64,000 nucleotides of DNA, from assembly GCA_951406725.2 (NCBI GenBank), contig OX597832.1, positions 67,456,001 to 67,520,000 on the forward strand, given 5' to 3'. Under the pieces are notes generated by a model. That model did not search any database and had not been told where the DNA came from. It was given only the letters and a program-made list of their open reading frames with translations. How positions within the stretch are numbered: the stretch's first letter is position 1; each line of letters begins with the position of its first letter. The translations under genes and the position numbers were made by a program. Shown one piece after another: positions 1 to 64,000 of this stretch. Source of the DNA: Octopus vulgaris. Taxonomy: Eukaryota.

Positions 1-73
<73 letters not shown>
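1..73. repeat. (AAT)n microsatellite; further (AAT)n arrays at 223-300, 609-710, 1267-1335, 2686-2857, 3351-3455 and 26455-26504
   Basis: Pure or near-pure AAT repeats read directly. Confidence 0.98.
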
Positions 74-74
<1 letters not shown>

Positions 75-220
75 GCTACATTCTATTGTCAAGGAAGCTT
101 ATAAGTTCGAAAGGAACTACATTAACCTTGAATCAGATGAAGAGCCGAAACCACTGCTACAAGCAAGCAAAGCGAATCAAACAGACTGCAAAAAGAACGG
201 GCAGAATCAAATTGAGAGGC

Positions 221-222
<2 letters not shown>
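74..222 (+). mobile_element. Internal fragment of an R4/Dong-clade non-LTR retrotransposon (region between RT and zinc knuckle)
   Basis: Translates KLHSIVKEAYKFERNYINLESDEEP, resembling the post-RT region of Dong/R4 ORFs; flanked by (TAA)n on both sides. Confidence 0.55.
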
Positions 223-275
<53 letters not shown>

Positions 276-324
276 GCAATAATAATAATAATAATAATAA
301 TACATTGGAAGATATAATAATAAT

Positions 325-608
325 GAACAAAAACTGTTCCTGTTATTGTAGGTGCCCCAGGTATGATAAAAAATGGATGTCAGAAACACCTAGACAATAT
401 CCCTGGAAAACCATGTCTCAAGGAAATCCAAAAGATTGTGCTAACAAGTGCTGCCCACATCCTTAGAAAAACCCTATCAATGTAAATGTTTGTGTTTGCA
501 TTACATGGAGATATATCTCCCCAAGCTTTCAGCTATATTTCAACAACTCTTAACCTTCACTTGCCCTAGGGCGCTGGGTGTGCCCCGGCAGTGAATCAAA
601 CATGCAAT
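325..608 (+). mobile_element. 5'-truncated R4/Dong LINE 3' end: REL endonuclease C-terminus, 3' UTR, (TAA)n tail
   Basis: Frame TKTVPVIVGAPGMIKNGCQKHLDNIPGKPCLKEIQKIVLTSAAHILRKTLSM* (stop 483-485) matches the VPVIVGALG...IQKIVL.GTAHILRK end of R4/Dong ORFs. A 3' UTR stem-loop (ttcacttgcc...ggcagtgaa) is followed by (TAA)n. Confidence 0.85.
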
Positions 609-613
609 TAATA

Positions 614-710
<97 letters not shown>

Positions 711-712
<2 letters not shown>

Positions 713-1266
713 GCCCTGATGCAGTACCAGGCAATGGCTCTCATGGCTTCTGATCTTAACTGATTGGAAGTGTTATCATGTACATTGTTTTGTCTTGGTA
801 TAAAAGATGGGCTACAGTAAATATTCTGCTCAATACCACAGATTTGCTTGTCAGTTATTTGACCTTAAGCAGTTGAGCATGTCCCTTAGTGGCTGACGAT
901 ATGTGCATCTCTGATCACGAGCAGAAGTAGTGGGGGAGAATCATAGCCATGTGTTGAGAGGGATTCTTTGGGGTTTGAATAATTCACCTCTGGAAACATG
1001 GGTGGTTCTTTCAACATCCTTAAACAACCCTTATTCAGGGACCTTTTGAGCGGGATGGGCTACTCAACCTGAAGAAAATTCTAACTGGGCCCCACCTGCA
1101 AGGTCATGTGCTGTTTATCTTGATATGAGTTCACCTTGTCGCGCACATATGGTTGTGATGCATGTGCCTGGTGTGTCCTTATCAGACGCGTAGTCATGAT
1201 GGGTATATTGGGCTTCGTATACTTTACCCCAGTGTCACTTTGATGGCATGAACTGCTCTCTCACTC
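711..1266 (+). mobile_element. ~556-bp non-coding retroposon (SINE/SIDE-like), copy 1, inserted in (TAA)n
   Basis: Same sequence recurs at 2858-3350 and 25912-26454; all end ...cactc followed by (AAT)n; no ORF. Confidence 0.85.
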
Positions 1267-1336
<70 letters not shown>

Positions 1337-1338
1337 TT

Positions 1339-1490
1339 AATGAACAATGTAATAGTACATGTGAATGGCTCTGCAGCCTGAAGCAAGCAGCTTCTTATCT
1401 CCAGCAAAGGACTATCCACTTCACTGAAAACAAAATCAGAAATATGAGTAAAAAGATAAGCAATTGGGAAACATCAGGACCTGATGGTCA
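1339..1490 (+). mobile_element. R4/Dong LINE fragment, N-terminal edge of RT
   Basis: Translates ...EWLCSLKQ...KISNWETSGPDG, a degenerate NWKSPGPDG motif; begins right after (TAA)n. Confidence 0.65.
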
Positions 1491-1819
1491 TCGTTCCCAT
1501 ATCTAGCCTTACGGGATTGACACTGACTCGAGTTTCTTGGTGTTTACCCGTCCACAGCGTGTGTTAATCACCAGTTAGTGATGATAACTCACTTCACTCA
1601 CAAAATACTATATGCTTTTTCCAGCGACGTACCGTCGCTGATCTCGAAAAAGGAGAAATAAGCTATATTAAATCTCTGATCGTGATATAAACAGTAGCAC
1701 TACGGAACCGTAACATATATTTTCCAATCAAGTGTAGCGTCCTATACAGGACAGTGCTACTGACGTTTATAACCCCATGAGGACATCTCTTAACGGCTAA
1801 CATTCTGTGTCCTTTTTCT

Positions 1820-2685
1820 AGATAAAGACCAATGCCTCAGAGAAATCGAGGGAAATGACAAGATTAGCACTTGGAGATGGCTAAAAAATAGGGATCTGAA
1901 AGGATTCACTGGGGCATTGATAGGCAACACCCAGGAACAAGTTCTGAGAACTAATTACACCAAGTTCCAAATAGATAAGTGTAGAATGAGTGGCAGTAGA
2001 ATCGAAACAATCTCAGATATTGTGAGTGAATGTAGCAAGCTAGCCCAAAAGCTCTAGAAAAGGAGGCATGATAATGTTGCTGGGTTCCTTCACTGAGGCT
2101 ATGTGAAGAGTACGACCTGAAGTGAGCTCGGAAATGCAACGAACATAAACCGAGAGTCACCGACAACGAGGAACATAAAATACGGTTGGATTTCACACTC
2201 CAGTATGACTCCCTAGTCGATGCTCGGAAAACCTGCAAGAAATTGTTGTGGTAGAGGAAAAACGGAGACTAATGTCATTGCAATACCTGAAGATGTACTC
2301 ATAAGTGACAAAGAACTGGGAAAGATTGAAAAGCACAGACTACTAAAAGACGAAATTACAAGAATATGGATCATGAGGTGCGTGTCTGTCATTCCAATAG
2401 TTGTAGGGGAACTCGGAGCACGAACAATAATGTTCGAGAAATATTTTGAAGAAACCGGAATCGACATGTGAGTAGAGCAAGCCCAAAACACTGATCTGAC
2501 GGGGACAGCTAGAATTTTAACATTGGGACATAGATGTTAAATGTCTCTCATGATAATTAACAACCAAGTATCAAAGTTTAAAATGTGCAGAAAAAAACCC
2601 TGTGAGACCTCTCAAAACAGGTTGCTGTCCGCTCTCACAGAATCTACCAGAACAAACAGTACCGAACATTCTGAGAGGTAACGCG
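1820..2685 (+). mobile_element. R4/Dong LINE 3' portion (second family): CCHC knuckle, REL endonuclease, 3' UTR, (TAA)n tail; pseudogenised
   Basis: Translates TWRWLKNRDLKGFTGALIGNTQEQVLRTNY...KCRMSGSRIETISDIVSECSKLAQKL*KRRHDNVA, then VIAIPED...DKELGKIEKH...EITRIW...VIPIVVGELG (ORF 2220-2471); stops and frameshifts; ends in (TAA)n. Confidence 0.9.
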
Positions 2686-2733
<48 letters not shown>

Positions 2734-2801
2734 TTAATAATAATAATAATAATAACAATATTAATAAAAATAATAATAACAATAATAATAATAATAATAA
2801 C

Positions 2802-2857
<56 letters not shown>

Positions 2858-2859
<2 letters not shown>

Positions 2860-3350
2860 TCATGTACATTGTTTTGTCTTGGTATAAAAGATGGGCTACA
2901 GTAAATATTCTGCTCAATACCACAGATTTGCTCGTCAGTTGTTTGACCTTAACCAGTTGAGCATGTCCCTTGGTGGCTGACGATATGTGCATCTCTGATC
3001 ACGAGCAGAAGTAGTGGGGGAGCATCATAGCCATGTGTTGAGAGGGATTCTTTGGGGTTTGAATAATTCACCTCTGGAAACATGGGTGGTTCTTTCAACA
3101 TCCTTAAACAACCCTTATTCAGGGACCGTTTGAGCGGGATGGGCTACTCAACCTGAAGAAAATTCTAACTGGGCCCCATCTGCAAGGTCGTGTGCTGTTT
3201 ATCTTGATATGAGATCACCATGTCGCTCACATATGGTTGTGATGCATGTGCCTGGTGTACCTTTATCAGACGGGTAGTCATGATGGGTATATTGGGCTTC
3301 GTATATTTTCCCCCTGTGTCACTTTGATGGCATGCACTGCTCTCTCACTC
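2858..3350 (+). mobile_element. (TAA)n-anchored ~550-bp retroposon, copy 2 (5'-truncated by ~63 nt)
   Basis: Nearly identical to 774-1266; (TAA)n on both sides. Confidence 0.85.
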
Positions 3351-3389
3351 AATAATAATAATAACAATAACAATTATAATAACAACAAC

Positions 3390-3455
<66 letters not shown>

Positions 3456-4333
3456 CACGTAGGTAGCACTTTCAACCGCCTGCGTAGTTTATTTTATGAA
3501 TTAGAAATATAACATGTTAAGTGACGTCAAACTTGATCTTGGTGGGAATTAAATAGCATATCATTATATCAGACATTCTATTAGCATTGCAATGAAGACT
3601 GATTAACAAAATCTGTGGGGATAACAGCCAGCTATATCAAAACCCGTGCACTAATGGTATGTTACTCTGTCGAAAGTGGATCGTTGCAAAGAGAAGTTTA
3701 TTCTACCGAGATCAACTGTGTCTTTCATCGATGGAATATAGAAACAATGAATGTGTCCATAATTTTCGCAGTTGTCATTGGTTTTTGAAATCTTCGATGA
3801 AACTGTTTATTACATTTGTGCATTCAGAAATGGATAAAACATACAGGCACCAACCAGAATTAAACTGTGTACGTAAAGACATGATTAAATAGCCTAATGT
3901 ATTTCGTCTGGCATTCTACACATTCTTTGGTCAAACACACTAAGTCATGTGATAATATTGATTTCTTTGATATTGGTACAAGGTCAAGGGCTTTGATAAA
4001 ATTAATGGCAACATCATTGAATAAAACTAAAACTAAAAAAAAGAAAACATGGGTTTGCAATGGAATATCAGAGACATGTTTGACATGTCGTCTCATTCGA
4101 ATGCAAATATAAAATTTCAGGAAAATGAAAAAAAATGTAGAAAGAACGTTAACAGTTAAATAAAGATCAAATGATGGCACATCATCTTCGAGAATTCATG
4201 GTGTTACTCTGTCAAATAAACAGACTGGAAAAATTAGATTAATTTTAAAAGAAATAAAAGTTAAAAAAACATGGCTTTTGTTCGAGTGGAAATGATTGTT
4301 TGGTCATTTTATTTTTCTTAATATTTGTTTATA

Positions 4334-4570
4334 TCATCCGCATCATCACCATCACCATCACCATCACCATTACCTTCATCACCATCATCATTATCATCAC
4401 CACCACCAACACCAGCCACGTCGTCGTCATCCTCCTCCTTCCTTATTATTATTATAATTATTATTATTGTTGTATTGTTACTATTATTATTAGTAGTAGT
4501 ATTAGTAGTATCGCCGTTGTTAGTGTTATCATTATTATTATTCATGTTGTTATTGTTGTTATTGTGTAAT
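4334..4570. repeat. Compound trinucleotide low-complexity tract (ATC/ACC/ATT/AGT/GTT)
   Basis: Read directly. Confidence 0.9.
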
Positions 4571-7450
4571 ATTAATTTAGTTTTATTTTTAATTTTCCTC
4601 AATTTCAAATTAAAATAATGTTTTTTGTGTGAGTTAAATAAACTATCAAAATATTTGGTAAAATGGAATTAAATAAAAACAAATGAAAGAAAAAAGATGG
4701 AGGGCTGGACAAGTTGGAGTCGGAAAACCAAGTAATGAAAGAAATATAGAAAAAAGATTAAAAGAGAAAATAAAATGAAATAAATAATAAAATTCGTAGA
4801 GAGTTAAAAGAAGGAGACACAATGCATAAAAGATTATAGGCAGGAAATAGAAGGGTAAAATAGGGAAGAAAATCGACGAAGAGATTGGCATTGGAATATG
4901 CTGTGTATGTGTGTGTGTGTTTTGTTTTGCTTTTTAAGATGTTAAAGCACATTAGAACAGTGCCGGAAGAAGCTCCACCATTATGAATGATCAAAATCAC
5001 ACTTGCGTCGACAATACTAATATCTGATTAATAACTCTGTAATTATTAGCTTTACGAAGATTTGTAATTAAGCAAATTCGCATTTGACATTTTCCCTCAA
5101 AGATTAAACTTTAACAAAACGGAATAAAGAAAAGGAAAATTAAAAACTTTAAAAGAAATGAAAACAAATATGGCTAAAAAAGAAGACAACTGACACACGC
5201 CGAGATAAAAAAAAAAATTGTGTTTGACCTCAAAGAATGTTTTAATTCGATAAAAATCCAATTCCCTTGAAAACTGGACATGACTGAGCTTGTTGTGAGC
5301 TGTATTACAAGTCACCGTAGGAAGAAAAAAATACAATTTATTTGTAATGTGTGCTTTCGTTTTGTTTTCAGATAATATTCATTCTTACCCAACTGCACAT
5401 TGTAAATAATTAGGGTCTGCAATGGAAGATAACTAAATTCAATCGAAGGCGTACACATATGGTGGCACAACATGCTAGCAATAAAAGCATGTGTCTAATA
5501 TTTTTAAAGCATGACATTTATAAATATAGCAATATTCACCAATCTCTCCATCTATCTTCACCGCCCGCTATTTCTGAAAGTATCGTCGGTATACAGCACT
5601 CAAACACCTATTTATAGGTTTCTATCAGAAACAATCACTATTTCACTTAACCTATTGGGTTTCCAGAAGTAGTCAACTCAGACAATTGATATTATCTAAC
5701 CACATCATTCTTAGTCTACTCCACAGTTTCCTTCCGGTTAGATCAGCTTGAAGAATCCGTCCCGTGTTTCTTTCTTGTGACATTGTTATGGCATTTCCAC
5801 AGGCCCAGGACTGTGACTTCTCAATGCAGAGAAATAGCGGCTTGACTTTTAGTGACTCTCAGAATTCATTCGGAAGAATTTCATTTCGACCGTTTGCATT
5901 CGCGATTGTACAATTACAGAGAACGAAAACAACTTATATTTGTTTTATCATATGGACGTAACCATGACAAAACTGTCATTAAATAACAATCACAACATCA
6001 GAGGATTAATCAATCACACAATGCTTAATCAGTGGTGGATCGTCCTTCTAATATAATGAGTACCTGTCATTTTATTAATTGTATAATCAGGAATAAAATG
6101 ATATTCTTTTGTGGCCATATGCTCTGAGTAATTCAGGTTTTTGTTGGATTTCACTTCTAAAATACCTTGCCTTGTTTGAGATGATGCTGGTTTGTGGAAT
6201 CTCACTCTTTCTCTGTCTCTCCTATTCTTGGAGAGTCACCATTTTTTGCGCTAAATTTTTTTCATATTCTCATGCCAACCATTATCGCGAGCTTCCACTC
6301 ATCACTTATTTCCAATTTCTTCTCATTCATTGGCATACACATCCATGTACTTCGCCATTTTCTCTTCAGTTTTTAACCTCAGTTCTTGAACAAGATTTCG
6401 AAACGTTATATTTTACATTCCATCAAATGAATGAACTCATCCAACCTTTCTATGAACTCTGAAATCAACAAAGAACCTCTCAGAATTTCAACCACTTTCA
6501 CTTACTTAGGCATGTTTGGATTAGATATGGCTGCTGAATTAATCTTAAAATACTTCGAATACGAAAAGCAAATTCGATAAAATAAAAGGGAAAAAAGTAT
6601 CAAAATATATTTTGGCTCATAAAATATATGTATTGGCGTTACTTTATCTAATTGTCTGCTTAACTTAATCCGAAATAAAAATATACCATTCTATCCATAT
6701 TCAACAGAGTAGGGGCCACGATACAAACCCTGGATGGTGTATCTATCAAAACAATGGATCAGTGTAGGCAGTAAATTTCATGTCAGTGTAATAATATCCA
6801 TTCCAAAATGTGTGGACATACTTATTGGTTTTCACTTCTTTTTCTCTTTTTTCTATAAAAGAAAAATACTTCTATTATCTCTTTCGGTACTTCCTTTTCC
6901 AACTTTCATTTTTCTCTTTCTTTCCTCTCTTTTCTTTTTATTACTGTTTGTTTTTATGACGTCTGATTCCAAAATTCCAAACATATAAGAATCTTCATTT
7001 CTATTTCGTTGCAGAGAGAATAAGATTGTGCTTATTTATCTCAATGACTAACTTATCCACACATTAAATCCACCTGCGAAAGTTGCATGCCATAATCTTG
7101 ACAGTTTTATTTATTTATTTTACTCAACAACAACAAACAAACAGTCACACAAATGTATTACTGTCCTGCACTTTACTAATATTTCTTATCTCGTCTTTTC
7201 GTTTCCTTATTTTTCTCCCTATAATACTTTGCGTAACTGAGCTATAAATCCACAGGTGTGGCTATTATTATGAAAGAAGCTTCATGCGGACACTTTAAGT
7301 ATTCGATCTACTACACAACCGAATATAAAACATTATATTAATTCAGTTCCTAACCATTTACCATCCTTTCTTTTCTTTCCTCTTCTAAAGAGCCGTTCAT
7401 GCAATAATATTGAAATAATATTATTGATTGTCTTTTATACACACGTACAT

Positions 7451-7520
<70 letters not shown>

Positions 7521-8062
7521 CTGTATATGTATGTTTGTTTGTATATATGTATATATTTATATCTATATATATGTACGTGTGTGAGTATGTGTTTGTGTGT
7601 AAGCAATAGGCCTCTCGTGTTTATAAACACAACTGCAGCGAAGCTTATCAATTAGAAGAACCTCTTTTCTTTTGTGAACATCGTGAATATTGAGTATACG
7701 GTGAAAGACCAGACCAACTTTTCTAAAAAGCTATCTCTCCTCTCTGTTGATTTTATCAATATTATGATAAAAAGAGTCAGCAGGAATGCGTGTCTCCGCT
7801 ATACAATGCCTAAGCAAGGGGCTGCATTTCACAAGAGAAAATGTCTTCAAGTAAGCAAAAAGGATCACTTACAATATATATTATAGTTAGTTTGAAACTT
7901 CTTCCATATGACTTTAATCTCGGAATCGACTCCACAGTTAACCTAATCAGATGAAATTCTATTGTATTGTTCAGGATATCAAATAATAATATTCAAGCAG
8001 TTACTTTATTCACCCTATCGGTTACAGAATAGATCAATATTTGTGTATATGATATACATACT

Positions 8063-8112
<50 letters not shown>

Positions 8113-8524
8113 TATATAGGTACATGCATATATGTGTCTGTATATATGTATGCATATACTTATATATAAACGTGTGTATGTGTATATATACTCACACACA
8201 CAGACCTACCGATATAAATATAAGCAGTTCAGTGGTCACAGTAACAATAAGGTAAATATTGATTTCCTACATAGGCAAAATCTCACATATATTGGATATG
8301 TAGAAACGATTAAATCTTAGAGTTTTGAAGCTATTGCCACACTGATTTACTTGCAACAAAAAGAATCTTTTCTGTGAATCTTTCCCTTCCCTCTCCATTT
8401 GGAATGGAAGTTACTTTTCGTTATTTACCTGAGCCCTAACCTCCATAGTATAGAATTCAACGATACTGTGGTTTCCATTTGATATAATGCTGTTCCCCGA
8501 CTCGCCCCCTTTGTATGCAAAACG

Positions 8525-8720
8525 GAACTTGCCAGCCTTGAAATGCTCAAGTGTTTCGCCCGTCGCTACGTTCTGAGTTCAAATTCCTCCGAGGTCGACT
8601 TTGCCTTTCATCCTTTCTGGGTCGATAAATTAAGTACCAGTTGAATACTGGGGTCGATCAAATCGACTGCCCCCCACCAAAAAAAAAATTTTCGGGCCTT
8701 GTGCCCAGAGTTTAAAAGAG
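8525..8720 (+). mobile_element. tRNA-derived SINE, family A (central domain gccgaggtcgactttgcctttcatcctttc...taagtaccag, Meta-domain-like)
   Basis: B-box-like gagttcaaattcc; same domain at 31865-32070(-), 34140-34320(+), 51252-51458(+), 53420-54025(-, decayed) and 58257-58657(-). Confidence 0.8.
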
Positions 8721-8947
8721 AGAATGTACACAATTTTCGATGCTTAATTTTGGTTGAACGAAGGCAGAAAAATCGTTGAATATTCAAGTATATGCTGTCA
8801 GTTGTGCATGATATGGTTACTAAAAAGTGCTTTCCTTCGACCTGTGTTCGAATTGGCCCTATCTCGACAATTTCATTGGTATTTTATTTAATTGTAATTC
8901 AAAATTGATACAGTTCTTAGTATTGGGGATACTTGAAGTTTATAAGC

Positions 8948-9675
8948 AGGTGAAAGCCTGGCTGTGTGGTAAGAATATTGCTTCCCAATCAGATCGCTCC
9001 AGGTTCAGTCGTACTGAATGGAACTTTCAGCAAGTGTCTTTTACTGCATACCTGGGTCTTTAAAAGCCTTGTGAGTAGATTTGGAAGATTGAAACTGTAA
9101 GAAATCGTTGTAAAGTTTGAATCAAATGTCACTAAGGGCTGCAATATTTAATAACTTATTTGTTCTTGAAAATTAATTTTTTTATCTTTTACAAATTTCA
9201 TAAAGAATATCTTCGAGGTTAATCATGGAAAAGTTCACGACCGAAAAGTGAACACAAATTGTGAATTTTTACTATCGAAACCAAACATCAATAATTCTAA
9301 ATGAAAGGGAATATCGTCGTCATTACGATGAGAAGGATTCTTTAAGCGGATCAATAATGAGACGTTTTGAGGGACAGGGTTCAATGAGCAATCTTCAATG
9401 AAATGGCAAACCTTGTTCCGTTTGGAACGAAGCCATAGTCAGGCGTCTAAAGGAGAAAGTTAAAGAACCAAGCACATTAGTGCTTGACAACCATTACTTG
9501 ACAGCTAATGCTGGTTTGTTTACGTCCCTGTAAATTAGCGCCATGAACAAAGAGACCGATAGAGTAAGAACCAAACTTAAAAATACTAAGTACTTGGCTT
9601 GTTCTGCTCAGCTAAACCCTCCAGGTGCCCCATTATAGTCCCACTCCAATGACTGAAACAAATAAAAGGTAAAAT
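8948..9675 (+). mobile_element. Decayed tRNA-derived SINE, family B; head 8948-9110 and tail 9480-9675 separated by an insert
   Basis: Head tggctgtgtggtaag...ggttcagtc and tail aaagagaccgatagagtaag...atgactgaaaca match the copy at 61008-62036. Confidence 0.7.
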
Positions 9676-10184
9676 TTAAATATTGTAATTGTAGAACATA
9701 GAGCGAATGGTTAGATTCACACCGGTTTCCTTTAGTTCTCCGCACTAATTATTCAAATAATGAAACTATACTAAATATATTCAAATGTCTTGAAGTGCAT
9801 TCTACAAATTCCTGAGTGAATTCAAACAAGAGTAATATTGGCATTAAATAGTTAAAGATATGCAACAGAAATTTAAAATGCGATACGGATTAGGAAATGA
9901 ACTGACAAGCTAGTTGATTAGTTGCTGTGGTATAGAACCTGGTTATATCTCATCAGGAAACAAGCGAATACTTTGGAAGACATATTTTCCATTATTTTTG
10001 CCCTCTTTTACACTGTCGTTCCCGGTATTGCAAGAACATCAAAGTAGTATTAGGAGTTGGGAACGGAAGGCAGGGAAAGGGGTTAAAGCTTCGGTCATCG
10101 GTTTGAGATATTTCGAACGGGATCATGTCTTGATGCTCTGCTGACCAGCAATATTCCTATTATTAATTAAAAGCAACATCCCCA

Positions 10185-10217
10185 TCATCATCATCATCAT
10201 CTCCATCACCCCCATAC

Positions 10218-10256
<39 letters not shown>

Positions 10257-10480
10257 ACAACAACAACAACGGCAGCAAAATCAGCAGCAACAGCAGCAGC
10301 GTTGTCATCGTCCTCGTTCACGTGAACATTAGGATAATGGCCATTCTAATCAGCGCCGACGATATCCTCATTACCTTCATAATCAGCACCAGTACCAGCA
10401 ACAGCACCACTATCAATAGCAACAGCAGCAGTGGTAGTAGCAGCAGCGGTAGTAACAGTTGTAGTAGTAGTAGTAGTAGT
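10185..10480. repeat. Compound (CAT)n/(CAA)n/(CAG)n/(TAG)n microsatellite
   Basis: Read directly. Confidence 0.9.
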
Positions 10481-11419
10481 ATCGGCCGACTATTGCATAT
10501 TGTATTTCAAAGCAACTTGCATTATATGCGCAGCGAACGAAAAATGCAGATCAAATTCTTACGCACGTATTTGTTTGTTTGTATGTGTGTGTGTGTAATG
10601 TGTGTGTGTGTGTATGTGTGTGTGTGTGCGTGTATGTGTCTATGCGTTTGTCTGTGTGTGTATATGCTTGTTTATGCATATCTATAACGCATGCACCTCT
10701 GCTTGTTGACGTTGCGTGGATGCATGTATTCATGCATTACGAGTATGTGCATTTATGGCAGTTTCTATGCTATATTACAGAGAATGTAAAAAACAGACAC
10801 GGTGTGTTCATTGGTGAAAGTCAGAAGCTAGAAAGTGCAACACAAAATTTCAATTACAGATTATACGAGGAAAAAAAAACTAATTCGACTTCGTCAACGC
10901 CTGTCAATAAGAATATGTTTTGAAACGGTAGATGTCACTGTAGATTGTCGTAGTGGTGGTGGTGAGGTGATGGAGATGAGGTGGTTGTTTATCTCGAAAT
11001 ACAATAACCTAACATACATTGACACAACACAAGCTATGGGTGAATGATCATCTACGATCTGTTTCGCTTATAAGCCTACATAAATCACGTAGCCCACACA
11101 CATGCTCACGCGCACAAAGAGACGCACACGAACAGGCACACTTGTTTATACATACATGTGTGTGTGTGTTTGTAAATGTAAGATATATATATAAACACGA
11201 TTTGTATACATGTTAGAAGTAAATAGACATCCCATAAAACATCGTTTTCTGCTTATTCTAACTTGTAATGGTTAGTGTTGGTGTGAGTGTATGCTTGTTT
11301 GGAGAGGTTAAGGGTGTTTGGTTTCACAGAGATATCCTGGGTGGTTTTTAGCATTCTATGGGGTTCACGTGCTTCTGTTGTTGTTGTTGTTGTTGTTGTT
11401 GTTGCTCTTGTTGTTGTTA

Positions 11420-12144
11420 AGGATGAGGCTGCGGTTTATTAAAAGGTATCTTATTGCTGTTACTGTTGTTGTGGTGCGATGTAGGCTGGAAGTATGGCCG
11501 CGTACCTCCAACCTTTTGGGGGCACAAGGCTCATTTTGTCGCTTTTGGTCCCAAGGATTTTGCGGTTGAGCCTCCTGCTTTCCACGATGACACACAGTCC
11601 TACCTCGTTGAGCAACTGGATCTGGTTTTACATGGATTGATATTTCTATTTTGATCCCGAACCAGTTCTCCCTGCTGCTCATTTTTACCCCCAAGAATAA
11701 CTCAGGGTCCTGCACCACACAGGCGACAATTTACCAGATGTTTACGCCCAGAGACACGCAATTTGCACTAATTCTGGTCGTTCTCTTTGTGGGGTAGGTA
11801 GGATACAAGACCCATTCCTCTGTCCACCTGGGTGACACAGCGTGTCTTCTCACGAGTCCTCACTTTTAAAGAATACTTCAATGCTGGCAAACTGCCGCCC
11901 TCTCTGTATACGGGTCACATTTACCAACATTTCTCTGAGACCCTTCTCGATGTAACCGATGGCGGCTATTTCGGATATCCTTCTTTTGCGAGATACACAT
12001 ATTCTCTTTTGGCCCTGTTATTTTAGGAGATACGAGTACTGCTGCCCTTTCCGCATCAAATTTACTAATGTCTTTCGATTTTGAGAGTTCACGTGTTTTG
12101 TCATCGAATACGATGACAAGCACTTCTCTCTTTGTTCGCAGCAT
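11420..12144 (-). pseudogene. Decayed Tx1/L1-type ORF1 (gag-like) homologue
   Basis: Across frameshifts reads IEKGLREMLVNVTRIQRGRQFASIEVFFKSED / EEWVLYPTYPTKRTTRI / ENWFGIKIEI / LCVIVESRR, colinear with IERELAEFKPEIKFITREVKYATMWLLFDSPE / NEILFLPTYCGKSLTRP / ADWEGSKAVL / PVILEGRP at 22575-22000. Confidence 0.6.
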
Positions 12145-12699
12145 CAGCTAACTAATTAATTTTGTTATTGTTTTTCTAGTTCTTGTCACCGTCGTTTAGC
12201 ATTGTGTCTGCTACTACTATCACTGCCACTGTTGCTGTTTTTTCACGTTGTTGCTGCCCTCCCTACTACAACAACTTTTGCTCCTGTCACTGCTGCTGTT
12301 GCTGTCACTGCTGCTGTTGCTGTCACTGCTGTTACTATGAGGTGGACTTTGTACTTTTTCTCCTTTTGTTTTCTCCTCCCCTTCGCCTGTATTTTTGCCA
12401 GCAAATGAGGGAAAGGGAAGAAATCTTCAGCAGTCACTAGATCTGCGATAGCGGGAGGAGGAGAATTTCAGCACGAGTCTGAAATTCATTACAGGATGGA
12501 GTGAGGGGGATGAAACGCAGACCCCTACTGAGGATGGAGCGCTCCGCCTCAGAGAGGAGAAGATCTGGGGGAATGGTAACAACAGACTGAAGTGGAGAAT
12601 GGGTGGATGGAATAGAAGTAGGAGGGGTGGTAGGGCTGGTGGAAGACTGGGAGGGAGGGGTGGGGATGTGTGAGGGGGACCGAAATTAAGGTAGACGAG

Positions 12700-14156
12700 A
12701 TCACAAGAGAACTGGAAAAGAAAGACCAGGCAGTAGGGAAGACAAGCAACAGCATAAGAGATACAGCTCAAACCAAAGAAGAACCTAAAGGAAAAAAATA
12801 ATAAAAGTGCTACCAATAATGATGGGACAACTGGCACCATTGACTTACGGGGTTTAAATGAGGAAGATCAGAAGATTTTAGATGAGTTGCAGGAAGTAAT
12901 GTGAAAAGGAGTTAGTAACAGATTGCCAACATTAAAAAGCACCAACAGAAGGAAGCTTCTAGAAATGACTAGGAAAGTAGATTCTGTTATCAGGAGGATA
13001 GACACTAACATATTGATCTATACAGGAGGGGCAGTAGTCACTAGAAGTTTATATCTCTCACAGAGAAACATCTAAAACATCCAAATGTGGAAAAGGAGAC
13101 AATAAAATAAAGTGAAGACTTTAAGACAAGATCTGAGTAGAATAGAAGCGTTGAAACGGAACAAGTTAGAAAACCCAAGATGCAAATCTTCCCTTGAGAA
13201 AAGATACAGAGTCAAAGAGAAAGGATTTGGGATAGTAATAAAAAAAGTTGAAATAGCGTATCATAGCAGGAAAGCTCTCCAAGTATCAGAAAATAATAGA
13301 CCAATATCAACAGAAGAGATTATTTCAGACAGAGCAGAGAAGATTTTATAACCAAATAAATAATGGAGAATGTAATACTGAAGATGAGAAACCTAAGGCA
13401 GAAGCTAGAAATTTCTTGAATAATATTTGGGAAAAGCCAGCCAATCATAATGGAAATGCAGTATGGTTAGAGGAAGTGAGAGAAGAAATAGTGAGTTAGA
13501 AGCAGCCAGATCTAAGATTAACTAGTGCATTAATGAGTGAAGTGATAGAAAATACCGAAATGGATAGGCCCAGGACCAGATTTATTCAAGGGTACTGGCT
13601 AAAGAAATTTAGTAGATTACATGGGATGCTGAAGGGACAACTTCAGGATTGCTTTAATAGAGGAATTTTTTAAAGACTCCGCCGGTTACGACGACGAGGG
13701 TCCCAGCTGATACGATCAACGGAACAGCTTGCTCGTGAAATTAACGTGCAAATGGCTGAGCATTCCACAGACACGTGTACCCTTAACGTAGTTCTCGGGG
13801 ATAATCAGCGTGACACAGAGAGTGACAAGGCTGACCCTTTGAAATACAAGTACAACTCATTTTTGCCAGCTGAGTGGACTGGAGCAACGTGAAATAAAGT
13901 GTCTTGCTCAAGGACACAACGCGTCGCCGGGAATCGAACTCACAACTTTACAATCATGAGCCGAATGCCCTAACCACTAAGCCACGCGCCCTCACTCAAT
14001 AGAGGAATAATACCAGACTGGATTACTGTAGGGGAAACAATGCCCATTGTGAAAGATAAGAGCAAGCGTAATATAGATAGCAACTATAGACCTATCACTT
14101 GCTTATCGTTAGTGTGAAAGCTATTTACAGGAATGCTTTCAGAAAGCATTTACGAG
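12700..14156 (+). mobile_element. R4/Dong LINE, 5' half of ORF up to early RT, pseudogenised and interrupted by a SINE; left boundary approximate
   Basis: Translates NRLPTLK...LIYTGGAVVTRSL...MWKRR...LRQDLSRI...LFQTEQRRFYNQ...NIWEKPANHNGNAVWL...WIGPGPD.IQGYWLKKF...IPDWITVG...NYRPITCL...KLFTGMLSESIY, typical of Dong/R4. Confidence 0.88.
13667..13995 (-). mobile_element. Full-length tRNA-derived SINE, family C, with 11-bp target-site duplication
   Basis: Minus-strand A box tggcttagtgg and B box gagttcgattcc; TSD aatagaggaat at 13656-13666 and 13998-14008; Dong reading frame resumes after it. A deleted relative lies at 43030-43170(+). Confidence 0.9.
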
Positions 14157-14590
14157 CCAGGTGTTGACAGCTTCGATCTTATTCCGTCCATTCAATTTGG
14201 ACTTTAGGATCAGTCTGCGCAAGTACTCCACCCTAAATTTTTCTGTCATTTCTTTCTCCATCAAATTATCCATTCCCAAATTCCCCAAGTACTTATAGCT
14301 CGTCTCTTCTATCTGCTTTATAACCTGACCCGACGGTATCGTTAGCCCATCCATACATTTGAGTTTGCCTCTCTTCAAGACTAACACACCCCACTTGATC
14401 ATTCCGAACTCCATTCCGATATCAGCACTGAAGGTATACACCGTATGAACAAGGGAACTGACTTGGGCTTAATCTTTACGATAAGTTTGAGGTCATCCAT
14501 GAATAACAAATTGTTGACTTTTTGTTGGCGGCTTCTGAACTCATACCCAGCTTTCGCTTTCTTCTGAATCAGTGTTAGTGGTATCAAGCA

Positions 14591-14592
<2 letters not shown>
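14157..14592 (-). mobile_element. R4/Dong LINE RT fragment (catalytic FMDD region), opposite orientation, 5' end at (TAA)n
   Basis: CLIPLT...GYEF...NNLLFMDDLKL, FSADIGMEFG..K.GVLVLKRGK, YKYLG, LKSKLNGRNKIEAVNTW (ORFs 14399-14677 and 14139-14441); adjacent (TTA)n at 14593-14663. Confidence 0.92.
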
Positions 14593-14665
<73 letters not shown>

Positions 14666-15489
14666 CATCATCCTCATAGCTATTATAAATAATCTCCGCT
14701 TTCCGTCATCTATTTGAAATGGAAAAATTGAAACAACTTTACTCCGAGGAAAGAGAGGAAAATCTATTTAACGAACACAAAATTTGTATCTACAGACTTT
14801 TTTAATTAGTATAAAAATTTTAATTTATATTTCCTGTGTATTTCTCAATGATATTGGTCAATTATATTGGAATAAGAGCGTGAAAAGATTCTGTACTAAA
14901 ACAGACGAATTGTCATCTTTGAAATGTTAAGAAAATGTAAATGAAAGAAAAAAGAAAAATAGTAGACAGACATTATTGATTTGCTTCTGTGAACATGACA
15001 AAAGAACGGGTTGGGTGGTAGAGTATTGGATGTTTCAGTCATTAAGAAAATAGTCTATATTTCTAAATTATGATGAACATAACTTAAACACGTAAACATT
15101 TTTATGTATTGACACTCATCGACGCATGATTGCATACATATATATAGAGAGAGAGGGGGAGGGAGGAAGAGAGGGAGACAGAAAGATGTACAAAATTGTA
15201 TTAGAAAACAAAATGTATATTACGAGGTATAGTTCATTACAGAGCTTCACTCACAACTTTTCCGATACTGTACCTGAGTATCTCATTAAGACCTTAGACG
15301 TTTTGGGAGTAGGATATGTGATGAAGAAATATGGAGATATTTCTATCTTATATCTGCTTGTGTATATATATGTAATGTATAAATAAACACACATACATGT
15401 ACGCACACACACATACATTTAGGCACTTAGAGTAAACTAATTTCATAGCACCACATTGAAATGACGATGTTTTACATTACAGTCCTTGT

Positions 15490-17115
15490 TTGGGTACCAT
15501 AGCCCATGTTTGTAAATAGATGGTTTTTTTTTGCAGCTATATTCAAGTGTAGCTGGTTTATATAGAATTTGTTGGAGATATTCGTCCAAGTCCCTCTTGA
15601 ATGCTTAGGTTTCTTTTCTTATGTGTCTTGGTATGATGCTAATGTGAGCAAGGCTAGTTGAGGTGATGTGGTTTAGTCTTATTGTTATAGCGTGAGGTTA
15701 ACATGATTTTTGTAGACGACGGCTATAACGGGAACCAAGTCTTCAGTGAATTCTAAAGCTGATGCCAACAGTATTGGGGCTGTGTTATTGAAATATTTTC
15801 CACATCAAACCCAGGATATGACGTTCACGACAACGTTGGAGGGATTAAAGTTTGAGTTTCACGTGACGATTCTGATAATGAAGACCTGTCATATAATATT
15901 TTCCTTGTGATCGATCTGTTGGGCTCTTCAGTATTTTCATATTGGGAGACTCAGCGGGCAAAATTATTTAAGGTGAGGGCGGGAGAAGGTGAAAACCAGA
16001 ACAATAATTGTAGGATCGCCTCCAGACCGAAACGTTGTGAGGAACCAGGAGCACACCTTTTCATATTGGGAGACTCAGCGGACAACGCTATTTAAGGTGA
16101 GGACGAGAGAAGGTGAAAACCAGAACGATAATTTTAGGATCGCCTCTAAACCGAAAAGTGGAGAGGAACCAGGAGCACACTCTGCAGGTCATGTCGATTT
16201 TGTTGTTTATGTGAGCACTCCAGCTTCAGGTGTTATCGACAGTTACTCCCATTTCCATATCGTTGTTTGATGCCACAAGGTTTTCGCTCGAGGTGAGTGT
16301 GTATAGTTGCTAAAGCGCAGCCTCTTCGCCAAAGTATATTCAAATTTAATCTTATTTAAATGCATATTGTATTTCTTTTAACGCATCGGATAACAGTGAG
16401 CCGATCTGAATGAAGAGTAGTATGATCTTCTGTCTTATCGGCGATCTTGAGAGGTTTAGATTCATCCACAATAATTGTAATGCTGTTATATTTTCATGGC
16501 GTCATAGATGAAAATCATGAAAAGCGATAGTTCCAATATAGTGCCTTGTGAGACAGACAGCACTAACGACTCTTGCCGTATTTGATCGAAAACCATCGAT
16601 TATTTCATGCTGGATTCTGTTCACTAGAATGCATTCAATCTACTTTAATAATTTCCTTCGGACTCCAGTGTTCGATAGTTTTTTAATTGAATGCTCTAGT
16701 TAATCTTGTCGAAGGCCTTTCAGAATTTCAGATAGATGACATCTCCATTGGAGCCCACTCTCGAAGCTTTTAAGAAATCATCAAAGAGATATAGGAGCTG
16801 TTAGTCCCTGACATTACAGAAACGATGTTGGTCGAAAAAAAACAGTCTGTTACTTTCCAGGAAGTGAGTTACTCGAGATTTCAGCATTGTCTCAAATAAT
16901 TTGATGACAAAAGAGGTAAGTGAGATCGGGCGGTAAAACCTTGACAGCAATTCATTGCACCTTTTGAAAATTTGGACACTCAACTGGGATAGGAATGTTT
17001 CAGGAATGTGGCCAGCGTCGAGAGAGTTCCTCCAGGGAATAGCTAAAAGGAAAGCCAGTTCATGACAGCTCTCCTTCCGAAATCTACCGGGGAAAATGTC
17101 GGAGCCTATAGCTGA
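15490..17115 (-). mobile_element. Decayed CR1/L2-group LINE, RT domain to 3' end
   Basis: Minus-strand motifs in order: YRPISLTS..IKLFE, DVIYLKF*KAFDKI, SQGTILELSLFMIFIYD, IIVDESK (degenerate FADD), MHLNKIKFE, GVTVDN..SWSAHIN, SWFLSTF, RPHLK, KLKL*SLQRCRER..LMWKIF, FKRDLDEYL. Confidence 0.85.
15934..16180. repeat. 124-bp direct tandem duplication inside the CR1-like LINE
   Basis: ttttcatattgggagactcagcgg...gaggaaccaggagcacac at 15934 and 16058, moderately diverged. Confidence 0.9.
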
Positions 17116-17150
17116 GTTTGTTAATATCTGTTACGATATCTGAAGTATCA

Positions 17151-17246
<96 letters not shown>

Positions 17247-19785
17247 CCTATCTATCTACCTATCTATCTATCGATCGATCGATCGATCAATCTATCCATC
17301 GATCTTTCTTTCCCGCTCTCTCTCTATATATACATATATATTTATATATATATACATGTATATATGCATTTATATGTATCTATACATGTATGTACGTATG
17401 TATATATATATGTGTGTGTGCGTATGCTTGTATTTAAGTATGCAAATATTAACGTATATGTATATTGAGAGGCATGTAAAAGTAATCAACAGAAATTTTA
17501 AGAAATTAAGCACATACACAAACGTATGCGTGTTTGTGTGTGTGTGTGTGTGTGTGTGAGTGTGTGTGTGTATATATGTGTGTGTGTGTGAGTATGTGTA
17601 TGTATATGTGTGTGTCTGCGCTTGTGTGTGTGTTCACGGCTTGGTCTGGCATGTCTTACGTGTATTTTCGTAGACTTTCATCTACGGAGACTTGAAAACA
17701 GGTTCCCCAACGGAAATCAACCTAGTTCTAAAATCAATGTGTTGAATTAGACATCCTAGTATTTCCAGCTGATCCGGCACTTTTAAAATACCTGTCATCT
17801 TTGCTGTTTCTGTTGGAAGTTTTCACATGCTCACAAGATTGGTTGTGCTTCATTCCTTGTATGCCTCACATCCATACAAGTCTTAAATATGCAATCATTT
17901 TTCTGTACCTACTGATATAACATTTATGAACAGCAATAAAATTCTTGCCGTTATATACGTATCGTACATCCTTTAAATGGTAGCTAAATCTATCTTAAAT
18001 CACATCAGAAAAATTGAGAAAATAGACACAGGGAACAGGATTATACTGACGAGATGGTTATGTTCGGAAACCTTTTAAATATGTGCCATTTAATTTGTAT
18101 TAACTAAGGTTTGAAACACGATAGATTGTGTTGAAACGCTTCCGGTGTATCAATTTATCAATATATTTATAGACGTATTTAGTTTCTGAAACTAGGTTTT
18201 GTACATGGCCAGTCATTCAGCTAAACATTACCAAATGTTAATGAACTCAAGCTTTATATCTTACCAAATCATATTCCATAATCTGATCCTCGCCACTTTG
18301 CATATAGGTAAAAGTCGAGACTTTCATAGTTGGAATATTCCTGAATATAGATTTTATTGATTGAATTATATTTTGAATTAAACAAATATGAAAACAAAAA
18401 TATTAGCCATTTCAAGAAGATGAAAAGCTTTTCGGCGCCCATAGAACCAAGCTTCTATGGAATTTACATTTAACATTATTTATCGATTTAAACACTGAAC
18501 TGAATTCAAAACCAAACAATTTCAATCCAAATAAATATCTATTTAGATATGTTATTATTTCCCTGGGGTATTAGAACTAATTTCAATCTGAACTATGTTT
18601 TCGTAAATGACAAACAAAGCCACGAACATGAAGATATTTTTAAAATGTTTACTTCTATTCCAATATATTCTGAAGAAAGTAATATCACTTGCACTTTTAT
18701 TAACACCAATATCCACTTTTCGGTGAAAATAATTAGTTTCGGGCAGATAACTAAAATTTTGTTTTCGTAAGCCAAACAACTTTCACTTCTCTCTGATATC
18801 AACTGTGATAATGGTTACCTTTATTTATTGTTTGTTGGTGTTTTTTTTTGTTTTTGATTGTTCTTGTTATTTTTGCTGTTGTTGTTTTGTTGTAGCCATC
18901 ATCGTCACTGTTGTTGTTTATTTCCATGTCTATTGCGAGAGAGCACATCTATAATAAATATAAAAAAAAGTGTTCGTCATTATCATAGTTTCTTTCATGA
19001 ATAACTAGGTCGGCATTTTCACATATGTTCTTAGATCTTTGAAGATGGTATATAAATGAAATAAAGATATCAATAAATACCATAAAAATTATTATTTGAC
19101 GCTATACTATGTGTCTGAAGTTCAGCCATATCGGAATAAATCCGAGACATTTGGCAATGTTAGTAGAAAGAAACGAGCAATTTTTCCATAGCATTGTGAT
19201 CTGTCATTTGATTATATAATTAAAGAGAAGTTTCAAACCCTAAGAAATAATTCTGTAGCGAAAAATCCGTGGGTAGATTATTATATACCATGCAGGCTAT
19301 ATGATATGCTCCGTGTTTTCTATAACCATCACATCGTATGAAGCCAGTTTGTCGTAATCAAAAGTAATGGAAACGCCTGAAAAACAATTGTTTGCCCACT
19401 TGATCGTGTTCGCTATATATACTGAATATATTCAAATAGTATGCGCCACACTCGCGCGCCATTTCGGCGATATACTAGATTAGATCCAATTTTTGCTGGT
19501 TATTCATCTATACATTTCGGTACAAGGGATATTCTTTTATCTAGTAAAATAGATGACACTCTGTCTACTGTTTTGATGTCTTCCATACAATGCGCATAAA
19601 GGTATTTACATGTCAGATACTTTCACTATCTCTATACTCCTACGCTAGAATAAAAATTGATAGGTATGTTAGTTTTCTGAATAGATGCTGGAGATAGCAA
19701 TATAATTTTAGTTCTCCATATATAAAATGTATTTATACATGCATACATACATGTACCGTGACAGGCAAAATAATATACATAAATA

Positions 19786-19822
<37 letters not shown>

Positions 19823-20004
19823 TTCACTACTGTATTAACAATGCTACCAAGTGTTTCATGTTGACGGAATCACTTAGCAAATATCAAGCTTGCCACATCG
19901 GAACTTTGATACTTGTCTCTACTTAGGATGGCAGGTGTGTATATGTATACACACACACACATATATATATATATACATACATACATACACACACACACAT
20001 ATAA

Positions 20005-20048
<44 letters not shown>

Positions 20049-20469
20049 TAAACAAGGAAACATTCTTCATTGAAAAGTACAAGCCCAGACTCAACCATCC
20101 GAACATACTGATACAGAGAAATTCACATTAAGGGAAAGGAAAAAAAAGTTTAAGCAATTATCTCCCTTACACCGGAAGAAATCACCCACTACCTTCCCTT
20201 ATTTAGAACTCTCCGGAGCTTAAACACAAGGATAACTCTATTAAACATAAACATAACGTCACAAGAAATTTGAAAAGCTAAATGCGAAACCGGTCTTTCT
20301 TTAAAAATTATGTCATTATAAAGGAAAAAAAAATTGTTTAAAAAATTTTCTAATATTCTTCAGACATATTGACGCAAATATATATATTTTTTAACATTTA
20401 AGCCTTCTGTCGTTTTTTCACTCTTTACTATTTTTTATATATTCACCCACGTGCTTTCACAAACCAACT

Positions 20470-20472
<3 letters not shown>
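20049..20472 (+). mobile_element. 3' end of a Penelope-like element (GIY-YIG C-terminus plus pLTR with decayed hammerhead), between (TA)n tracts
   Basis: KETFFIEKYKPRLN (20054-20095) fits the E..FI.K.KP.LN end of PLE GIY-YIG domains; hammerhead-like motif at 20263-20301. Confidence 0.7.
20263..20301 (+). ncRNA. Degenerate minimal type-I hammerhead ribozyme
   Basis: Stem I aagaaa/tttctt; core ttgaaaa (CUGAAGA with 2 changes); stem II gc-taaat-gc; GAAA; palindromic stem III ccgg; GUC. Confidence 0.6.
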
Positions 20473-20548
<76 letters not shown>

Positions 20549-20671
20549 TTTTAGCGGGCAAGTTTAACCGCCTATGACCTGTTCTATAAGAATTTTACAG
20601 TGGATGTGTAGCACCATTTGGCGTCTGTCTTTAGCGTGTCGGAGAAGGCTTGATCGCCTTGATATAACTAT

Positions 20672-21060
20672 TCTTTTATTCTTTTACTGTTTCAGTCATT
20701 TGATTCCGGCCATACTGGAGCACCGCCTTTTAGTCGAGCAAATCTACCGCAGGACTTCTTCTTTGTAAGCCTAGTACTTATTCTATCGGTCTCTTTTGCC
20801 GAACCGCTAAGTTACAGTGACGTAAACACACCAGCATCGGTTGTCAAGCGATGCTAGGGAGACAAGCAGACACACAAACATATACACACAGAAACATACA
20901 TATACATGTATATACATATATGACAGCCTTCTTTCCGTTTCCATCTACCAAATCCACTCACAAGTCTTTGGTCGGTCCGAGGTTATAGTAGAAGACACTT
21001 GCCCAATTGCCACGCAGTGGAACTGAACCCGTAACCATGTGGTTGGTAAGCAAGCTACTT
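20672..21060 (-). mobile_element. tRNA-derived SINE family B, head truncated at junction with the Tx1-like element
   Basis: Reverse complement of the 61008-62036 family, including the internal (TA)/(TG) tract; first ~20 nt (A box) missing. Confidence 0.85.
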
Positions 21061-23076
21061 TATTTCATAAAAAAATTGCCATAACGGCATTACAAAGAGT
21101 AGCTGCGAGCTGGACATTGATGAGGTGAATGATGAAATAAGGATGATATTGATGAGAGAAGGCAAAAATGCCCGCCGATTTTCTTCTCTAAAACATTGTT
21201 CTTTTTTTTAAAACAGAATAAACAAAGTGAGGTATTGAACCTCTCACAACAGTTTTTACAGTTTTTGGACTTAATAGTCCATTACAAATATTAACATGCA
21301 AAATGTATTCAATATACAATCAACACTAGTCCATTTACAAATGAGGCGCTGAGCTTCTTACACATTATAGCACTGAGGCTTTTCAACCTCTTGTCAATTT
21401 TCCACCTCATAATCGCTTGTGTCCGTGTACACCGCCATAGCCCATGCTTCGTTTAAAATCAAGGCAGGGTCCGAATTAGCGTCACCCGGTCATGAGCGAT
21501 ATTCTTCTTTTAGTCCCTTCATCATCATAAACAGCGCAACGTTATGACCTCCACATCTATCTGCGGAGGCCATTCGGGGTCCTGTGTGAAGGCCAAAGGT
21601 ATTCCCTCGTAGTGTTCTTTTACTATCTTTTCCACCTCTCCGCCTCTATAAAAGAAGACCAACAGTTTCAGGCCCATCGGGTCTGGGTCGGTCAATTTTA
21701 CCGTTGGCAGCACAATTCCCGACAATTGTGTCACCCCCCGCTCCAGTAGCACAACCGACGAGGCTCCGTGACACTCCGGCGTCATGTCTCCGACTGCCGG
21801 CAATGTGCCGTTTCTCTTCCTCTTCCTCTTTTTTCTTCTCGACTAGGGGAGGGTGCGTCTTCTCTGTGACCTGGAGATTCGCCTCTCCTCCCACATTCCC
21901 AGGATCTTTCGGTGAGCACCCATTATTGCTCTCGTTCCTTTTGCGGCTCTTCTTTGAGGTGTCCTCTATCTCTTCGGTCGTCTTCATTCCCTCCTCTACA
22001 GATGACACTTGGGAAGGGGGGCGTCCCTCAAGAATCACCGGATATTTAGACCCGGCCATTCTCAAAAAGTTCGGAAATACCAGACTTTCGGCTGACTGGG
22101 TCCATAGTGTCAAAACAGCTTTTGACCCCTCCCAGTCAGCCGTAGGCAGAATATTTACGCTGAGGAGCTTGGTGCTACTGCCACCCAGACCCAGGCGGAT
22201 AGTATCTCCTATCCACTGGGGCTCAACTCCGGGTGGCTAGCCGCAAACCCAAGGCCTCGTCAAACTCTTCCCACAATAAGTGGGGAGAAACAAGATTTCA
22301 TTACCCTCCGGAGGCTGACTTCCAAATTCAAAGGCAACTTCTGGAGAGTCAAACAGCAACCACATGGTTGCGTATTTGACCTCCCGAGTGATAAACTTAA
22401 TCTCTGGCTTAAATTCTGCCAGCTCTCTTTCGATTATATCCTTTCTGAAAACGGCAATGGCGTCGTGGGTCCTAGAGTAGCTCCTCAAAACCACCGTCTT
22501 ACTTTCAAGTTCTTTTAACCCTTTTTTGGGTTGTGTAATTTCCCACTTCACCAACATTTCATTGTTATTTGCCATGTTTTTTAGAAAGAGTCCAAAAATA
22601 CACTTGTTAAAAAATAATTAAAGAAAAAGAAGGAAGAGGAAAGAGTCCAAACAAAAAGGAGAGATAAAAAAATTAAAAGAAGAGAGAGCAACAGTTCAAA
22701 ACACAGCAAAGGCCACTTGGTACTCCAGGCCAAAATTTAACACATTTGTAAAACAGATTAAAAAATCATTCCAATTTTCTTCTAGGTACTCCTTAACAGG
22801 AACAACACTATTTTCAAACAAATATTTTGGCAGGATACGCCCACCAAACCAATAATTTTCACAATTAAGTGACTAATATCTTCACTCAGCCTCAGGTAGA
22901 CTAGAGTCCAGTGAGAACTTCTTACTTGTGAAAATAATTTGCGACATACAACAGGTCCCCAATAGATCCCAAAAATTCTTACCTTACGGCTGGGTTTCAA
23001 AAGCCTTCAATTTAGGACGGCTTCAAAAAACACGTCTCACACCTTCTGTGTCAAACACAACTCTAATTCGCACAAC

Positions 23077-23080
<4 letters not shown>
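21061..23080 (-). mobile_element. ~2-kb Tx1/L1-clade element with ORF1 only (HAL1-like), ORF disrupted
   Basis: ATG at 22575; ORF1-like sequence runs through a stop at 22237-22239 into ...DWEG...FPNFL...YPVILEGRPP, then a charged low-complexity linker; no endonuclease/RT; AATAAA at the 3' end (~21059-21064); 5' end abuts (TA)n. Clade assignment is by motif resemblance. Confidence 0.65.
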
Positions 23081-23131
<51 letters not shown>

Positions 23132-23134
<3 letters not shown>

Positions 23135-24756
23135 TTGCGGCCAAAATGTTCAGAACGGCATTGTTTTCATCAGAAAAGTAAGTATAAGTTTTTATCAAAG
23201 TAGTTTTATATTCTATAATTTTTACAGACAATAAATACAATATGAATTGTTATTGTGTGAGATTTTGGTGTAATTTGAGGGGTTAAAACAAAAGTTAGGG
23301 ATGATTTAGTGATTTATTGCAAGACCCATGGCGGTCAAACTGATCAGAACGGTTGAAAAAATAAAATAATCAAAAATGACAGAAAATACTGGAATTATTT
23401 AATATTTAGTGTGAAGCCCTTTAGCTTCAATCACACTCTGACATCTTTGACTGCATGAGGAAATTAAATTTTCAATTTCCTGCTGGGTGATCTTATTCCA
23501 TTCTTTCTGAAGGGCATTCCCTAATTGCTCAGTTGTTTTAGGATTTCTGGCTTTCGAACGTTCTCCTAGAATATTCGATACATTTTCAATAGGATTGAGA
23601 TCTGGGCTTTGAGCAGGCCAATCCATAACAATAACCTTTTCAGCCTTAAGGAAGTTCATGATCACCTTAGCCTTGTGACATGAGGCATTGTCCTGCATGA
23701 ATATGAGTGGTCGCTTATTTGAATTTCTCAGCACAGGCAAGACATGCTCTTTTACAAGTTGTTTATAAACTCCAGCATTTACCTTTAAATGTAATCGCAC
23801 CAAAGGGCCCACACCATCTCCAGATATCATCCCCCAGACCATGACACTTCCTCCACCGAATTTAACACTAGTCTTAAGGCATTTAGGCGACAATTTTTCA
23901 CCTACTTTTCTACGAATATACCTTTTCCTATCTGAGCCAAATAACATAAACTTAGATTCATCACTGAAATGCACCGTTTGCTATTTTTCTTGAGACCACA
24001 ACACGTGTTTGGTTGCAAAGTTAAGACGACACTTTTATTCTTGGAGCTGATCAGTGGCTTCACTGCAGGTGCTCTTGCTTGTAGGTCATGTTCAACTAAA
24101 CGACGAGACACAGTTTTTCGAGATAAAGTTTTCTTCAATACAATGCTTATTTTCCGAGAAAGAGCAGCAGCAGTTTTAAATCTGTCCTTTTTAACCAAAT
24201 TTACCATAGCACGATCTTCTCTCTTGGTCGTTTTTCTTGGCCTACCTGTAAACTTTCTTGCTTCACACGGACCACAATCATCGTAGACCATAAGAATACC
24301 GTGTACAACACTTTTTGACTTGTTAACAATCTTTGCAATAGATCCAATACTTAAATTATCCTTCCTTCGAAGCTTAATAATCTGCTGACGAATTGGTAAC
24401 GGAGTAAGTGGCATTATATTAACAAAGTACACTGCAAATATACTTACTAATGTTTAGTAAACGAACCGTCACGTAAACAAATTCAAAACATTAGAGTTCG
24501 CCGGTTAAATATACTAAGACACGGTGTAAAAGCAACCGTTCTGATCATTTTGGCCGCCATTGGTTTTGCAGTAAATCCTTAAATAATCCATAACTTTTGT
24601 ATTATCTTCTCAAATTACACTAAAATCTCAGGCAATAACAAATAATATCGTATTTAATGTCTGTGAAAATTATAGAATATAAAACAACTTTGATTAAAAA
24701 TTATATCTACTTTTCTGACGAAAACAATGCCGTTCTGAACATTTTGGCTACCATTC
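23132..24756 (-). mobile_element. Tc1-family DNA transposon (DD34E) with ~225-bp IR/DR terminal inverted repeats, TA target
   Basis: TIRs 23132-23355 and 24533-24756, each with outer and inner direct repeats (gcggccaaaatgttcagaacgg / gcggtcaaactgatcagaacgg); TA flanks; inserted in (TA)n. Confidence 0.95.
23399..24414 (-). pseudogene. Tc1 transposase with one frameshift (~24000-24030)
   Basis: N-terminal HTH and GRPR motif (ORF 23902-24432); catalytic FSDES, QDNASCH, WPAQSPDLNPIEN with 34 residues between D and E (ORF 23399-23974). Confidence 0.93.
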
Positions 24757-24767
24757 TATATATATAC

Positions 24768-24904
24768 AATTGTTATTATTAACGCTGCAAAAGCATCGCA
24801 GAAAGCATCACAAAAAATAATCAGTTTTACGTTCCTGTTCGTGAAACACTCAGTATCAGATTTTTTATGATACTCTCGTAATGTTTTTACAGCTTTAGTA
24901 ATAA
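24768..24904. repeat. Imperfect inverted repeat (~45-bp arms) starting at (TA)n
   Basis: ttattattaacgctgcaaaagcatcgcagaaagcatcacaaaaaa pairs with ttttttatgatactctcgtaatgtttttacagctttagtaataa. Confidence 0.7.
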
Positions 24905-25500
24905 AGCATATTACGCTACTTTGCTATTCGGACTATTTTGTAACCGTTGTATGTTGGGCCTTATGGGTTTAATGAATAAAATTTGCACGTTTAGGTACAC
25001 TGAAATTTGATTCTGAATGGAATTTGTGAATTTTTACTTTTTTCAGCAATGGTCTCTTAATAGTATACTCGTCTTTCAAATCAGGTTCATAATTGCAGAG
25101 CTAAAGGGGGATATTCCCCCATCGTTGAAGAAATGTTAATTTCTTGGTCTGGCATGTTTCTGTCTAAAGTTTCATGTTATTTTCCTGGAGTAGACCTTCA
25201 TATACTGGAATTTCTATTTGCATTTGTGCATCAATTGTCTTCATTTCCTTCCATTGGTATTTTGTCTTGATCGTCAGAGTTGAGTTTCCATCCGGAATTG
25301 CAGACAGCCATTTGTTACCTTGATTTGTTTCGTCGTTCAGGTTCATTAGGGAAAGATTTTATTCATAATTTTGCGGGGAGGATCACTGATATTGTAGCCA
25401 ATATTTTTAGCGAAGTTTCATGTGATAAATTTGTGATCTGTGTAGTTCTGGTTTCAGGTATATATTTACATATGTATAACTATGAAATATATAATATAAT

Positions 25501-25546
<46 letters not shown>

Positions 25547-25836
25547 CAATATCAATATTGAATTATGATTATATGATAGAGAAGAATATGTATTTTATAC
25601 ACCTAATCAATTTCAATACACTTTACATAAAGCATTTAGCATTTATCATCCGCAAATTTACCACCTGTACTCACTAGATTCACAAAGAAATAACCCTCAT
25701 TAAATATCCTTGATTTCATGATGGCCACGTACTATTTCAATAACATTGAAAAGTATAGAATAATAATAAACATAATAATTGTAAAAGCAGCGACGACAAT
25801 GATGATGATGATGATGATGATGATGATAAGAATTGA

Positions 25837-25910
<74 letters not shown>

Positions 25911-25911
25911 A

Positions 25912-26454
25912 ATACCCTGAAGCAGCACAAGTCATTGGCTCTCATGTCCTTTGATCTTAACAGATTAGAAGTGTTATCATGTACATTGTTTTGTCTTGGT
26001 ATAAAAGATTGGCTACACCAAATATTCTGCTCAATACCTCTGGTTTGCATGTCAGTTGTTTGACCATAACCTTTTGAGCATCTCCATTAGGCTGACGATA
26101 TGAGCATCTCTGATCACGAGCAGAAATAGTGGGGGAACACCATAGCCATGTGTTGAGAGGAATTCTTTGGGATTTGAATAATTCACCCTTGGAAACTTGC
26201 GTGTTTTCTTCATCATTCTTAAACAAACCTTATTCAGAGACCTTTTGAGTAGGATGGGCTTCTTGAGCTGAAAAAACTTCTAACTGGGCCCCACCTGCAA
26301 GGTCAAGTGCTGTTTATCCTCATACAAGATCACCATATTTTGGTGATGCATGTTCCTGGTGTACACTTATCATACGTGTAGTCATGGAGGTTATACTGGG
26401 CTTCATATATTTTATCCCAGTGTCACTTTGATGGCAACCATTGCTCTCCCACTC
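25912..26454 (+). mobile_element. (TAA)n-anchored ~550-bp retroposon, copy 3 (full length, more diverged)
   Basis: Colinear with 711-1266; preceded by (TAG)n, followed by (TAA)n. Confidence 0.85.
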
Positions 26455-26505
<51 letters not shown>

Positions 26506-28231
26506 CTTCCCCATGAAATATCACGTGAATCCGAGTATGCATTTCAAGGTATTTGTCAATGAACGATATCAACCAGGCTTCGAAGAAAAAGAAATGAAAT
26601 GGGGGAAAACAAATTGAACTATGTACTTACAAAAATATAACATAGTTATCTAGACAAGGAGCAAAATATATGAAGGAGAATCGGAAATATGAAGAATGTG
26701 TGAGAAATAATGTGAAATATAAATTTTTAAAAAATGAATGTTTATAATGAAGGAACTAAAAGCATTTAGCTAAAATGAAGTTCTGACATTTTTATTATGC
26801 GTCGTTTCTATCACGCTGTAACGCAATTAAAATAACAAAATTCTAATATATTTCTCTGAAATTTTATAAAAATTCATTATTTTCAAACAATTTCCTTGAA
26901 AGTTTTCAGAGTTAACTAACAAAGTTTGCCTATTTATTTTTTAAAATTTAATTTATATATTTATTTTGTGTCTTCTTGAAAACAAATTTTGAATAATTTT
27001 GTCAGTTTTGTAAAATGCAAAATATTTTGATTTCGATTTTTATTTTATAAAGAATTTCTATTTTATATTTTAACAATTTAGTTTATATTTGCAGAATTCT
27101 CTCTTCACCAACACGTTTTAAAGTGATTACCGCTAAACAATAGAAATGCTAAATTAAGAAGGACATACTGTAATTTCCTATAGTCGGGAGAATCACCTAA
27201 TTTATGAAGAATCCTTACTAGCGAGAAATCAAATCAGAAAAACAAAATATTTTTTTATGCCTAAGATATATAAGAATCTAGCTGTGTTTGCGCAAATAAC
27301 TGAATTTTTAACATACACATACAAATAAGGAAATAATAATATTAACGTGTCTTTAATTTTCATATATTGTTAAAAGTAGAATTGAATCATCGGTTCACTG
27401 TATTTACACTGTCAACATTGACAATGGGTGGTTGTGCACTCGGCTTTTGAAAATATGTATCTCGTCGCGCATGTCCATCCGAAGGACAATGTCAGGATGT
27501 CTGCTTTGTATTCTTATAGACGAGAAAAGAAATTTGCTATTCACGGTATGTTACTTAACGTCGGATGTTGAAATTCCTTGCGCAGGTATTAAAAGCAGCT
27601 ACAATTATGTGGCACACTGGCATTGATCAAAAATATAAGTCAGCATATTTCTTACTTTGAGCACATTTCACTGATGACTACTGTTTCAAGAATTGCTCTC
27701 CACTGATAAAAGGTGCTGATTGCGTGTTATCTTTCCCACATTTACGTCATAAGATAATAATTCGAAAGCGAGTTTGTATGCTTTGCAATGCATATGTCTG
27801 GAACAGACGGATGTACTGTTAAATGTTATGGGTTTGGAAATTGTAAACAGTTCATCTTTTTTCCTTGTAAATATACCTGACATATTTTCATTACCCTGTC
27901 ATCGTAGCAGTTTTATAGTATACAGTAGAGGTACGTCTGTCGACAGTACTCTCTGCTTCAGCTCAGACTCTCGCGTTGATTTTATCAATGTCAGTTTGTG
28001 ACATTAAATTCTGAAATCTTTCCTAATCAACAATTCTAGATCTTCTTATATTGTGAAGTATGCTTAAAAATATACTTTATAAGAAACTTTAACTTTATAT
28101 ATGTATTTATATGTTTGTGCATGCGTATATATATATATATATATATACATATATACATATATACATATATATAACCAGTAAGGTCTTTTGGATATTTAAT
28201 ATTTCTTAGGTTGTTATTTAATACCCAACAG

Positions 28232-28301
<70 letters not shown>

Positions 28302-28349
28302 TATATATATGTATATATTTATATATATTTGTGTATGTATATATATGTC

Positions 28350-28410
<61 letters not shown>

Positions 28411-28415
28411 ATGTG

Positions 28416-28459
<44 letters not shown>

Positions 28460-28499
28460 GGAATACACAGAGTGCACAGCATTTGACACCAGATAAAAT

Positions 28500-29060
28500 A
28501 TACAGAGGGCCAACTGACATACAAGATTTAGTGAAAATCCTGTCAAATGAATTTTCCATGTGATACATCACCAAACTAAACTCATGAGATGGATCCTACG
28601 ATCCTTCGTGACAAAAGAACTGGTAGTTTTGCTGATTTTATTGAAAAAAAAAATTGTGGACAGATTCTATTACTGCTCACAGATTTTGTCACCAATCCTA
28701 TCACGTCGCATTGAAGAAACTGATGGGCTACAAGGAGCATTCACCAGTGAAATAAAAGCCGTAAATACTGGTAAGTTCTGGAAGCTTTCAACGCTGAACA
28801 GAGGAATATATTACCATTTACGTATGGAAAATTCTGGACTTGCATGTTCCAAACTTCGACATTACAGATAATTTTAATGCACGGACAGGTAGATATTGTC
28901 AGCTTCTAAATATCATAAGCACAGACACACTATTGTACCAGTCTTATATTCAAAGGCCCTCTGTTGTTCAACAGCCTTAACTACAGAAATCAGAAGTATA
29001 ACGAGGCCCTCTACTGACAACTTAACTAAAAAGAAAACGTTGGATAAACTCCATGCTCGA
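28500..29060 (+). mobile_element. Decayed CR1-like LINE 3' fragment
   Basis: [11 protein letters not shown]...RFYYCSQILSP...IEE.DG.QGAFT.EI and LDKL near the end, the CR1 post-RT signature. Confidence 0.65.
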
Positions 29061-29712
29061 GATGAATGGAATTTGAAGTTCTTGGGAAGTTTAGGGAGAA
29101 ATTTAGGCATTTCGCAGCACCAATCGAAATGCCAGGACGCCATAAGAAATTTGAGAAAAGTAGAAAAACAAAGGAAAATCACAAGATCAACGAGATCAAA
29201 GTTGTACGTTCGATAGAACAGAGAGATGTATATTCCTTGTTTGTACATGTGATGTATATATGTGCCTATGTGCCTGGTGTGTGTGTATGTGGTGTATGTG
29301 TGTGCTTGTGCGTATGTGTGAGCTTGTGTGTATGTGTGTGCTTGTGCGTATGTGTGTGCTTGTGTGTATGTGTGCGTGCCGGTAAGTGTTGTGCCTGTGC
29401 GTGTCTGCGTAAGTGTGTGAAATGAAATTTATATACATACGCTTACCTTTGTAATTAAGGAACATTTAGCTGGAAAGAAGAAAAAATAACTAAAATGAAA
29501 ACCAAACAAGATCGTTATAATTGTACCATTATATCTCACTATTCAGTTGCTATAGTAACAGATCAACTTTAATTACTCCGAGAATTATTCGTGCTGTTGC
29601 ATAAACCCACTCTTGATCATTATTCCCACTCGGTATACGAAATAGACACCATCACACATTGAGATAAACACATAAAACGTTTACCAACGCATATATACAC
29701 ACACGCATATTA

Positions 29713-29755
<43 letters not shown>

Positions 29756-29854
29756 CGTATATTCAAATGTGTTTGTGTAAATATATGTGTGCGGGTCGAT
29801 AATGTTTTAGTGCATGTGTGTATAAGTATGTATATATATGTATATATATGTGCT

Positions 29855-29898
<44 letters not shown>

Positions 29899-30569
29899 GT
29901 GTATTCAGGGAGAGAGACAGAGAGCGGGTGAGTGGCTCTTAAATAGTTAGACAAAGATCAGAGAAGTTAAAAGTCAAAGACCACGTACCATACACAAATT
30001 CGCGCGTACGCTGCCACCATCGTCACCACAAGCCTACATACGTACACACACACGCACACGCACGCACACACAAGACAACATATATGCATATTCTAAGTAT
30101 GTTGAATCGTTCAACAATAGATTTAACGTGCTAAATGAATCATTAATTCTTAATGTGTTGTTGAGGTTAGTTTTTTTTATATATTTTGCCTTTATGAGAA
30201 GCTATTAATTAATCTCGTTAAGAGTAATTAGTCGTGATTCCAACAACACGCACGCTTTTTTTGTATTTTCTTTACATTTTTTTATTTGCGGTTGTACCTA
30301 TAACAGTATATTAATTGGCAACATTACTTCTGTATGTGTGTGTGTGTGTATGTATCTGCGTGCGTGTTTGTTCAGATCCATGGCCTTGTAGGGTTTTACG
30401 CAACCAGAAACGTACAAAATAACAATAGAAATGATCACGTATACACTCTGGTACTCACACAGGCATATAGACACATACATAGATACAAGTATGTACATAT
30501 GCACATACAAGTACAAGCTTGAATTAGTGTATATATCAATGTTTATACTTACATATAAACATGTACAGT

Positions 30570-30618
<49 letters not shown>

Positions 30619-30841
30619 ATGTATATACATATACATGCACATGCATATATAGTTTTTGGAATGCAGCAGTGAATCTGTATATCTATCTATCTATCTAGCC
30701 CTGATATATATATATATATACATATTAGAGACAGATAGATAAATAGATAGATAGATGTGTGGACATATTTCCAGTTGTAAAAGTATGTTTGTCTGTATGT
30801 ATGCATGTGCTACGTTTGTACCTAGTTACATATATGTAAGC

Positions 30842-30876
<35 letters not shown>

Positions 30877-32349
30877 TATATGTGCGTGTGTATGTATAAT
30901 TATATATATGAATATGTATATGTGTATATACATCTGTTTATGTTTTGCATTTGTGTGCGCATGCGCTCTTTCGTTTATGTGTTTGTATTTTTATGTGTGC
31001 ATCTCTCTCCCGACGTGTATTTGTGTGTGTCAGTGTGGTTGTATGTGTGTGTGTGTGTGTGTGTGTGTATGCGTGTGTGAGGGTGTGTGTGTGTGTCTGT
31101 GTGCGTGTGCCCGTGCATGTATCTATGCACGCAATGGCGCTTTGGTTGCGTAGGTTGTCTCCTTATTACCGTACACACATGCTGGCAATTAACCGTGCGA
31201 GCTTCCTAGCTGGGGTTCCTTGCTATAAAATGTGTCATTAATTACACTGCTCATTTGCACTATTTACTACATAACAGAGGTCGTTATTACCTCTTATTAA
31301 ACTTCGACACACACGATTTCATGAATTTTCCAGAACCGAAAACAAAAACGAGAGATCTGTTGCATGTCATTAACAAATCATTAATTCTACACTCTTTTGT
31401 GCATACAAGCACACACATGTACCTACACATACACGCGCGTGCGCTCAAGTGTTTGTGTACATATGGAGTTGACAAACGATATATATATATATATATATAT
31501 ATATCATATGTACGCACACACGCCCACACACACATACACACACACATATATCCGTGTGTGTGCAAGTGCGAGCATTAGCGTACGTCTCCGTGTGTGTCCA
31601 TGTGTGCGTGTTGTCGTTTCTGTCCTCTGTTTACCCCTGTATTTAATTGTGTTGCTATATTCTCCTCGTATCTGTCACCTTTTCTCCATCATCAATACAC
31701 GCCACGCACAGTTTGCACTTAATAGATTTAATTTGTGCATTTCATCCTTAACAATGTCTTTAGAACCTCCTTCGTTGTGTGCTAAGTCTATAATCCCATT
31801 ATTCAATAAACATACCCATTAATAAATGTATACATGCTACGGTTACTTTCAAAAGTTATTCTTGTTAGGTTCAAATTTTGGCACAAGGCCAGCAATTACA
31901 AGGAAAGGTATTGATCGATTACATCAACTCCAGTTCTGAACTGGCAATTTTATCGCCATCAAAGGGATAAAAGGCAAATTGACCTTGGCGGAAATTGAAC
32001 TCAGAACATAAAGACGAACGAAACACCGGTAAGCATTTTGCCCCTCCCACTTACGAGTCTGCCTAATAGCTGCTTTCACAAGCCCTTTATATTGGAAGCG
32101 CATTCCTCTTAACTACGTTCCGTCATATATATAACATTAAATCCTATCGCATGATCTTATAGTTTGTATTGAATTATATTATATCACGTTATTTCGGTAT
32201 GTTTGAAATAATACCCAAGTCGTACACACAAGCAGATGCCTTTCCCCTGTGTTAAGTACCTGAAAACGCATTGTTTCAGCTAACTGAATGCTTTTTTAGT
32301 TACGTGCGCACACATGTGGCTGTGAGTACTTACGTATACGTGTATATAC

Positions 32350-32436
<87 letters not shown>

Positions 32437-32455
32437 GTGTATATGTATATGTATT

Positions 32456-32513
<58 letters not shown>

Positions 32514-33241
32514 CATACTCACATTATACACACACATACACAAACATATGTATGTATGTATTTCGTAAAACTGTAATAATTTTGAATGATTTAAATAATT
32601 TTAAAAATTGTTGGGATTTTATTAGAATTGTCATTATTATTTTTTCTTATTTTGTTTGATTTTTAGGTCGCTAATTTGCGGGAAAAAAAGTTACGCAAAA
32701 TAATTTAAACACAAATAGAGAAATTAAATTTAGCGAAGTAAAAATAATTAATTTAATTCAATTTTAATTATTGCTCTTAATTGCAATAAGTATTCCCTCT
32801 CACTTGTCCCTTTCCACTTATTACCTAAGCTCTACACGTCTTGCTTATTCTTTGTGTTTTCTTTTCGCATGTTCAACCTTGGACATTCCCATTATTAATC
32901 CTGATGTCTACAAACGATATTACCTTTTAGTATTCTTAACTCATGGCCCTTTCCTCATACACCATTCAAATTTCTTAACGGCACTTGTTCTTTCTATCCT
33001 CTTTACTCCGCAATTACCCGCGATTACTTTCTTTTCCAAATTCTAAATACTACATATTATCACACAATTTAGCATGTCTCCCTCATCACTTGAAACGTTT
33101 CGTCTCCCTCTGTAAGCTGCTCTTTCCTCTCGATCTTTACATCGTTTCGCGCCATCTAACAAATTCTCTCCTTTAGAATCTATGGAACTTGTTACACGGA
33201 CACACACACACACACAAACAAGCAGACAAATACACACACAC

Positions 33242-33289
<48 letters not shown>

Positions 33290-33372
33290 ATGTGTGTGTG
33301 TGCGTGTGAGTGCATGTGTGCGTGTGTTTTCGTGTCTCTGTATAAATATGTACATTCACACACACACATATA

Positions 33373-33742
33373 TAATCCCCACAACAATATAGCTGTTCGA
33401 TGTCACTACCGATTTAACCCCAGGCACATATAACCACCAGCAGGTTATACGTGCAGCTTGCAGCTGTATATATTGCAAGTGCTGGACCGTCGCCACTGAA
33501 GACGGGCAGTAATAGCCCGATACTGTTGTCTGCTAGAGGAAGGTAGGTGTTCTCTCTCCATGCTTGCAATATATACAGGGCGCAAGCTGCACCTATAACC
33601 AGCTAGTGGAAGACCTGCCTGAGTTTAAAACGGTAGTAACATCGAACCATCGAATAGCCATACTGATGTGGTGATTAATTTTACTTGTCAGTGTAGTAAC
33701 TAGTCTAATTTCTCATTGAGATATTCCAGCCTGTTACTTTGG

Positions 33743-33743
<1 letters not shown>
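33373..33743 (+). mobile_element. (TA)n-flanked foldback element with a hammerhead-like core in its loop
   Basis: Arms 33373-33486 and 33557-33677 are reverse complements. Loop has ctgaaga (33496-33502), c, gggc-agtaata-gccc, gata (GAAA variant), ctgttg, tc. Confidence 0.75.
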
Positions 33744-33808
<65 letters not shown>

Positions 33809-33913
33809 TTACAAATATACATTTATATGTGTATATATATATTTACATATATAGGCATATGTGTTTGTATGTATGTATGTATGTATGTATGTATGTATGT
33901 ATCTATCTATCTA

Positions 33914-33974
<61 letters not shown>

Positions 33975-35112
33975 CGTAGGCTCGAAACGTAAAATACTTT
34001 TTTCTATTCCTAGGCGCTATACTAATACATTTGTTTGTTTGTACTCCACCTGCCTTCGTCTTTTGTTTATTTTCGTAAACTTTCCCTTTATATACGTATA
34101 CATATATATAATTTTCCTCAATTGAAGCGACGATCTGTTAGAATCGTTATCTCACCAGGAAAGAGGCTTGCTGCATTGTTCCGTCTCTAAGTTCAAATGA
34201 CGCCGGAGGCCGATTCTGCCTTCTAATGCATTCGAGGTCGACAAAGTAAGTAGCAGATGAACATAGTAATCGAATTATCACCTCCTCCGATTTTGCTGGC
34301 ATAGTGTCAAAATTGGAAATCAATATCATTCGCAATTATTTCTGCTGTTAAAAAACAACTCACTTGATAGAAGCATGCCAAAAGTACAAAAAATCCATAG
34401 AAAACATTGACTTACAAATTTAATGAACATCTTTTTGGATCACTAAATAATTCTGTATTTGCTTTTTCAATTGCTTTGATAAAAGTTTCTAAGAAAAGGT
34501 TCGTCCGGCATAAATTGAACATTCATGATGTTCAGGAATGAAATAAATCTGCCAGGCGAATACAGATTTCTCTAAGATGATATCAGCTTCGTGATATATT
34601 CAATATAGTATTATGAATTTTAGCATTAAAAATTAATACATATGTTTTTCACCAATAAGCATATTTAGCATTATTTAATATAATTTTATAATAGGGATAT
34701 CAGAAAATTAACCCATCAGATTATATATGTCCAAGTATCATGTATGCATTCAGGATTCATCTCCCTTGAAGACACACACCCGCACAAACATTCTGATAGA
34801 TAAGTAGATTCGTAGATAGAGAGTTATATATAGTCACATAGATAAATAGATAGATAGAGAAAAAGAGAGTGACATACAGACATACATATAGACAGATAGA
34901 TAGATAGACAGAAATTTTATACGTATGTGTGTAAGAGTGTGGGTGTATTAAAACACTGTATAAGCAAAAGTGTCGGTGTATATACATGCATGTATAAACC
35001 GTCGATGTCATCTCTACGTTTGTGTGTGTTCACGTATGGTAGACTGGAATTATATATACCAGATGTTTTCATGTCTAACTGTGAATAAACCATGCTATAA
35101 ACCATATAGTGT

Positions 35113-35176
<64 letters not shown>

Positions 35177-36199
35177 GCGCAACACGCAGGTTCGTTTAAC
35201 GACTCTGCTATCCCCAGGAGGGGCAGGTAGAGTAGTTTTGGTGATGTGCCACTCATCAGGTAACAGTTTGATAAAAGACCTCTCAGAAATGGGATTACTA
35301 TCTTTGGAAAAAGTACACAAGTTTGGTGAATGCTGAATATATTAAATTAATTCAGTCCAGTTCTATTTTTATATAATATATTCCTGTTGACGCTAACACT
35401 CTAGAAATATGAATTTCAAATTCGCTATTAAGAATCTGAATAAACACTCTGTGTGCAAGCTCGATAAATTGGAAAACCGTTAATGAAAAAGTAAATAGTT
35501 GATTAGTCTTAGTTTCACGAAAAAATCATCAATTTTAGTTTTGTTTACATGGCATGTGTAAGTCTGTTTCGATTTGATTTTTGTGATTAGCGAGTTAAAA
35601 AGAGTTGATGCCAAAAACCTTATTCAAATGTTGATTAACAAAACTAAAATAAAATCAAACAGCATCTGGTAATTTGATCTTTTCTGAAGTTACTTAACGT
35701 CATTCATCAGTTAATGACAAAGATCGTTTTTACATTCATTAATAGTTAACAATCATAACGTATATTTGTAGAATGTCTGCACACCTGTCTACATCGCCGT
35801 CCTCACTCATTCGTCTACCTTCACTCTATATCACTCTCTCCCTCTCTCGCTTCTCATTCTATTAATCGTTCTCTTAATACTTGGTTAATCTGTACATTTA
35901 TCATCCTATCATGATGCGTAGAGTACAAAGTCATTTATGAACAATATTAGTTCTGTATGACTCTGGTAACTAGGATATAAATATTACAATGAAGAATGAG
36001 AATGATTTTTATGAGAATGATTTTTATCAATTCAATATGCTTCCTGTACACCCACAAGTACAGGCACACACACACACACATGTATTATGTGCATACATAC
36101 ATATATGTGTGTGTGTGCGTATGTAGATACATACAGAGATAAGGGAGAGAGAGTAGGGGGGAATGCATACATATATTTGCATACACACACAAATATTTG

Positions 36200-36232
<33 letters not shown>

Positions 36233-36772
36233 AAGAATGCAATAAGATATAATAATAGTATATTAATATATAAAGATATATTAGATACATTATAATAAAG
36301 ATGGCGCTAAATTTCAAAAGGGTTAAATTGTATACCAGAATAGAATAAGATGCTATAATTGTATATTAATATATCAAGATATATGAAATAAATTTTGATA
36401 TAGGTGGCTAAAGCAAGTAAAATCAAAAAGTAAAAATAATTAATGAGGGAGCAAGACAGCACCTGCAATCTTTAGAAATGAGTGTTAAAAAAAATATAAT
36501 TCAAAGTGCCACACAAAACCACCAGCCACATGAGATATTCGGGACTGTAAGCAGCAAGGTACATCCTTCTTCAGCGATATAAACTCACAGAATGAAGTAA
36601 TTTGATAAAACCTCTTCACGTGATTTCGAAATTTGATCAAGATCTTGTTTCTCGTAAGGGGTTCCCAAAATTACTCCAGGTTAAAGAGATAGCTTGCCTC
36701 CCATTAGTCCATGAGAAAAAACCGTTGAACCGCGAGCTATATAATTCTACACACACACACAACAACAACAAC

Positions 36773-36822
<50 letters not shown>

Positions 36823-36836
36823 AGATTTACCTCTAA

Positions 36837-36882
<46 letters not shown>

Positions 36883-37483
36883 GTTTCCATGTGAGTGTTT
36901 TGTGATAAATTCAACAAACATTTCATTCCTCCCCACCACCACACCTGCAAACGACACGCAATCTAGATTACAGTTTTCTTTTAGAATTATAGCATTCTAA
37001 GATTGACTGATTTCCTCAACATCATCCTTATTTAGAAGAAAGGAATAAAACTTAACGGAATTTTCTTTCGTGAGTGAAGACATTATGTCTATATATTTTG
37101 CAGTAAATGTTTTAATTGCTATTCGTAATTAAGAAAAATCTTCATGGGTTGTAAAGAACTTATCAGGTGTGTGTGGTGAGGACTAAGTACTCCAGTTCTT
37201 AATAGGATTAAAAGACTGACTTATGGGAAATTTTAAAAGAGTGCCTTTTTCAAAAGATCATTCATCTCTGTGGGAGATAACAATTTTATTAAAATTTTAA
37301 AAGCTTAGACGGAGAAACATACCAGCTCTTGGCTCTTATATGCAATTTATTACATTGACACTAGAAAGTATATAAACTCAAAGATTTGAAATCAGAACGT
37401 GATGTGTCATTACTAAACACCTCCTTGAACCTTCGTTTCAGGCAGTTTTTGAGTCAGACAAACAATTATGTATATAAAGCTAT

Positions 37484-37579
<96 letters not shown>

Positions 37580-37831
37580 GACACTGTTGTGTGGACGCTC
37601 CCAGACATTGAAGTATGCTAGCCGAATACGTAGATATATTGGGAGAAGTCTAGACGCCGATGAATAGCGGTGAGAGTAGAGTTAAGTTGAGTAGAGGTTA
37701 TCCGAACGTGCGACATAACAGTGGCGACAAGGATTTCGTAGCTCACATAGCCACTGTGTAGTATTGCGACATAACAGTCACACACTACACACATACACCC
37801 ATACTTACGCATATATATCTATATATATCTA

Positions 37832-37866
<35 letters not shown>

Positions 37867-38467
37867 CTGTGTGTGTGTGTGAGTTTAGAGGGCTATATCA
37901 TCAGGGAGGATACAGTCGTTGCACTCAGATACGTTCCTGTTTACGTCTAGCCTCATCGATTTGTATTCAACGTATATGATTAACAATGTTATCATTCGCT
38001 CTGTAAACACTTCCCATGGATAATTCCATGTTCGTTTCACTGGACGGTAATATGGTCTGGAGTGTATATTAGCCATAATTATAAGGATATAGAGCATGGA
38101 TACTTACAGTATTTATTCTCTCTTATCTAAAAACTCTAGCATATTTTCTATGCAATAAATAATGCAAAACATAACAATCTAGCCAAGAAAATGAAAATAA
38201 GCACAACACTACAAGCCTTACACTTGAAAACGAGGCTACGATGAATCTGACTACAACAATACACAAGGAACCCTGCAAAGACAGTAACATCAATCTTGAT
38301 CTAATTAGACAACCACCTGACTTCGGACAGCAACTAGAGTGAATCTGATGTCAAACGCGCAAATCTACAAACACATCAGGTTTAAGTTTCAAAACATATT
38401 CCCACCTCCCTAAATAACACACAACTAACTCCACTCAATTCGCTTCGAAACTAACCAAATGGATAGA

Positions 38468-38548
38468 TCCTGAAGAAGCTGCCCCGAAAATCATGACAGG
38501 CTGCATTTGCAACTGCCCTTAATCTGTGCAGTGGAAACACATGTAGGA
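38468..38548 (+). ncRNA. Partly decayed type-I hammerhead with long stem II
   Basis: ctgaaga 38470-38476; stem II gctgc...gcagt; gaaa 38534-38537; stem III cacatg; GUA triplet; short stem I; followed by a TA-rich tract. Confidence 0.55.
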
Positions 38549-39579
38549 CGTAATGAGCTACATGTTATATATCGTTATATATATGTAAAAGAAGTTGAAA
38601 ATGCGTTGGGACTAGTTGAGATTGTTTATTTTTATAGTTTCAAAGACGTGACCGGTTTCAAAGATTTTTCTGTTTTTTAAAGTTGATATACAAAGACGTG
38701 CCGCTACGCTATATATGTGCCTATGCCTATATCACTTAATCATTGTATAGGTCAATATATATTGACTATAGGATAACATTTATTCTTCACTTGCAATGGA
38801 TAATATTTTTTATATTTTTAAACATGCACGTACACACACAGACTTACACATGACTGTGTGCATAATTTAGTCAGTACCATAAAACCTTAATATATAGAAT
38901 TCATGGATTCTGAAAAGTATTTTTAATCTAACAGTCAATAGTTGCAAAACTTTATAATTACACCTTTGAAATTCAAATATAAATATATCCTTTTGCGCTG
39001 TTTGAAGTAGTAGAAAATATACTTCAGAAATAATATAGAAATACGAAAATTAAATAAATGCACAACATCAGTCTACAAACAATGAAAACAAACATATACT
39101 ACGGCATAGGGCACAAACAATTTGCTTCATAAATGCTGCAGTTTTTCCATCAAGCATAAAAAAATGTCTTCTAAGACAATTTCAAAGTACCGTTTCCTTT
39201 CCCAAAATCAAAACTTTCATTACAAAATACAAGAAACAAATGACAAAGGAAGTGCAATTTCTTACTCTTCAATCAGGTGCTATACTTGGAAGCAGTTAAT
39301 TTGCTGATGGGCACTCAATGATGACAAGATTCACAAATGTGACAAAGGGAAACAAAAGCGGAAAAAAAAGTGCTCACGCAGACACACTCGCCTACACACA
39401 CGTGCGCGCGGGCACATATATACGTCTATATGGGCATATATATGTATGTACATTCGTGTCTGTTCGTATATGCATGTCATTCTCAGATGTAATCATGACT
39501 ATATATATATATTGTATATATATATATATAATATATATATATATGTAGTATATATATATATATATATATATGTAAATAT

Positions 39580-39623
<44 letters not shown>

Positions 39624-39750
39624 CATGTACATATACATATACATATACATATACCTATGTGTGTGTCTATGTGTCTGTATATATGATGTATATATGTGTA
39701 CCTGTATGTAACTATACGTAGATATGCACGTGAGTATGAATGTATGTATA

Positions 39751-39793
<43 letters not shown>

Positions 39794-40163
39794 ACGTCAG
39801 CATAAGTATATATGTATGCCGATGCGTATTTTCAAACATCTATGTACGTGTGCATGCATATATGGATGTATGAATACCAGTATGCTTGTATGTATGTATG
39901 TATGTGTTATGTATGTTTGTATATATGCATGGGGAACCGGTACAATTTAGAGAAATAATCTACCAAAATAAATCGAAGTAAAGAAGGAAATAAATTCTAT
40001 CGCTGCCACTAGCCAAGCATGATGTGTCGAAACAACAGAATATTTCAATGTAAATTTTCCTTATACTCATGAAAGTATAAACATTTTATTGATCAGATTC
40101 TACTTAATATAGCACTGATGTAGTATTTTTTATTTCTTACTTATTACCTCTTGAGCGTTATTT

Positions 40164-40207
40164 TAGAAAGAAAGAAAGAAAGGAAGAAAGAAAGAAAGAA
40201 AGAAAGG

Positions 40208-40299
<92 letters not shown>

Positions 40300-40300
40300 A
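40164..40300. repeat. (AGAA)n/(AGAT)n compound tetranucleotide repeat; similar GATA/GACA arrays at 17154-17270, 43190-43397 and 54750-54810
   Basis: Read directly. Confidence 0.95.
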
Positions 40301-40708
40301 AGAAGGAAAAACATACATATATAAGACAATATAAGTATATAAATCTATGAGAGAACAGTGGAAAGTACACAAGAAAACCCTGTAAGTGAGGGAAAGCAAA
40401 TTACGAAACAGGCTAAACAAAATATGTAAAGTTCTTAGAAAGTATTTACCAGAAAACTAGGCATTTGTTTGGTTGTTTGACACCTATTTGTTGTTATTGT
40501 TGTTCCCTAATCGGTAAGCCACGGTGTCACATCAAATACTGTCATTAACAGGTATTGGTGCTGAAGAGAACGTACTTGTGATCAGGGAAAATTTTTTGTA
40601 CTTTCGCATTTCTTCATCTTTCATCATCAAAGATTACTTGGTGAGCATCCTTTCAGGAAAGCAAATAATCAAAGCTGGTGAAATAAGTTTGCCGTGGTAA
40701 TACGTATA

Positions 40709-40773
<65 letters not shown>

Positions 40774-40797
40774 GCATTTCTATGTAGGTATGTATGC

Positions 40798-40838
<41 letters not shown>

Positions 40839-40856
40839 TTTTAGGAATAGAACTAA

Positions 40857-40896
<40 letters not shown>

Positions 40897-41247
40897 CTTA
40901 GTATACACACAGAAACACATACACATAAATATATGCGTGTGAATGAGTTAATCCTTCACTTCTAATTCAGCAACTCTGTTTAAGACCTGGTAATTATTGA
41001 TATGTAGAAGTTTAGGTGACACGGTAATTATCTTCCGGTCATTCCGTAAAATCAATGATGCCATTTTACTTATGACATTTACATCAAAATATCTGCTGTA
41101 ATTACCCGAAATATACTTATTGTGCATTTTATCTACCTTTGGTTCACTTTTTTCTAAATACATAGAAGCAAGTAGATTAGATACAGAAACATAGCGACTG
41201 TGGAGTCGTGCTTTTAAGTATGCTTCCACACACACACACACATATAT

Positions 41248-41312
<65 letters not shown>

Positions 41313-41398
41313 AGTATATATATATATTTATATATATATGAATGTATGCATATATAAAAACATTTTTGCATATATGTATACATATATGTATATATGTG

Positions 41399-41445
<47 letters not shown>

Positions 41446-41894
41446 GTATATATATATATATAAGTATGTGTATATATATACATACATACAATTGTTTATC
41501 TGAGTGTGCATCAGTACATGTATAAATATATGTGTGCAAATATATATATGTGTTTGTGTATATGTATGTATATGCATATCAATTTATCTACCTATCTACA
41601 CATATGTGTGCGTGCATGTGTGTGTCCGTGTGTATGTTTGTGTGCGTGTATGTGTGTATGTGTATCTGAATGTTTTTCATGAATATTGAGACTTTACACG
41701 AAAATTTTATTTTCGTTCCAATTGCGTGACATTTATTTATATTATAAACACATGCACTTCCACTCAGTTGCAGACACGCACGCAATCATACGCACGACAC
41801 ACAAGCGCGCATACTCACACGCGCATACTGTCATACATATATATATATATATAGTGAGACAGAGAGAGGGAGAGAGAGAATTATATAAAAATGC

Positions 41895-41936
<42 letters not shown>

Positions 41937-42292
41937 GTATATATATATACAAATAATTAAGTATGCATACAAACCCACATATGTGTATGTGTATACGGCG
42001 TACGTGTGTTGTTTGTATGTGGGTATGTGCGTGCGTCTTTGTGTGTGTGTGTTTTAATGTAAACCTGTTTATAGCTTACATAGAATCTTATTAAGTTCAT
42101 GTGATCTGGAAAAATGTGCGTCATTACTTCTACGCCTGGTGCGATATACGAATATCTCCCTTTTCATGTGGGTGGATCAATTTGTTAAATTACACGCACA
42201 AACACACCCACACAGTCATACAGACTCACACACACAAATATAGAGACGTGCGCACCCACACCCTCATGTATAGATACACACACACACACACT

Positions 42293-42403
<111 letters not shown>

Positions 42404-43225
42404 TTATTCAAGCAGAAACACAAACACAAACACAAACATGTTTCAGTAAATCAGATTGGCAACGCGAGTCTTTCATAACGCAAGACGCCTGTTGTCACAT
42501 GCTTTCGCAATACGTACGTACTGCTCTGAATTCGACGAACTACAGAAGATGGAGCGCGGAGTAAAATCAGATCGCACGTGCATATATGCTTGTATCATAG
42601 AATTACAAGAAGCCACTTACATCAGTGATATCTTTAATTATAGAGCTCTTCCTTCAACCCCCAAATTGGGGTTAAACAACATCATCAACAACAACTGTAA
42701 CAATATGATTGCCTTGAAAGTCAGAAAAGGACATGTATTACTCGATAATATCACAACATTAATAGCAGTCCATAATTATCTCTAGTTATTTCAGTAACTC
42801 ATTAGCGTGTAATTAACATTATCATTCTGTAGTTTCTTACTATGTCATCCATACAAGATTATTTTAGGAAATGATTATTAAATTTTAAATTATTTTCCTC
42901 CATTCATTTCTATAGTGTACATGAGGATATTTTCTATAGAAGGAGAGAAAAAGGAAATCGTAAAGAATAGAGAAATATGCAGAAGGACAAGCCTGTATGC
43001 ATATTTACATATATGTGTGTATGTGTGTGTGTGAAGACACATGGCTTAATGTATGTGAAGGTGTATGTTGTCTTTCGAGTTCTCAGCCACTTGCAAGTTA
43101 ATCTTACGAGCAAGCTGTTCCTTTGATGGGGTCAACTGGAACACTCGTCGTCGTAAGCTACGGAGTGATAGTCAAATACATATATAGATCGATAGATAGA
43201 TAAATAGACAGACAGACAGACAGAC

Positions 43226-43297
<72 letters not shown>

Positions 43298-43302
43298 TGA
43301 CT

Positions 43303-43398
<96 letters not shown>

Positions 43399-43404
43399 TA
43401 AATA

Positions 43405-44284
43405 TAGGGTGCGGTGAATATATTATCGTCTAAATTGTGCTAAAATGAAAATAATGCTGACATCTCATTTTAATAGCTATATTTACCAAGATTACATAAA
43501 AATATCTTGAAATACTAAAGAGTAATTTTATTCCAGAAATTTGCCTTTGGCTTCAACCACGGCTTTCGGAGGACTTTTAGAATCTCCCGAAACTCTTCTG
43601 GATAATCTTTTTTAAGTTGGTGAATGCTGCCGTAATTCTTGGCTTCAGTTCATGTTTGGTGTTACAAAGTGTTTTGTTGCTCTCTCGCTTAACTGCGCCT
43701 CACACATAATAATCAATGGGGTTGCAGTATGGGAAGTTGAGTGGCCAGATGTTAGGAGGTACGTGGTCGCAGAAATTCTCTGGCAGCCAGGACTGGGTTC
43801 TCCTTCTTGTGTATCATAGTGTAGAGTCTTGTTGCCAGACATATGGTCTTCCAGTAGGCACTCCCTTGAACCCAGGCAGCACTACCTCCTACAGGAACTT
43901 CATATAGGCCTTCATGTTGACTATGAAGTCATGTGGGAAGATGGATGAATGGAGGCATAACGTCGCCATCACTAGTGATCACTACAAACACCATGATATT
44001 GATTGAATATTTGATTTTTATCACTCTCGCTACATGCACTGTCCTCAGAGCGACACCCAAGCCATCTCAAATGTTCGTATTGGAGGTTCCGATGCGAATG
44101 ACAAACAGTAAAGCATATCTTTTCCCAATTTCTAGCTGTGTGATTTGCATCATGGGGCCGTTTTCCTCCCAAACGGAGCCCAACTCTCCCTACTATACGG
44201 TGTAGTCGACAAAATCAAAGGCAAACAAAGCAGATGCACAGAATTAATATTATAAAATGGTGACAATTTACCTATCGCAACCTG
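43405..44284 (-). mobile_element. Internally deleted maT/DD37D (ITm superfamily) DNA transposon
   Basis: ~27-bp decayed TIRs (tagggtgcggtgaatatattatcgtc / ggtgacaatttacctatcgcaacctg). Minus strand reads IMVF..ITSDGDVMPPF, GRPYVWQQDS...WPLNFPYCNPIDYYV*GAV with 37 residues between the last two D; HTH N-terminus is joined directly to the catalytic part. Confidence 0.88.
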
Positions 44285-44303
44285 TGTATGTATACATACA
44301 TAT

Positions 44304-44400
<97 letters not shown>

Positions 44401-44408
44401 GTGTGTGC

Positions 44409-44453
<45 letters not shown>

Positions 44454-44454
<1 letters not shown>

Positions 44455-45001
44455 GAGCAAAACGCCCCCCGTCCAATGGAAGGTGCTGAATAATATCTGG
44501 TAAATAAAAAGCAATTAGTGTTTTTTTTTTCATTAAAAAATAATTAAGCATGCTTTTATTTCAATGAAACTTTTGGTTTTGTTAAACAAAATAAAGGCAA
44601 AAAGATTTCTTGAGAAATCAAACAGACATTCCTTCCTTCATGCCAAATTTGAAAAAATATCTCTTCTGCATCTTACTATTTTGGTCTCTTAAATATACTG
44701 CATTTTGTAGGATTATCTCAAGCCAGTCGGCTTTTTTTGCGCAAACTGCACGTGCATTTTTCTCGGGTACGCGTAGTATTGATCGCAATAGCTGATGTAC
44801 TTGCGCGTACAAAATGCACGTTTTGATGGCTTTATCGATCGCATTCTTACCTGGAATCGATTTTTGTAATTTGTTCAAGACTTTTACACGCCCTGATACC
44901 GTCGGTATCTACATATCAAATTTGAGCGCAATCGGATGGAGGATGCCGGAGATCCCAGAAGACACACAGACAGACAGACAGAACGGATTTTATATAATAG
45001 A
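44454..45001 (-). mobile_element. Non-autonomous Helitron (Lep1-like architecture)
   Basis: Minus strand starts A|TCtattatataaaat, has (CTGT)n near the 5' end, and ends with hairpin ccttcca-t-tggacgg then CTCG|T (CTRR variant); sits in (TA)n without TSD. Confidence 0.75.
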
Positions 45002-45009
45002 TATACATA

Positions 45010-45060
<51 letters not shown>

Positions 45061-45078
45061 ATACATGTATACAAATAT

Positions 45079-45112
<34 letters not shown>

Positions 45113-45113
45113 C

Positions 45114-45154
<41 letters not shown>

Positions 45155-48100
45155 ATGTGTTTGGGAAGTGCCTGTAATTAAGTAGTGCTATTACGAGTCT
45201 TAGAGTACAAAAAATTAACTAAGTTTTAGAACTCCATGTAAATTTTTTAAAACACAATTTCAATCACGTATTAAATGTTATTTGTCCATCGATTTTCGTT
45301 TCAATAATTTAGTTACTGTAGATACGAAAGCAGAATACAGCAATAGTGTCAGTTTGATTGTATTACAATATCGTGAATTGCACCAACTTTCTTATATACA
45401 TATAACCTAATGCATAAGAAAAACATATCTGGAAATCTGGTAAAAAATGTATTTTACCTTGACGAATCACTAATAAAGCAGGTAAGCATTTTCTTTTGTC
45501 TCTGTTGTGTGATTATATAGAGAAAAGTTGAGAAAGAGGAGACCAAGACAGACCAAAGTAAATAAAACTAAGATTAAATGTATGGGATTAAAGAGGAGGA
45601 GATGAAGAACGTCAACATCAACAAAATTAACAATATTCTATTGAAAGATAATTAGCTAATTAGATATCTTGAATCTTTTCGATGATGGGCAAATAGAAGT
45701 GTTGGCGTAAAAGCAAATATAGAAATATAAAAAAATGAAACTGAATCTAATTGATGCCTAGGAAAGGGGGCTCCCAGGTAGAGCCAAAATATTGGAGTAT
45801 TTTGTCGGCGTAAAAAGATAGTTAAGAAAAAGAAAAGAGTTAGGAAAAAAAAAACAATCAGAACTAAATTTAAAATATCTTTAACTGAAATCAGGATGGT
45901 GGTATAAATGATTAATTAATAGTTGTTAAAAATGAAATCTTAATTAAACTAAGTTGTGGGATTCTAAAATATAAGGTTTGATAAATATTCTGTTACACAA
46001 ACTGTTCACAAAGAAAGAGAACCTGATTGTAAAGTCGAGTAGCAACGGTATCAGATATATTAATGTTTATGGTAGAGACTGAATGTATGAATAGCTTACA
46101 CATTAGCTATAAGACTGCTACAAGAGGTAAAGTAACTTTATCAGTATAACTTAAATATCACCTACTAAATGTGTAATGGTGGATACTTTACAACACGGGT
46201 TAATTCTGCTTATCTTCGAAGTTGTCGTAGCGAGAGTAGTTTGAAGTCTTGCTGACATTGAAAGAATCCTGGCAACAATAATTTGCGAATTAGTTTATCT
46301 ACTAGGTTCGGTGTAGTCATGTTTCCAAACATTCAATCTCATTCTAGCAATAAATTCTAGCACCGAAACAAATAACTCATTTTATAATCCGGAGCATGTC
46401 CATCATTGATGAATTCTGTAAAGTAATACACACACATATATATATTTATATATATATATATATTCACACACACATATATATGGTAAATGAGTGAAGGAAG
46501 ATGGAAGATGCGAGAAATTTTATTACTCACTACAATTGTTTCGACATATCTATCATCGATCCATGTGTATGTGCGTGTGTGTGTGGTGTGTGTGGTGCGT
46601 GTGTGTGTGTGTGTGTGTTTATGTATATCTGCTGATGACATGGAATAAACATTAAACATAGTATATACTTTAGAGTTGTGCTTGTTTCACAATTTACTGC
46701 ATATGAGAATTTCACTTCGAACTGAACCTTCTTTCAAAGGTGATTGTAAATGTATCTAAAATATAATAGAGATATTAATTAAAGCTTCATCAGATTCCTG
46801 ATGATGTTTATGCTTTTCTTGAATATACTACTCGAAAAATTCAACGCATTTTGGTTTGGGGGTCAAACTTTTCTTAACCCATCACCGGATTATGATGTTA
46901 TAGTATGGCGCCTGGTAAAAATGTTCCCAGGTTTTCCGTTGCTTTAGCTTGGTGTCTAGAGATTTGACTATTGTATGGAAGCGACGAGGTACCGTAGAAA
47001 TAATGTTTTGTTTTAAGATTAAATATTAAGAAACCCTACCATTCTGCCATGCTCGCTTTTCATTTTGCGTTTCAAAAGCTGAAAATTTTTGCTTTACGTC
47101 ATTAACATGAAAATAGTGTAATGTTATATGAACGAAAATGTGCATTTAAACTCAAATAGTAGTTTTAATACGTTATCTTTAAATTCATTTATACATCTAT
47201 AAAATTCCAACGAGAACATAAAAATACTGCAAGATGATACTAAATGCAGAAGAATTCTGTTACAAGCAAAACAGTATGAAAGAAGTCATTTATCCTGAGA
47301 ATCTTTATGACTGTTTTCACTGTAGATTTTGGCCCAGCATTCCAGTGGGGTTTCCATGTAATTAACAGGTATGTATCTCTATTGCAGCAATACATTTCAG
47401 TATCAATACACGAATATACGAATTGGTAAGATATTTCCTAACTTAAAACTTCTAAATACATGAATTTTATTTCTTAAGTTGATGAGACACACTTGAAAAT
47501 ATGTACTAACTGTTCTACAAACAATCTTATTTTTCATAAAACGCTGTTTTGCAGAAGTTCTTTATTCAGAATAAACTAATAAACTAAAGAATTAAGGGTT
47601 TCTATTTTGGTAAGAAAATAAGGGCTTCTCAATATTCCCTTTTTATTAATTGTAAACTAAATGTATTAATATCAGGTGTATTAATTTTTTAAGGATGTGT
47701 TACAGTAATATGCTCTTTAGACCAGGGGAGTCTGTTCGCTTAGATAAAACAATGTATAATACATATGTACAATTTTTTCACTTTACATATTGCGCAAATT
47801 ACATTTCGATCTACATGGACATTAGAGCAGACAATTGCCTTCCCCGATTTGAGATACTCTTAAACGTTTCCCGAGCTCCTAGGACTATCAAACATATGTA
47901 TTTCAATTTACAACACAATAGTTAATGAAGTCCTAAATATACAGATCTAGTACAAGATTTCCTAAGTCCTTTATTATTAATTGTGTCTTCACTTTTGTTG
48001 AAGTGTGTATGGATTTATAAAGCCATTTATGTAAAGTTGTATTCCATGTGAATATATGTAGTACATTTGGTATTTAATTCTGCGGTCGTTATTCCATCTT

Positions 48101-48791
48101 TGGGATTGCACTTATATCTCTAGATGCCTTACTCTTCTGAACTTGAGACCTATGCAATATCTTCATAGAAATGAATTTTATTGGAACCATTTCTCATGAA
48201 TAGGCATCCGCAACTATGTCATAATCTGAACCTACCATAGTTGAAGACATCTCCACTTCCCTCCCTACCAATATTTTAAGACTCCAGCCTTTATACAACC
48301 CAAAGTAGCCTACAAAATTATGAAATGTAAATGGATATTCACATATTCAGCACCCAGTCTGATATCAATTACAAAGGCATGCGAAGCTTAAATTACTTTT
48401 GATTACAAAATATTGAAACGTTACTCCTTCTCTTCTATAACTGTTATTTCATAACACTGTCATAATATAAATGATTCTACGTAAATAATCAATTAAATGG
48501 AAGATGATATTAAATATTGCCAGAAAGACGTAAAAATCACGCAAAATAGAAAAAAAGTCACATTTTTAAAGAATTTTATGACACTGGAGAAGGAACATGT
48601 ATGAGGGATACAGTGTCCAGTATTTATTAGGATTTGAATTATTTCTAAACTAAATGTAAATTTTATAATGTACTGCAATGCAAATGTTTTCTTTTAAATT
48701 CTCGTAGAGGTACACTGAAACAACATCTATATATGTTTGTCCCTGAGTGTGTGCGTGAGTCTGTGTGTGTCGGGGTGTGTCTCTGTACATG

Positions 48792-48837
<46 letters not shown>

Positions 48838-48843
<6 letters not shown>

Positions 48844-49093
48844 TTAAAAATAGGATAAAATCTTCATAAGAATTTATCAAGTATTTAGCGTGAAAAACCT
48901 CATAAGAGAAAAAAAACCATCAATTTTTTCCTTTAGATTTATTTATTTATATTATATAGAGGGCACTCTTACACATAGATGCCCCACGCTAGAAGGGACT
49001 CTTAAAATCAAAACTACTAAAACCTCTTATGAAGCTTTTCACGCTAACTAGTTGATAAGTTCTTATAAAGATTTTATCCTATTTTTAAATTGT
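48838..49093. repeat. Foldback/MITE-like element with ~70-bp inverted arms, starting at (TA)n
   Basis: tacaatttaaaaataggataaaatcttcataagaatttatcaag...cataagag pairs with ctcttatg...ttgataagttcttataaagattttatcctatttttaaattgta. Confidence 0.85.
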
Positions 49094-49175
49094 AAATTTA
49101 ACCGGAGTATATTCAATAATGAATTTTTATTCCGAATAAGCACGTTGTTACCGAAATGCAATTCGAAAAAGCCCG

Positions 49176-49432
49176 CCTGTTGCGTGTAATTTTATGAAAC
49201 TTTGGCTGCTATTTCCAACAAGCTCAGTTAAAACGAACACACTCTACGTTGACTTGATACGCTGTAATTAAATCCTGCAGTTACCTATTTTACTCATCTC
49301 AGCTACGTATAATCAGTTTAATTAACCGACAAACCATTAACATTGACTTATCAGTTCAGATCATGCTGTGAATGTTACGAGCAGAGCAGTAGCTGGGACA
49401 TGCTGACATAGCTGACCTAACTGCTATGCAAC
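49176..49432 (+). repeat. 257-bp segment duplicated at 51732-51989
   Basis: Near-identical direct copies with only a handful of differences. Confidence 0.95.
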
Positions 49433-51731
49433 TCCAATGTATATTTGTATAAATGAATATTAAAATGATGGATTTAGCAAATAGTAAAACGGTCCAATAT
49501 GATGAATATAAAATGCATAGCTCAAATATATATTTGTGAGTAACACTTGATTGACCTTAGTTACGATTTCTTGGTACTTGTTACCTAAGCTGCAACATTT
49601 GAGCAGCAGCTATTCGATATTTAATTCAATATGCAAATTAGGATATCGGGGAAAATACCAAAATCTTCAAATGTCTAAAATATCCACGATCACTTGTCAG
49701 GTGTTGAGTTGCTTGATATTTTATTTTCCTCTTTCATTTTGCAATATATATATATATATATATATATGCATATATATATATATATATATATGCATGTATG
49801 TATGTATGTATGCATGCATGTATGTATGTATGTAGGTATCGATGTGTAATCATAAAATCCAAGGATCTAATTAATTGTAAGAAGATTATAAGCGTCGCGC
49901 AATCTGTGGTAGAAATAAATAAACAAAGTTCAGGACTAATAACATTTGATTGGCGAGGGTTGTAGGAGTTTCCCATATCGAAGTTCAATAAGCTGAAAAA
50001 GATATTTTTATCCCTCAAGTTTAGCAACTTGACTCGTGCAAAATGCAGTGTTATTAGTTGGGTAAATAACATACTTATCCATTGTATGTAAAGGAAAATA
50101 CTTTTCTATTTTTAAGGAGCACACACTGAGGCAGATAGTCACTGACTGTTCTCAGGATGAAAAATAGGCTATTATGCGCGTCACATAACAGTGACCAAAG
50201 GGAAAATTTAAAAGCGAACCTTTGTTTTCGCCATTATTTTAAAATTGGTTACTATATCAAGGAATTTATAATTTAGGAATCGATGAAAAGAATGAATTAA
50301 TTCCTGTTTTGTTTGAACATAAATTATATTTAGAAAACATTTTATAATCTGTGAATTTCGTAATTCGTGGAAAAGTGTGGGAGGAAAAATTCTGAAGCTA
50401 GTATGTGCTTTAAACTCTCTGTTAGACTCTCTGCAGTTAGCCTCAAAGATGTTTGATCAATTAAAATTGCACACGGAATGAAACATTATCGTTAATGATC
50501 ATTTTTGTGAAGAAAAGCAATGGAGGCAACTACAAATTCGAAACAAGCCATACAGTATATGGAGGGTATTAGCATTTACGTAGCAACATGTTTTTCGTGC
50601 ACAACAAAACTTTCTCATCTCATTATTATACAATTCAAGTATACGCCTTTAAGAGCAAGTCAATCTCATATCTAATATAAGAGGTGCGTAATTCAAAGAT
50701 ACAAATCGATCAGAAGAATGAGTTTCAATAATTACGTGCCATACTTTTCCCAGAGCTATTAGGTTCATAAAATATGAATCGAAGCCTTATCTTATAATCA
50801 GTTCGGTGAAAGTTTAAATTGTGCATGGCAGCATTCACTACATCATATCATTATTTCCGAAAGTCAAAAGCAAATATTAATATACTCAGACTCTCTCATA
50901 TTCATTGCACTCAAAGATTGCACAAAAATCTGATTATGGTAGCGTGGGATTTATTAATTCCTTTTTCTATACGATGAATTACCAGAATATAAATGAGATC
51001 CAGTACTTTACTGGTATTATATTTTACAACCCTCGGAGTATAAAAAAGGAAACAGCCGTGATAACACCTGGATTTGCCCAACCAACCTAAAGATTTACAA
51101 GTCATTTTGTTATGATGCTTAAACGATTTCGATAGCTCAACTGCCAACCACCACAAACGAAAACACATAGATTTACTCACATTGGAATCTTTTGTCAAGC
51201 ACATGATTTCTTCAGACAAATTTATTGTAGCTTTAATATCTTCGTTATGAAAGGCAGCGAGATGGTAGAATCGTTAGAACTCTGGGCGAAATGCTTAACG
51301 GTATTTCGTATCTTTCTAAGTTCATATTCCGCCGTTGACGATTCTTTTTCATCCTTTCGGGATGGATAAATTAAGTAGCAATTGCATACTGGGGTCGATC
51401 TAATCGACTGCCCCCACCCCCAAAAAATTTCAGGCCCTGTGCCTCGAGTAGAAAAGAATATTTTATGACGTTGATATTTTTGTATATATTTTTATTTTTA
51501 TATAGTACTTTTTAAATATTTTTTATCATATTTGATATATTTTATATATTTTTATGATATTTGTTGCAGCCATTACTGCTTCCGCATGTTCAACTTCGAA
51601 TCAAACCTGGTCGAGTCTTCAATCCGTTCTTTTTTTATTAAATTCTTTTCAGCCATGAATATCAGTACTTTTTTTTCTTCCAAACATTAACAATTGATTC
51701 CATAATCGAACACAACCTTCCACTTCAGATT

Positions 51732-51989
51732 CCTGTTGCGTGTAATTTTATGAAACTTTGGCTGCTATTTCTAACAAGCTCGGTTAAAACGTACACACTC
51801 TACGTTGACTTGATGCACTGTAATTAAATCCTGCAGTTACCTATTTTACTCATCTCAGCTACGTATAATCAGTTTAATTAACCGACAAACCATTAACATT
51901 GACTTATCAGTTCAGATTATGCTGTGAATGTTACGAGCAGAGCAGTTAGCTGGGACATGCTGACATAGCTGACCTAACTGCTATGCAAC
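51732..51989 (+). repeat. Second copy of the 257-bp duplicated segment, bracketed by cctgtt
   Basis: cctgtt at 51732-51737 and again at 51989-51994. Confidence 0.95.
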
Positions 51990-52524
51990 CTGTTAAAGGA
52001 GGTAACCTATTACACAATATACTAACAACCAAACGCTTGCATGGGCATTCATGTTACCGATTAATTTATTCTCATTGTCTTCGTCACAATCATCATATTT
52101 GTTATAATCCTTCATTTTTCATCATTATCATCTTTTTTTCTTCTTTTGCTACTTTCTTCTTCTTCTTCCCTTCTTATAACAAAACAAATATTACTACATT
52201 CAGTGATAGTCACCCCACTTTGCTGTTGCCCCACAAACAATCCATCATTAGGAACTTTACTAAATTTAAGATTATATTCGGCCACATCATCATTAATAAT
52301 AAAAAGTTATTTATTTCCCTAAGCACATCGGAAAGGATAAATTTTTAGAGTTTTACAGAATTTTATACTGTTTGTGATGATAAAACTGTGTTTTGTTTTT
52401 TCTCAAAGGATGCCTCGTTAAAATTATTTTTGCAAGAATCCTTCATGATGCTCGGGTAAATCGATATCCAATAATATTACACGATATTATACGATATTAA
52501 TCTCGTTTACATACAGACACGTAG

Positions 52525-52883
52525 GTGTATGTGATGATAAGAAGCTCGATTGCAACCACATACATTCGGGTTCAAACCTACTGCGAGGAACCTTGGTCAA
52601 GAATCTTCTACTAAAAGTGCGAGCTGACCAATACCATGGACGTGAGACGGATTGGCTGAAGTTGCATGGAGGCCCAAAGGATATGTATATCCATCCAGCC
52701 AGCCAGCCATCCATGTATGCGTGTATTCGTACATACATATGTACATACACACGTACATGCATACATACATACATACATACATACATACATACATACATAC
52801 ATACATACATACATACATACACACATACATACATACATACACATACATACATACATACATACATACATACATACATACATACA

Positions 52884-52914
<31 letters not shown>

Positions 52915-53160
52915 CTGTGTGTGCACAATTGCGTACACATATGAACGCGTATCTCTGTGTTTGTTATAACGGTCCCATACCACCGTTTGTCAGCCGGTGC
53001 TGGTTTGTTTAAATTAAGGTAATAGTGATACCGAAAATTCCAGGGATAGAATGAAACTTTTAAAAATATAACTACTATGGTCGATTTGTTCGAAGATATG
53101 CTTCAAAATGGTGCTTCAGCAAATCTGCAGTCCAAACAACTAAAAAATTAAATATGAAAG
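52525..53160 (+). mobile_element. Decayed SINE family B with expanded internal (TACA)n
   Basis: Head caaccacatacattcgggttcaaacctactgcg, tail gtgctggtttgttt...gtcgatttgttcga; (TACA)n at 52760-52910. Confidence 0.65.
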
Positions 53161-54339
53161 ATTTATTATTTTATGTAATGTTTAATATTGTTAACGCAGT
53201 ATTCAGGTATTATTAAAAAGTTCTTATTTCAAAGGATCTACATTTCGATCACACCGGGTGACGCAACGGAAAAGCGTCCTCTAGTATATCCTAGGGTTGA
53301 CCCCTGCCTTATGAATGATATTGTGTAGACGGAAACTGTACGGAATCTCGTCAGGTGGACTGTATCGTCAATTCAAACGTCCAACCTTTTTATACACGGG
53401 ATCTTGTAAATTCTACGTGAGGTATATGCGCCAGACCCATTTTTCCTGTTCCAGGAAAAGGCGAAATGCAAATTTAGCTTCGGTGAGATTTGAACTTGGA
53501 ATGTGAAGAGCTGAAATAAATACGGCAAAGTATTTTCCCCCAAAATTGTTATAATTCCGCCAGATTGTTCCCCTCAGTGGATTCTAATTTAAACGCAATG
53601 CCAGCAGTTTTCAGTGGAAGCTTAAGTGGGTACCATCGAATCCAATACTTGATTGTCCATTACTTTTTAAACCCCGGGAAATGACCACCAAAATTAAACT
53701 CGCCTCGATTTCATTTTAAATCGTAAAGATGCGGACGAAATATTGCAAAGTCCTTAGTCGGACACTCTAAGGATTATGCCAGCTCGCCGCCACAACTCAT
53801 TGGAAATAATTGTTTCCGATGTCGGTGGAAGACCAGCAAATTTAAGTGCCGTTAGTCAATAACATTGATCTAAATTCTCAACTGAAACCTCACATTATCA
53901 CCCATAAAAGAACCTGAGGCACATTAGATATCAGAGCTATTTGAACTTAAATCGTAATAATATGAACAATATACGGCACAACATTTGCAGGACGCTCTAA
54001 TAAATGCACCAGGTCGCCGCGTTACCTCGTTGATAATAATAATAATAGCAATGCCATAAAACGCGTATAGTCAAAGAAAGGTGTCTTTCATAGACGCATT
54101 TGTATATAACATTGTTATATACAAAACGTTATACATAATGTCCCTTAGTAATAATATAATGGATACAGAAAATTCAGTTTACATACACAACGTCCCCTAT
54201 TGAGATTTCTCGTTTCCAACAGGCGTTAAGATAAGTTTATATATCGTTTCTTTCAGCTTTGTTAAAAGCCAGGCATTTCTCATGTCCACCTAACGAGATT
54301 ATCTCCTTTCTTCTCAGTACATTCATCAACTAGCCTTCT

Positions 54340-54370
54340 GTGCATTCTAGGTAGAAGTGCATTGTGGGAT
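54340..54370 (-). promoter_or_regulatory. Tandem ZNF143/Staf-like sites (candidate promoter element)
   Basis: Minus strand atcccacaatgcac and tacctagaatgcac, 17 bp apart, resembling the YYCCCANNATGCA consensus. Confidence 0.35.
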
Positions 54371-54746
54371 TTTGGATACAGCTGCATATAATTAATAACT
54401 ATAACCACATTGGTTTGGCACGATTCCAACCATTGCATGCTGGTAGGTCGGAGAAAGACATAGAGAAAGCGAAGAGCTAAGAGACAGCTTGAATCTCATT
54501 ATATCCATCATTTGTGTTACTCACTTACCCGTTATGCTAGGTCTGTTCGTGTAAGGTGTGCACCGAACGTAACAAAATCTACATTAATCTTTTCTCTAAC
54601 TGATTTGTGTATAAACACACACATACACACATACATTATATCATTATATATATATCTATAACTATCTATCTCTCTATCTATCTAACTATATATATGTATC
54701 TACCTATATATCTATATGTACCTATTTATTTATATATATTCATCTA

Positions 54747-54851
<105 letters not shown>

Positions 54852-55304
54852 TATATACACATATATACATATATACACATATATATACTTCAGTATGCGT
54901 AAATATGATTACGTGCTTGTGTTTATCATTGTAAGTAGCGTGATTTAATTCATTCACACGTTGTTATATTATCTTTATATCTTTATACAAACGTGAATAA
55001 TAGAAATGAGCAACTTTCGAATACATCGTTAAATTAGTTAATAGCCTTAAGATGTCTAACTGACACCAAGACTTTGTACAATGCTGCTATGAAAGAAATC
55101 TTTTGTTAATGTGGATAGTTTATGCCATAATGCATCTACTCTGCTTAACTATACACTTGGTAATCATGTATTTCTGGATTAAGTGCTACTGTACGGGATA
55201 TTTGGCAGTTTTGCACAATGGACTTCAATGATTCATGAATGCCATCTGAGTAGAACATATCAGACATTAACTATGAGAAATCCCGACGCATATATACGTG
55301 TGTG

Positions 55305-55377
<73 letters not shown>

Positions 55378-55956
55378 ATTGTTTGCTTCATATATGAAGC
55401 TAATAATCAAATAGATTCTCCTTGACTGCTGTTCGTCACACTTTTAGTTCGTCTGTCTGAAGATGAAATGCAAAGTAGCGTTAAACTCTTCGTGGGCAAC
55501 CAAAAATATTTCTACCTGAAATTCTCTTCTTGCTGTTACCATCATTGTGAGGCTGAATCGACCTGATTTCCTCAAATTCCGTTGTTTATTCGTATATTTG
55601 CGAATAACAAACATTTATTTCTTTATGGAATAATCATAACCGCATTCTCTAGGTCTAGAAGATAAACAACTCTGTTTTTGATCAGCGAATTAAATGATAT
55701 TCACTATTAACAAAGACCGCGAGCGTGAATTACAATCAAACGAGATGTTGTCTATTCTGTAGCGTGATCAGGTTGGAATATCAGTTGACATATCTTAGCG
55801 GAAACTATAAAACCATTAGCTAAATATTTTCATTCGACTCCACAGTTTATAATCATAACAGTTATGAATAAATTCAGATTAAAATATATGTGTGTGTGAG
55901 GGGGAGACAGAGAGAGAGAGCGAGAGAAAGAGGGAGGGAGAGATAGAGAGAGAGAT

Positions 55957-55990
<34 letters not shown>

Positions 55991-56303
55991 GGATATGTAT
56001 GAATTTGACTTAAGTATTCGTTTTTGGAAGTACCCATACATCTTTTTTAATATCTTCGATTTTGCAATGCATTGACCTTGTACATTTAACCTTCAACCAT
56101 TTTTTGCTTTAGAACGGATTTACAATTTCAGGCGATCTCATATGGATATATATTTTGTATTTATATATTTATATATTTTTTATGTATAATTTTTGTATTT
56201 ATGTATTATATACTTTATATGATGAATTGTGTCTCTCAGAATATATTGAGGAAAATAATTTGTATTTTGTTTGAAAGTTGCCTTTTCATTGAATCGTACA
56301 TTA

Positions 56304-56374
<71 letters not shown>

Positions 56375-58256
56375 TGCGCGAGGTGAGGAGTGGATGAATA
56401 GCCGACATCAGAAGGTGGGGGTCATTCATTGTGTTGCTTGTCCTGTATCCCATTTTTTCTCACGTTGATTGCGTATTTAACTCGTTTGGTTTCGTGCTTC
56501 CACTCATTTTCTCTTCCTGCTTTCATTTCGACCTATCTCCTCATTCTAAACATTCATATCTTCCCACCCCATCTATCCACAAATACTACCAATACATTCT
56601 CAAATGTTCATGCACAACACAATACCCTTTCAAATGAGCAGCACAAAATCCATGGCTCCATACTTTGAAATGACTAAACATGAACTAATATTGGAACTTA
56701 CAAAGTACAGGAAACTTTTTTACTACCTCTATAAACCACTTTTCTCGAATAATACTTAAGTATATATATATAAACCCCAAACCCTTATATAGGGTCCCAT
56801 TAAGTGGCAAAATAGAAAAGACTCTTCTTCCACAGCCCCGAACCAACCAATGGAATGTGAGTGAATATGGCATACGAAAACTGTGTGGAATCCCACCGTA
56901 TATATATATATATACATAGATCGAGAAATAGGTAAATATATATATGTGTGTTTGTGTGTGTGCGTCTTTCCATCCCACACTGCTTTATGACCGAAATCAG
57001 TTTGTTTACATCCCAATCGCATCGTTAAAACTGTCTGATAGAATGTACATATACACGTTTTAAAAATGAGTACTGAGATCTATTTGCTAAACTAAAACCC
57101 TTCGATTCGGTGCCCCAGCAAGAAGTAAACGATGAGAAAATATTTTCATCGTGAAATGATCTGGGTTTTGTTCTTAGTAAATTCGTTATAGTTGTTAGGT
57201 TAGTATGACTGTAAGCCTTTATAGATTTAAAAAGTCGGAAGAATTTTGAACTTTCAATAACAAGAAGCGATTTAAACATGATTTCCTCGGTTGATTTTTT
57301 TTTGTTTTTGTTTAGTGGGGTGCACAGTAAGGTGTTACTTCCTAATAGAAGGGAATGAGAGTAACTGAGAAGTTTGTACAAAATCTGGTAAAGGATGAAT
57401 ATCTCGTAATTTAAAATGGATAAGATTTTCAAGAAGTTTTACTTAGATAGGTTTTTGATGGAATAAACTACGATTCTGTTAATAAAATTCAGAAAAATAA
57501 TCATATATATTTGTTGGAAAGATACTAAAAATGTATTTACTTTGCTTTGTTTAATTTTATTTTAAGATGATGCATTTAAGATGGTGCATTTATTTTTACT
57601 TATGAAATATAGTATTCTTCTCACCATTTCTATTTAGATGCACAAAATTTGATAAAATATAAATACTAATTATTGTATGTTATTGTCATATGACGGGTAA
57701 CCCTCAGGAAGTATAATACTGTGAAATATAATTTTCTGTGTTCCTGTTTGAATAACCTGTGCACACTCATGTCTTTTCTGTTCACCGAGATCAGCAACAC
57801 TTTGATTCACAGGAACCGATAAATGGCCTTTTCTCTTTCACTTTTTAATTCGTTCATTCATTGGACTACGGCCAATCCAGGGCAACATATTCAAGGGTTT
57901 AGTCGGATAAATTGCCCCAAATGCTTAATTTTATATACGGTACTTACTTTATAGGACTCTTTTGCCGAAACTTAAATGTATGTGTACGTGTACAAACACC
58001 AATTGTCAAGCTGTGCGTAGAACAAGGACACACACAGACGCACGCAAATATACATACGCGCACACTCACACACACACAAACACGAACAAACACAAACACA
58101 TACAAACACAGACACACACAAACACTCCCTCTCACACTCACAAACATATATACATCTATACAGGTCAGGTTTCACTTTGCTAAAAGCAGTTACAAAGCAT
58201 ATCTTCAGTAGGAACAAGACTATAATACAATACAGAGAAGAGTGTGATGAAATATT

Positions 58257-58657
58257 CTTTTCTAGTCTAGGTACAAGGCATGAAATTTTTTCGTGGGGGG
58301 AGGCTAATTGATTAAATCGACTCCAGTATGCAACTGGTACTTAATTTACCCACTCCGAAAGGATGAAATGCAAAGTCGACCCCGGCGGAATTCGAACTCA
58401 GAACATAAAGACAGGTGAAATACCTATTTCTATACTACCCACAAGGGGATAAACACAGAGACGACAAACAAGGACAGACAAACGGATTAAGTCGATTATA
58501 TTGACCCCAGTGCGTAACTGGTACTTATTTAATCGACCCCGAAAGCATGAAAGGCAAAGTCGACCTCAGCGGAATTTGAACTCAGAACGTAACGGCAGAC
58601 GAGATACCGCTAAGTATTTCGCCTGGCGTGCTAACGACTCTGCCCACTCGCCACCTT
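58257..58657 (-). mobile_element. Dimeric SINE family A with 16-bp TSD
   Basis: Two tandem copies of the central domain behind one tRNA-like head; TSD agtgtgatgaaatatt (58241-58256) and agtgtgacgcaatatt (58658-58673). Confidence 0.85.
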
Positions 58658-59367
58658 AGTGTGACGCAATATTACAAAGCATTTCCGTTCACTTTATTGT
58701 CCATTTCTAACTTCAAACTTCGTTAACTTAATATATTTGTGAACACTTTTGCGATTTCCATCTACTTTTTCGTCTCCATCATGATTGAATTTCTTCCGTG
58801 GCTCTATTTTCGCTATGTGCTTGCTTCTTTTGCTTGTGTAGCCAACGATGTGTTTACCACGATATCATATTCAAACTACTTCCTCGAAGTAAACCTTTGC
58901 TTGATTTCGTTTACACCTATGTACTTACTATGGAACTTTTCCCCAAATACTAACTATGAGATTATCAAACTATCACCTTCTAAACCATTTTTTTTATCAT
59001 CGGTGATTGCCATCAGAAGCATATTTAGGACAAGAAATGGTACGGAGAAACAGAAAAAGTTACAAACTGCTAAAAGTATTAAACAACAGAATGTGAAAAC
59101 GTAAAAATACAATGACTCTTACAAAAAGAATGTATAGAAATTGGCTAAATTCTCTAGGATGAAATCTCAGATGGCTCTACATGTGCACTAAATATTGTGT
59201 ATAAAATATCAGTCAATCTATCAGCGTATCGATTTTCTGTCCGTATTTCTGCAGACATTAATCGGATTGCTTGCTGGAGGCTTAGATCTTTGTCTACATA
59301 AATTACTACAAAGAGCTAAATATACGTACATACAAACATGTGTGCACGTTTATATATAGATATGCGC

Positions 59368-59427
<60 letters not shown>

Positions 59428-59806
59428 GCGTACGTGTGTGTGTATACACAGATGTATGTGCATATATTAATTGATAGAGAGAGAGAGATTATGTTGTATG
59501 ATATGTTTAAGTGTGGCACAGCAAAAACATGCATAGTTTAAGCATAAAAGTGCATTCCAACAAATTGTATTACAGCCAGAAGAATACCTAATTATGGAAA
59601 TGTTTACCCTCACAATCTACTAATACAACTCACTGATCTGTTTGGTAGGTGTCTTCTGTTAGCTGTAAACGACTTATCTACTTTTTTCGTCTTACATGAA
59701 TTTGAATGTAAACCTGAGACGTGCATCTACAGTATTAATTGAATGATTACATACAGAGGTATATACGAACACACATACCTATATGTATGACTTATGCATG
59801 TATTTA

Positions 59807-59843
<37 letters not shown>

Positions 59844-61397
59844 TGTTTGTGTGCGTGCATGTGTATGTATCTACATATGCAAGAAGATGAGATATAAGTC
59901 CAGTAATGCTTTATGAGATAAGGTAACATAGAGTTTGGGAAATTAAATACAATACTTTTTCGAACATTCGGGTAATAGAACATACCCTGCATTCAGAGTG
60001 TTCGAAGCTGAACTGATATTGATCATTAGATTGACTACAGTATCTTAAATGCCGATTCTGTCGACTTGAGCACCTGGCTGACCTTTGAATTTCATGAACC
60101 AAAAGAATAAAAATAAATCCTGGTTCACTGGTATTTGAAATCAGGGACGTAAGTAAATAGCGTGAGAAACTCTGCCCTACAGCCTATCGATTCTGCAAAA
60201 CTAACATCCTATCAAAGTGGCGGTTTTGTCCATCGGAATACGAATGATTCGTATTAAAGACACAACGGATGATATTGGCAAGGAAAATCTTGGTGTTATT
60301 TTCTCGCATTTGATATAAAGAAACTACGCCAAAAGACTCAAATAAAGCATTTCATTATGTCTTGCAATCCTACCGTTTCTATATCGCCCTTGTTGGTTTC
60401 CGGGATCGATAACAGCTTTCTTTCCTGAAAATGTACCACACTATACTTTTATGGGTGTAGACGTTGTTATATGGTTTAGAAGTTATCTCAACAAATGTAT
60501 AAATTCGTTTTAAATTCTACCTTCAGCAAATATTGATGTTGACCAAAAGATTATATGTAAGAAATTAGCTACAATAGGCTCATGGAGACTTATTGGAAGC
60601 AAGGGTCTTGTTCTGGTGTGGTAAACGCAATACACTACTCGATTAACACCATTTCCAGAGTCTTGTTTTCCCAAGAATATTGAGTCCGTTAAAATTTGAG
60701 AATAACTACCTGCATTCTTCTGACTTCAAATCTCAGAGGTTTCTTAGGGGGGTGCTGGTTCAGCACTGCTCATTTCGCTCTGGGAATGTCATGCTAATGA
60801 CATTAACAGTTGTTAGTGAATCTTTATTAGGCGTCAAGCGGAAAGCAAAATTAGGTGCGAGAAGCGTTTACATGGAAGTCCCGTCCACCAAAACATGTTT
60901 GGAGGACAATCAATAACTGATATTCTGTAATAATTATTTAATAAAACAGATCTAATTATAAAAATCTCATACTGCCAGGGTCGATAACATGAAGTAAAAT
61001 TTATGTGCGTAGCAGGAGTGGCTGTGTGGTAAGTAGCTTGCTAACCAACCACATGGTTCCGGGTTCAGTCCCACTGCGTGGCACCTTGGGCAAGTGCCTT
61101 CTGCTATAGCCCCGGGCCGACCAATGCCTTGTGAGTGGATTTGGTAGACGGAAACTGAAAGAAGCCTGTCGTATGTATGTATATATATATATATATATAC
61201 AAATTAGTAAATAAATGGCACAACTAAGTACCGATATTTACTGGAAATAGCGAACGTAAAAATACGACGCTAATGTGTAGCTTCACCGCGTATGTATTAG
61301 CAAAAATGCGTGTGTGCAACAAAATAGAGAAAAAAAACCGTCTTACTGGAAGGCAATACTTTGTATTGCATTACTGATATAAATATATATATATATA

Positions 61398-61800
61398 ATT
61401 ATCAATAATAATATAGGGTGAAATTAATTAATTTGGAATAATCATTAATTTCACCAAGTAGATTTCGGCATGTAAAAGCCCCATTCTAGGAAGGTTTAAA
61501 GTAATACTAATGGTTGAGACGCAATTATTTATAATTGAAGAGTCCTACGCTGAGGAGAAAAATAGTCGGGTAAGACATAATTATTTAATTTTTATGCTTT
61601 CCTATGACTTAATTTCGAAACGTACGTCCGTAGGTGACTTAATATAGAATGATTGTCGTCATTTCTTTCTCTTTTGCCTGCGTTGTTTGCCTTTTTAAGT
61701 GTTGTGGTTTTACTGGGATCTCCCTTTTAAGTAGAAAGAATAGCCATAACTATTTGACTGCTATTTCTAAATTCGGTGTGTGGTGAGGCAAATCGTTGCT
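61398..61800 (+). mobile_element. (TA)n-flanked non-coding element carrying a hammerhead ribozyme (Penelope pLTR- or retrozyme-like)
   Basis: Bounded by (TA)n on both sides inside a SINE; no ORF; contains an intact hammerhead. Confidence 0.75.
61544..61634 (+). ncRNA. Intact type-I hammerhead ribozyme
   Basis: Stem I cctacg (61544-49)/cgtagg (61629-34); CUGAGGA (61550-56); stem II gaaa/tttc with canonical G-C closing pair, extended by agtc/gact, ggg/cct and cataa/ttatg; GAAA (61617-20); palindromic stem III cgtacg; GUC cleavage triplet (61626-28). Confidence 0.88.
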
Positions 61801-62452
61801 ATATATATATATATATGTGTGTGTGTTTGTGTGTGTGTGTTTGTCCCCTTAGCATTGCTTGACAACCGATGCTGGTGTGTTTACGTCCCCGTCACTTAGT
61901 GGTTCGGCAAAAGAGACCGATAGAATAAGTACTGGGCTTACAAAGAATAAGTCCCGGGGTCGATTTGCTCGACTAAAGGCGGTGCTCCAGCATGGCCGCA
62001 GTCAAATGACTGAAACAATTAGAAGAGTAAAAGAGAGAGCTCGATATGAGCACCTATCTCTCACCTGGTCATAAAGTTTGAAACAGAAATTCTTTCTTTT
62101 TTGTTCATTAGAACGTTATCCGTTTTCTAATGACTGATCTGATAGTCACAGTGAACCGTTGCATCCCACAAAATTTTGCTGTCTTCATTCTCAGCTAGTC
62201 CTAGAAATTGGTCATACAATGTCTTTACTCTCTGTAGGCCGTAATATTCCAACGGATCATTCTTTCCGAAATTGCTGGCCTTGTGCGAAAATGTGAAATA
62301 AATATTTTCCTTGTTTATGTATCCATGCTCATTCTTTCTTCCCTCTTGCCAGTTTATGACTCCAGCAACATACTAAGATGATGCTGCCGCCCATGAACTT
62401 GAAGCTTGAATTTCACTCCATGAAGTCAAATTTGCGCGAAGCACCTGGTACT

Positions 62453-62561
62453 ATCATCATCATCGTCGTCGTCATCGTCATCGTCATCACCAGCACCACC
62501 ACCACCACAACACCACCACTACCACCACCACCACCACCACCGCCACCACCACCATCATCAC

Positions 62562-62597
<36 letters not shown>

Positions 62598-62625
62598 CAT
62601 CCTCATCATCATCATCATCATCATT
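62453..62625. repeat. Compound (CAT)/(CGT)/(CAC) trinucleotide repeat
   Basis: Read directly. Confidence 0.93.
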
Positions 62626-63859
62626 CTCTTTTCTACCAGGCACTTCAAGTTTTTCGTAATTTCAGGAGCTTCCATGATTTCAGTCTCCTACATGCTATAT
62701 ATTCTGCTTGACTTTTGTTTTAGCTTTCACTAAAATCAATTCAATTTGTACATTTTTATGAACCTTCACAAACACTATTCATCTCATTCTGCACTGAAAA
62801 ATCAACATACTCATCCGATAGTTATTTTCGATAACAGTTTCTTGTTGATCATAATCTGCCTTTACTTTAAATTTAAATTTCCTGAGCATTAACACATTAA
62901 ATTATGTTGCCTATTCTCAAATGTCCATAAACTGTTTATTACTTTTCTTACGCAAGATGATTGGCCCTGCGCTTAATACCTTACAATTGTAGTCGTTATT
63001 GCTTTTAAGAATTTTAAAAAAATGTTTCTGTTTCTTTATTTCTTACCTCACCCTATTTCAACCATTCTACGTGGTTTGTTATCTTAAAAGTAGATATCTG
63101 AAGGCTTTACATTTTTCTCTTTGTTTGTCTTGTTGTTACTCTAATTTACATTTTCATTCTTCTCACAGCATATGTTTTCGCCGTTGATATAGTTGGCGGT
63201 AACATAGACCTTACATTTCCTAATATACCGCTCTTTTTTCTATAACTGCCAAGGGCATTGTATCTGCAAGAGTGAGTACTTGTCGTTTCGCTATAAACAG
63301 TCTGTCACAACTGATTAACGATTGTAGCTTCATTAGGCAGTGCTAACGCCTGTCGCGTGTGTTTATCCCTTTCATCAACAATGTTATGCTTTTCCTTTGT
63401 CCATCGAAGGAATACTGAAGAAAATAAATCAATATTGATATTTACGAGTCCCGATGGTGTCGAATACTATCTGAACTGTAGTAGAATTAGCAACCAAACT
63501 TGGAGTCTCACCTAACTCTCTTAAAGAACACGTTGGACATTGTAGTCACCGAGATTTACAAAAGGATGGTGAGATGATCTGAGTTAGAACTCATTTGCAA
63601 ATTACTGTGCAGAATTAGGTTAGTTTGAAGCTAAACAACAATGTGTACTTATAAATGACAGATAATGAGGGAATCTATGTACGTCACGATGTGAGAATAT
63701 TAACTAAAGAACCCTTATGTTGCACTTAATGGTTATGATTGTGTCCCTCGATATTCTTCCTTCTAAATATGTCAGGTGACGAGAAAAACAATATCATCTA
63801 TATAAGCATCATTTCATGAAAGATACAAGTAACTGTTGTAGTGAAAATGGTACTCCGCT

Positions 63860-63945
63860 TCACACGTGACAAAGTGGCATGAGTGGTCAGTAGTAGTAGG
63901 ATCGTTGGACGAGCTCTCATTTTACGTCAGTGTCAGTCACGTGAT
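63860..63945. promoter_or_regulatory. Cluster of E-box/CLEAR-like and CRE-like sites in CpG-retaining unique DNA
   Basis: cacgtgac 63863-63870, ttacgtca 63922-63929, gtcacgtga 63936-63944. Confidence 0.3.
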
Positions 63946-64000
63946 ATACATGAGTTCGAGCAGCCGTCGAGGTACACGTTTCAATGTCATTGTCTTACGG

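Follow-up and report, generated by a model that had tools for sequence, protein, structure and literature searches.

A 556-bp element that occurs three times in a 64,000-nucleotide stretch of the Octopus vulgaris genome (contig OX597832.1, positions 67,456,001 to 67,520,000; hereafter the window, whose numbering we use) is, with a probability of roughly three in four, a structured non-coding RNA that is retrotransposed in trans by the protein of a Dong/R4 LINE, probably primed through a (UAA)n tail. The partnership between the two is circumstantial: the element and Dong have in common their target, their polarity and stuttered 5′ junctions, and with one Dong family, C, the element also shares the phase of the 3′ junction. 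Like a SINE, the element is short, non-coding, interspersed and present in many copies (21 insertions per Mb), and it carries the marks of target-primed reverse transcription, namely a fixed 3′ end, a repeat tail and 5′ truncation. The family is young and has been active recently alongside intact Dong copies.

Alignment to a family consensus confirms the three copies of the original prediction, all on the plus strand like the other features described below. Copy 1 (711..1266) is young and full length (consensus 1-556, 97.8% identity), and its best 40 genome matches are 97-100% identical across almost the entire length. Copy 2 (2858..3350) is 5′-truncated, lacking the first 63 bases (consensus 64-556, 98.0%), while copy 3 (25912..26454) shares the 5′ start of copy 1 and is full length and old (consensus 1-556, 85.3%). 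Because its nearest genome copy reaches at most 86% identity, copy 3 has decayed and does not represent a subfamily of its own. All three stop at the identical base and run into (TAA)n, as had been noticed. Specifically, copy 1 lies between (TAA)34 at 609..710 and (TAA)25 at 1267..1341, copy 2 lies between TAA tracts at 2686..2857 and 3351..3455, and copy 3 has a (TAA)17 tail at 26455..26505. The claim that the copies sit in (TAA)n thus holds for the flanks of copies 1 and 2 and for every tail, but not for the 5′ flank of copy 3, which is (TAG)25 (25837..25910) preceded by an (ATG)n run. No ATG-started open reading frame of more than 50 amino acids lies wholly within a near-consensus copy, in agreement with the predicted lack of coding capacity. 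The element is not a MITE, as its ends are not inverted repeats. We also rejected a retrozyme or Penelope passenger: Rfam scans found no hammerhead in the element, each copy is an insertion of its own with TAA tracts on either side, and only 4/103 junctions are antisense.

In a 1-Mb sample spaced evenly over the genome, 21 insertions make up 0.82% of the sequence, and we estimate roughly 36,000-90,000 copies (about fifty thousand) genome-wide. Tabulated flanks place the majority of copies in TAA tracts, both in this sample and among genome-wide motif matches, as the predicted target specificity requires; copies outside TAA repeats are the minority. A strict TAA 5′ flank is present at 14/21 sampled insertions and a TAA-like triplet flank at 17/21, and 16 of 18 intact 3′ ends continue into TAA. 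A 19-nt motif from the 5′ end has 7,118 exact matches in the genome versus 0 for the reversed control, and TAATAA directly precedes 4,277 of them. Given these match counts, and TAA-rich flanks at only 0.4% of 20,000 random positions, chance is excluded. Among 88 consecutive 5′ ends on C1, 58 have a strict TAA flank and another 27 adjoin a TAA-type tract or follow a reiterated element piece (85 in all), leaving three with unique, mutually unrelated flanks. As to the direction of the element, of 75 unselected matches, 30 lack the 5′ part and 15 the 3′ part. One young subfamily comprises 11 copies, each of which differs from the subfamily consensus by 0-2 mismatches. Two loci (L027 and L244) that resembled a second family with the 3′ domain only are old copies interrupted by mariner. 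Assembled contigs of public runs, which reveal neither strand nor transcript ends, were rejected as a sign of expression: X15 is RNA only by presumption, and the small shares of the element in X17 and X19 do not count as evidence.

Two of the window copies lie behind Dong-type 3′ ends, as predicted, with a TAA tract between. Upstream of copy 1 is a 5′-truncated end of Dong/R4 family A (326..608; endonuclease C-terminus and 3′ UTR, 92% identical to an intact copy of 1,344 codons), in which a bulged 3′ hairpin at 559..593 scores 36.8 bits with our model R1, a hairpin that shows covariation across Dong families. An internal family A fragment (70..223, 92.5% identity) lies between TAA tracts further upstream. 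Copy 2 follows an old, decayed R4-like 3′ end (about 1857..2686; 29% amino acid identity to family A, E 1.6e-12). That the copies lie there simply follows from the common target. Family A is a candidate partner; its copies are 99.1-99.8% alike, with intact 1,344-codon frames that contain RVT_1, CCHC and RHD/RPD motifs. It is one of four intact families that we compared in the genome (A, B, C and D), which we assign to the Dong/R4 clade by their domain order, motifs and target. The host genome holds dead R4-like families as well.

The junctions of the element resemble those of Dong. Behind TAA tracts the element is found 99 times in sense and 4 times in antisense, and Dong A-D 93 and 5 times. 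A script found 5′ reiterations at 11/99 element and 13/93 Dong A-D junctions; removing two doubtful rows from each leaves 9/99 and 11/93, compared with 3.3% of random windows (n=3,000) and with a tRNA-SINE control of 8 junctions only. The 3′ junction phase is identical in 82/94 element ends and 22/25 Dong C ends, and at this junction the letters seen in Dong A, B and D are unlike those of the element. Of 108 sequences that end at a TAA tract in the 1-Mb sample, 16 are the element and 17 are Dong 3′ ends. We claim no systematic long target-site duplication: a first pass gave 4/17 against 0.2 expected, and a second gave 4/20 for the element and 0/17 for Dong, with a permutation mean of 1.1 and a maximum of 6. 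A clear duplication is seen at L020 and L002 only.

The element RNA is predicted to fold into two domains. The 3′ domain (929..1265, element 219-555) has an 11-bp closing helix that pairs the final bases of the element and is more stable than any of 100 shuffles (z -3.95). The predicted 5′ domain (713..812, element 3-102) has a 4-bp closing stem from the first G, according to pair probabilities, and is less distinctive (z -2.44; 6/200 shuffles equally good); we consider it a candidate promoter or 5′-processing module. Folding of the whole element also bears on its direction: the plus strand surpasses its shuffles (z -2.52) and the minus strand does not (z +1.28). Of four hairpins proposed from the sequence, cttctgatc/gattggaag (element 36-45/52-61) belongs to the high-probability fold, and the other three pair elsewhere. 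RNAalifold detected no covariation among 40 copies (term -0.85, with a differing consensus structure), as expected for dead copies. Recurrent variants keep pairs in excess with p 0.014 raw and p 0.075 when matched for base. An Rfam scan of the element gave no meaningful match. An HDV-like descriptor together with Rfam found no match in the element, nor any in the Dong 5′ ends that served as positive control.

Part of this sequence also occurs in a separate family, an older MITE that captured the middle 170 bases of the element. The common segment (813..982, element 103-272) aligns over 170 bases with six differences between the two consensuses. A reading frame that seemed to continue upstream of element position 106 is the arm of this MITE. 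We claim no likeness between the first 105 bases of the element and the MITE left arm (p 0.059).

The element has no detectable homology to the Dong families tested. The original prediction allowed for a short, internally deleted element, an idea that finds no support in the four intact Dong families or in 13 3′ UTRs: blastn, tblastx and nhmmer found no similarity to Dong A-D (best E 0.14 nucleotide, 0.30 translated), and shuffled local alignment found no common tail among the 13 UTRs. A 14-nt likeness to the family E UTR (3/200 shuffles, one of 13 tests) is not significant. The Dong hairpin model gives at most 4.6 bits on the element versus 17.8-36.8 on Dong copies; two old R4-like families are missed by it as well. 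The comparison covered four active families and 13 UTRs, and a published octopus repeat library lists 51 Dong-R4 consensuses (PMC13282606 supplement), so a rare Dong family with a matching tail may have been missed. The element might be an old SIDE in which the 5′ and 3′ UTRs of an R4-clade family, extinct or rare, became fused, and which surviving Dong families now mobilise; this would change its origin and leave the enzyme the same. Loss of homology would be expected here, since Dong UTRs cannot be aligned between Dong families, and R2 SIDE lineages date back more than 40 million years and differ from R2 by 25% (PMC3414825). The dead R4-like families of the host would supply a source, and by eye the 5′ end of family A appears to have a stem like that of the element's 5′ domain. 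Against this, beyond the missing similarity and hairpin, no alternative upstream sequence was found among the best-supported loose ends listed in four DNA runs, and we regard this origin as unlikely. A different explanation, that the copies are 5′-truncated remains of an autonomous LINE with a long 3′ UTR, would account for the truncation shape and for a TAA tail like that of Dong 3′ fragments, but is largely refuted and highly improbable. The 5′ ends pile up at positions 1-2 (67/99 junctions, in a set enriched by the queries used), no LINE body is attached upstream, and the C1 loci have no shared upstream continuation, the three non-repeat flanks being mutually unrelated.

Two further alternatives concern how the element is transcribed and which enzyme moves it. 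It could be a conventional Pol III SINE with a decayed tRNA(Lys) head and might belong to the octopus SINEs that were named in 1994, among which Ohshima and Okada reportedly included a third family, OK. A precise 5′ end is compatible with an internal promoter, and in an alignment of 35 host tRNA sequences (10 anticodon types) tRNA-Lys(UUU) is the best-scoring isotype, collinear with positions 3-78. However, this score is at shuffle level (p 0.56 local, 0.38 end-anchored) and below several internal windows of the element, in a test whose positive control was weak (36.5 vs 30.3). ARAGORN found no tRNA in the element, there is no A box, and the predicted lack of a clear B box is borne out by a single one-mismatch B-box-like word at 118; T4 runs occur at 78, 334 and 512. 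We therefore consider a tRNA-derived SINE quite improbable. Of the predicted target-specific SINE using Dong machinery, the target specificity, the lack of coding capacity and of a tRNA origin, and most likely the mobilisation by Dong stand; the strict Pol III sense of SINE is not supported, given the absent head and boxes and three internal T4 runs. As tested, it falls under the definition of neither a SINE nor a SIDE. Alternatively, Dong may merely have the same target, the element being moved by another microsatellite-targeting enzyme such as HERO, a Penelope-like element or RTE. Some HERO families do target microsatellites (PMC4640811), and no Dong tail is shared with the element. In the 1-Mb sample, however, the element and the Dong families supply the 3′ ends that recur at TAA tracts in the polarity of the element, the inverted arrangements typical of Penelope are rare (4/103), and the 5′ stutter matches that of Dong. 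Another enzyme is thus a very unlikely explanation.

Retrotransposition in trans by Dong could proceed as follows. The Dong protein would nick the TTA strand of a TAA tract, and the element RNA, read on into a (UAA)n tail, would pair with the nicked strand through this tail and prime reverse transcription; a re-priming habit of the Dong enzyme would leave the stuttered 5′ ends. Because the Dong 3′ hairpin is absent from the element, loading may depend on the UAA tail and the folded 3′ domain instead of mimicry of a Dong UTR, a weaker part of the proposal. As a counterpoint to the partnership, stringent LINEs normally require a 3′ signal such as the Dong hairpin. The sharp 5′ end is the least certain step. 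It may arise when a Pol II read-through transcript is cut at the first G of the 5′ domain, by analogy with Bombyx mori Dong, which self-cleaves at its TAA junction (PMC3774820); we favour this only tentatively. An internal Pol II promoter is an almost equally likely alternative, and an atypical Pol III promoter seems improbable. On a bolder reading, which we hold to be doubtful, the R4 clade of LINEs would have its first mass parasite of SINE type in this element. Its RNA would have arisen independently, would do without any Dong UTR or hairpin, would enter (TAA)n by way of the (UAA)n tail and would sever its own 5′ end by means of a ribozyme fold outside Rfam. If so, template relaxation is possible in a site-specific restriction-like-endonuclease LINE, and such a LINE can place unrelated RNAs in a microsatellite.

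Few passengers of restriction-like-endonuclease LINEs have been published. In the literature outside subscription journals and Repbase Reports, we found no paper that describes Dong/R4 as mobilising a SINE or another non-autonomous element. The candidate described here accounts for about 0.8% of a 2.8-Gb genome. It is still young, and at TAA tracts its frequency equals that of all Dong families combined; it is also a clean case of an abundant retroposon without a known promoter class. If Dong moves it without the Dong hairpin, the question of stringent versus relaxed recognition becomes directly testable for a site-specific reverse transcriptase-endonuclease, a class now applied in targeted gene insertion, and the element would be a natural minimal template for TAA-directed insertion.

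Several known systems resemble the element in part. The R2 SIDEs and R2/R1 hybrid SIDEs of Drosophila, as described in PMC3414825, are likewise short, non-coding, target-specific LINE passengers with no Pol III head, and R2 is also a restriction-like-endonuclease element; these passengers derive from R2 itself, are rare, with low copy numbers, occur in rDNA only and keep a recognisable parental 5′ ribozyme and 3′ UTR. In contrast, our element has no homology to any tested partner end, a microsatellite target and tens of thousands of copies. With B. mori Dong, of the R4 clade, it shares the TAA target, sense polarity and a precise 5′ junction in TAA, and the first six letters of host family A match those of the junction primer printed for B. 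mori Dong (PMC3774820). That element is autonomous with a demonstrated HDV-like ribozyme (PMC3774820), whereas ours is non-coding and showed no recognised ribozyme. Bipartite ORF-less LINEs are similarly non-coding, probably Pol II-derived LINE passengers; as their sources, a 2018 survey names only four clades, RTE, Ingi, Vingi and R2, and not R4 (PMC5786205), and our element, unlike these, is not visibly built from LINE ends. The octopus SINEs OR1 and OR2 are also abundant short retroposons, probably of the same group of hosts, and are described as tRNA-derived with a CORE domain (Ohshima and Okada 1994, cited in PMC4758252 and PMC4824008). Going by these descriptions, the element differs in that it has no detectable tRNA head. 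Finally, the relaxed pairing of Alu and L1, with no common 3′ UTR and a simple-repeat tail that matches the target, offers a parallel to the proposed priming, but Alu has a 7SL head and a Pol III promoter and L1 an apurinic endonuclease and poly(A) (PMC5786205), whereas our element ends in (UAA)n and its likely partner belongs to the restriction-like-endonuclease LINEs.

The three copies of the element in the window lie where the original prediction placed them, at 711-1266, 2858-3350 and 25912-26454, and are 97.8%, 98.0% and 85.3% identical, respectively, to a family consensus that we built from 97 copies; the second starts at consensus position 64. All three end on the same 3′ terminal base followed by (TAA)n, and the first two stand downstream of R4/Dong-type 3′ ends with a TAA tract between, as had been proposed, but the (TAA)n claimed ahead of the third is instead (TAG)25. 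The proposed lack of an ORF also held, in that no ATG-started ORF of more than 50 amino acids lies wholly inside a near-consensus copy. Elsewhere in the window, an (ATT)n tract has further decayed R4-like remnants around it, on both strands (13266-14593); a 124-base unit is tandemly duplicated, its copies 89% alike (15934-16180); a frame of 216 codons and one of 196, open on opposite strands, overlap (21590-22237); and two long minus-strand frames (23402-24453), which by eye resemble a Tc1-type transposase, are accompanied by ends that match in inverted orientation (23122-23355 and 24533-24766).

The element is real, abundant, recently active and target-specific. Searching the 2.8-Gb assembly gave 4,187 candidates, and the 40 that were scored are nearly full length and 97-100% identical. 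To avoid selection, we sampled 100 evenly spaced 10-kb stretches (1 Mb), of which 8,227 bases (0.82%) match the element; the 24 matches were merged by hand into 21 insertions, which scale to a genome copy number of ~59,000 (Poisson range roughly 36,000-90,000). Divergence from the consensus in this sample runs from 1.6% to 18%, and one subfamily has 11 copies that differ from their own consensus by 0-2 bases. At least half of the sampled element words are contained in 16 of the 24 public sequencing runs listed (five coded organisms). Small shares also turn up in two RNA runs, X17 and X19, whose labels are insect metagenome and organism F; cross-contamination or diet may account for them, and they do not count as evidence that the element occurs there. 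At locus L122:4432-4679, three 47-base copies of the 3′ tip only, each flanked by TAA tracts, lie beside two longer copies. Remnants of two old copies, at L027:2435-3556 and L244, are each adjoined by a mariner transposon that is young and abundant; the point of contact within the element differs between the two.

The target is apparent from the flanks. In the 1 Mb sample, 14 of the 21 insertions have a 5′ flank with at least 5 of 10 triplets being TAA, 17 have a 5′ tract of TAA-like triplets, and TAA follows 16 of the 18 intact 3′ ends, against a TAA-flank background of 0.4% of 20,000 positions. Across the assembly, a 19-nt 5′ motif has 7,118 exact matches (its reversed control has 0), 4,277 of them preceded within 1-2 bases by TAATAA. 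We checked the remainder on the first 100 matches listed, which represent 88 loci on contig C1, and fetched the 30 loci lacking a strict flank: a strict TAA flank is present at 58 of the 88, and 27 of the 30 either adjoin a TAA or TAA-derived tract, a few bases off or decayed, or have a reiterated piece of the element upstream. The other three have unique, mutually unrelated flanks, and at none of the 88 is a LINE body attached upstream. Two alternatives had been set against the original prediction, that most copies lie outside TAA repeats and that the sequence is the long 3′ UTR of a LINE; both fail, as TAA flanks dominate and no LINE body precedes the element. At L020:1501-2055 and L002:1501-2056, an identical complex interruption of the TAA tract occurs on either side of the inserted copy, which implies that at least 75 and 63 bases were duplicated; such duplications are not systematic across insertions.

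Protein searches identified long open frames for four Dong/R4 families, A-D, whose assignment to the R4 clade rests on domain order, motifs and target; two more R4-like families are dead: in the matches listed for them (150 and 128), no frame reaches 380 codons. Dong A, with copies 99.1-99.8% alike, has a 1,344-codon frame with RVT_1, CCHC, RHD and RPD motifs, and its first six letters are those of the B. mori Dong junction primer printed in the accessible part of PMC3774820. At L070 (~516 on the plus strand; minus-strand position 5785), a sequence related to the 5′ end of Dong A lies directly behind (TTA)n, not (TAA)n. On contig C1, dozens of Dong C copies have a C-terminal open frame of exactly 95 codons, reflecting a shared stop, a frameshift or a short derivative.

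Several marks are shared by the element and Dong. Specifically, junctions behind TAA tracts are 99 sense and 4 antisense for the element and 93 and 5 for Dong A-D, in loci enriched by the queries used, an enrichment that does not set polarity. In both, the first 10-130 bases can be tandemly reiterated at the 5′ junction; this was flagged in 11 of 99 element and 13 of 93 Dong junctions (9 and 11 after two doubtful rows were dropped from each), compared with 3.3% of random windows. At L324 (G000:C1:30147400-30150200), the element's first ~68 bases are repeated in tandem about eleven times upstream of a copy, either an extreme 5′ stutter or a later array expansion. The element and Dong C share a 3′ junction phase, seen at 82 of 94 ends of the former and 22 of 25 of the latter; the junction letters of Dong A, B and D differ from the element's. 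The 1 Mb sample has 108 sequences whose end abuts a TAA tract; 16 are the element and 17 are Dong 3′ ends, the rest being a reverse-facing tRNA-SINE cluster (19), two small clusters (7 together) and 49 singletons. Non-query matches to the element (75) comprise 17 full, 30 5′-truncated, 13 internal and 15 3′-truncated copies, several of the last being stutter pieces or interrupted copies, and these truncation counts fix its sense strand.

Other features of Dong are absent from the element. Nucleotide and translated comparison with 30 long Dong copies found no similarity (best E 0.14), nor did tblastx against seven of them (best E 0.30), and comparison with 13 3′ UTRs yielded nothing beyond one 14-nt likeness (3 of 200 shuffles). 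Most Dong 3′ UTRs have in common a bulged hairpin, found at window positions 559-593 and at L005, L014, L028, L061, L067, L068, L119, L146, L231 and L235; its covariation is strong, with 91% of 160 cells paired, 33 double changes and 0 of 500 shuffles as good. Scored with a model of this hairpin, Dong copies reach 17.8-36.8 bits and the element at most 4.6. Two old R4-like families, at L184/L026 and at window positions 2530-2686, also fall outside the model, and thus the hairpin is not universal. In the element, a bulged stem whose G-rich loop has 5 nt is predicted 53-100 bases before the 3′ end and may be an analogue.

The element's 5′ end is sharp, falling at positions 1-2 in 67 of 99 junctions (a set enriched for full-length copies), and because the flank is bare TAA, this end must be set internally, by a promoter or a cut. 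As to a promoter, there is no A box, the sole B-like word (at 118) is weak, three T4 runs lie inside the element, and ARAGORN detected no tRNA in it. Of 10 anticodon types, tRNA-Lys aligns best with the element's head, but not above shuffles (p 0.56 and 0.38, with a weak positive control). Elsewhere, tRNA-Cys-like genes and variants of them, at least seven in all, lie clustered at L273 (G000:C12:25267077-25270148). As to a cut, an HDV-like descriptor found no match in the element and Rfam nothing meaningful; these tools likewise detect no ribozyme in Dong 5′ ends. Cleavage of a read-through transcript, after B. mori Dong as described in the available text of PMC3774820, is narrowly favoured as what may set the end. 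Compared with shuffles, the plus strand has the better fold (z -2.52), which is not so for the minus strand (z +1.28). Predicted domains lie at element positions 3-102 (z -2.44), 114-216 and 219-555 (z -3.95); an 11-bp helix that includes the final bases closes the third. Recurrent transitions keep predicted pairs in 24 cases and break them in 6, versus 84 and 69 for rare ones (p 0.014). Because this effect has p 0.075 when matched for base and RNAalifold on 40 copies found no covariation, the three-domain fold is a prediction from thermodynamics for which evolutionary support is weak.

The best-supported loose ends that four DNA runs show on the final 177 bases (932 weaker ones lie beyond these) are the element's own sequence. 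A junction motif from loose ends has 320 exact matches and led to a second, MITE-like family (L201-L222, e.g., G000:C1:61970132-61973152) of ~490-560 bases. It has terminal inverted repeats, and its interior corresponds to element 103-272 with 6 differences. The two CpG sites of the shared segment are in one decayed state in 15 of 20 and 12 of 20 MITE copies, and a native MITE CpG has mixed states; this suggests capture of a decayed genomic copy of the element by the MITE, and not the reverse. MITE copies show a median divergence of 10%, which makes the element at least that old.

We infer that the Dong protein would nick a TAA tract, where the element RNA would pair through its (UAA)n tail and be reverse transcribed in place, and give this mechanism a probability of about 0.75; the case for Dong as the partner is circumstantial. 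Within the open literature searched, we found no description of a short element mobilised by Dong or R4, and ORF-less non-autonomous LINEs are traced in the accessible text of PMC5786205 to RTE, Ingi, Vingi and R2 only. An octopus library with 51 Dong-R4 and 1,279 unclassified SINE consensuses is reported in the available part of PMC13282606, and on these counts a collection of this kind probably already lists the element, under some generic name. It is surprising for retrotransposon specialists and easy to test. With tRNA-type head and boxes absent it is not a strict SINE, and against the Dong families tested it is not a SIDE; in its manner of working, it would nevertheless resemble the R2 SIDE as described in the accessible portion of PMC3414825.

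What the first reader, a model, noticed from the sequence alone, without database searches (positions are those of the whole stretch)
33373..33743. Viroid-like rod: ~115-bp inverted arms enclosing a hammerhead core
Seen: a ~305-nt segment folds into one long imperfect hairpin. Its ~70-nt loop holds CUGAAGA-c-[gggc agtaata gccc]-GAUA-cuguug-UC (one change from GAAA, weak proximal stem I) plus a second small hairpin. A 7-nt duplication (catcgaa) in one arm marks post-insertion decay. It would be annotated as a MITE, but MITEs do not need a ribozyme. Inference: a rod-shaped retrozyme-like RNA, or an inverted pLTR product, which would also be a strong ADAR/Dicer substrate.
Basis: partly seen in the sequence, partly recalled or inferred. 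Interest (0 to 1): 0.72.

Follow-up and report, generated by a model that had tools for sequence, protein, structure and literature searches.

The report
Dead hammerhead retrozyme, Penelope-style inversion
The hairpin is an old, broken copy of a small non-coding jumping repeat whose family carries a standard self-cutting (hammerhead) RNA motif; this copy has lost half of that motif, and its long arms were likely made when a Penelope-type enzyme pasted it in from both DNA ends, so it is a new example of a known kind of element.

Summary
The hairpin is real (z -11). The 'GAUA' half of the proposed hammerhead is a deletion scar. 33471-33743 (+) is a 5'-truncated copy of a ~353-nt dispersed repeat; 33373-33479 is an inverted partial copy of the same unit. 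The family has a canonical type I hammerhead with covarying stems (22 of 68 copies keep the core). This copy lost 19 nt: most of GAAA, stem III, the cut site and half of stem I. The family is not a MITE. Of 69 loci, 20 have an inverted arm, 24 run head-to-tail past one unit, and 3' ends cluster at two sites about 58 nt apart, often before (TA)n. That is the Penelope insertion footprint. No ORF-bearing parent, young subfamily or A>G editing excess was found. The arms decay neutrally. Verdict: a fossil non-LTR retrozyme, likely Penelope-mobilised. The scan already noted young families of this kind on other DNA of this genome.

The parts
33373..33479 (-). Inverted partial copy of the unit (unit positions about 186-292); its outer end lies near the family's second preferred 3' end
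   Evidence: nhmmer 82 bits, E 3e-25; ends mapped
33467..33487 (.). Inversion junction. It falls in the unit's own self-complementary stem end, which reads both as the antisense arm and as the start of the sense copy; about 30 nt of the sense stem strand are missing after it
   Evidence: reading of the junction is inference from the sequence
33471..33743 (+). 5'-truncated sense copy of the ~353-nt unit, 86% identical to the family consensus, ending at the main family 3' end
   Evidence: nhmmer 228 bits, E 1e-69; identity; end
33490..33520 (+). Surviving 5' half of a type I hammerhead: stem I 5' strand, CUGAAGA, one extra base, stem II, GA
   Evidence: sequence; alignment to family
33519..33521 (+). 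Scar of a 19-nt deletion (rest of GAAA, stem III, GUC cut site, stem I 3' strand), with a 2-nt GA repeat at the break
33640..33654 (+). Private 8-nt tandem duplication (CATCGAA twice): post-insertion decay
33679..33743 (+). Extension of the sense copy beyond the inverted arm's partner; equals the stretch between the two preferred 3' ends ('tail'-like)
33744..33805 (.). (TA)n target microsatellite; the left flank is (CA)n/TA at about 33356-33372; no target-site duplication can be read

Best explanation
This is a decayed copy of a ~353-nt non-coding repeat whose family carries a canonical type I hammerhead (a non-LTR retrozyme), likely pasted into a TA microsatellite by a Penelope-like retrotransposon's enzyme acting in trans. 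Shown: the unit, its hammerhead, partial head-to-tail tandems, variable inverted 5' arms, two preferred 3' ends about 58 nt apart, TA bias, and loss of the ribozyme's 3' half in this copy. Inferred: multimeric transcripts self-cut at GUC, perhaps as dimers through the palindromic stem III. A Penelope RT/GIY-YIG protein cut both strands of the TA tract and primed cDNA from each end at the two internal start sites. One cDNA gave the sense arm ending at 33743 and the other the inverted arm ending at 33373. The two cDNAs joined where the unit is self-complementary. The long hairpin is therefore an insertion by-product that has since decayed neutrally; this copy is predicted to be catalytically dead.
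For: Hammerhead in the family: each core position is conserved in 75-99% of 68 copies except the free N7 position (40%); 22 of 68 have the whole core intact. Stem pairs hold in 82% of cells against 25-40% when slid; one stem I pair is C-G in 25 and G-C in 22 of 63 copies, one stem II pair G-C in 36 and A-U in 13. A well-kept copy hits Rfam HH9 (21.5 bits, E 0.0025, below the cut-off of 52). Layout in 69 loci: 24 span more than one unit (up to 801 nt); 20 have an upstream inverted arm; 3' ends fall at unit positions 2-9 in 34 loci and 290-310 in 18; 8 of 20 inverted arms end at 292-310; 12 of 20 inversion junctions overlap by 1-38 nt. (TA)3 lies within 30 nt of the 3' end in 19 of 69 loci against 9% background. 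Young RT+GIY-YIG Penelope elements exist in this genome. PMC11167929 shows a Penelope protein cutting and extending both strands from two internal RNA start sites, which produces the tail. PMC8557442 describes partial tandems, inverted 5' copies and (TA)n bias in these elements. The window's arms are 84% alike against 78+/-4.5% for random copies, with 17 independent mismatches.
Against: No ORF-bearing element with a homologous terminal repeat was found: 0 convincing hits in 30 GIY-YIG loci (of 148 listed) and 6 extended loci. So the mobilising enzyme is inferred. The two start sites are about 58 nt apart, longer than the 30-40 bp tail in the papers. No long tandem array was seen (at most about 2.3 units). 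RNAalifold found no consensus structure on 50 decayed copies. The hammerhead fold is 3.2 kcal/mol above the consensus minimum and is not the minimum-energy fold in 4 of 4 intact copies folded. Covariation counts include shared ancestry of subfamilies. The first query ended at unit position 292, which may inflate the second end cluster. About 4 of the 20 inverted arms are short and weak.
Confidence: 0.8

Rival explanations
1. The unit is the solo pseudo-LTR of an extinct or unfound protein-coding Penelope element, not an independent retrozyme; all copies are 5'-truncated products of that element.
For: Same insertion footprint. A 2026 preprint derives animal retrozymes from pLTRs. Only 30 of 148 listed GIY-YIG loci were checked.
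Against: The unit's 3' end joins directly to its own 5' end in 24 of 69 loci with no ORF between. No shared flank points to a parent. Only 1 of 69 loci has a Penelope fragment nearby, and it is separated by (TA)n. The ribozyme has canonical helix sizes, not the minimal PLE form.
Confidence: 0.12
2. The family is a retrozyme, but the inverted arm arose by fold-back self-priming or template switching at the unit's internal stem, or by later DNA repair, not by priming from the second DNA end.
For: The window's junction lies in the internal stem, and locus L027 overlaps there by 38 nt. PMC3846280 proposes self-priming for inverted junctions.
Against: Most junctions lie at scattered positions with 1-3 nt overlap, while the outer ends cluster at the same two sites as the sense ends.
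Confidence: 0.2
3. The 305-nt rod is itself a functional, viroid-like RNA or a selected ADAR/Dicer substrate.
For: Very stable fold.
Against: The ribozyme half is deleted. The arms show 0 G-U rescue on the ribozyme strand and 10 transversion mismatches. 49 of 69 family loci lack an arm. A>G equals T>C in the family (0.035 against 0.036, p 0.9).
Confidence: 0.04
4. It is a MITE with ~110-bp terminal inverted repeats.
For: Inverted arms with TA on both flanks.
Against: Arms are absent from most copies and vary in both ends; the element runs 65 nt past the right arm; head-to-tail tandems occur. No match to the Tc1-type transposase element in the same window.
Confidence: 0.02

Closest known systems
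Metazoan non-LTR retrozymes (PMC7229834; mussel 350-390 bp, axolotl 330/350 bp; passages and parts 2-3 of 6 read)
   Same: Non-coding unit of about 350 nt, canonical type I hammerhead, head-to-tail repeats, highly self-paired predicted RNA, co-existing Penelope elements.
   Different: Seen here only as dispersed monomers and partial tandems of at most about 2.3 units, about 85% identical to consensus. Self-cleavage and circular RNA are not shown. Stem III is longer (3-4 bp, palindromic) than the 1-2 bp described as usual. The window copy has lost the ribozyme.
Penelope-like element insertions: pLTR partial tandems, inverted 5' copy, tail (PMC8557442 passages; PMC3846280 passages; PMC11167929 parts 1-2 of 4)
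   Same: 5' truncation, partial tandems, inverted arm with 3' ends outward, two preferred 3' ends, AT-rich or (TA)n targets.
   Different: No ORF and no homologous autonomous partner found; start sites about 58 nt apart, not 30-40.
Canonical type I metazoan hammerhead (PMC4209133, part 1 of 4 read; Rfam clan CL00010)
   Same: Helix I 6 bp, helix II 4 bp, palindromic helix III, CUGANGA/GAAA/GUC core, one unpaired base before stem II.
   Different: Sits at the tip of a 46-pair G-U-containing stem in the consensus; below the Rfam gathering score.
Young 359-360-nt and ~490-nt retrozyme families noted earlier in this genome by the scan (AI notes)
   Same: Same kind of element and same two-start, TA-targeted, inverted layout, per those notes.
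   Different: No sequence match in the notes index for this family; this family looks old.

Membership tests
Non-LTR retrozyme (family level) | Canonical type I hammerhead in the unit | tested here: met
   Core intact in 22 of 68 copies; stems covary; Rfam HH9 sub-threshold hit
Non-LTR retrozyme (window copy) | Complete hammerhead in this copy | tested here: not met
   19-nt deletion; CUGA is locked in another hairpin in 79% of the ensemble
Non-LTR retrozyme (family level) | Unit of 150-450 nt without a linked retroelement ORF | tested here: met
   353-nt unit; no Penelope protein match continuous with it in 69 + 12 loci
Non-LTR retrozyme (family level) | Head-to-tail tandem repeats | tested here: met
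   24 of 69 loci span more than one unit, at most 801 nt; L121 has two consecutive units with intact core letters. No long arrays seen.
Non-LTR retrozyme (family level) | Self-cleavage and circular RNA in vivo | not testable with these tools
   Only assembled contigs were available
Non-LTR retrozyme (family level) | No LTR, PBS or PPT | not tested
   Not scanned for specifically
Penelope-type mobilisation | 5' truncation, partial tandems and inverted 5' copy | tested here: met
Penelope-type mobilisation | Two internal RT start sites (tail) | tested here: met
   3' ends at 2-9 (34 of 69) and 290-310 (18 of 69; 8 of 20 inverted arms); spacing longer than published
Penelope-type mobilisation | AT-rich or (TA)n target bias | tested here: met
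   19 of 69 against 9% background at the 3' end; 10 of 69 at the 5' end
Autonomous Penelope element (pLTR) | Terminal repeat continuous with an RT + GIY-YIG ORF | tested here: not met
   None in 30 of 148 listed GIY-YIG loci or 6 extended loci; the search was partial
MITE | Fixed terminal inverted repeats on both ends of most copies | tested here: not met
   20 of 69 loci have an arm, with variable ends
MITE | Fixed target-site duplication | tested here: inconclusive
   Microsatellite flanks hide any duplication
Viroid-like rod RNA | Whole unit folds as one rod | tested here: not met
   The circular consensus folds as a branched RNA with one ~155-nt stem carrying the ribozyme

The most novel reading that the evidence does not exclude
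The family is the fossil of a circular RNA whose hammerhead sat at the tip of a 46-pair stem. A Penelope RT copied the circle from both cut DNA ends at two fixed sites 58 nt apart, running through the religated cut site for up to 2.3 turns. The circle's own stem guided the joining of the two cDNAs, as at the window's junction. That would make RNA structure a determinant of Penelope inversion junctions.
Probability: 0.25. Interest if true: 0.5.

Novelty: new member of a known kind. Interest (0 to 1): 0.27.

Why it matters
Three paper searches found no description of cephalopod retrozymes (limited library; supplements not read). Its copies carry the two-start, both-strand footprint predicted by the in vitro Penelope mechanism, which supports trans-mobilisation of retrozymes by Penelope enzymes. 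The locus itself is a dead copy, and younger families in the same genome are better test material.

Tried and rejected
Rfam at gathering score on the whole window: 0 hits. At E 10 on the element: no hammerhead among 20 hits. Rfam on 7 whole loci was swamped by microsatellite matches; no hammerhead in the 150 of 202 rows shown. RNAalifold on 50 copies: 0 pairs. Exact search for one consensus-like core: 0 matches; a degenerate core gave 13 matches, and the 12 fetched are 80-86% identical to consensus, so no young subfamily was seen. Search for an autonomous partner: none; the Penelope fragment at L111 is a separate insertion in the same TA tract. Expression: no RNA holder listed on record. Contigs of 3 runs guessed to be RNA hold short pieces of other family copies at low depth, none spanning this locus; this is no evidence either way. 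ADAR signature in genomic copies: none overall, inside or outside the stem, and no hyper-edited copy. The raw A>G excess vanished once subfamily sites were excluded. MITE: rejected.

Full report
Observation. The segment 33373-33678 folds into one long hairpin on both strands, far beyond shuffles (+ strand z -11.0, - strand z -14.1). It lies between (CA)n/TA and (TA)n tracts. Rfam finds no hammerhead in it. It has no second copy in the window.

It is a repeat-family copy. A search of the window's genome (2.8 Gb) gave 84 matches from 40 of 457 candidates scored. Most matched only the right half, as single units. Searches with two better-kept copies gave 1914 and 1632 first-look candidates; these are not copy numbers. 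I kept 69 distinct loci of the 90 fetched, dropping 21 duplicates of the same place. A profile built from them defines a unit of about 353 nt whose 3' end joins its own 5' end. In the window, 33471-33743 (+) is a 5'-truncated copy of the unit (228 bits) and 33373-33479 (-) is an inverted copy of unit positions about 186-292 (82 bits). Copies average 85% identity to consensus, the window copy 86% (50 loci). A degenerate core pattern matched only 13 places genome-wide, and the 12 fetched are 80-86% identical to consensus. The family looks old.

The hammerhead is real in the family and broken here. The consensus has stem I (6 bp), CUGANGA, one unpaired base, stem II (4 bp), GAAA, a palindromic stem III and GUC. 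Of 102 profile hits over 100 bits, 68 cover the core and 22 keep it intact; only position N7 varies freely. On 63 of the 68 stretches (5 dropped for insertions, deletions or fold-back junctions) the three stems pair in 82% of cells, against 25-40% when slid. One stem I pair is C-G in 25 and G-C in 22 copies; such counts include shared ancestry. One intact copy hits Rfam HH9 at 21.5 bits, below the cut-off. This layout matches the canonical metazoan type I hammerhead in PMC4209133 (part 1 of 4 read). Locally, CUGA is paired in another hairpin. Against an easy reading: the hammerhead fold is 3.2 kcal/mol above the consensus minimum, is not the minimum-energy fold in 4 of 4 intact copies tried, and RNAalifold gave no pairs.

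The unit has its own stem. In the consensus a 46-pair stem with 7 G-U pairs encloses the ribozyme and folds better on the sense strand (z -9.9 against -5.2). On 50 of 55 stretches the named structure pairs in 84% of cells against 38-44% when slid, mostly by one-sided changes. The whole circular consensus is branched, not a single rod. In the window copy the 5' strand of this stem is mostly deleted, which leaves the 'second small hairpin'.

Insertion anatomy. In 69 loci, 24 span more than one unit head-to-tail (up to 801 nt), and 20 carry an upstream inverted arm with 3' ends outward, about 4 of them short and weak (the profile count gave 15 and 21). Sense 3' ends fall at unit positions 2-9 in 34 loci and 290-310 in 18; 8 of 20 inverted arms end at 292-310 and 2 at 6-9. 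The window copy uses one site at each end. Twelve of 20 inversion junctions overlap by 1-38 nt; the window's falls in the unit's self-complementary stem end. (TA)3 follows the 3' end in 19 of 69 loci against 9% background. My first query ended at position 292, which may inflate the second cluster. The idea of two fixed starts came from earlier scan notes and was tested here.

Mechanism. These features are the published Penelope footprint: partial tandems, an inverted 5' copy, a tail and (TA)n bias (PMC8557442 passages; PMC3846280 passages). A purified Penelope protein cuts and extends both strands and starts RT at two internal RNA sites, the gap between them being the tail (PMC11167929, parts 1-2 of 4). 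I infer that both ends of a cut TA tract primed cDNA on the unit RNA and that the two cDNAs joined at the stem. The genome holds young 781-aa RT + GIY-YIG elements, but none of 30 of the 148 listed GIY-YIG loci, nor 6 extended loci, shares the unit. The enzyme is therefore inferred. Whether the template was a circle or a multimeric transcript is open.

The long rod is not under selection. The arms are 84% alike, against 78+/-4.5% for pairs of 67 other copies. They differ at 17 positions: 10 transversions, 7 that would be G-U on the - strand and 0 on the ribozyme strand. Family-wide A>G equals T>C at 261 conserved sites (0.035 against 0.036). Sequencing-run data were contigs only and say nothing on expression or editing.

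Comparison and novelty. It works like, and at family level meets the sequence tests of, a metazoan non-LTR retrozyme (PMC7229834, passages and parts 2-3 of 6); cleavage and circles are untested. A 2026 preprint already argues that such elements derive from Penelope pLTRs (10.64898/2026.07.22.740005, part 1 of 5 and passages; its species table was not seen). Paper searches found no cephalopod retrozyme report; the taxon is my inference, and unread supplements could list one. The scan has noted young families of this kind elsewhere in this genome but none matching this sequence. Verdict: a new but fossil member of a known kind; interest 0.27.

Noticed in passing
window 23399-24453 (-): Tc1/mariner-type transposase split over two frames (Pfam HTH_Tnp_Tc3_2 and DDE_3); unrelated to the finding.
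   Followed up: partly
window 25041-25277 (-): Weak match (E 8e-5, 29% over 83 aa) to the upstream ORF of the genome's young Penelope family.
   Followed up: no
L091-L095 (e.g. G000:C16:20835500-20842500): Young Penelope family with a 781-aa RT + GIY-YIG frame, preceded by a second long overlapping frame with no Pfam hit; no hammerhead found next to the ORF by my regex.
   Followed up: partly
L082:97-203 (-) = L096:2090-2196: A different hammerhead-like unit with similar layout (CUGAUGA, 4-bp stem II, GACA for GAAA), just outside the inverted end of a truncated Penelope copy.
   Followed up: partly
L072:2817-3239: Another inverted-arm element (arms 90-95% alike) with a hammerhead core in its loop, inserted in (TA)n right after a Penelope copy; a younger analogue of the window's structure.
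   Followed up: partly
L111:1500-2965: A Penelope 3' fragment and a copy of this family sit in the same (TA)n tract, consistent with shared targeting.
   Followed up: yes
L003:1461-1520, L007:1500-1545: Other copies have lost the same stem III/cut-site region by similar short deletions; possibly a recurrent hairpin-deletion hotspot.
   Followed up: no
window 33373-33678: All 7 transition mismatches between the arms give G-U on the - strand and none on the + strand; small numbers, noticed after the fact, unexplained.
   Followed up: no
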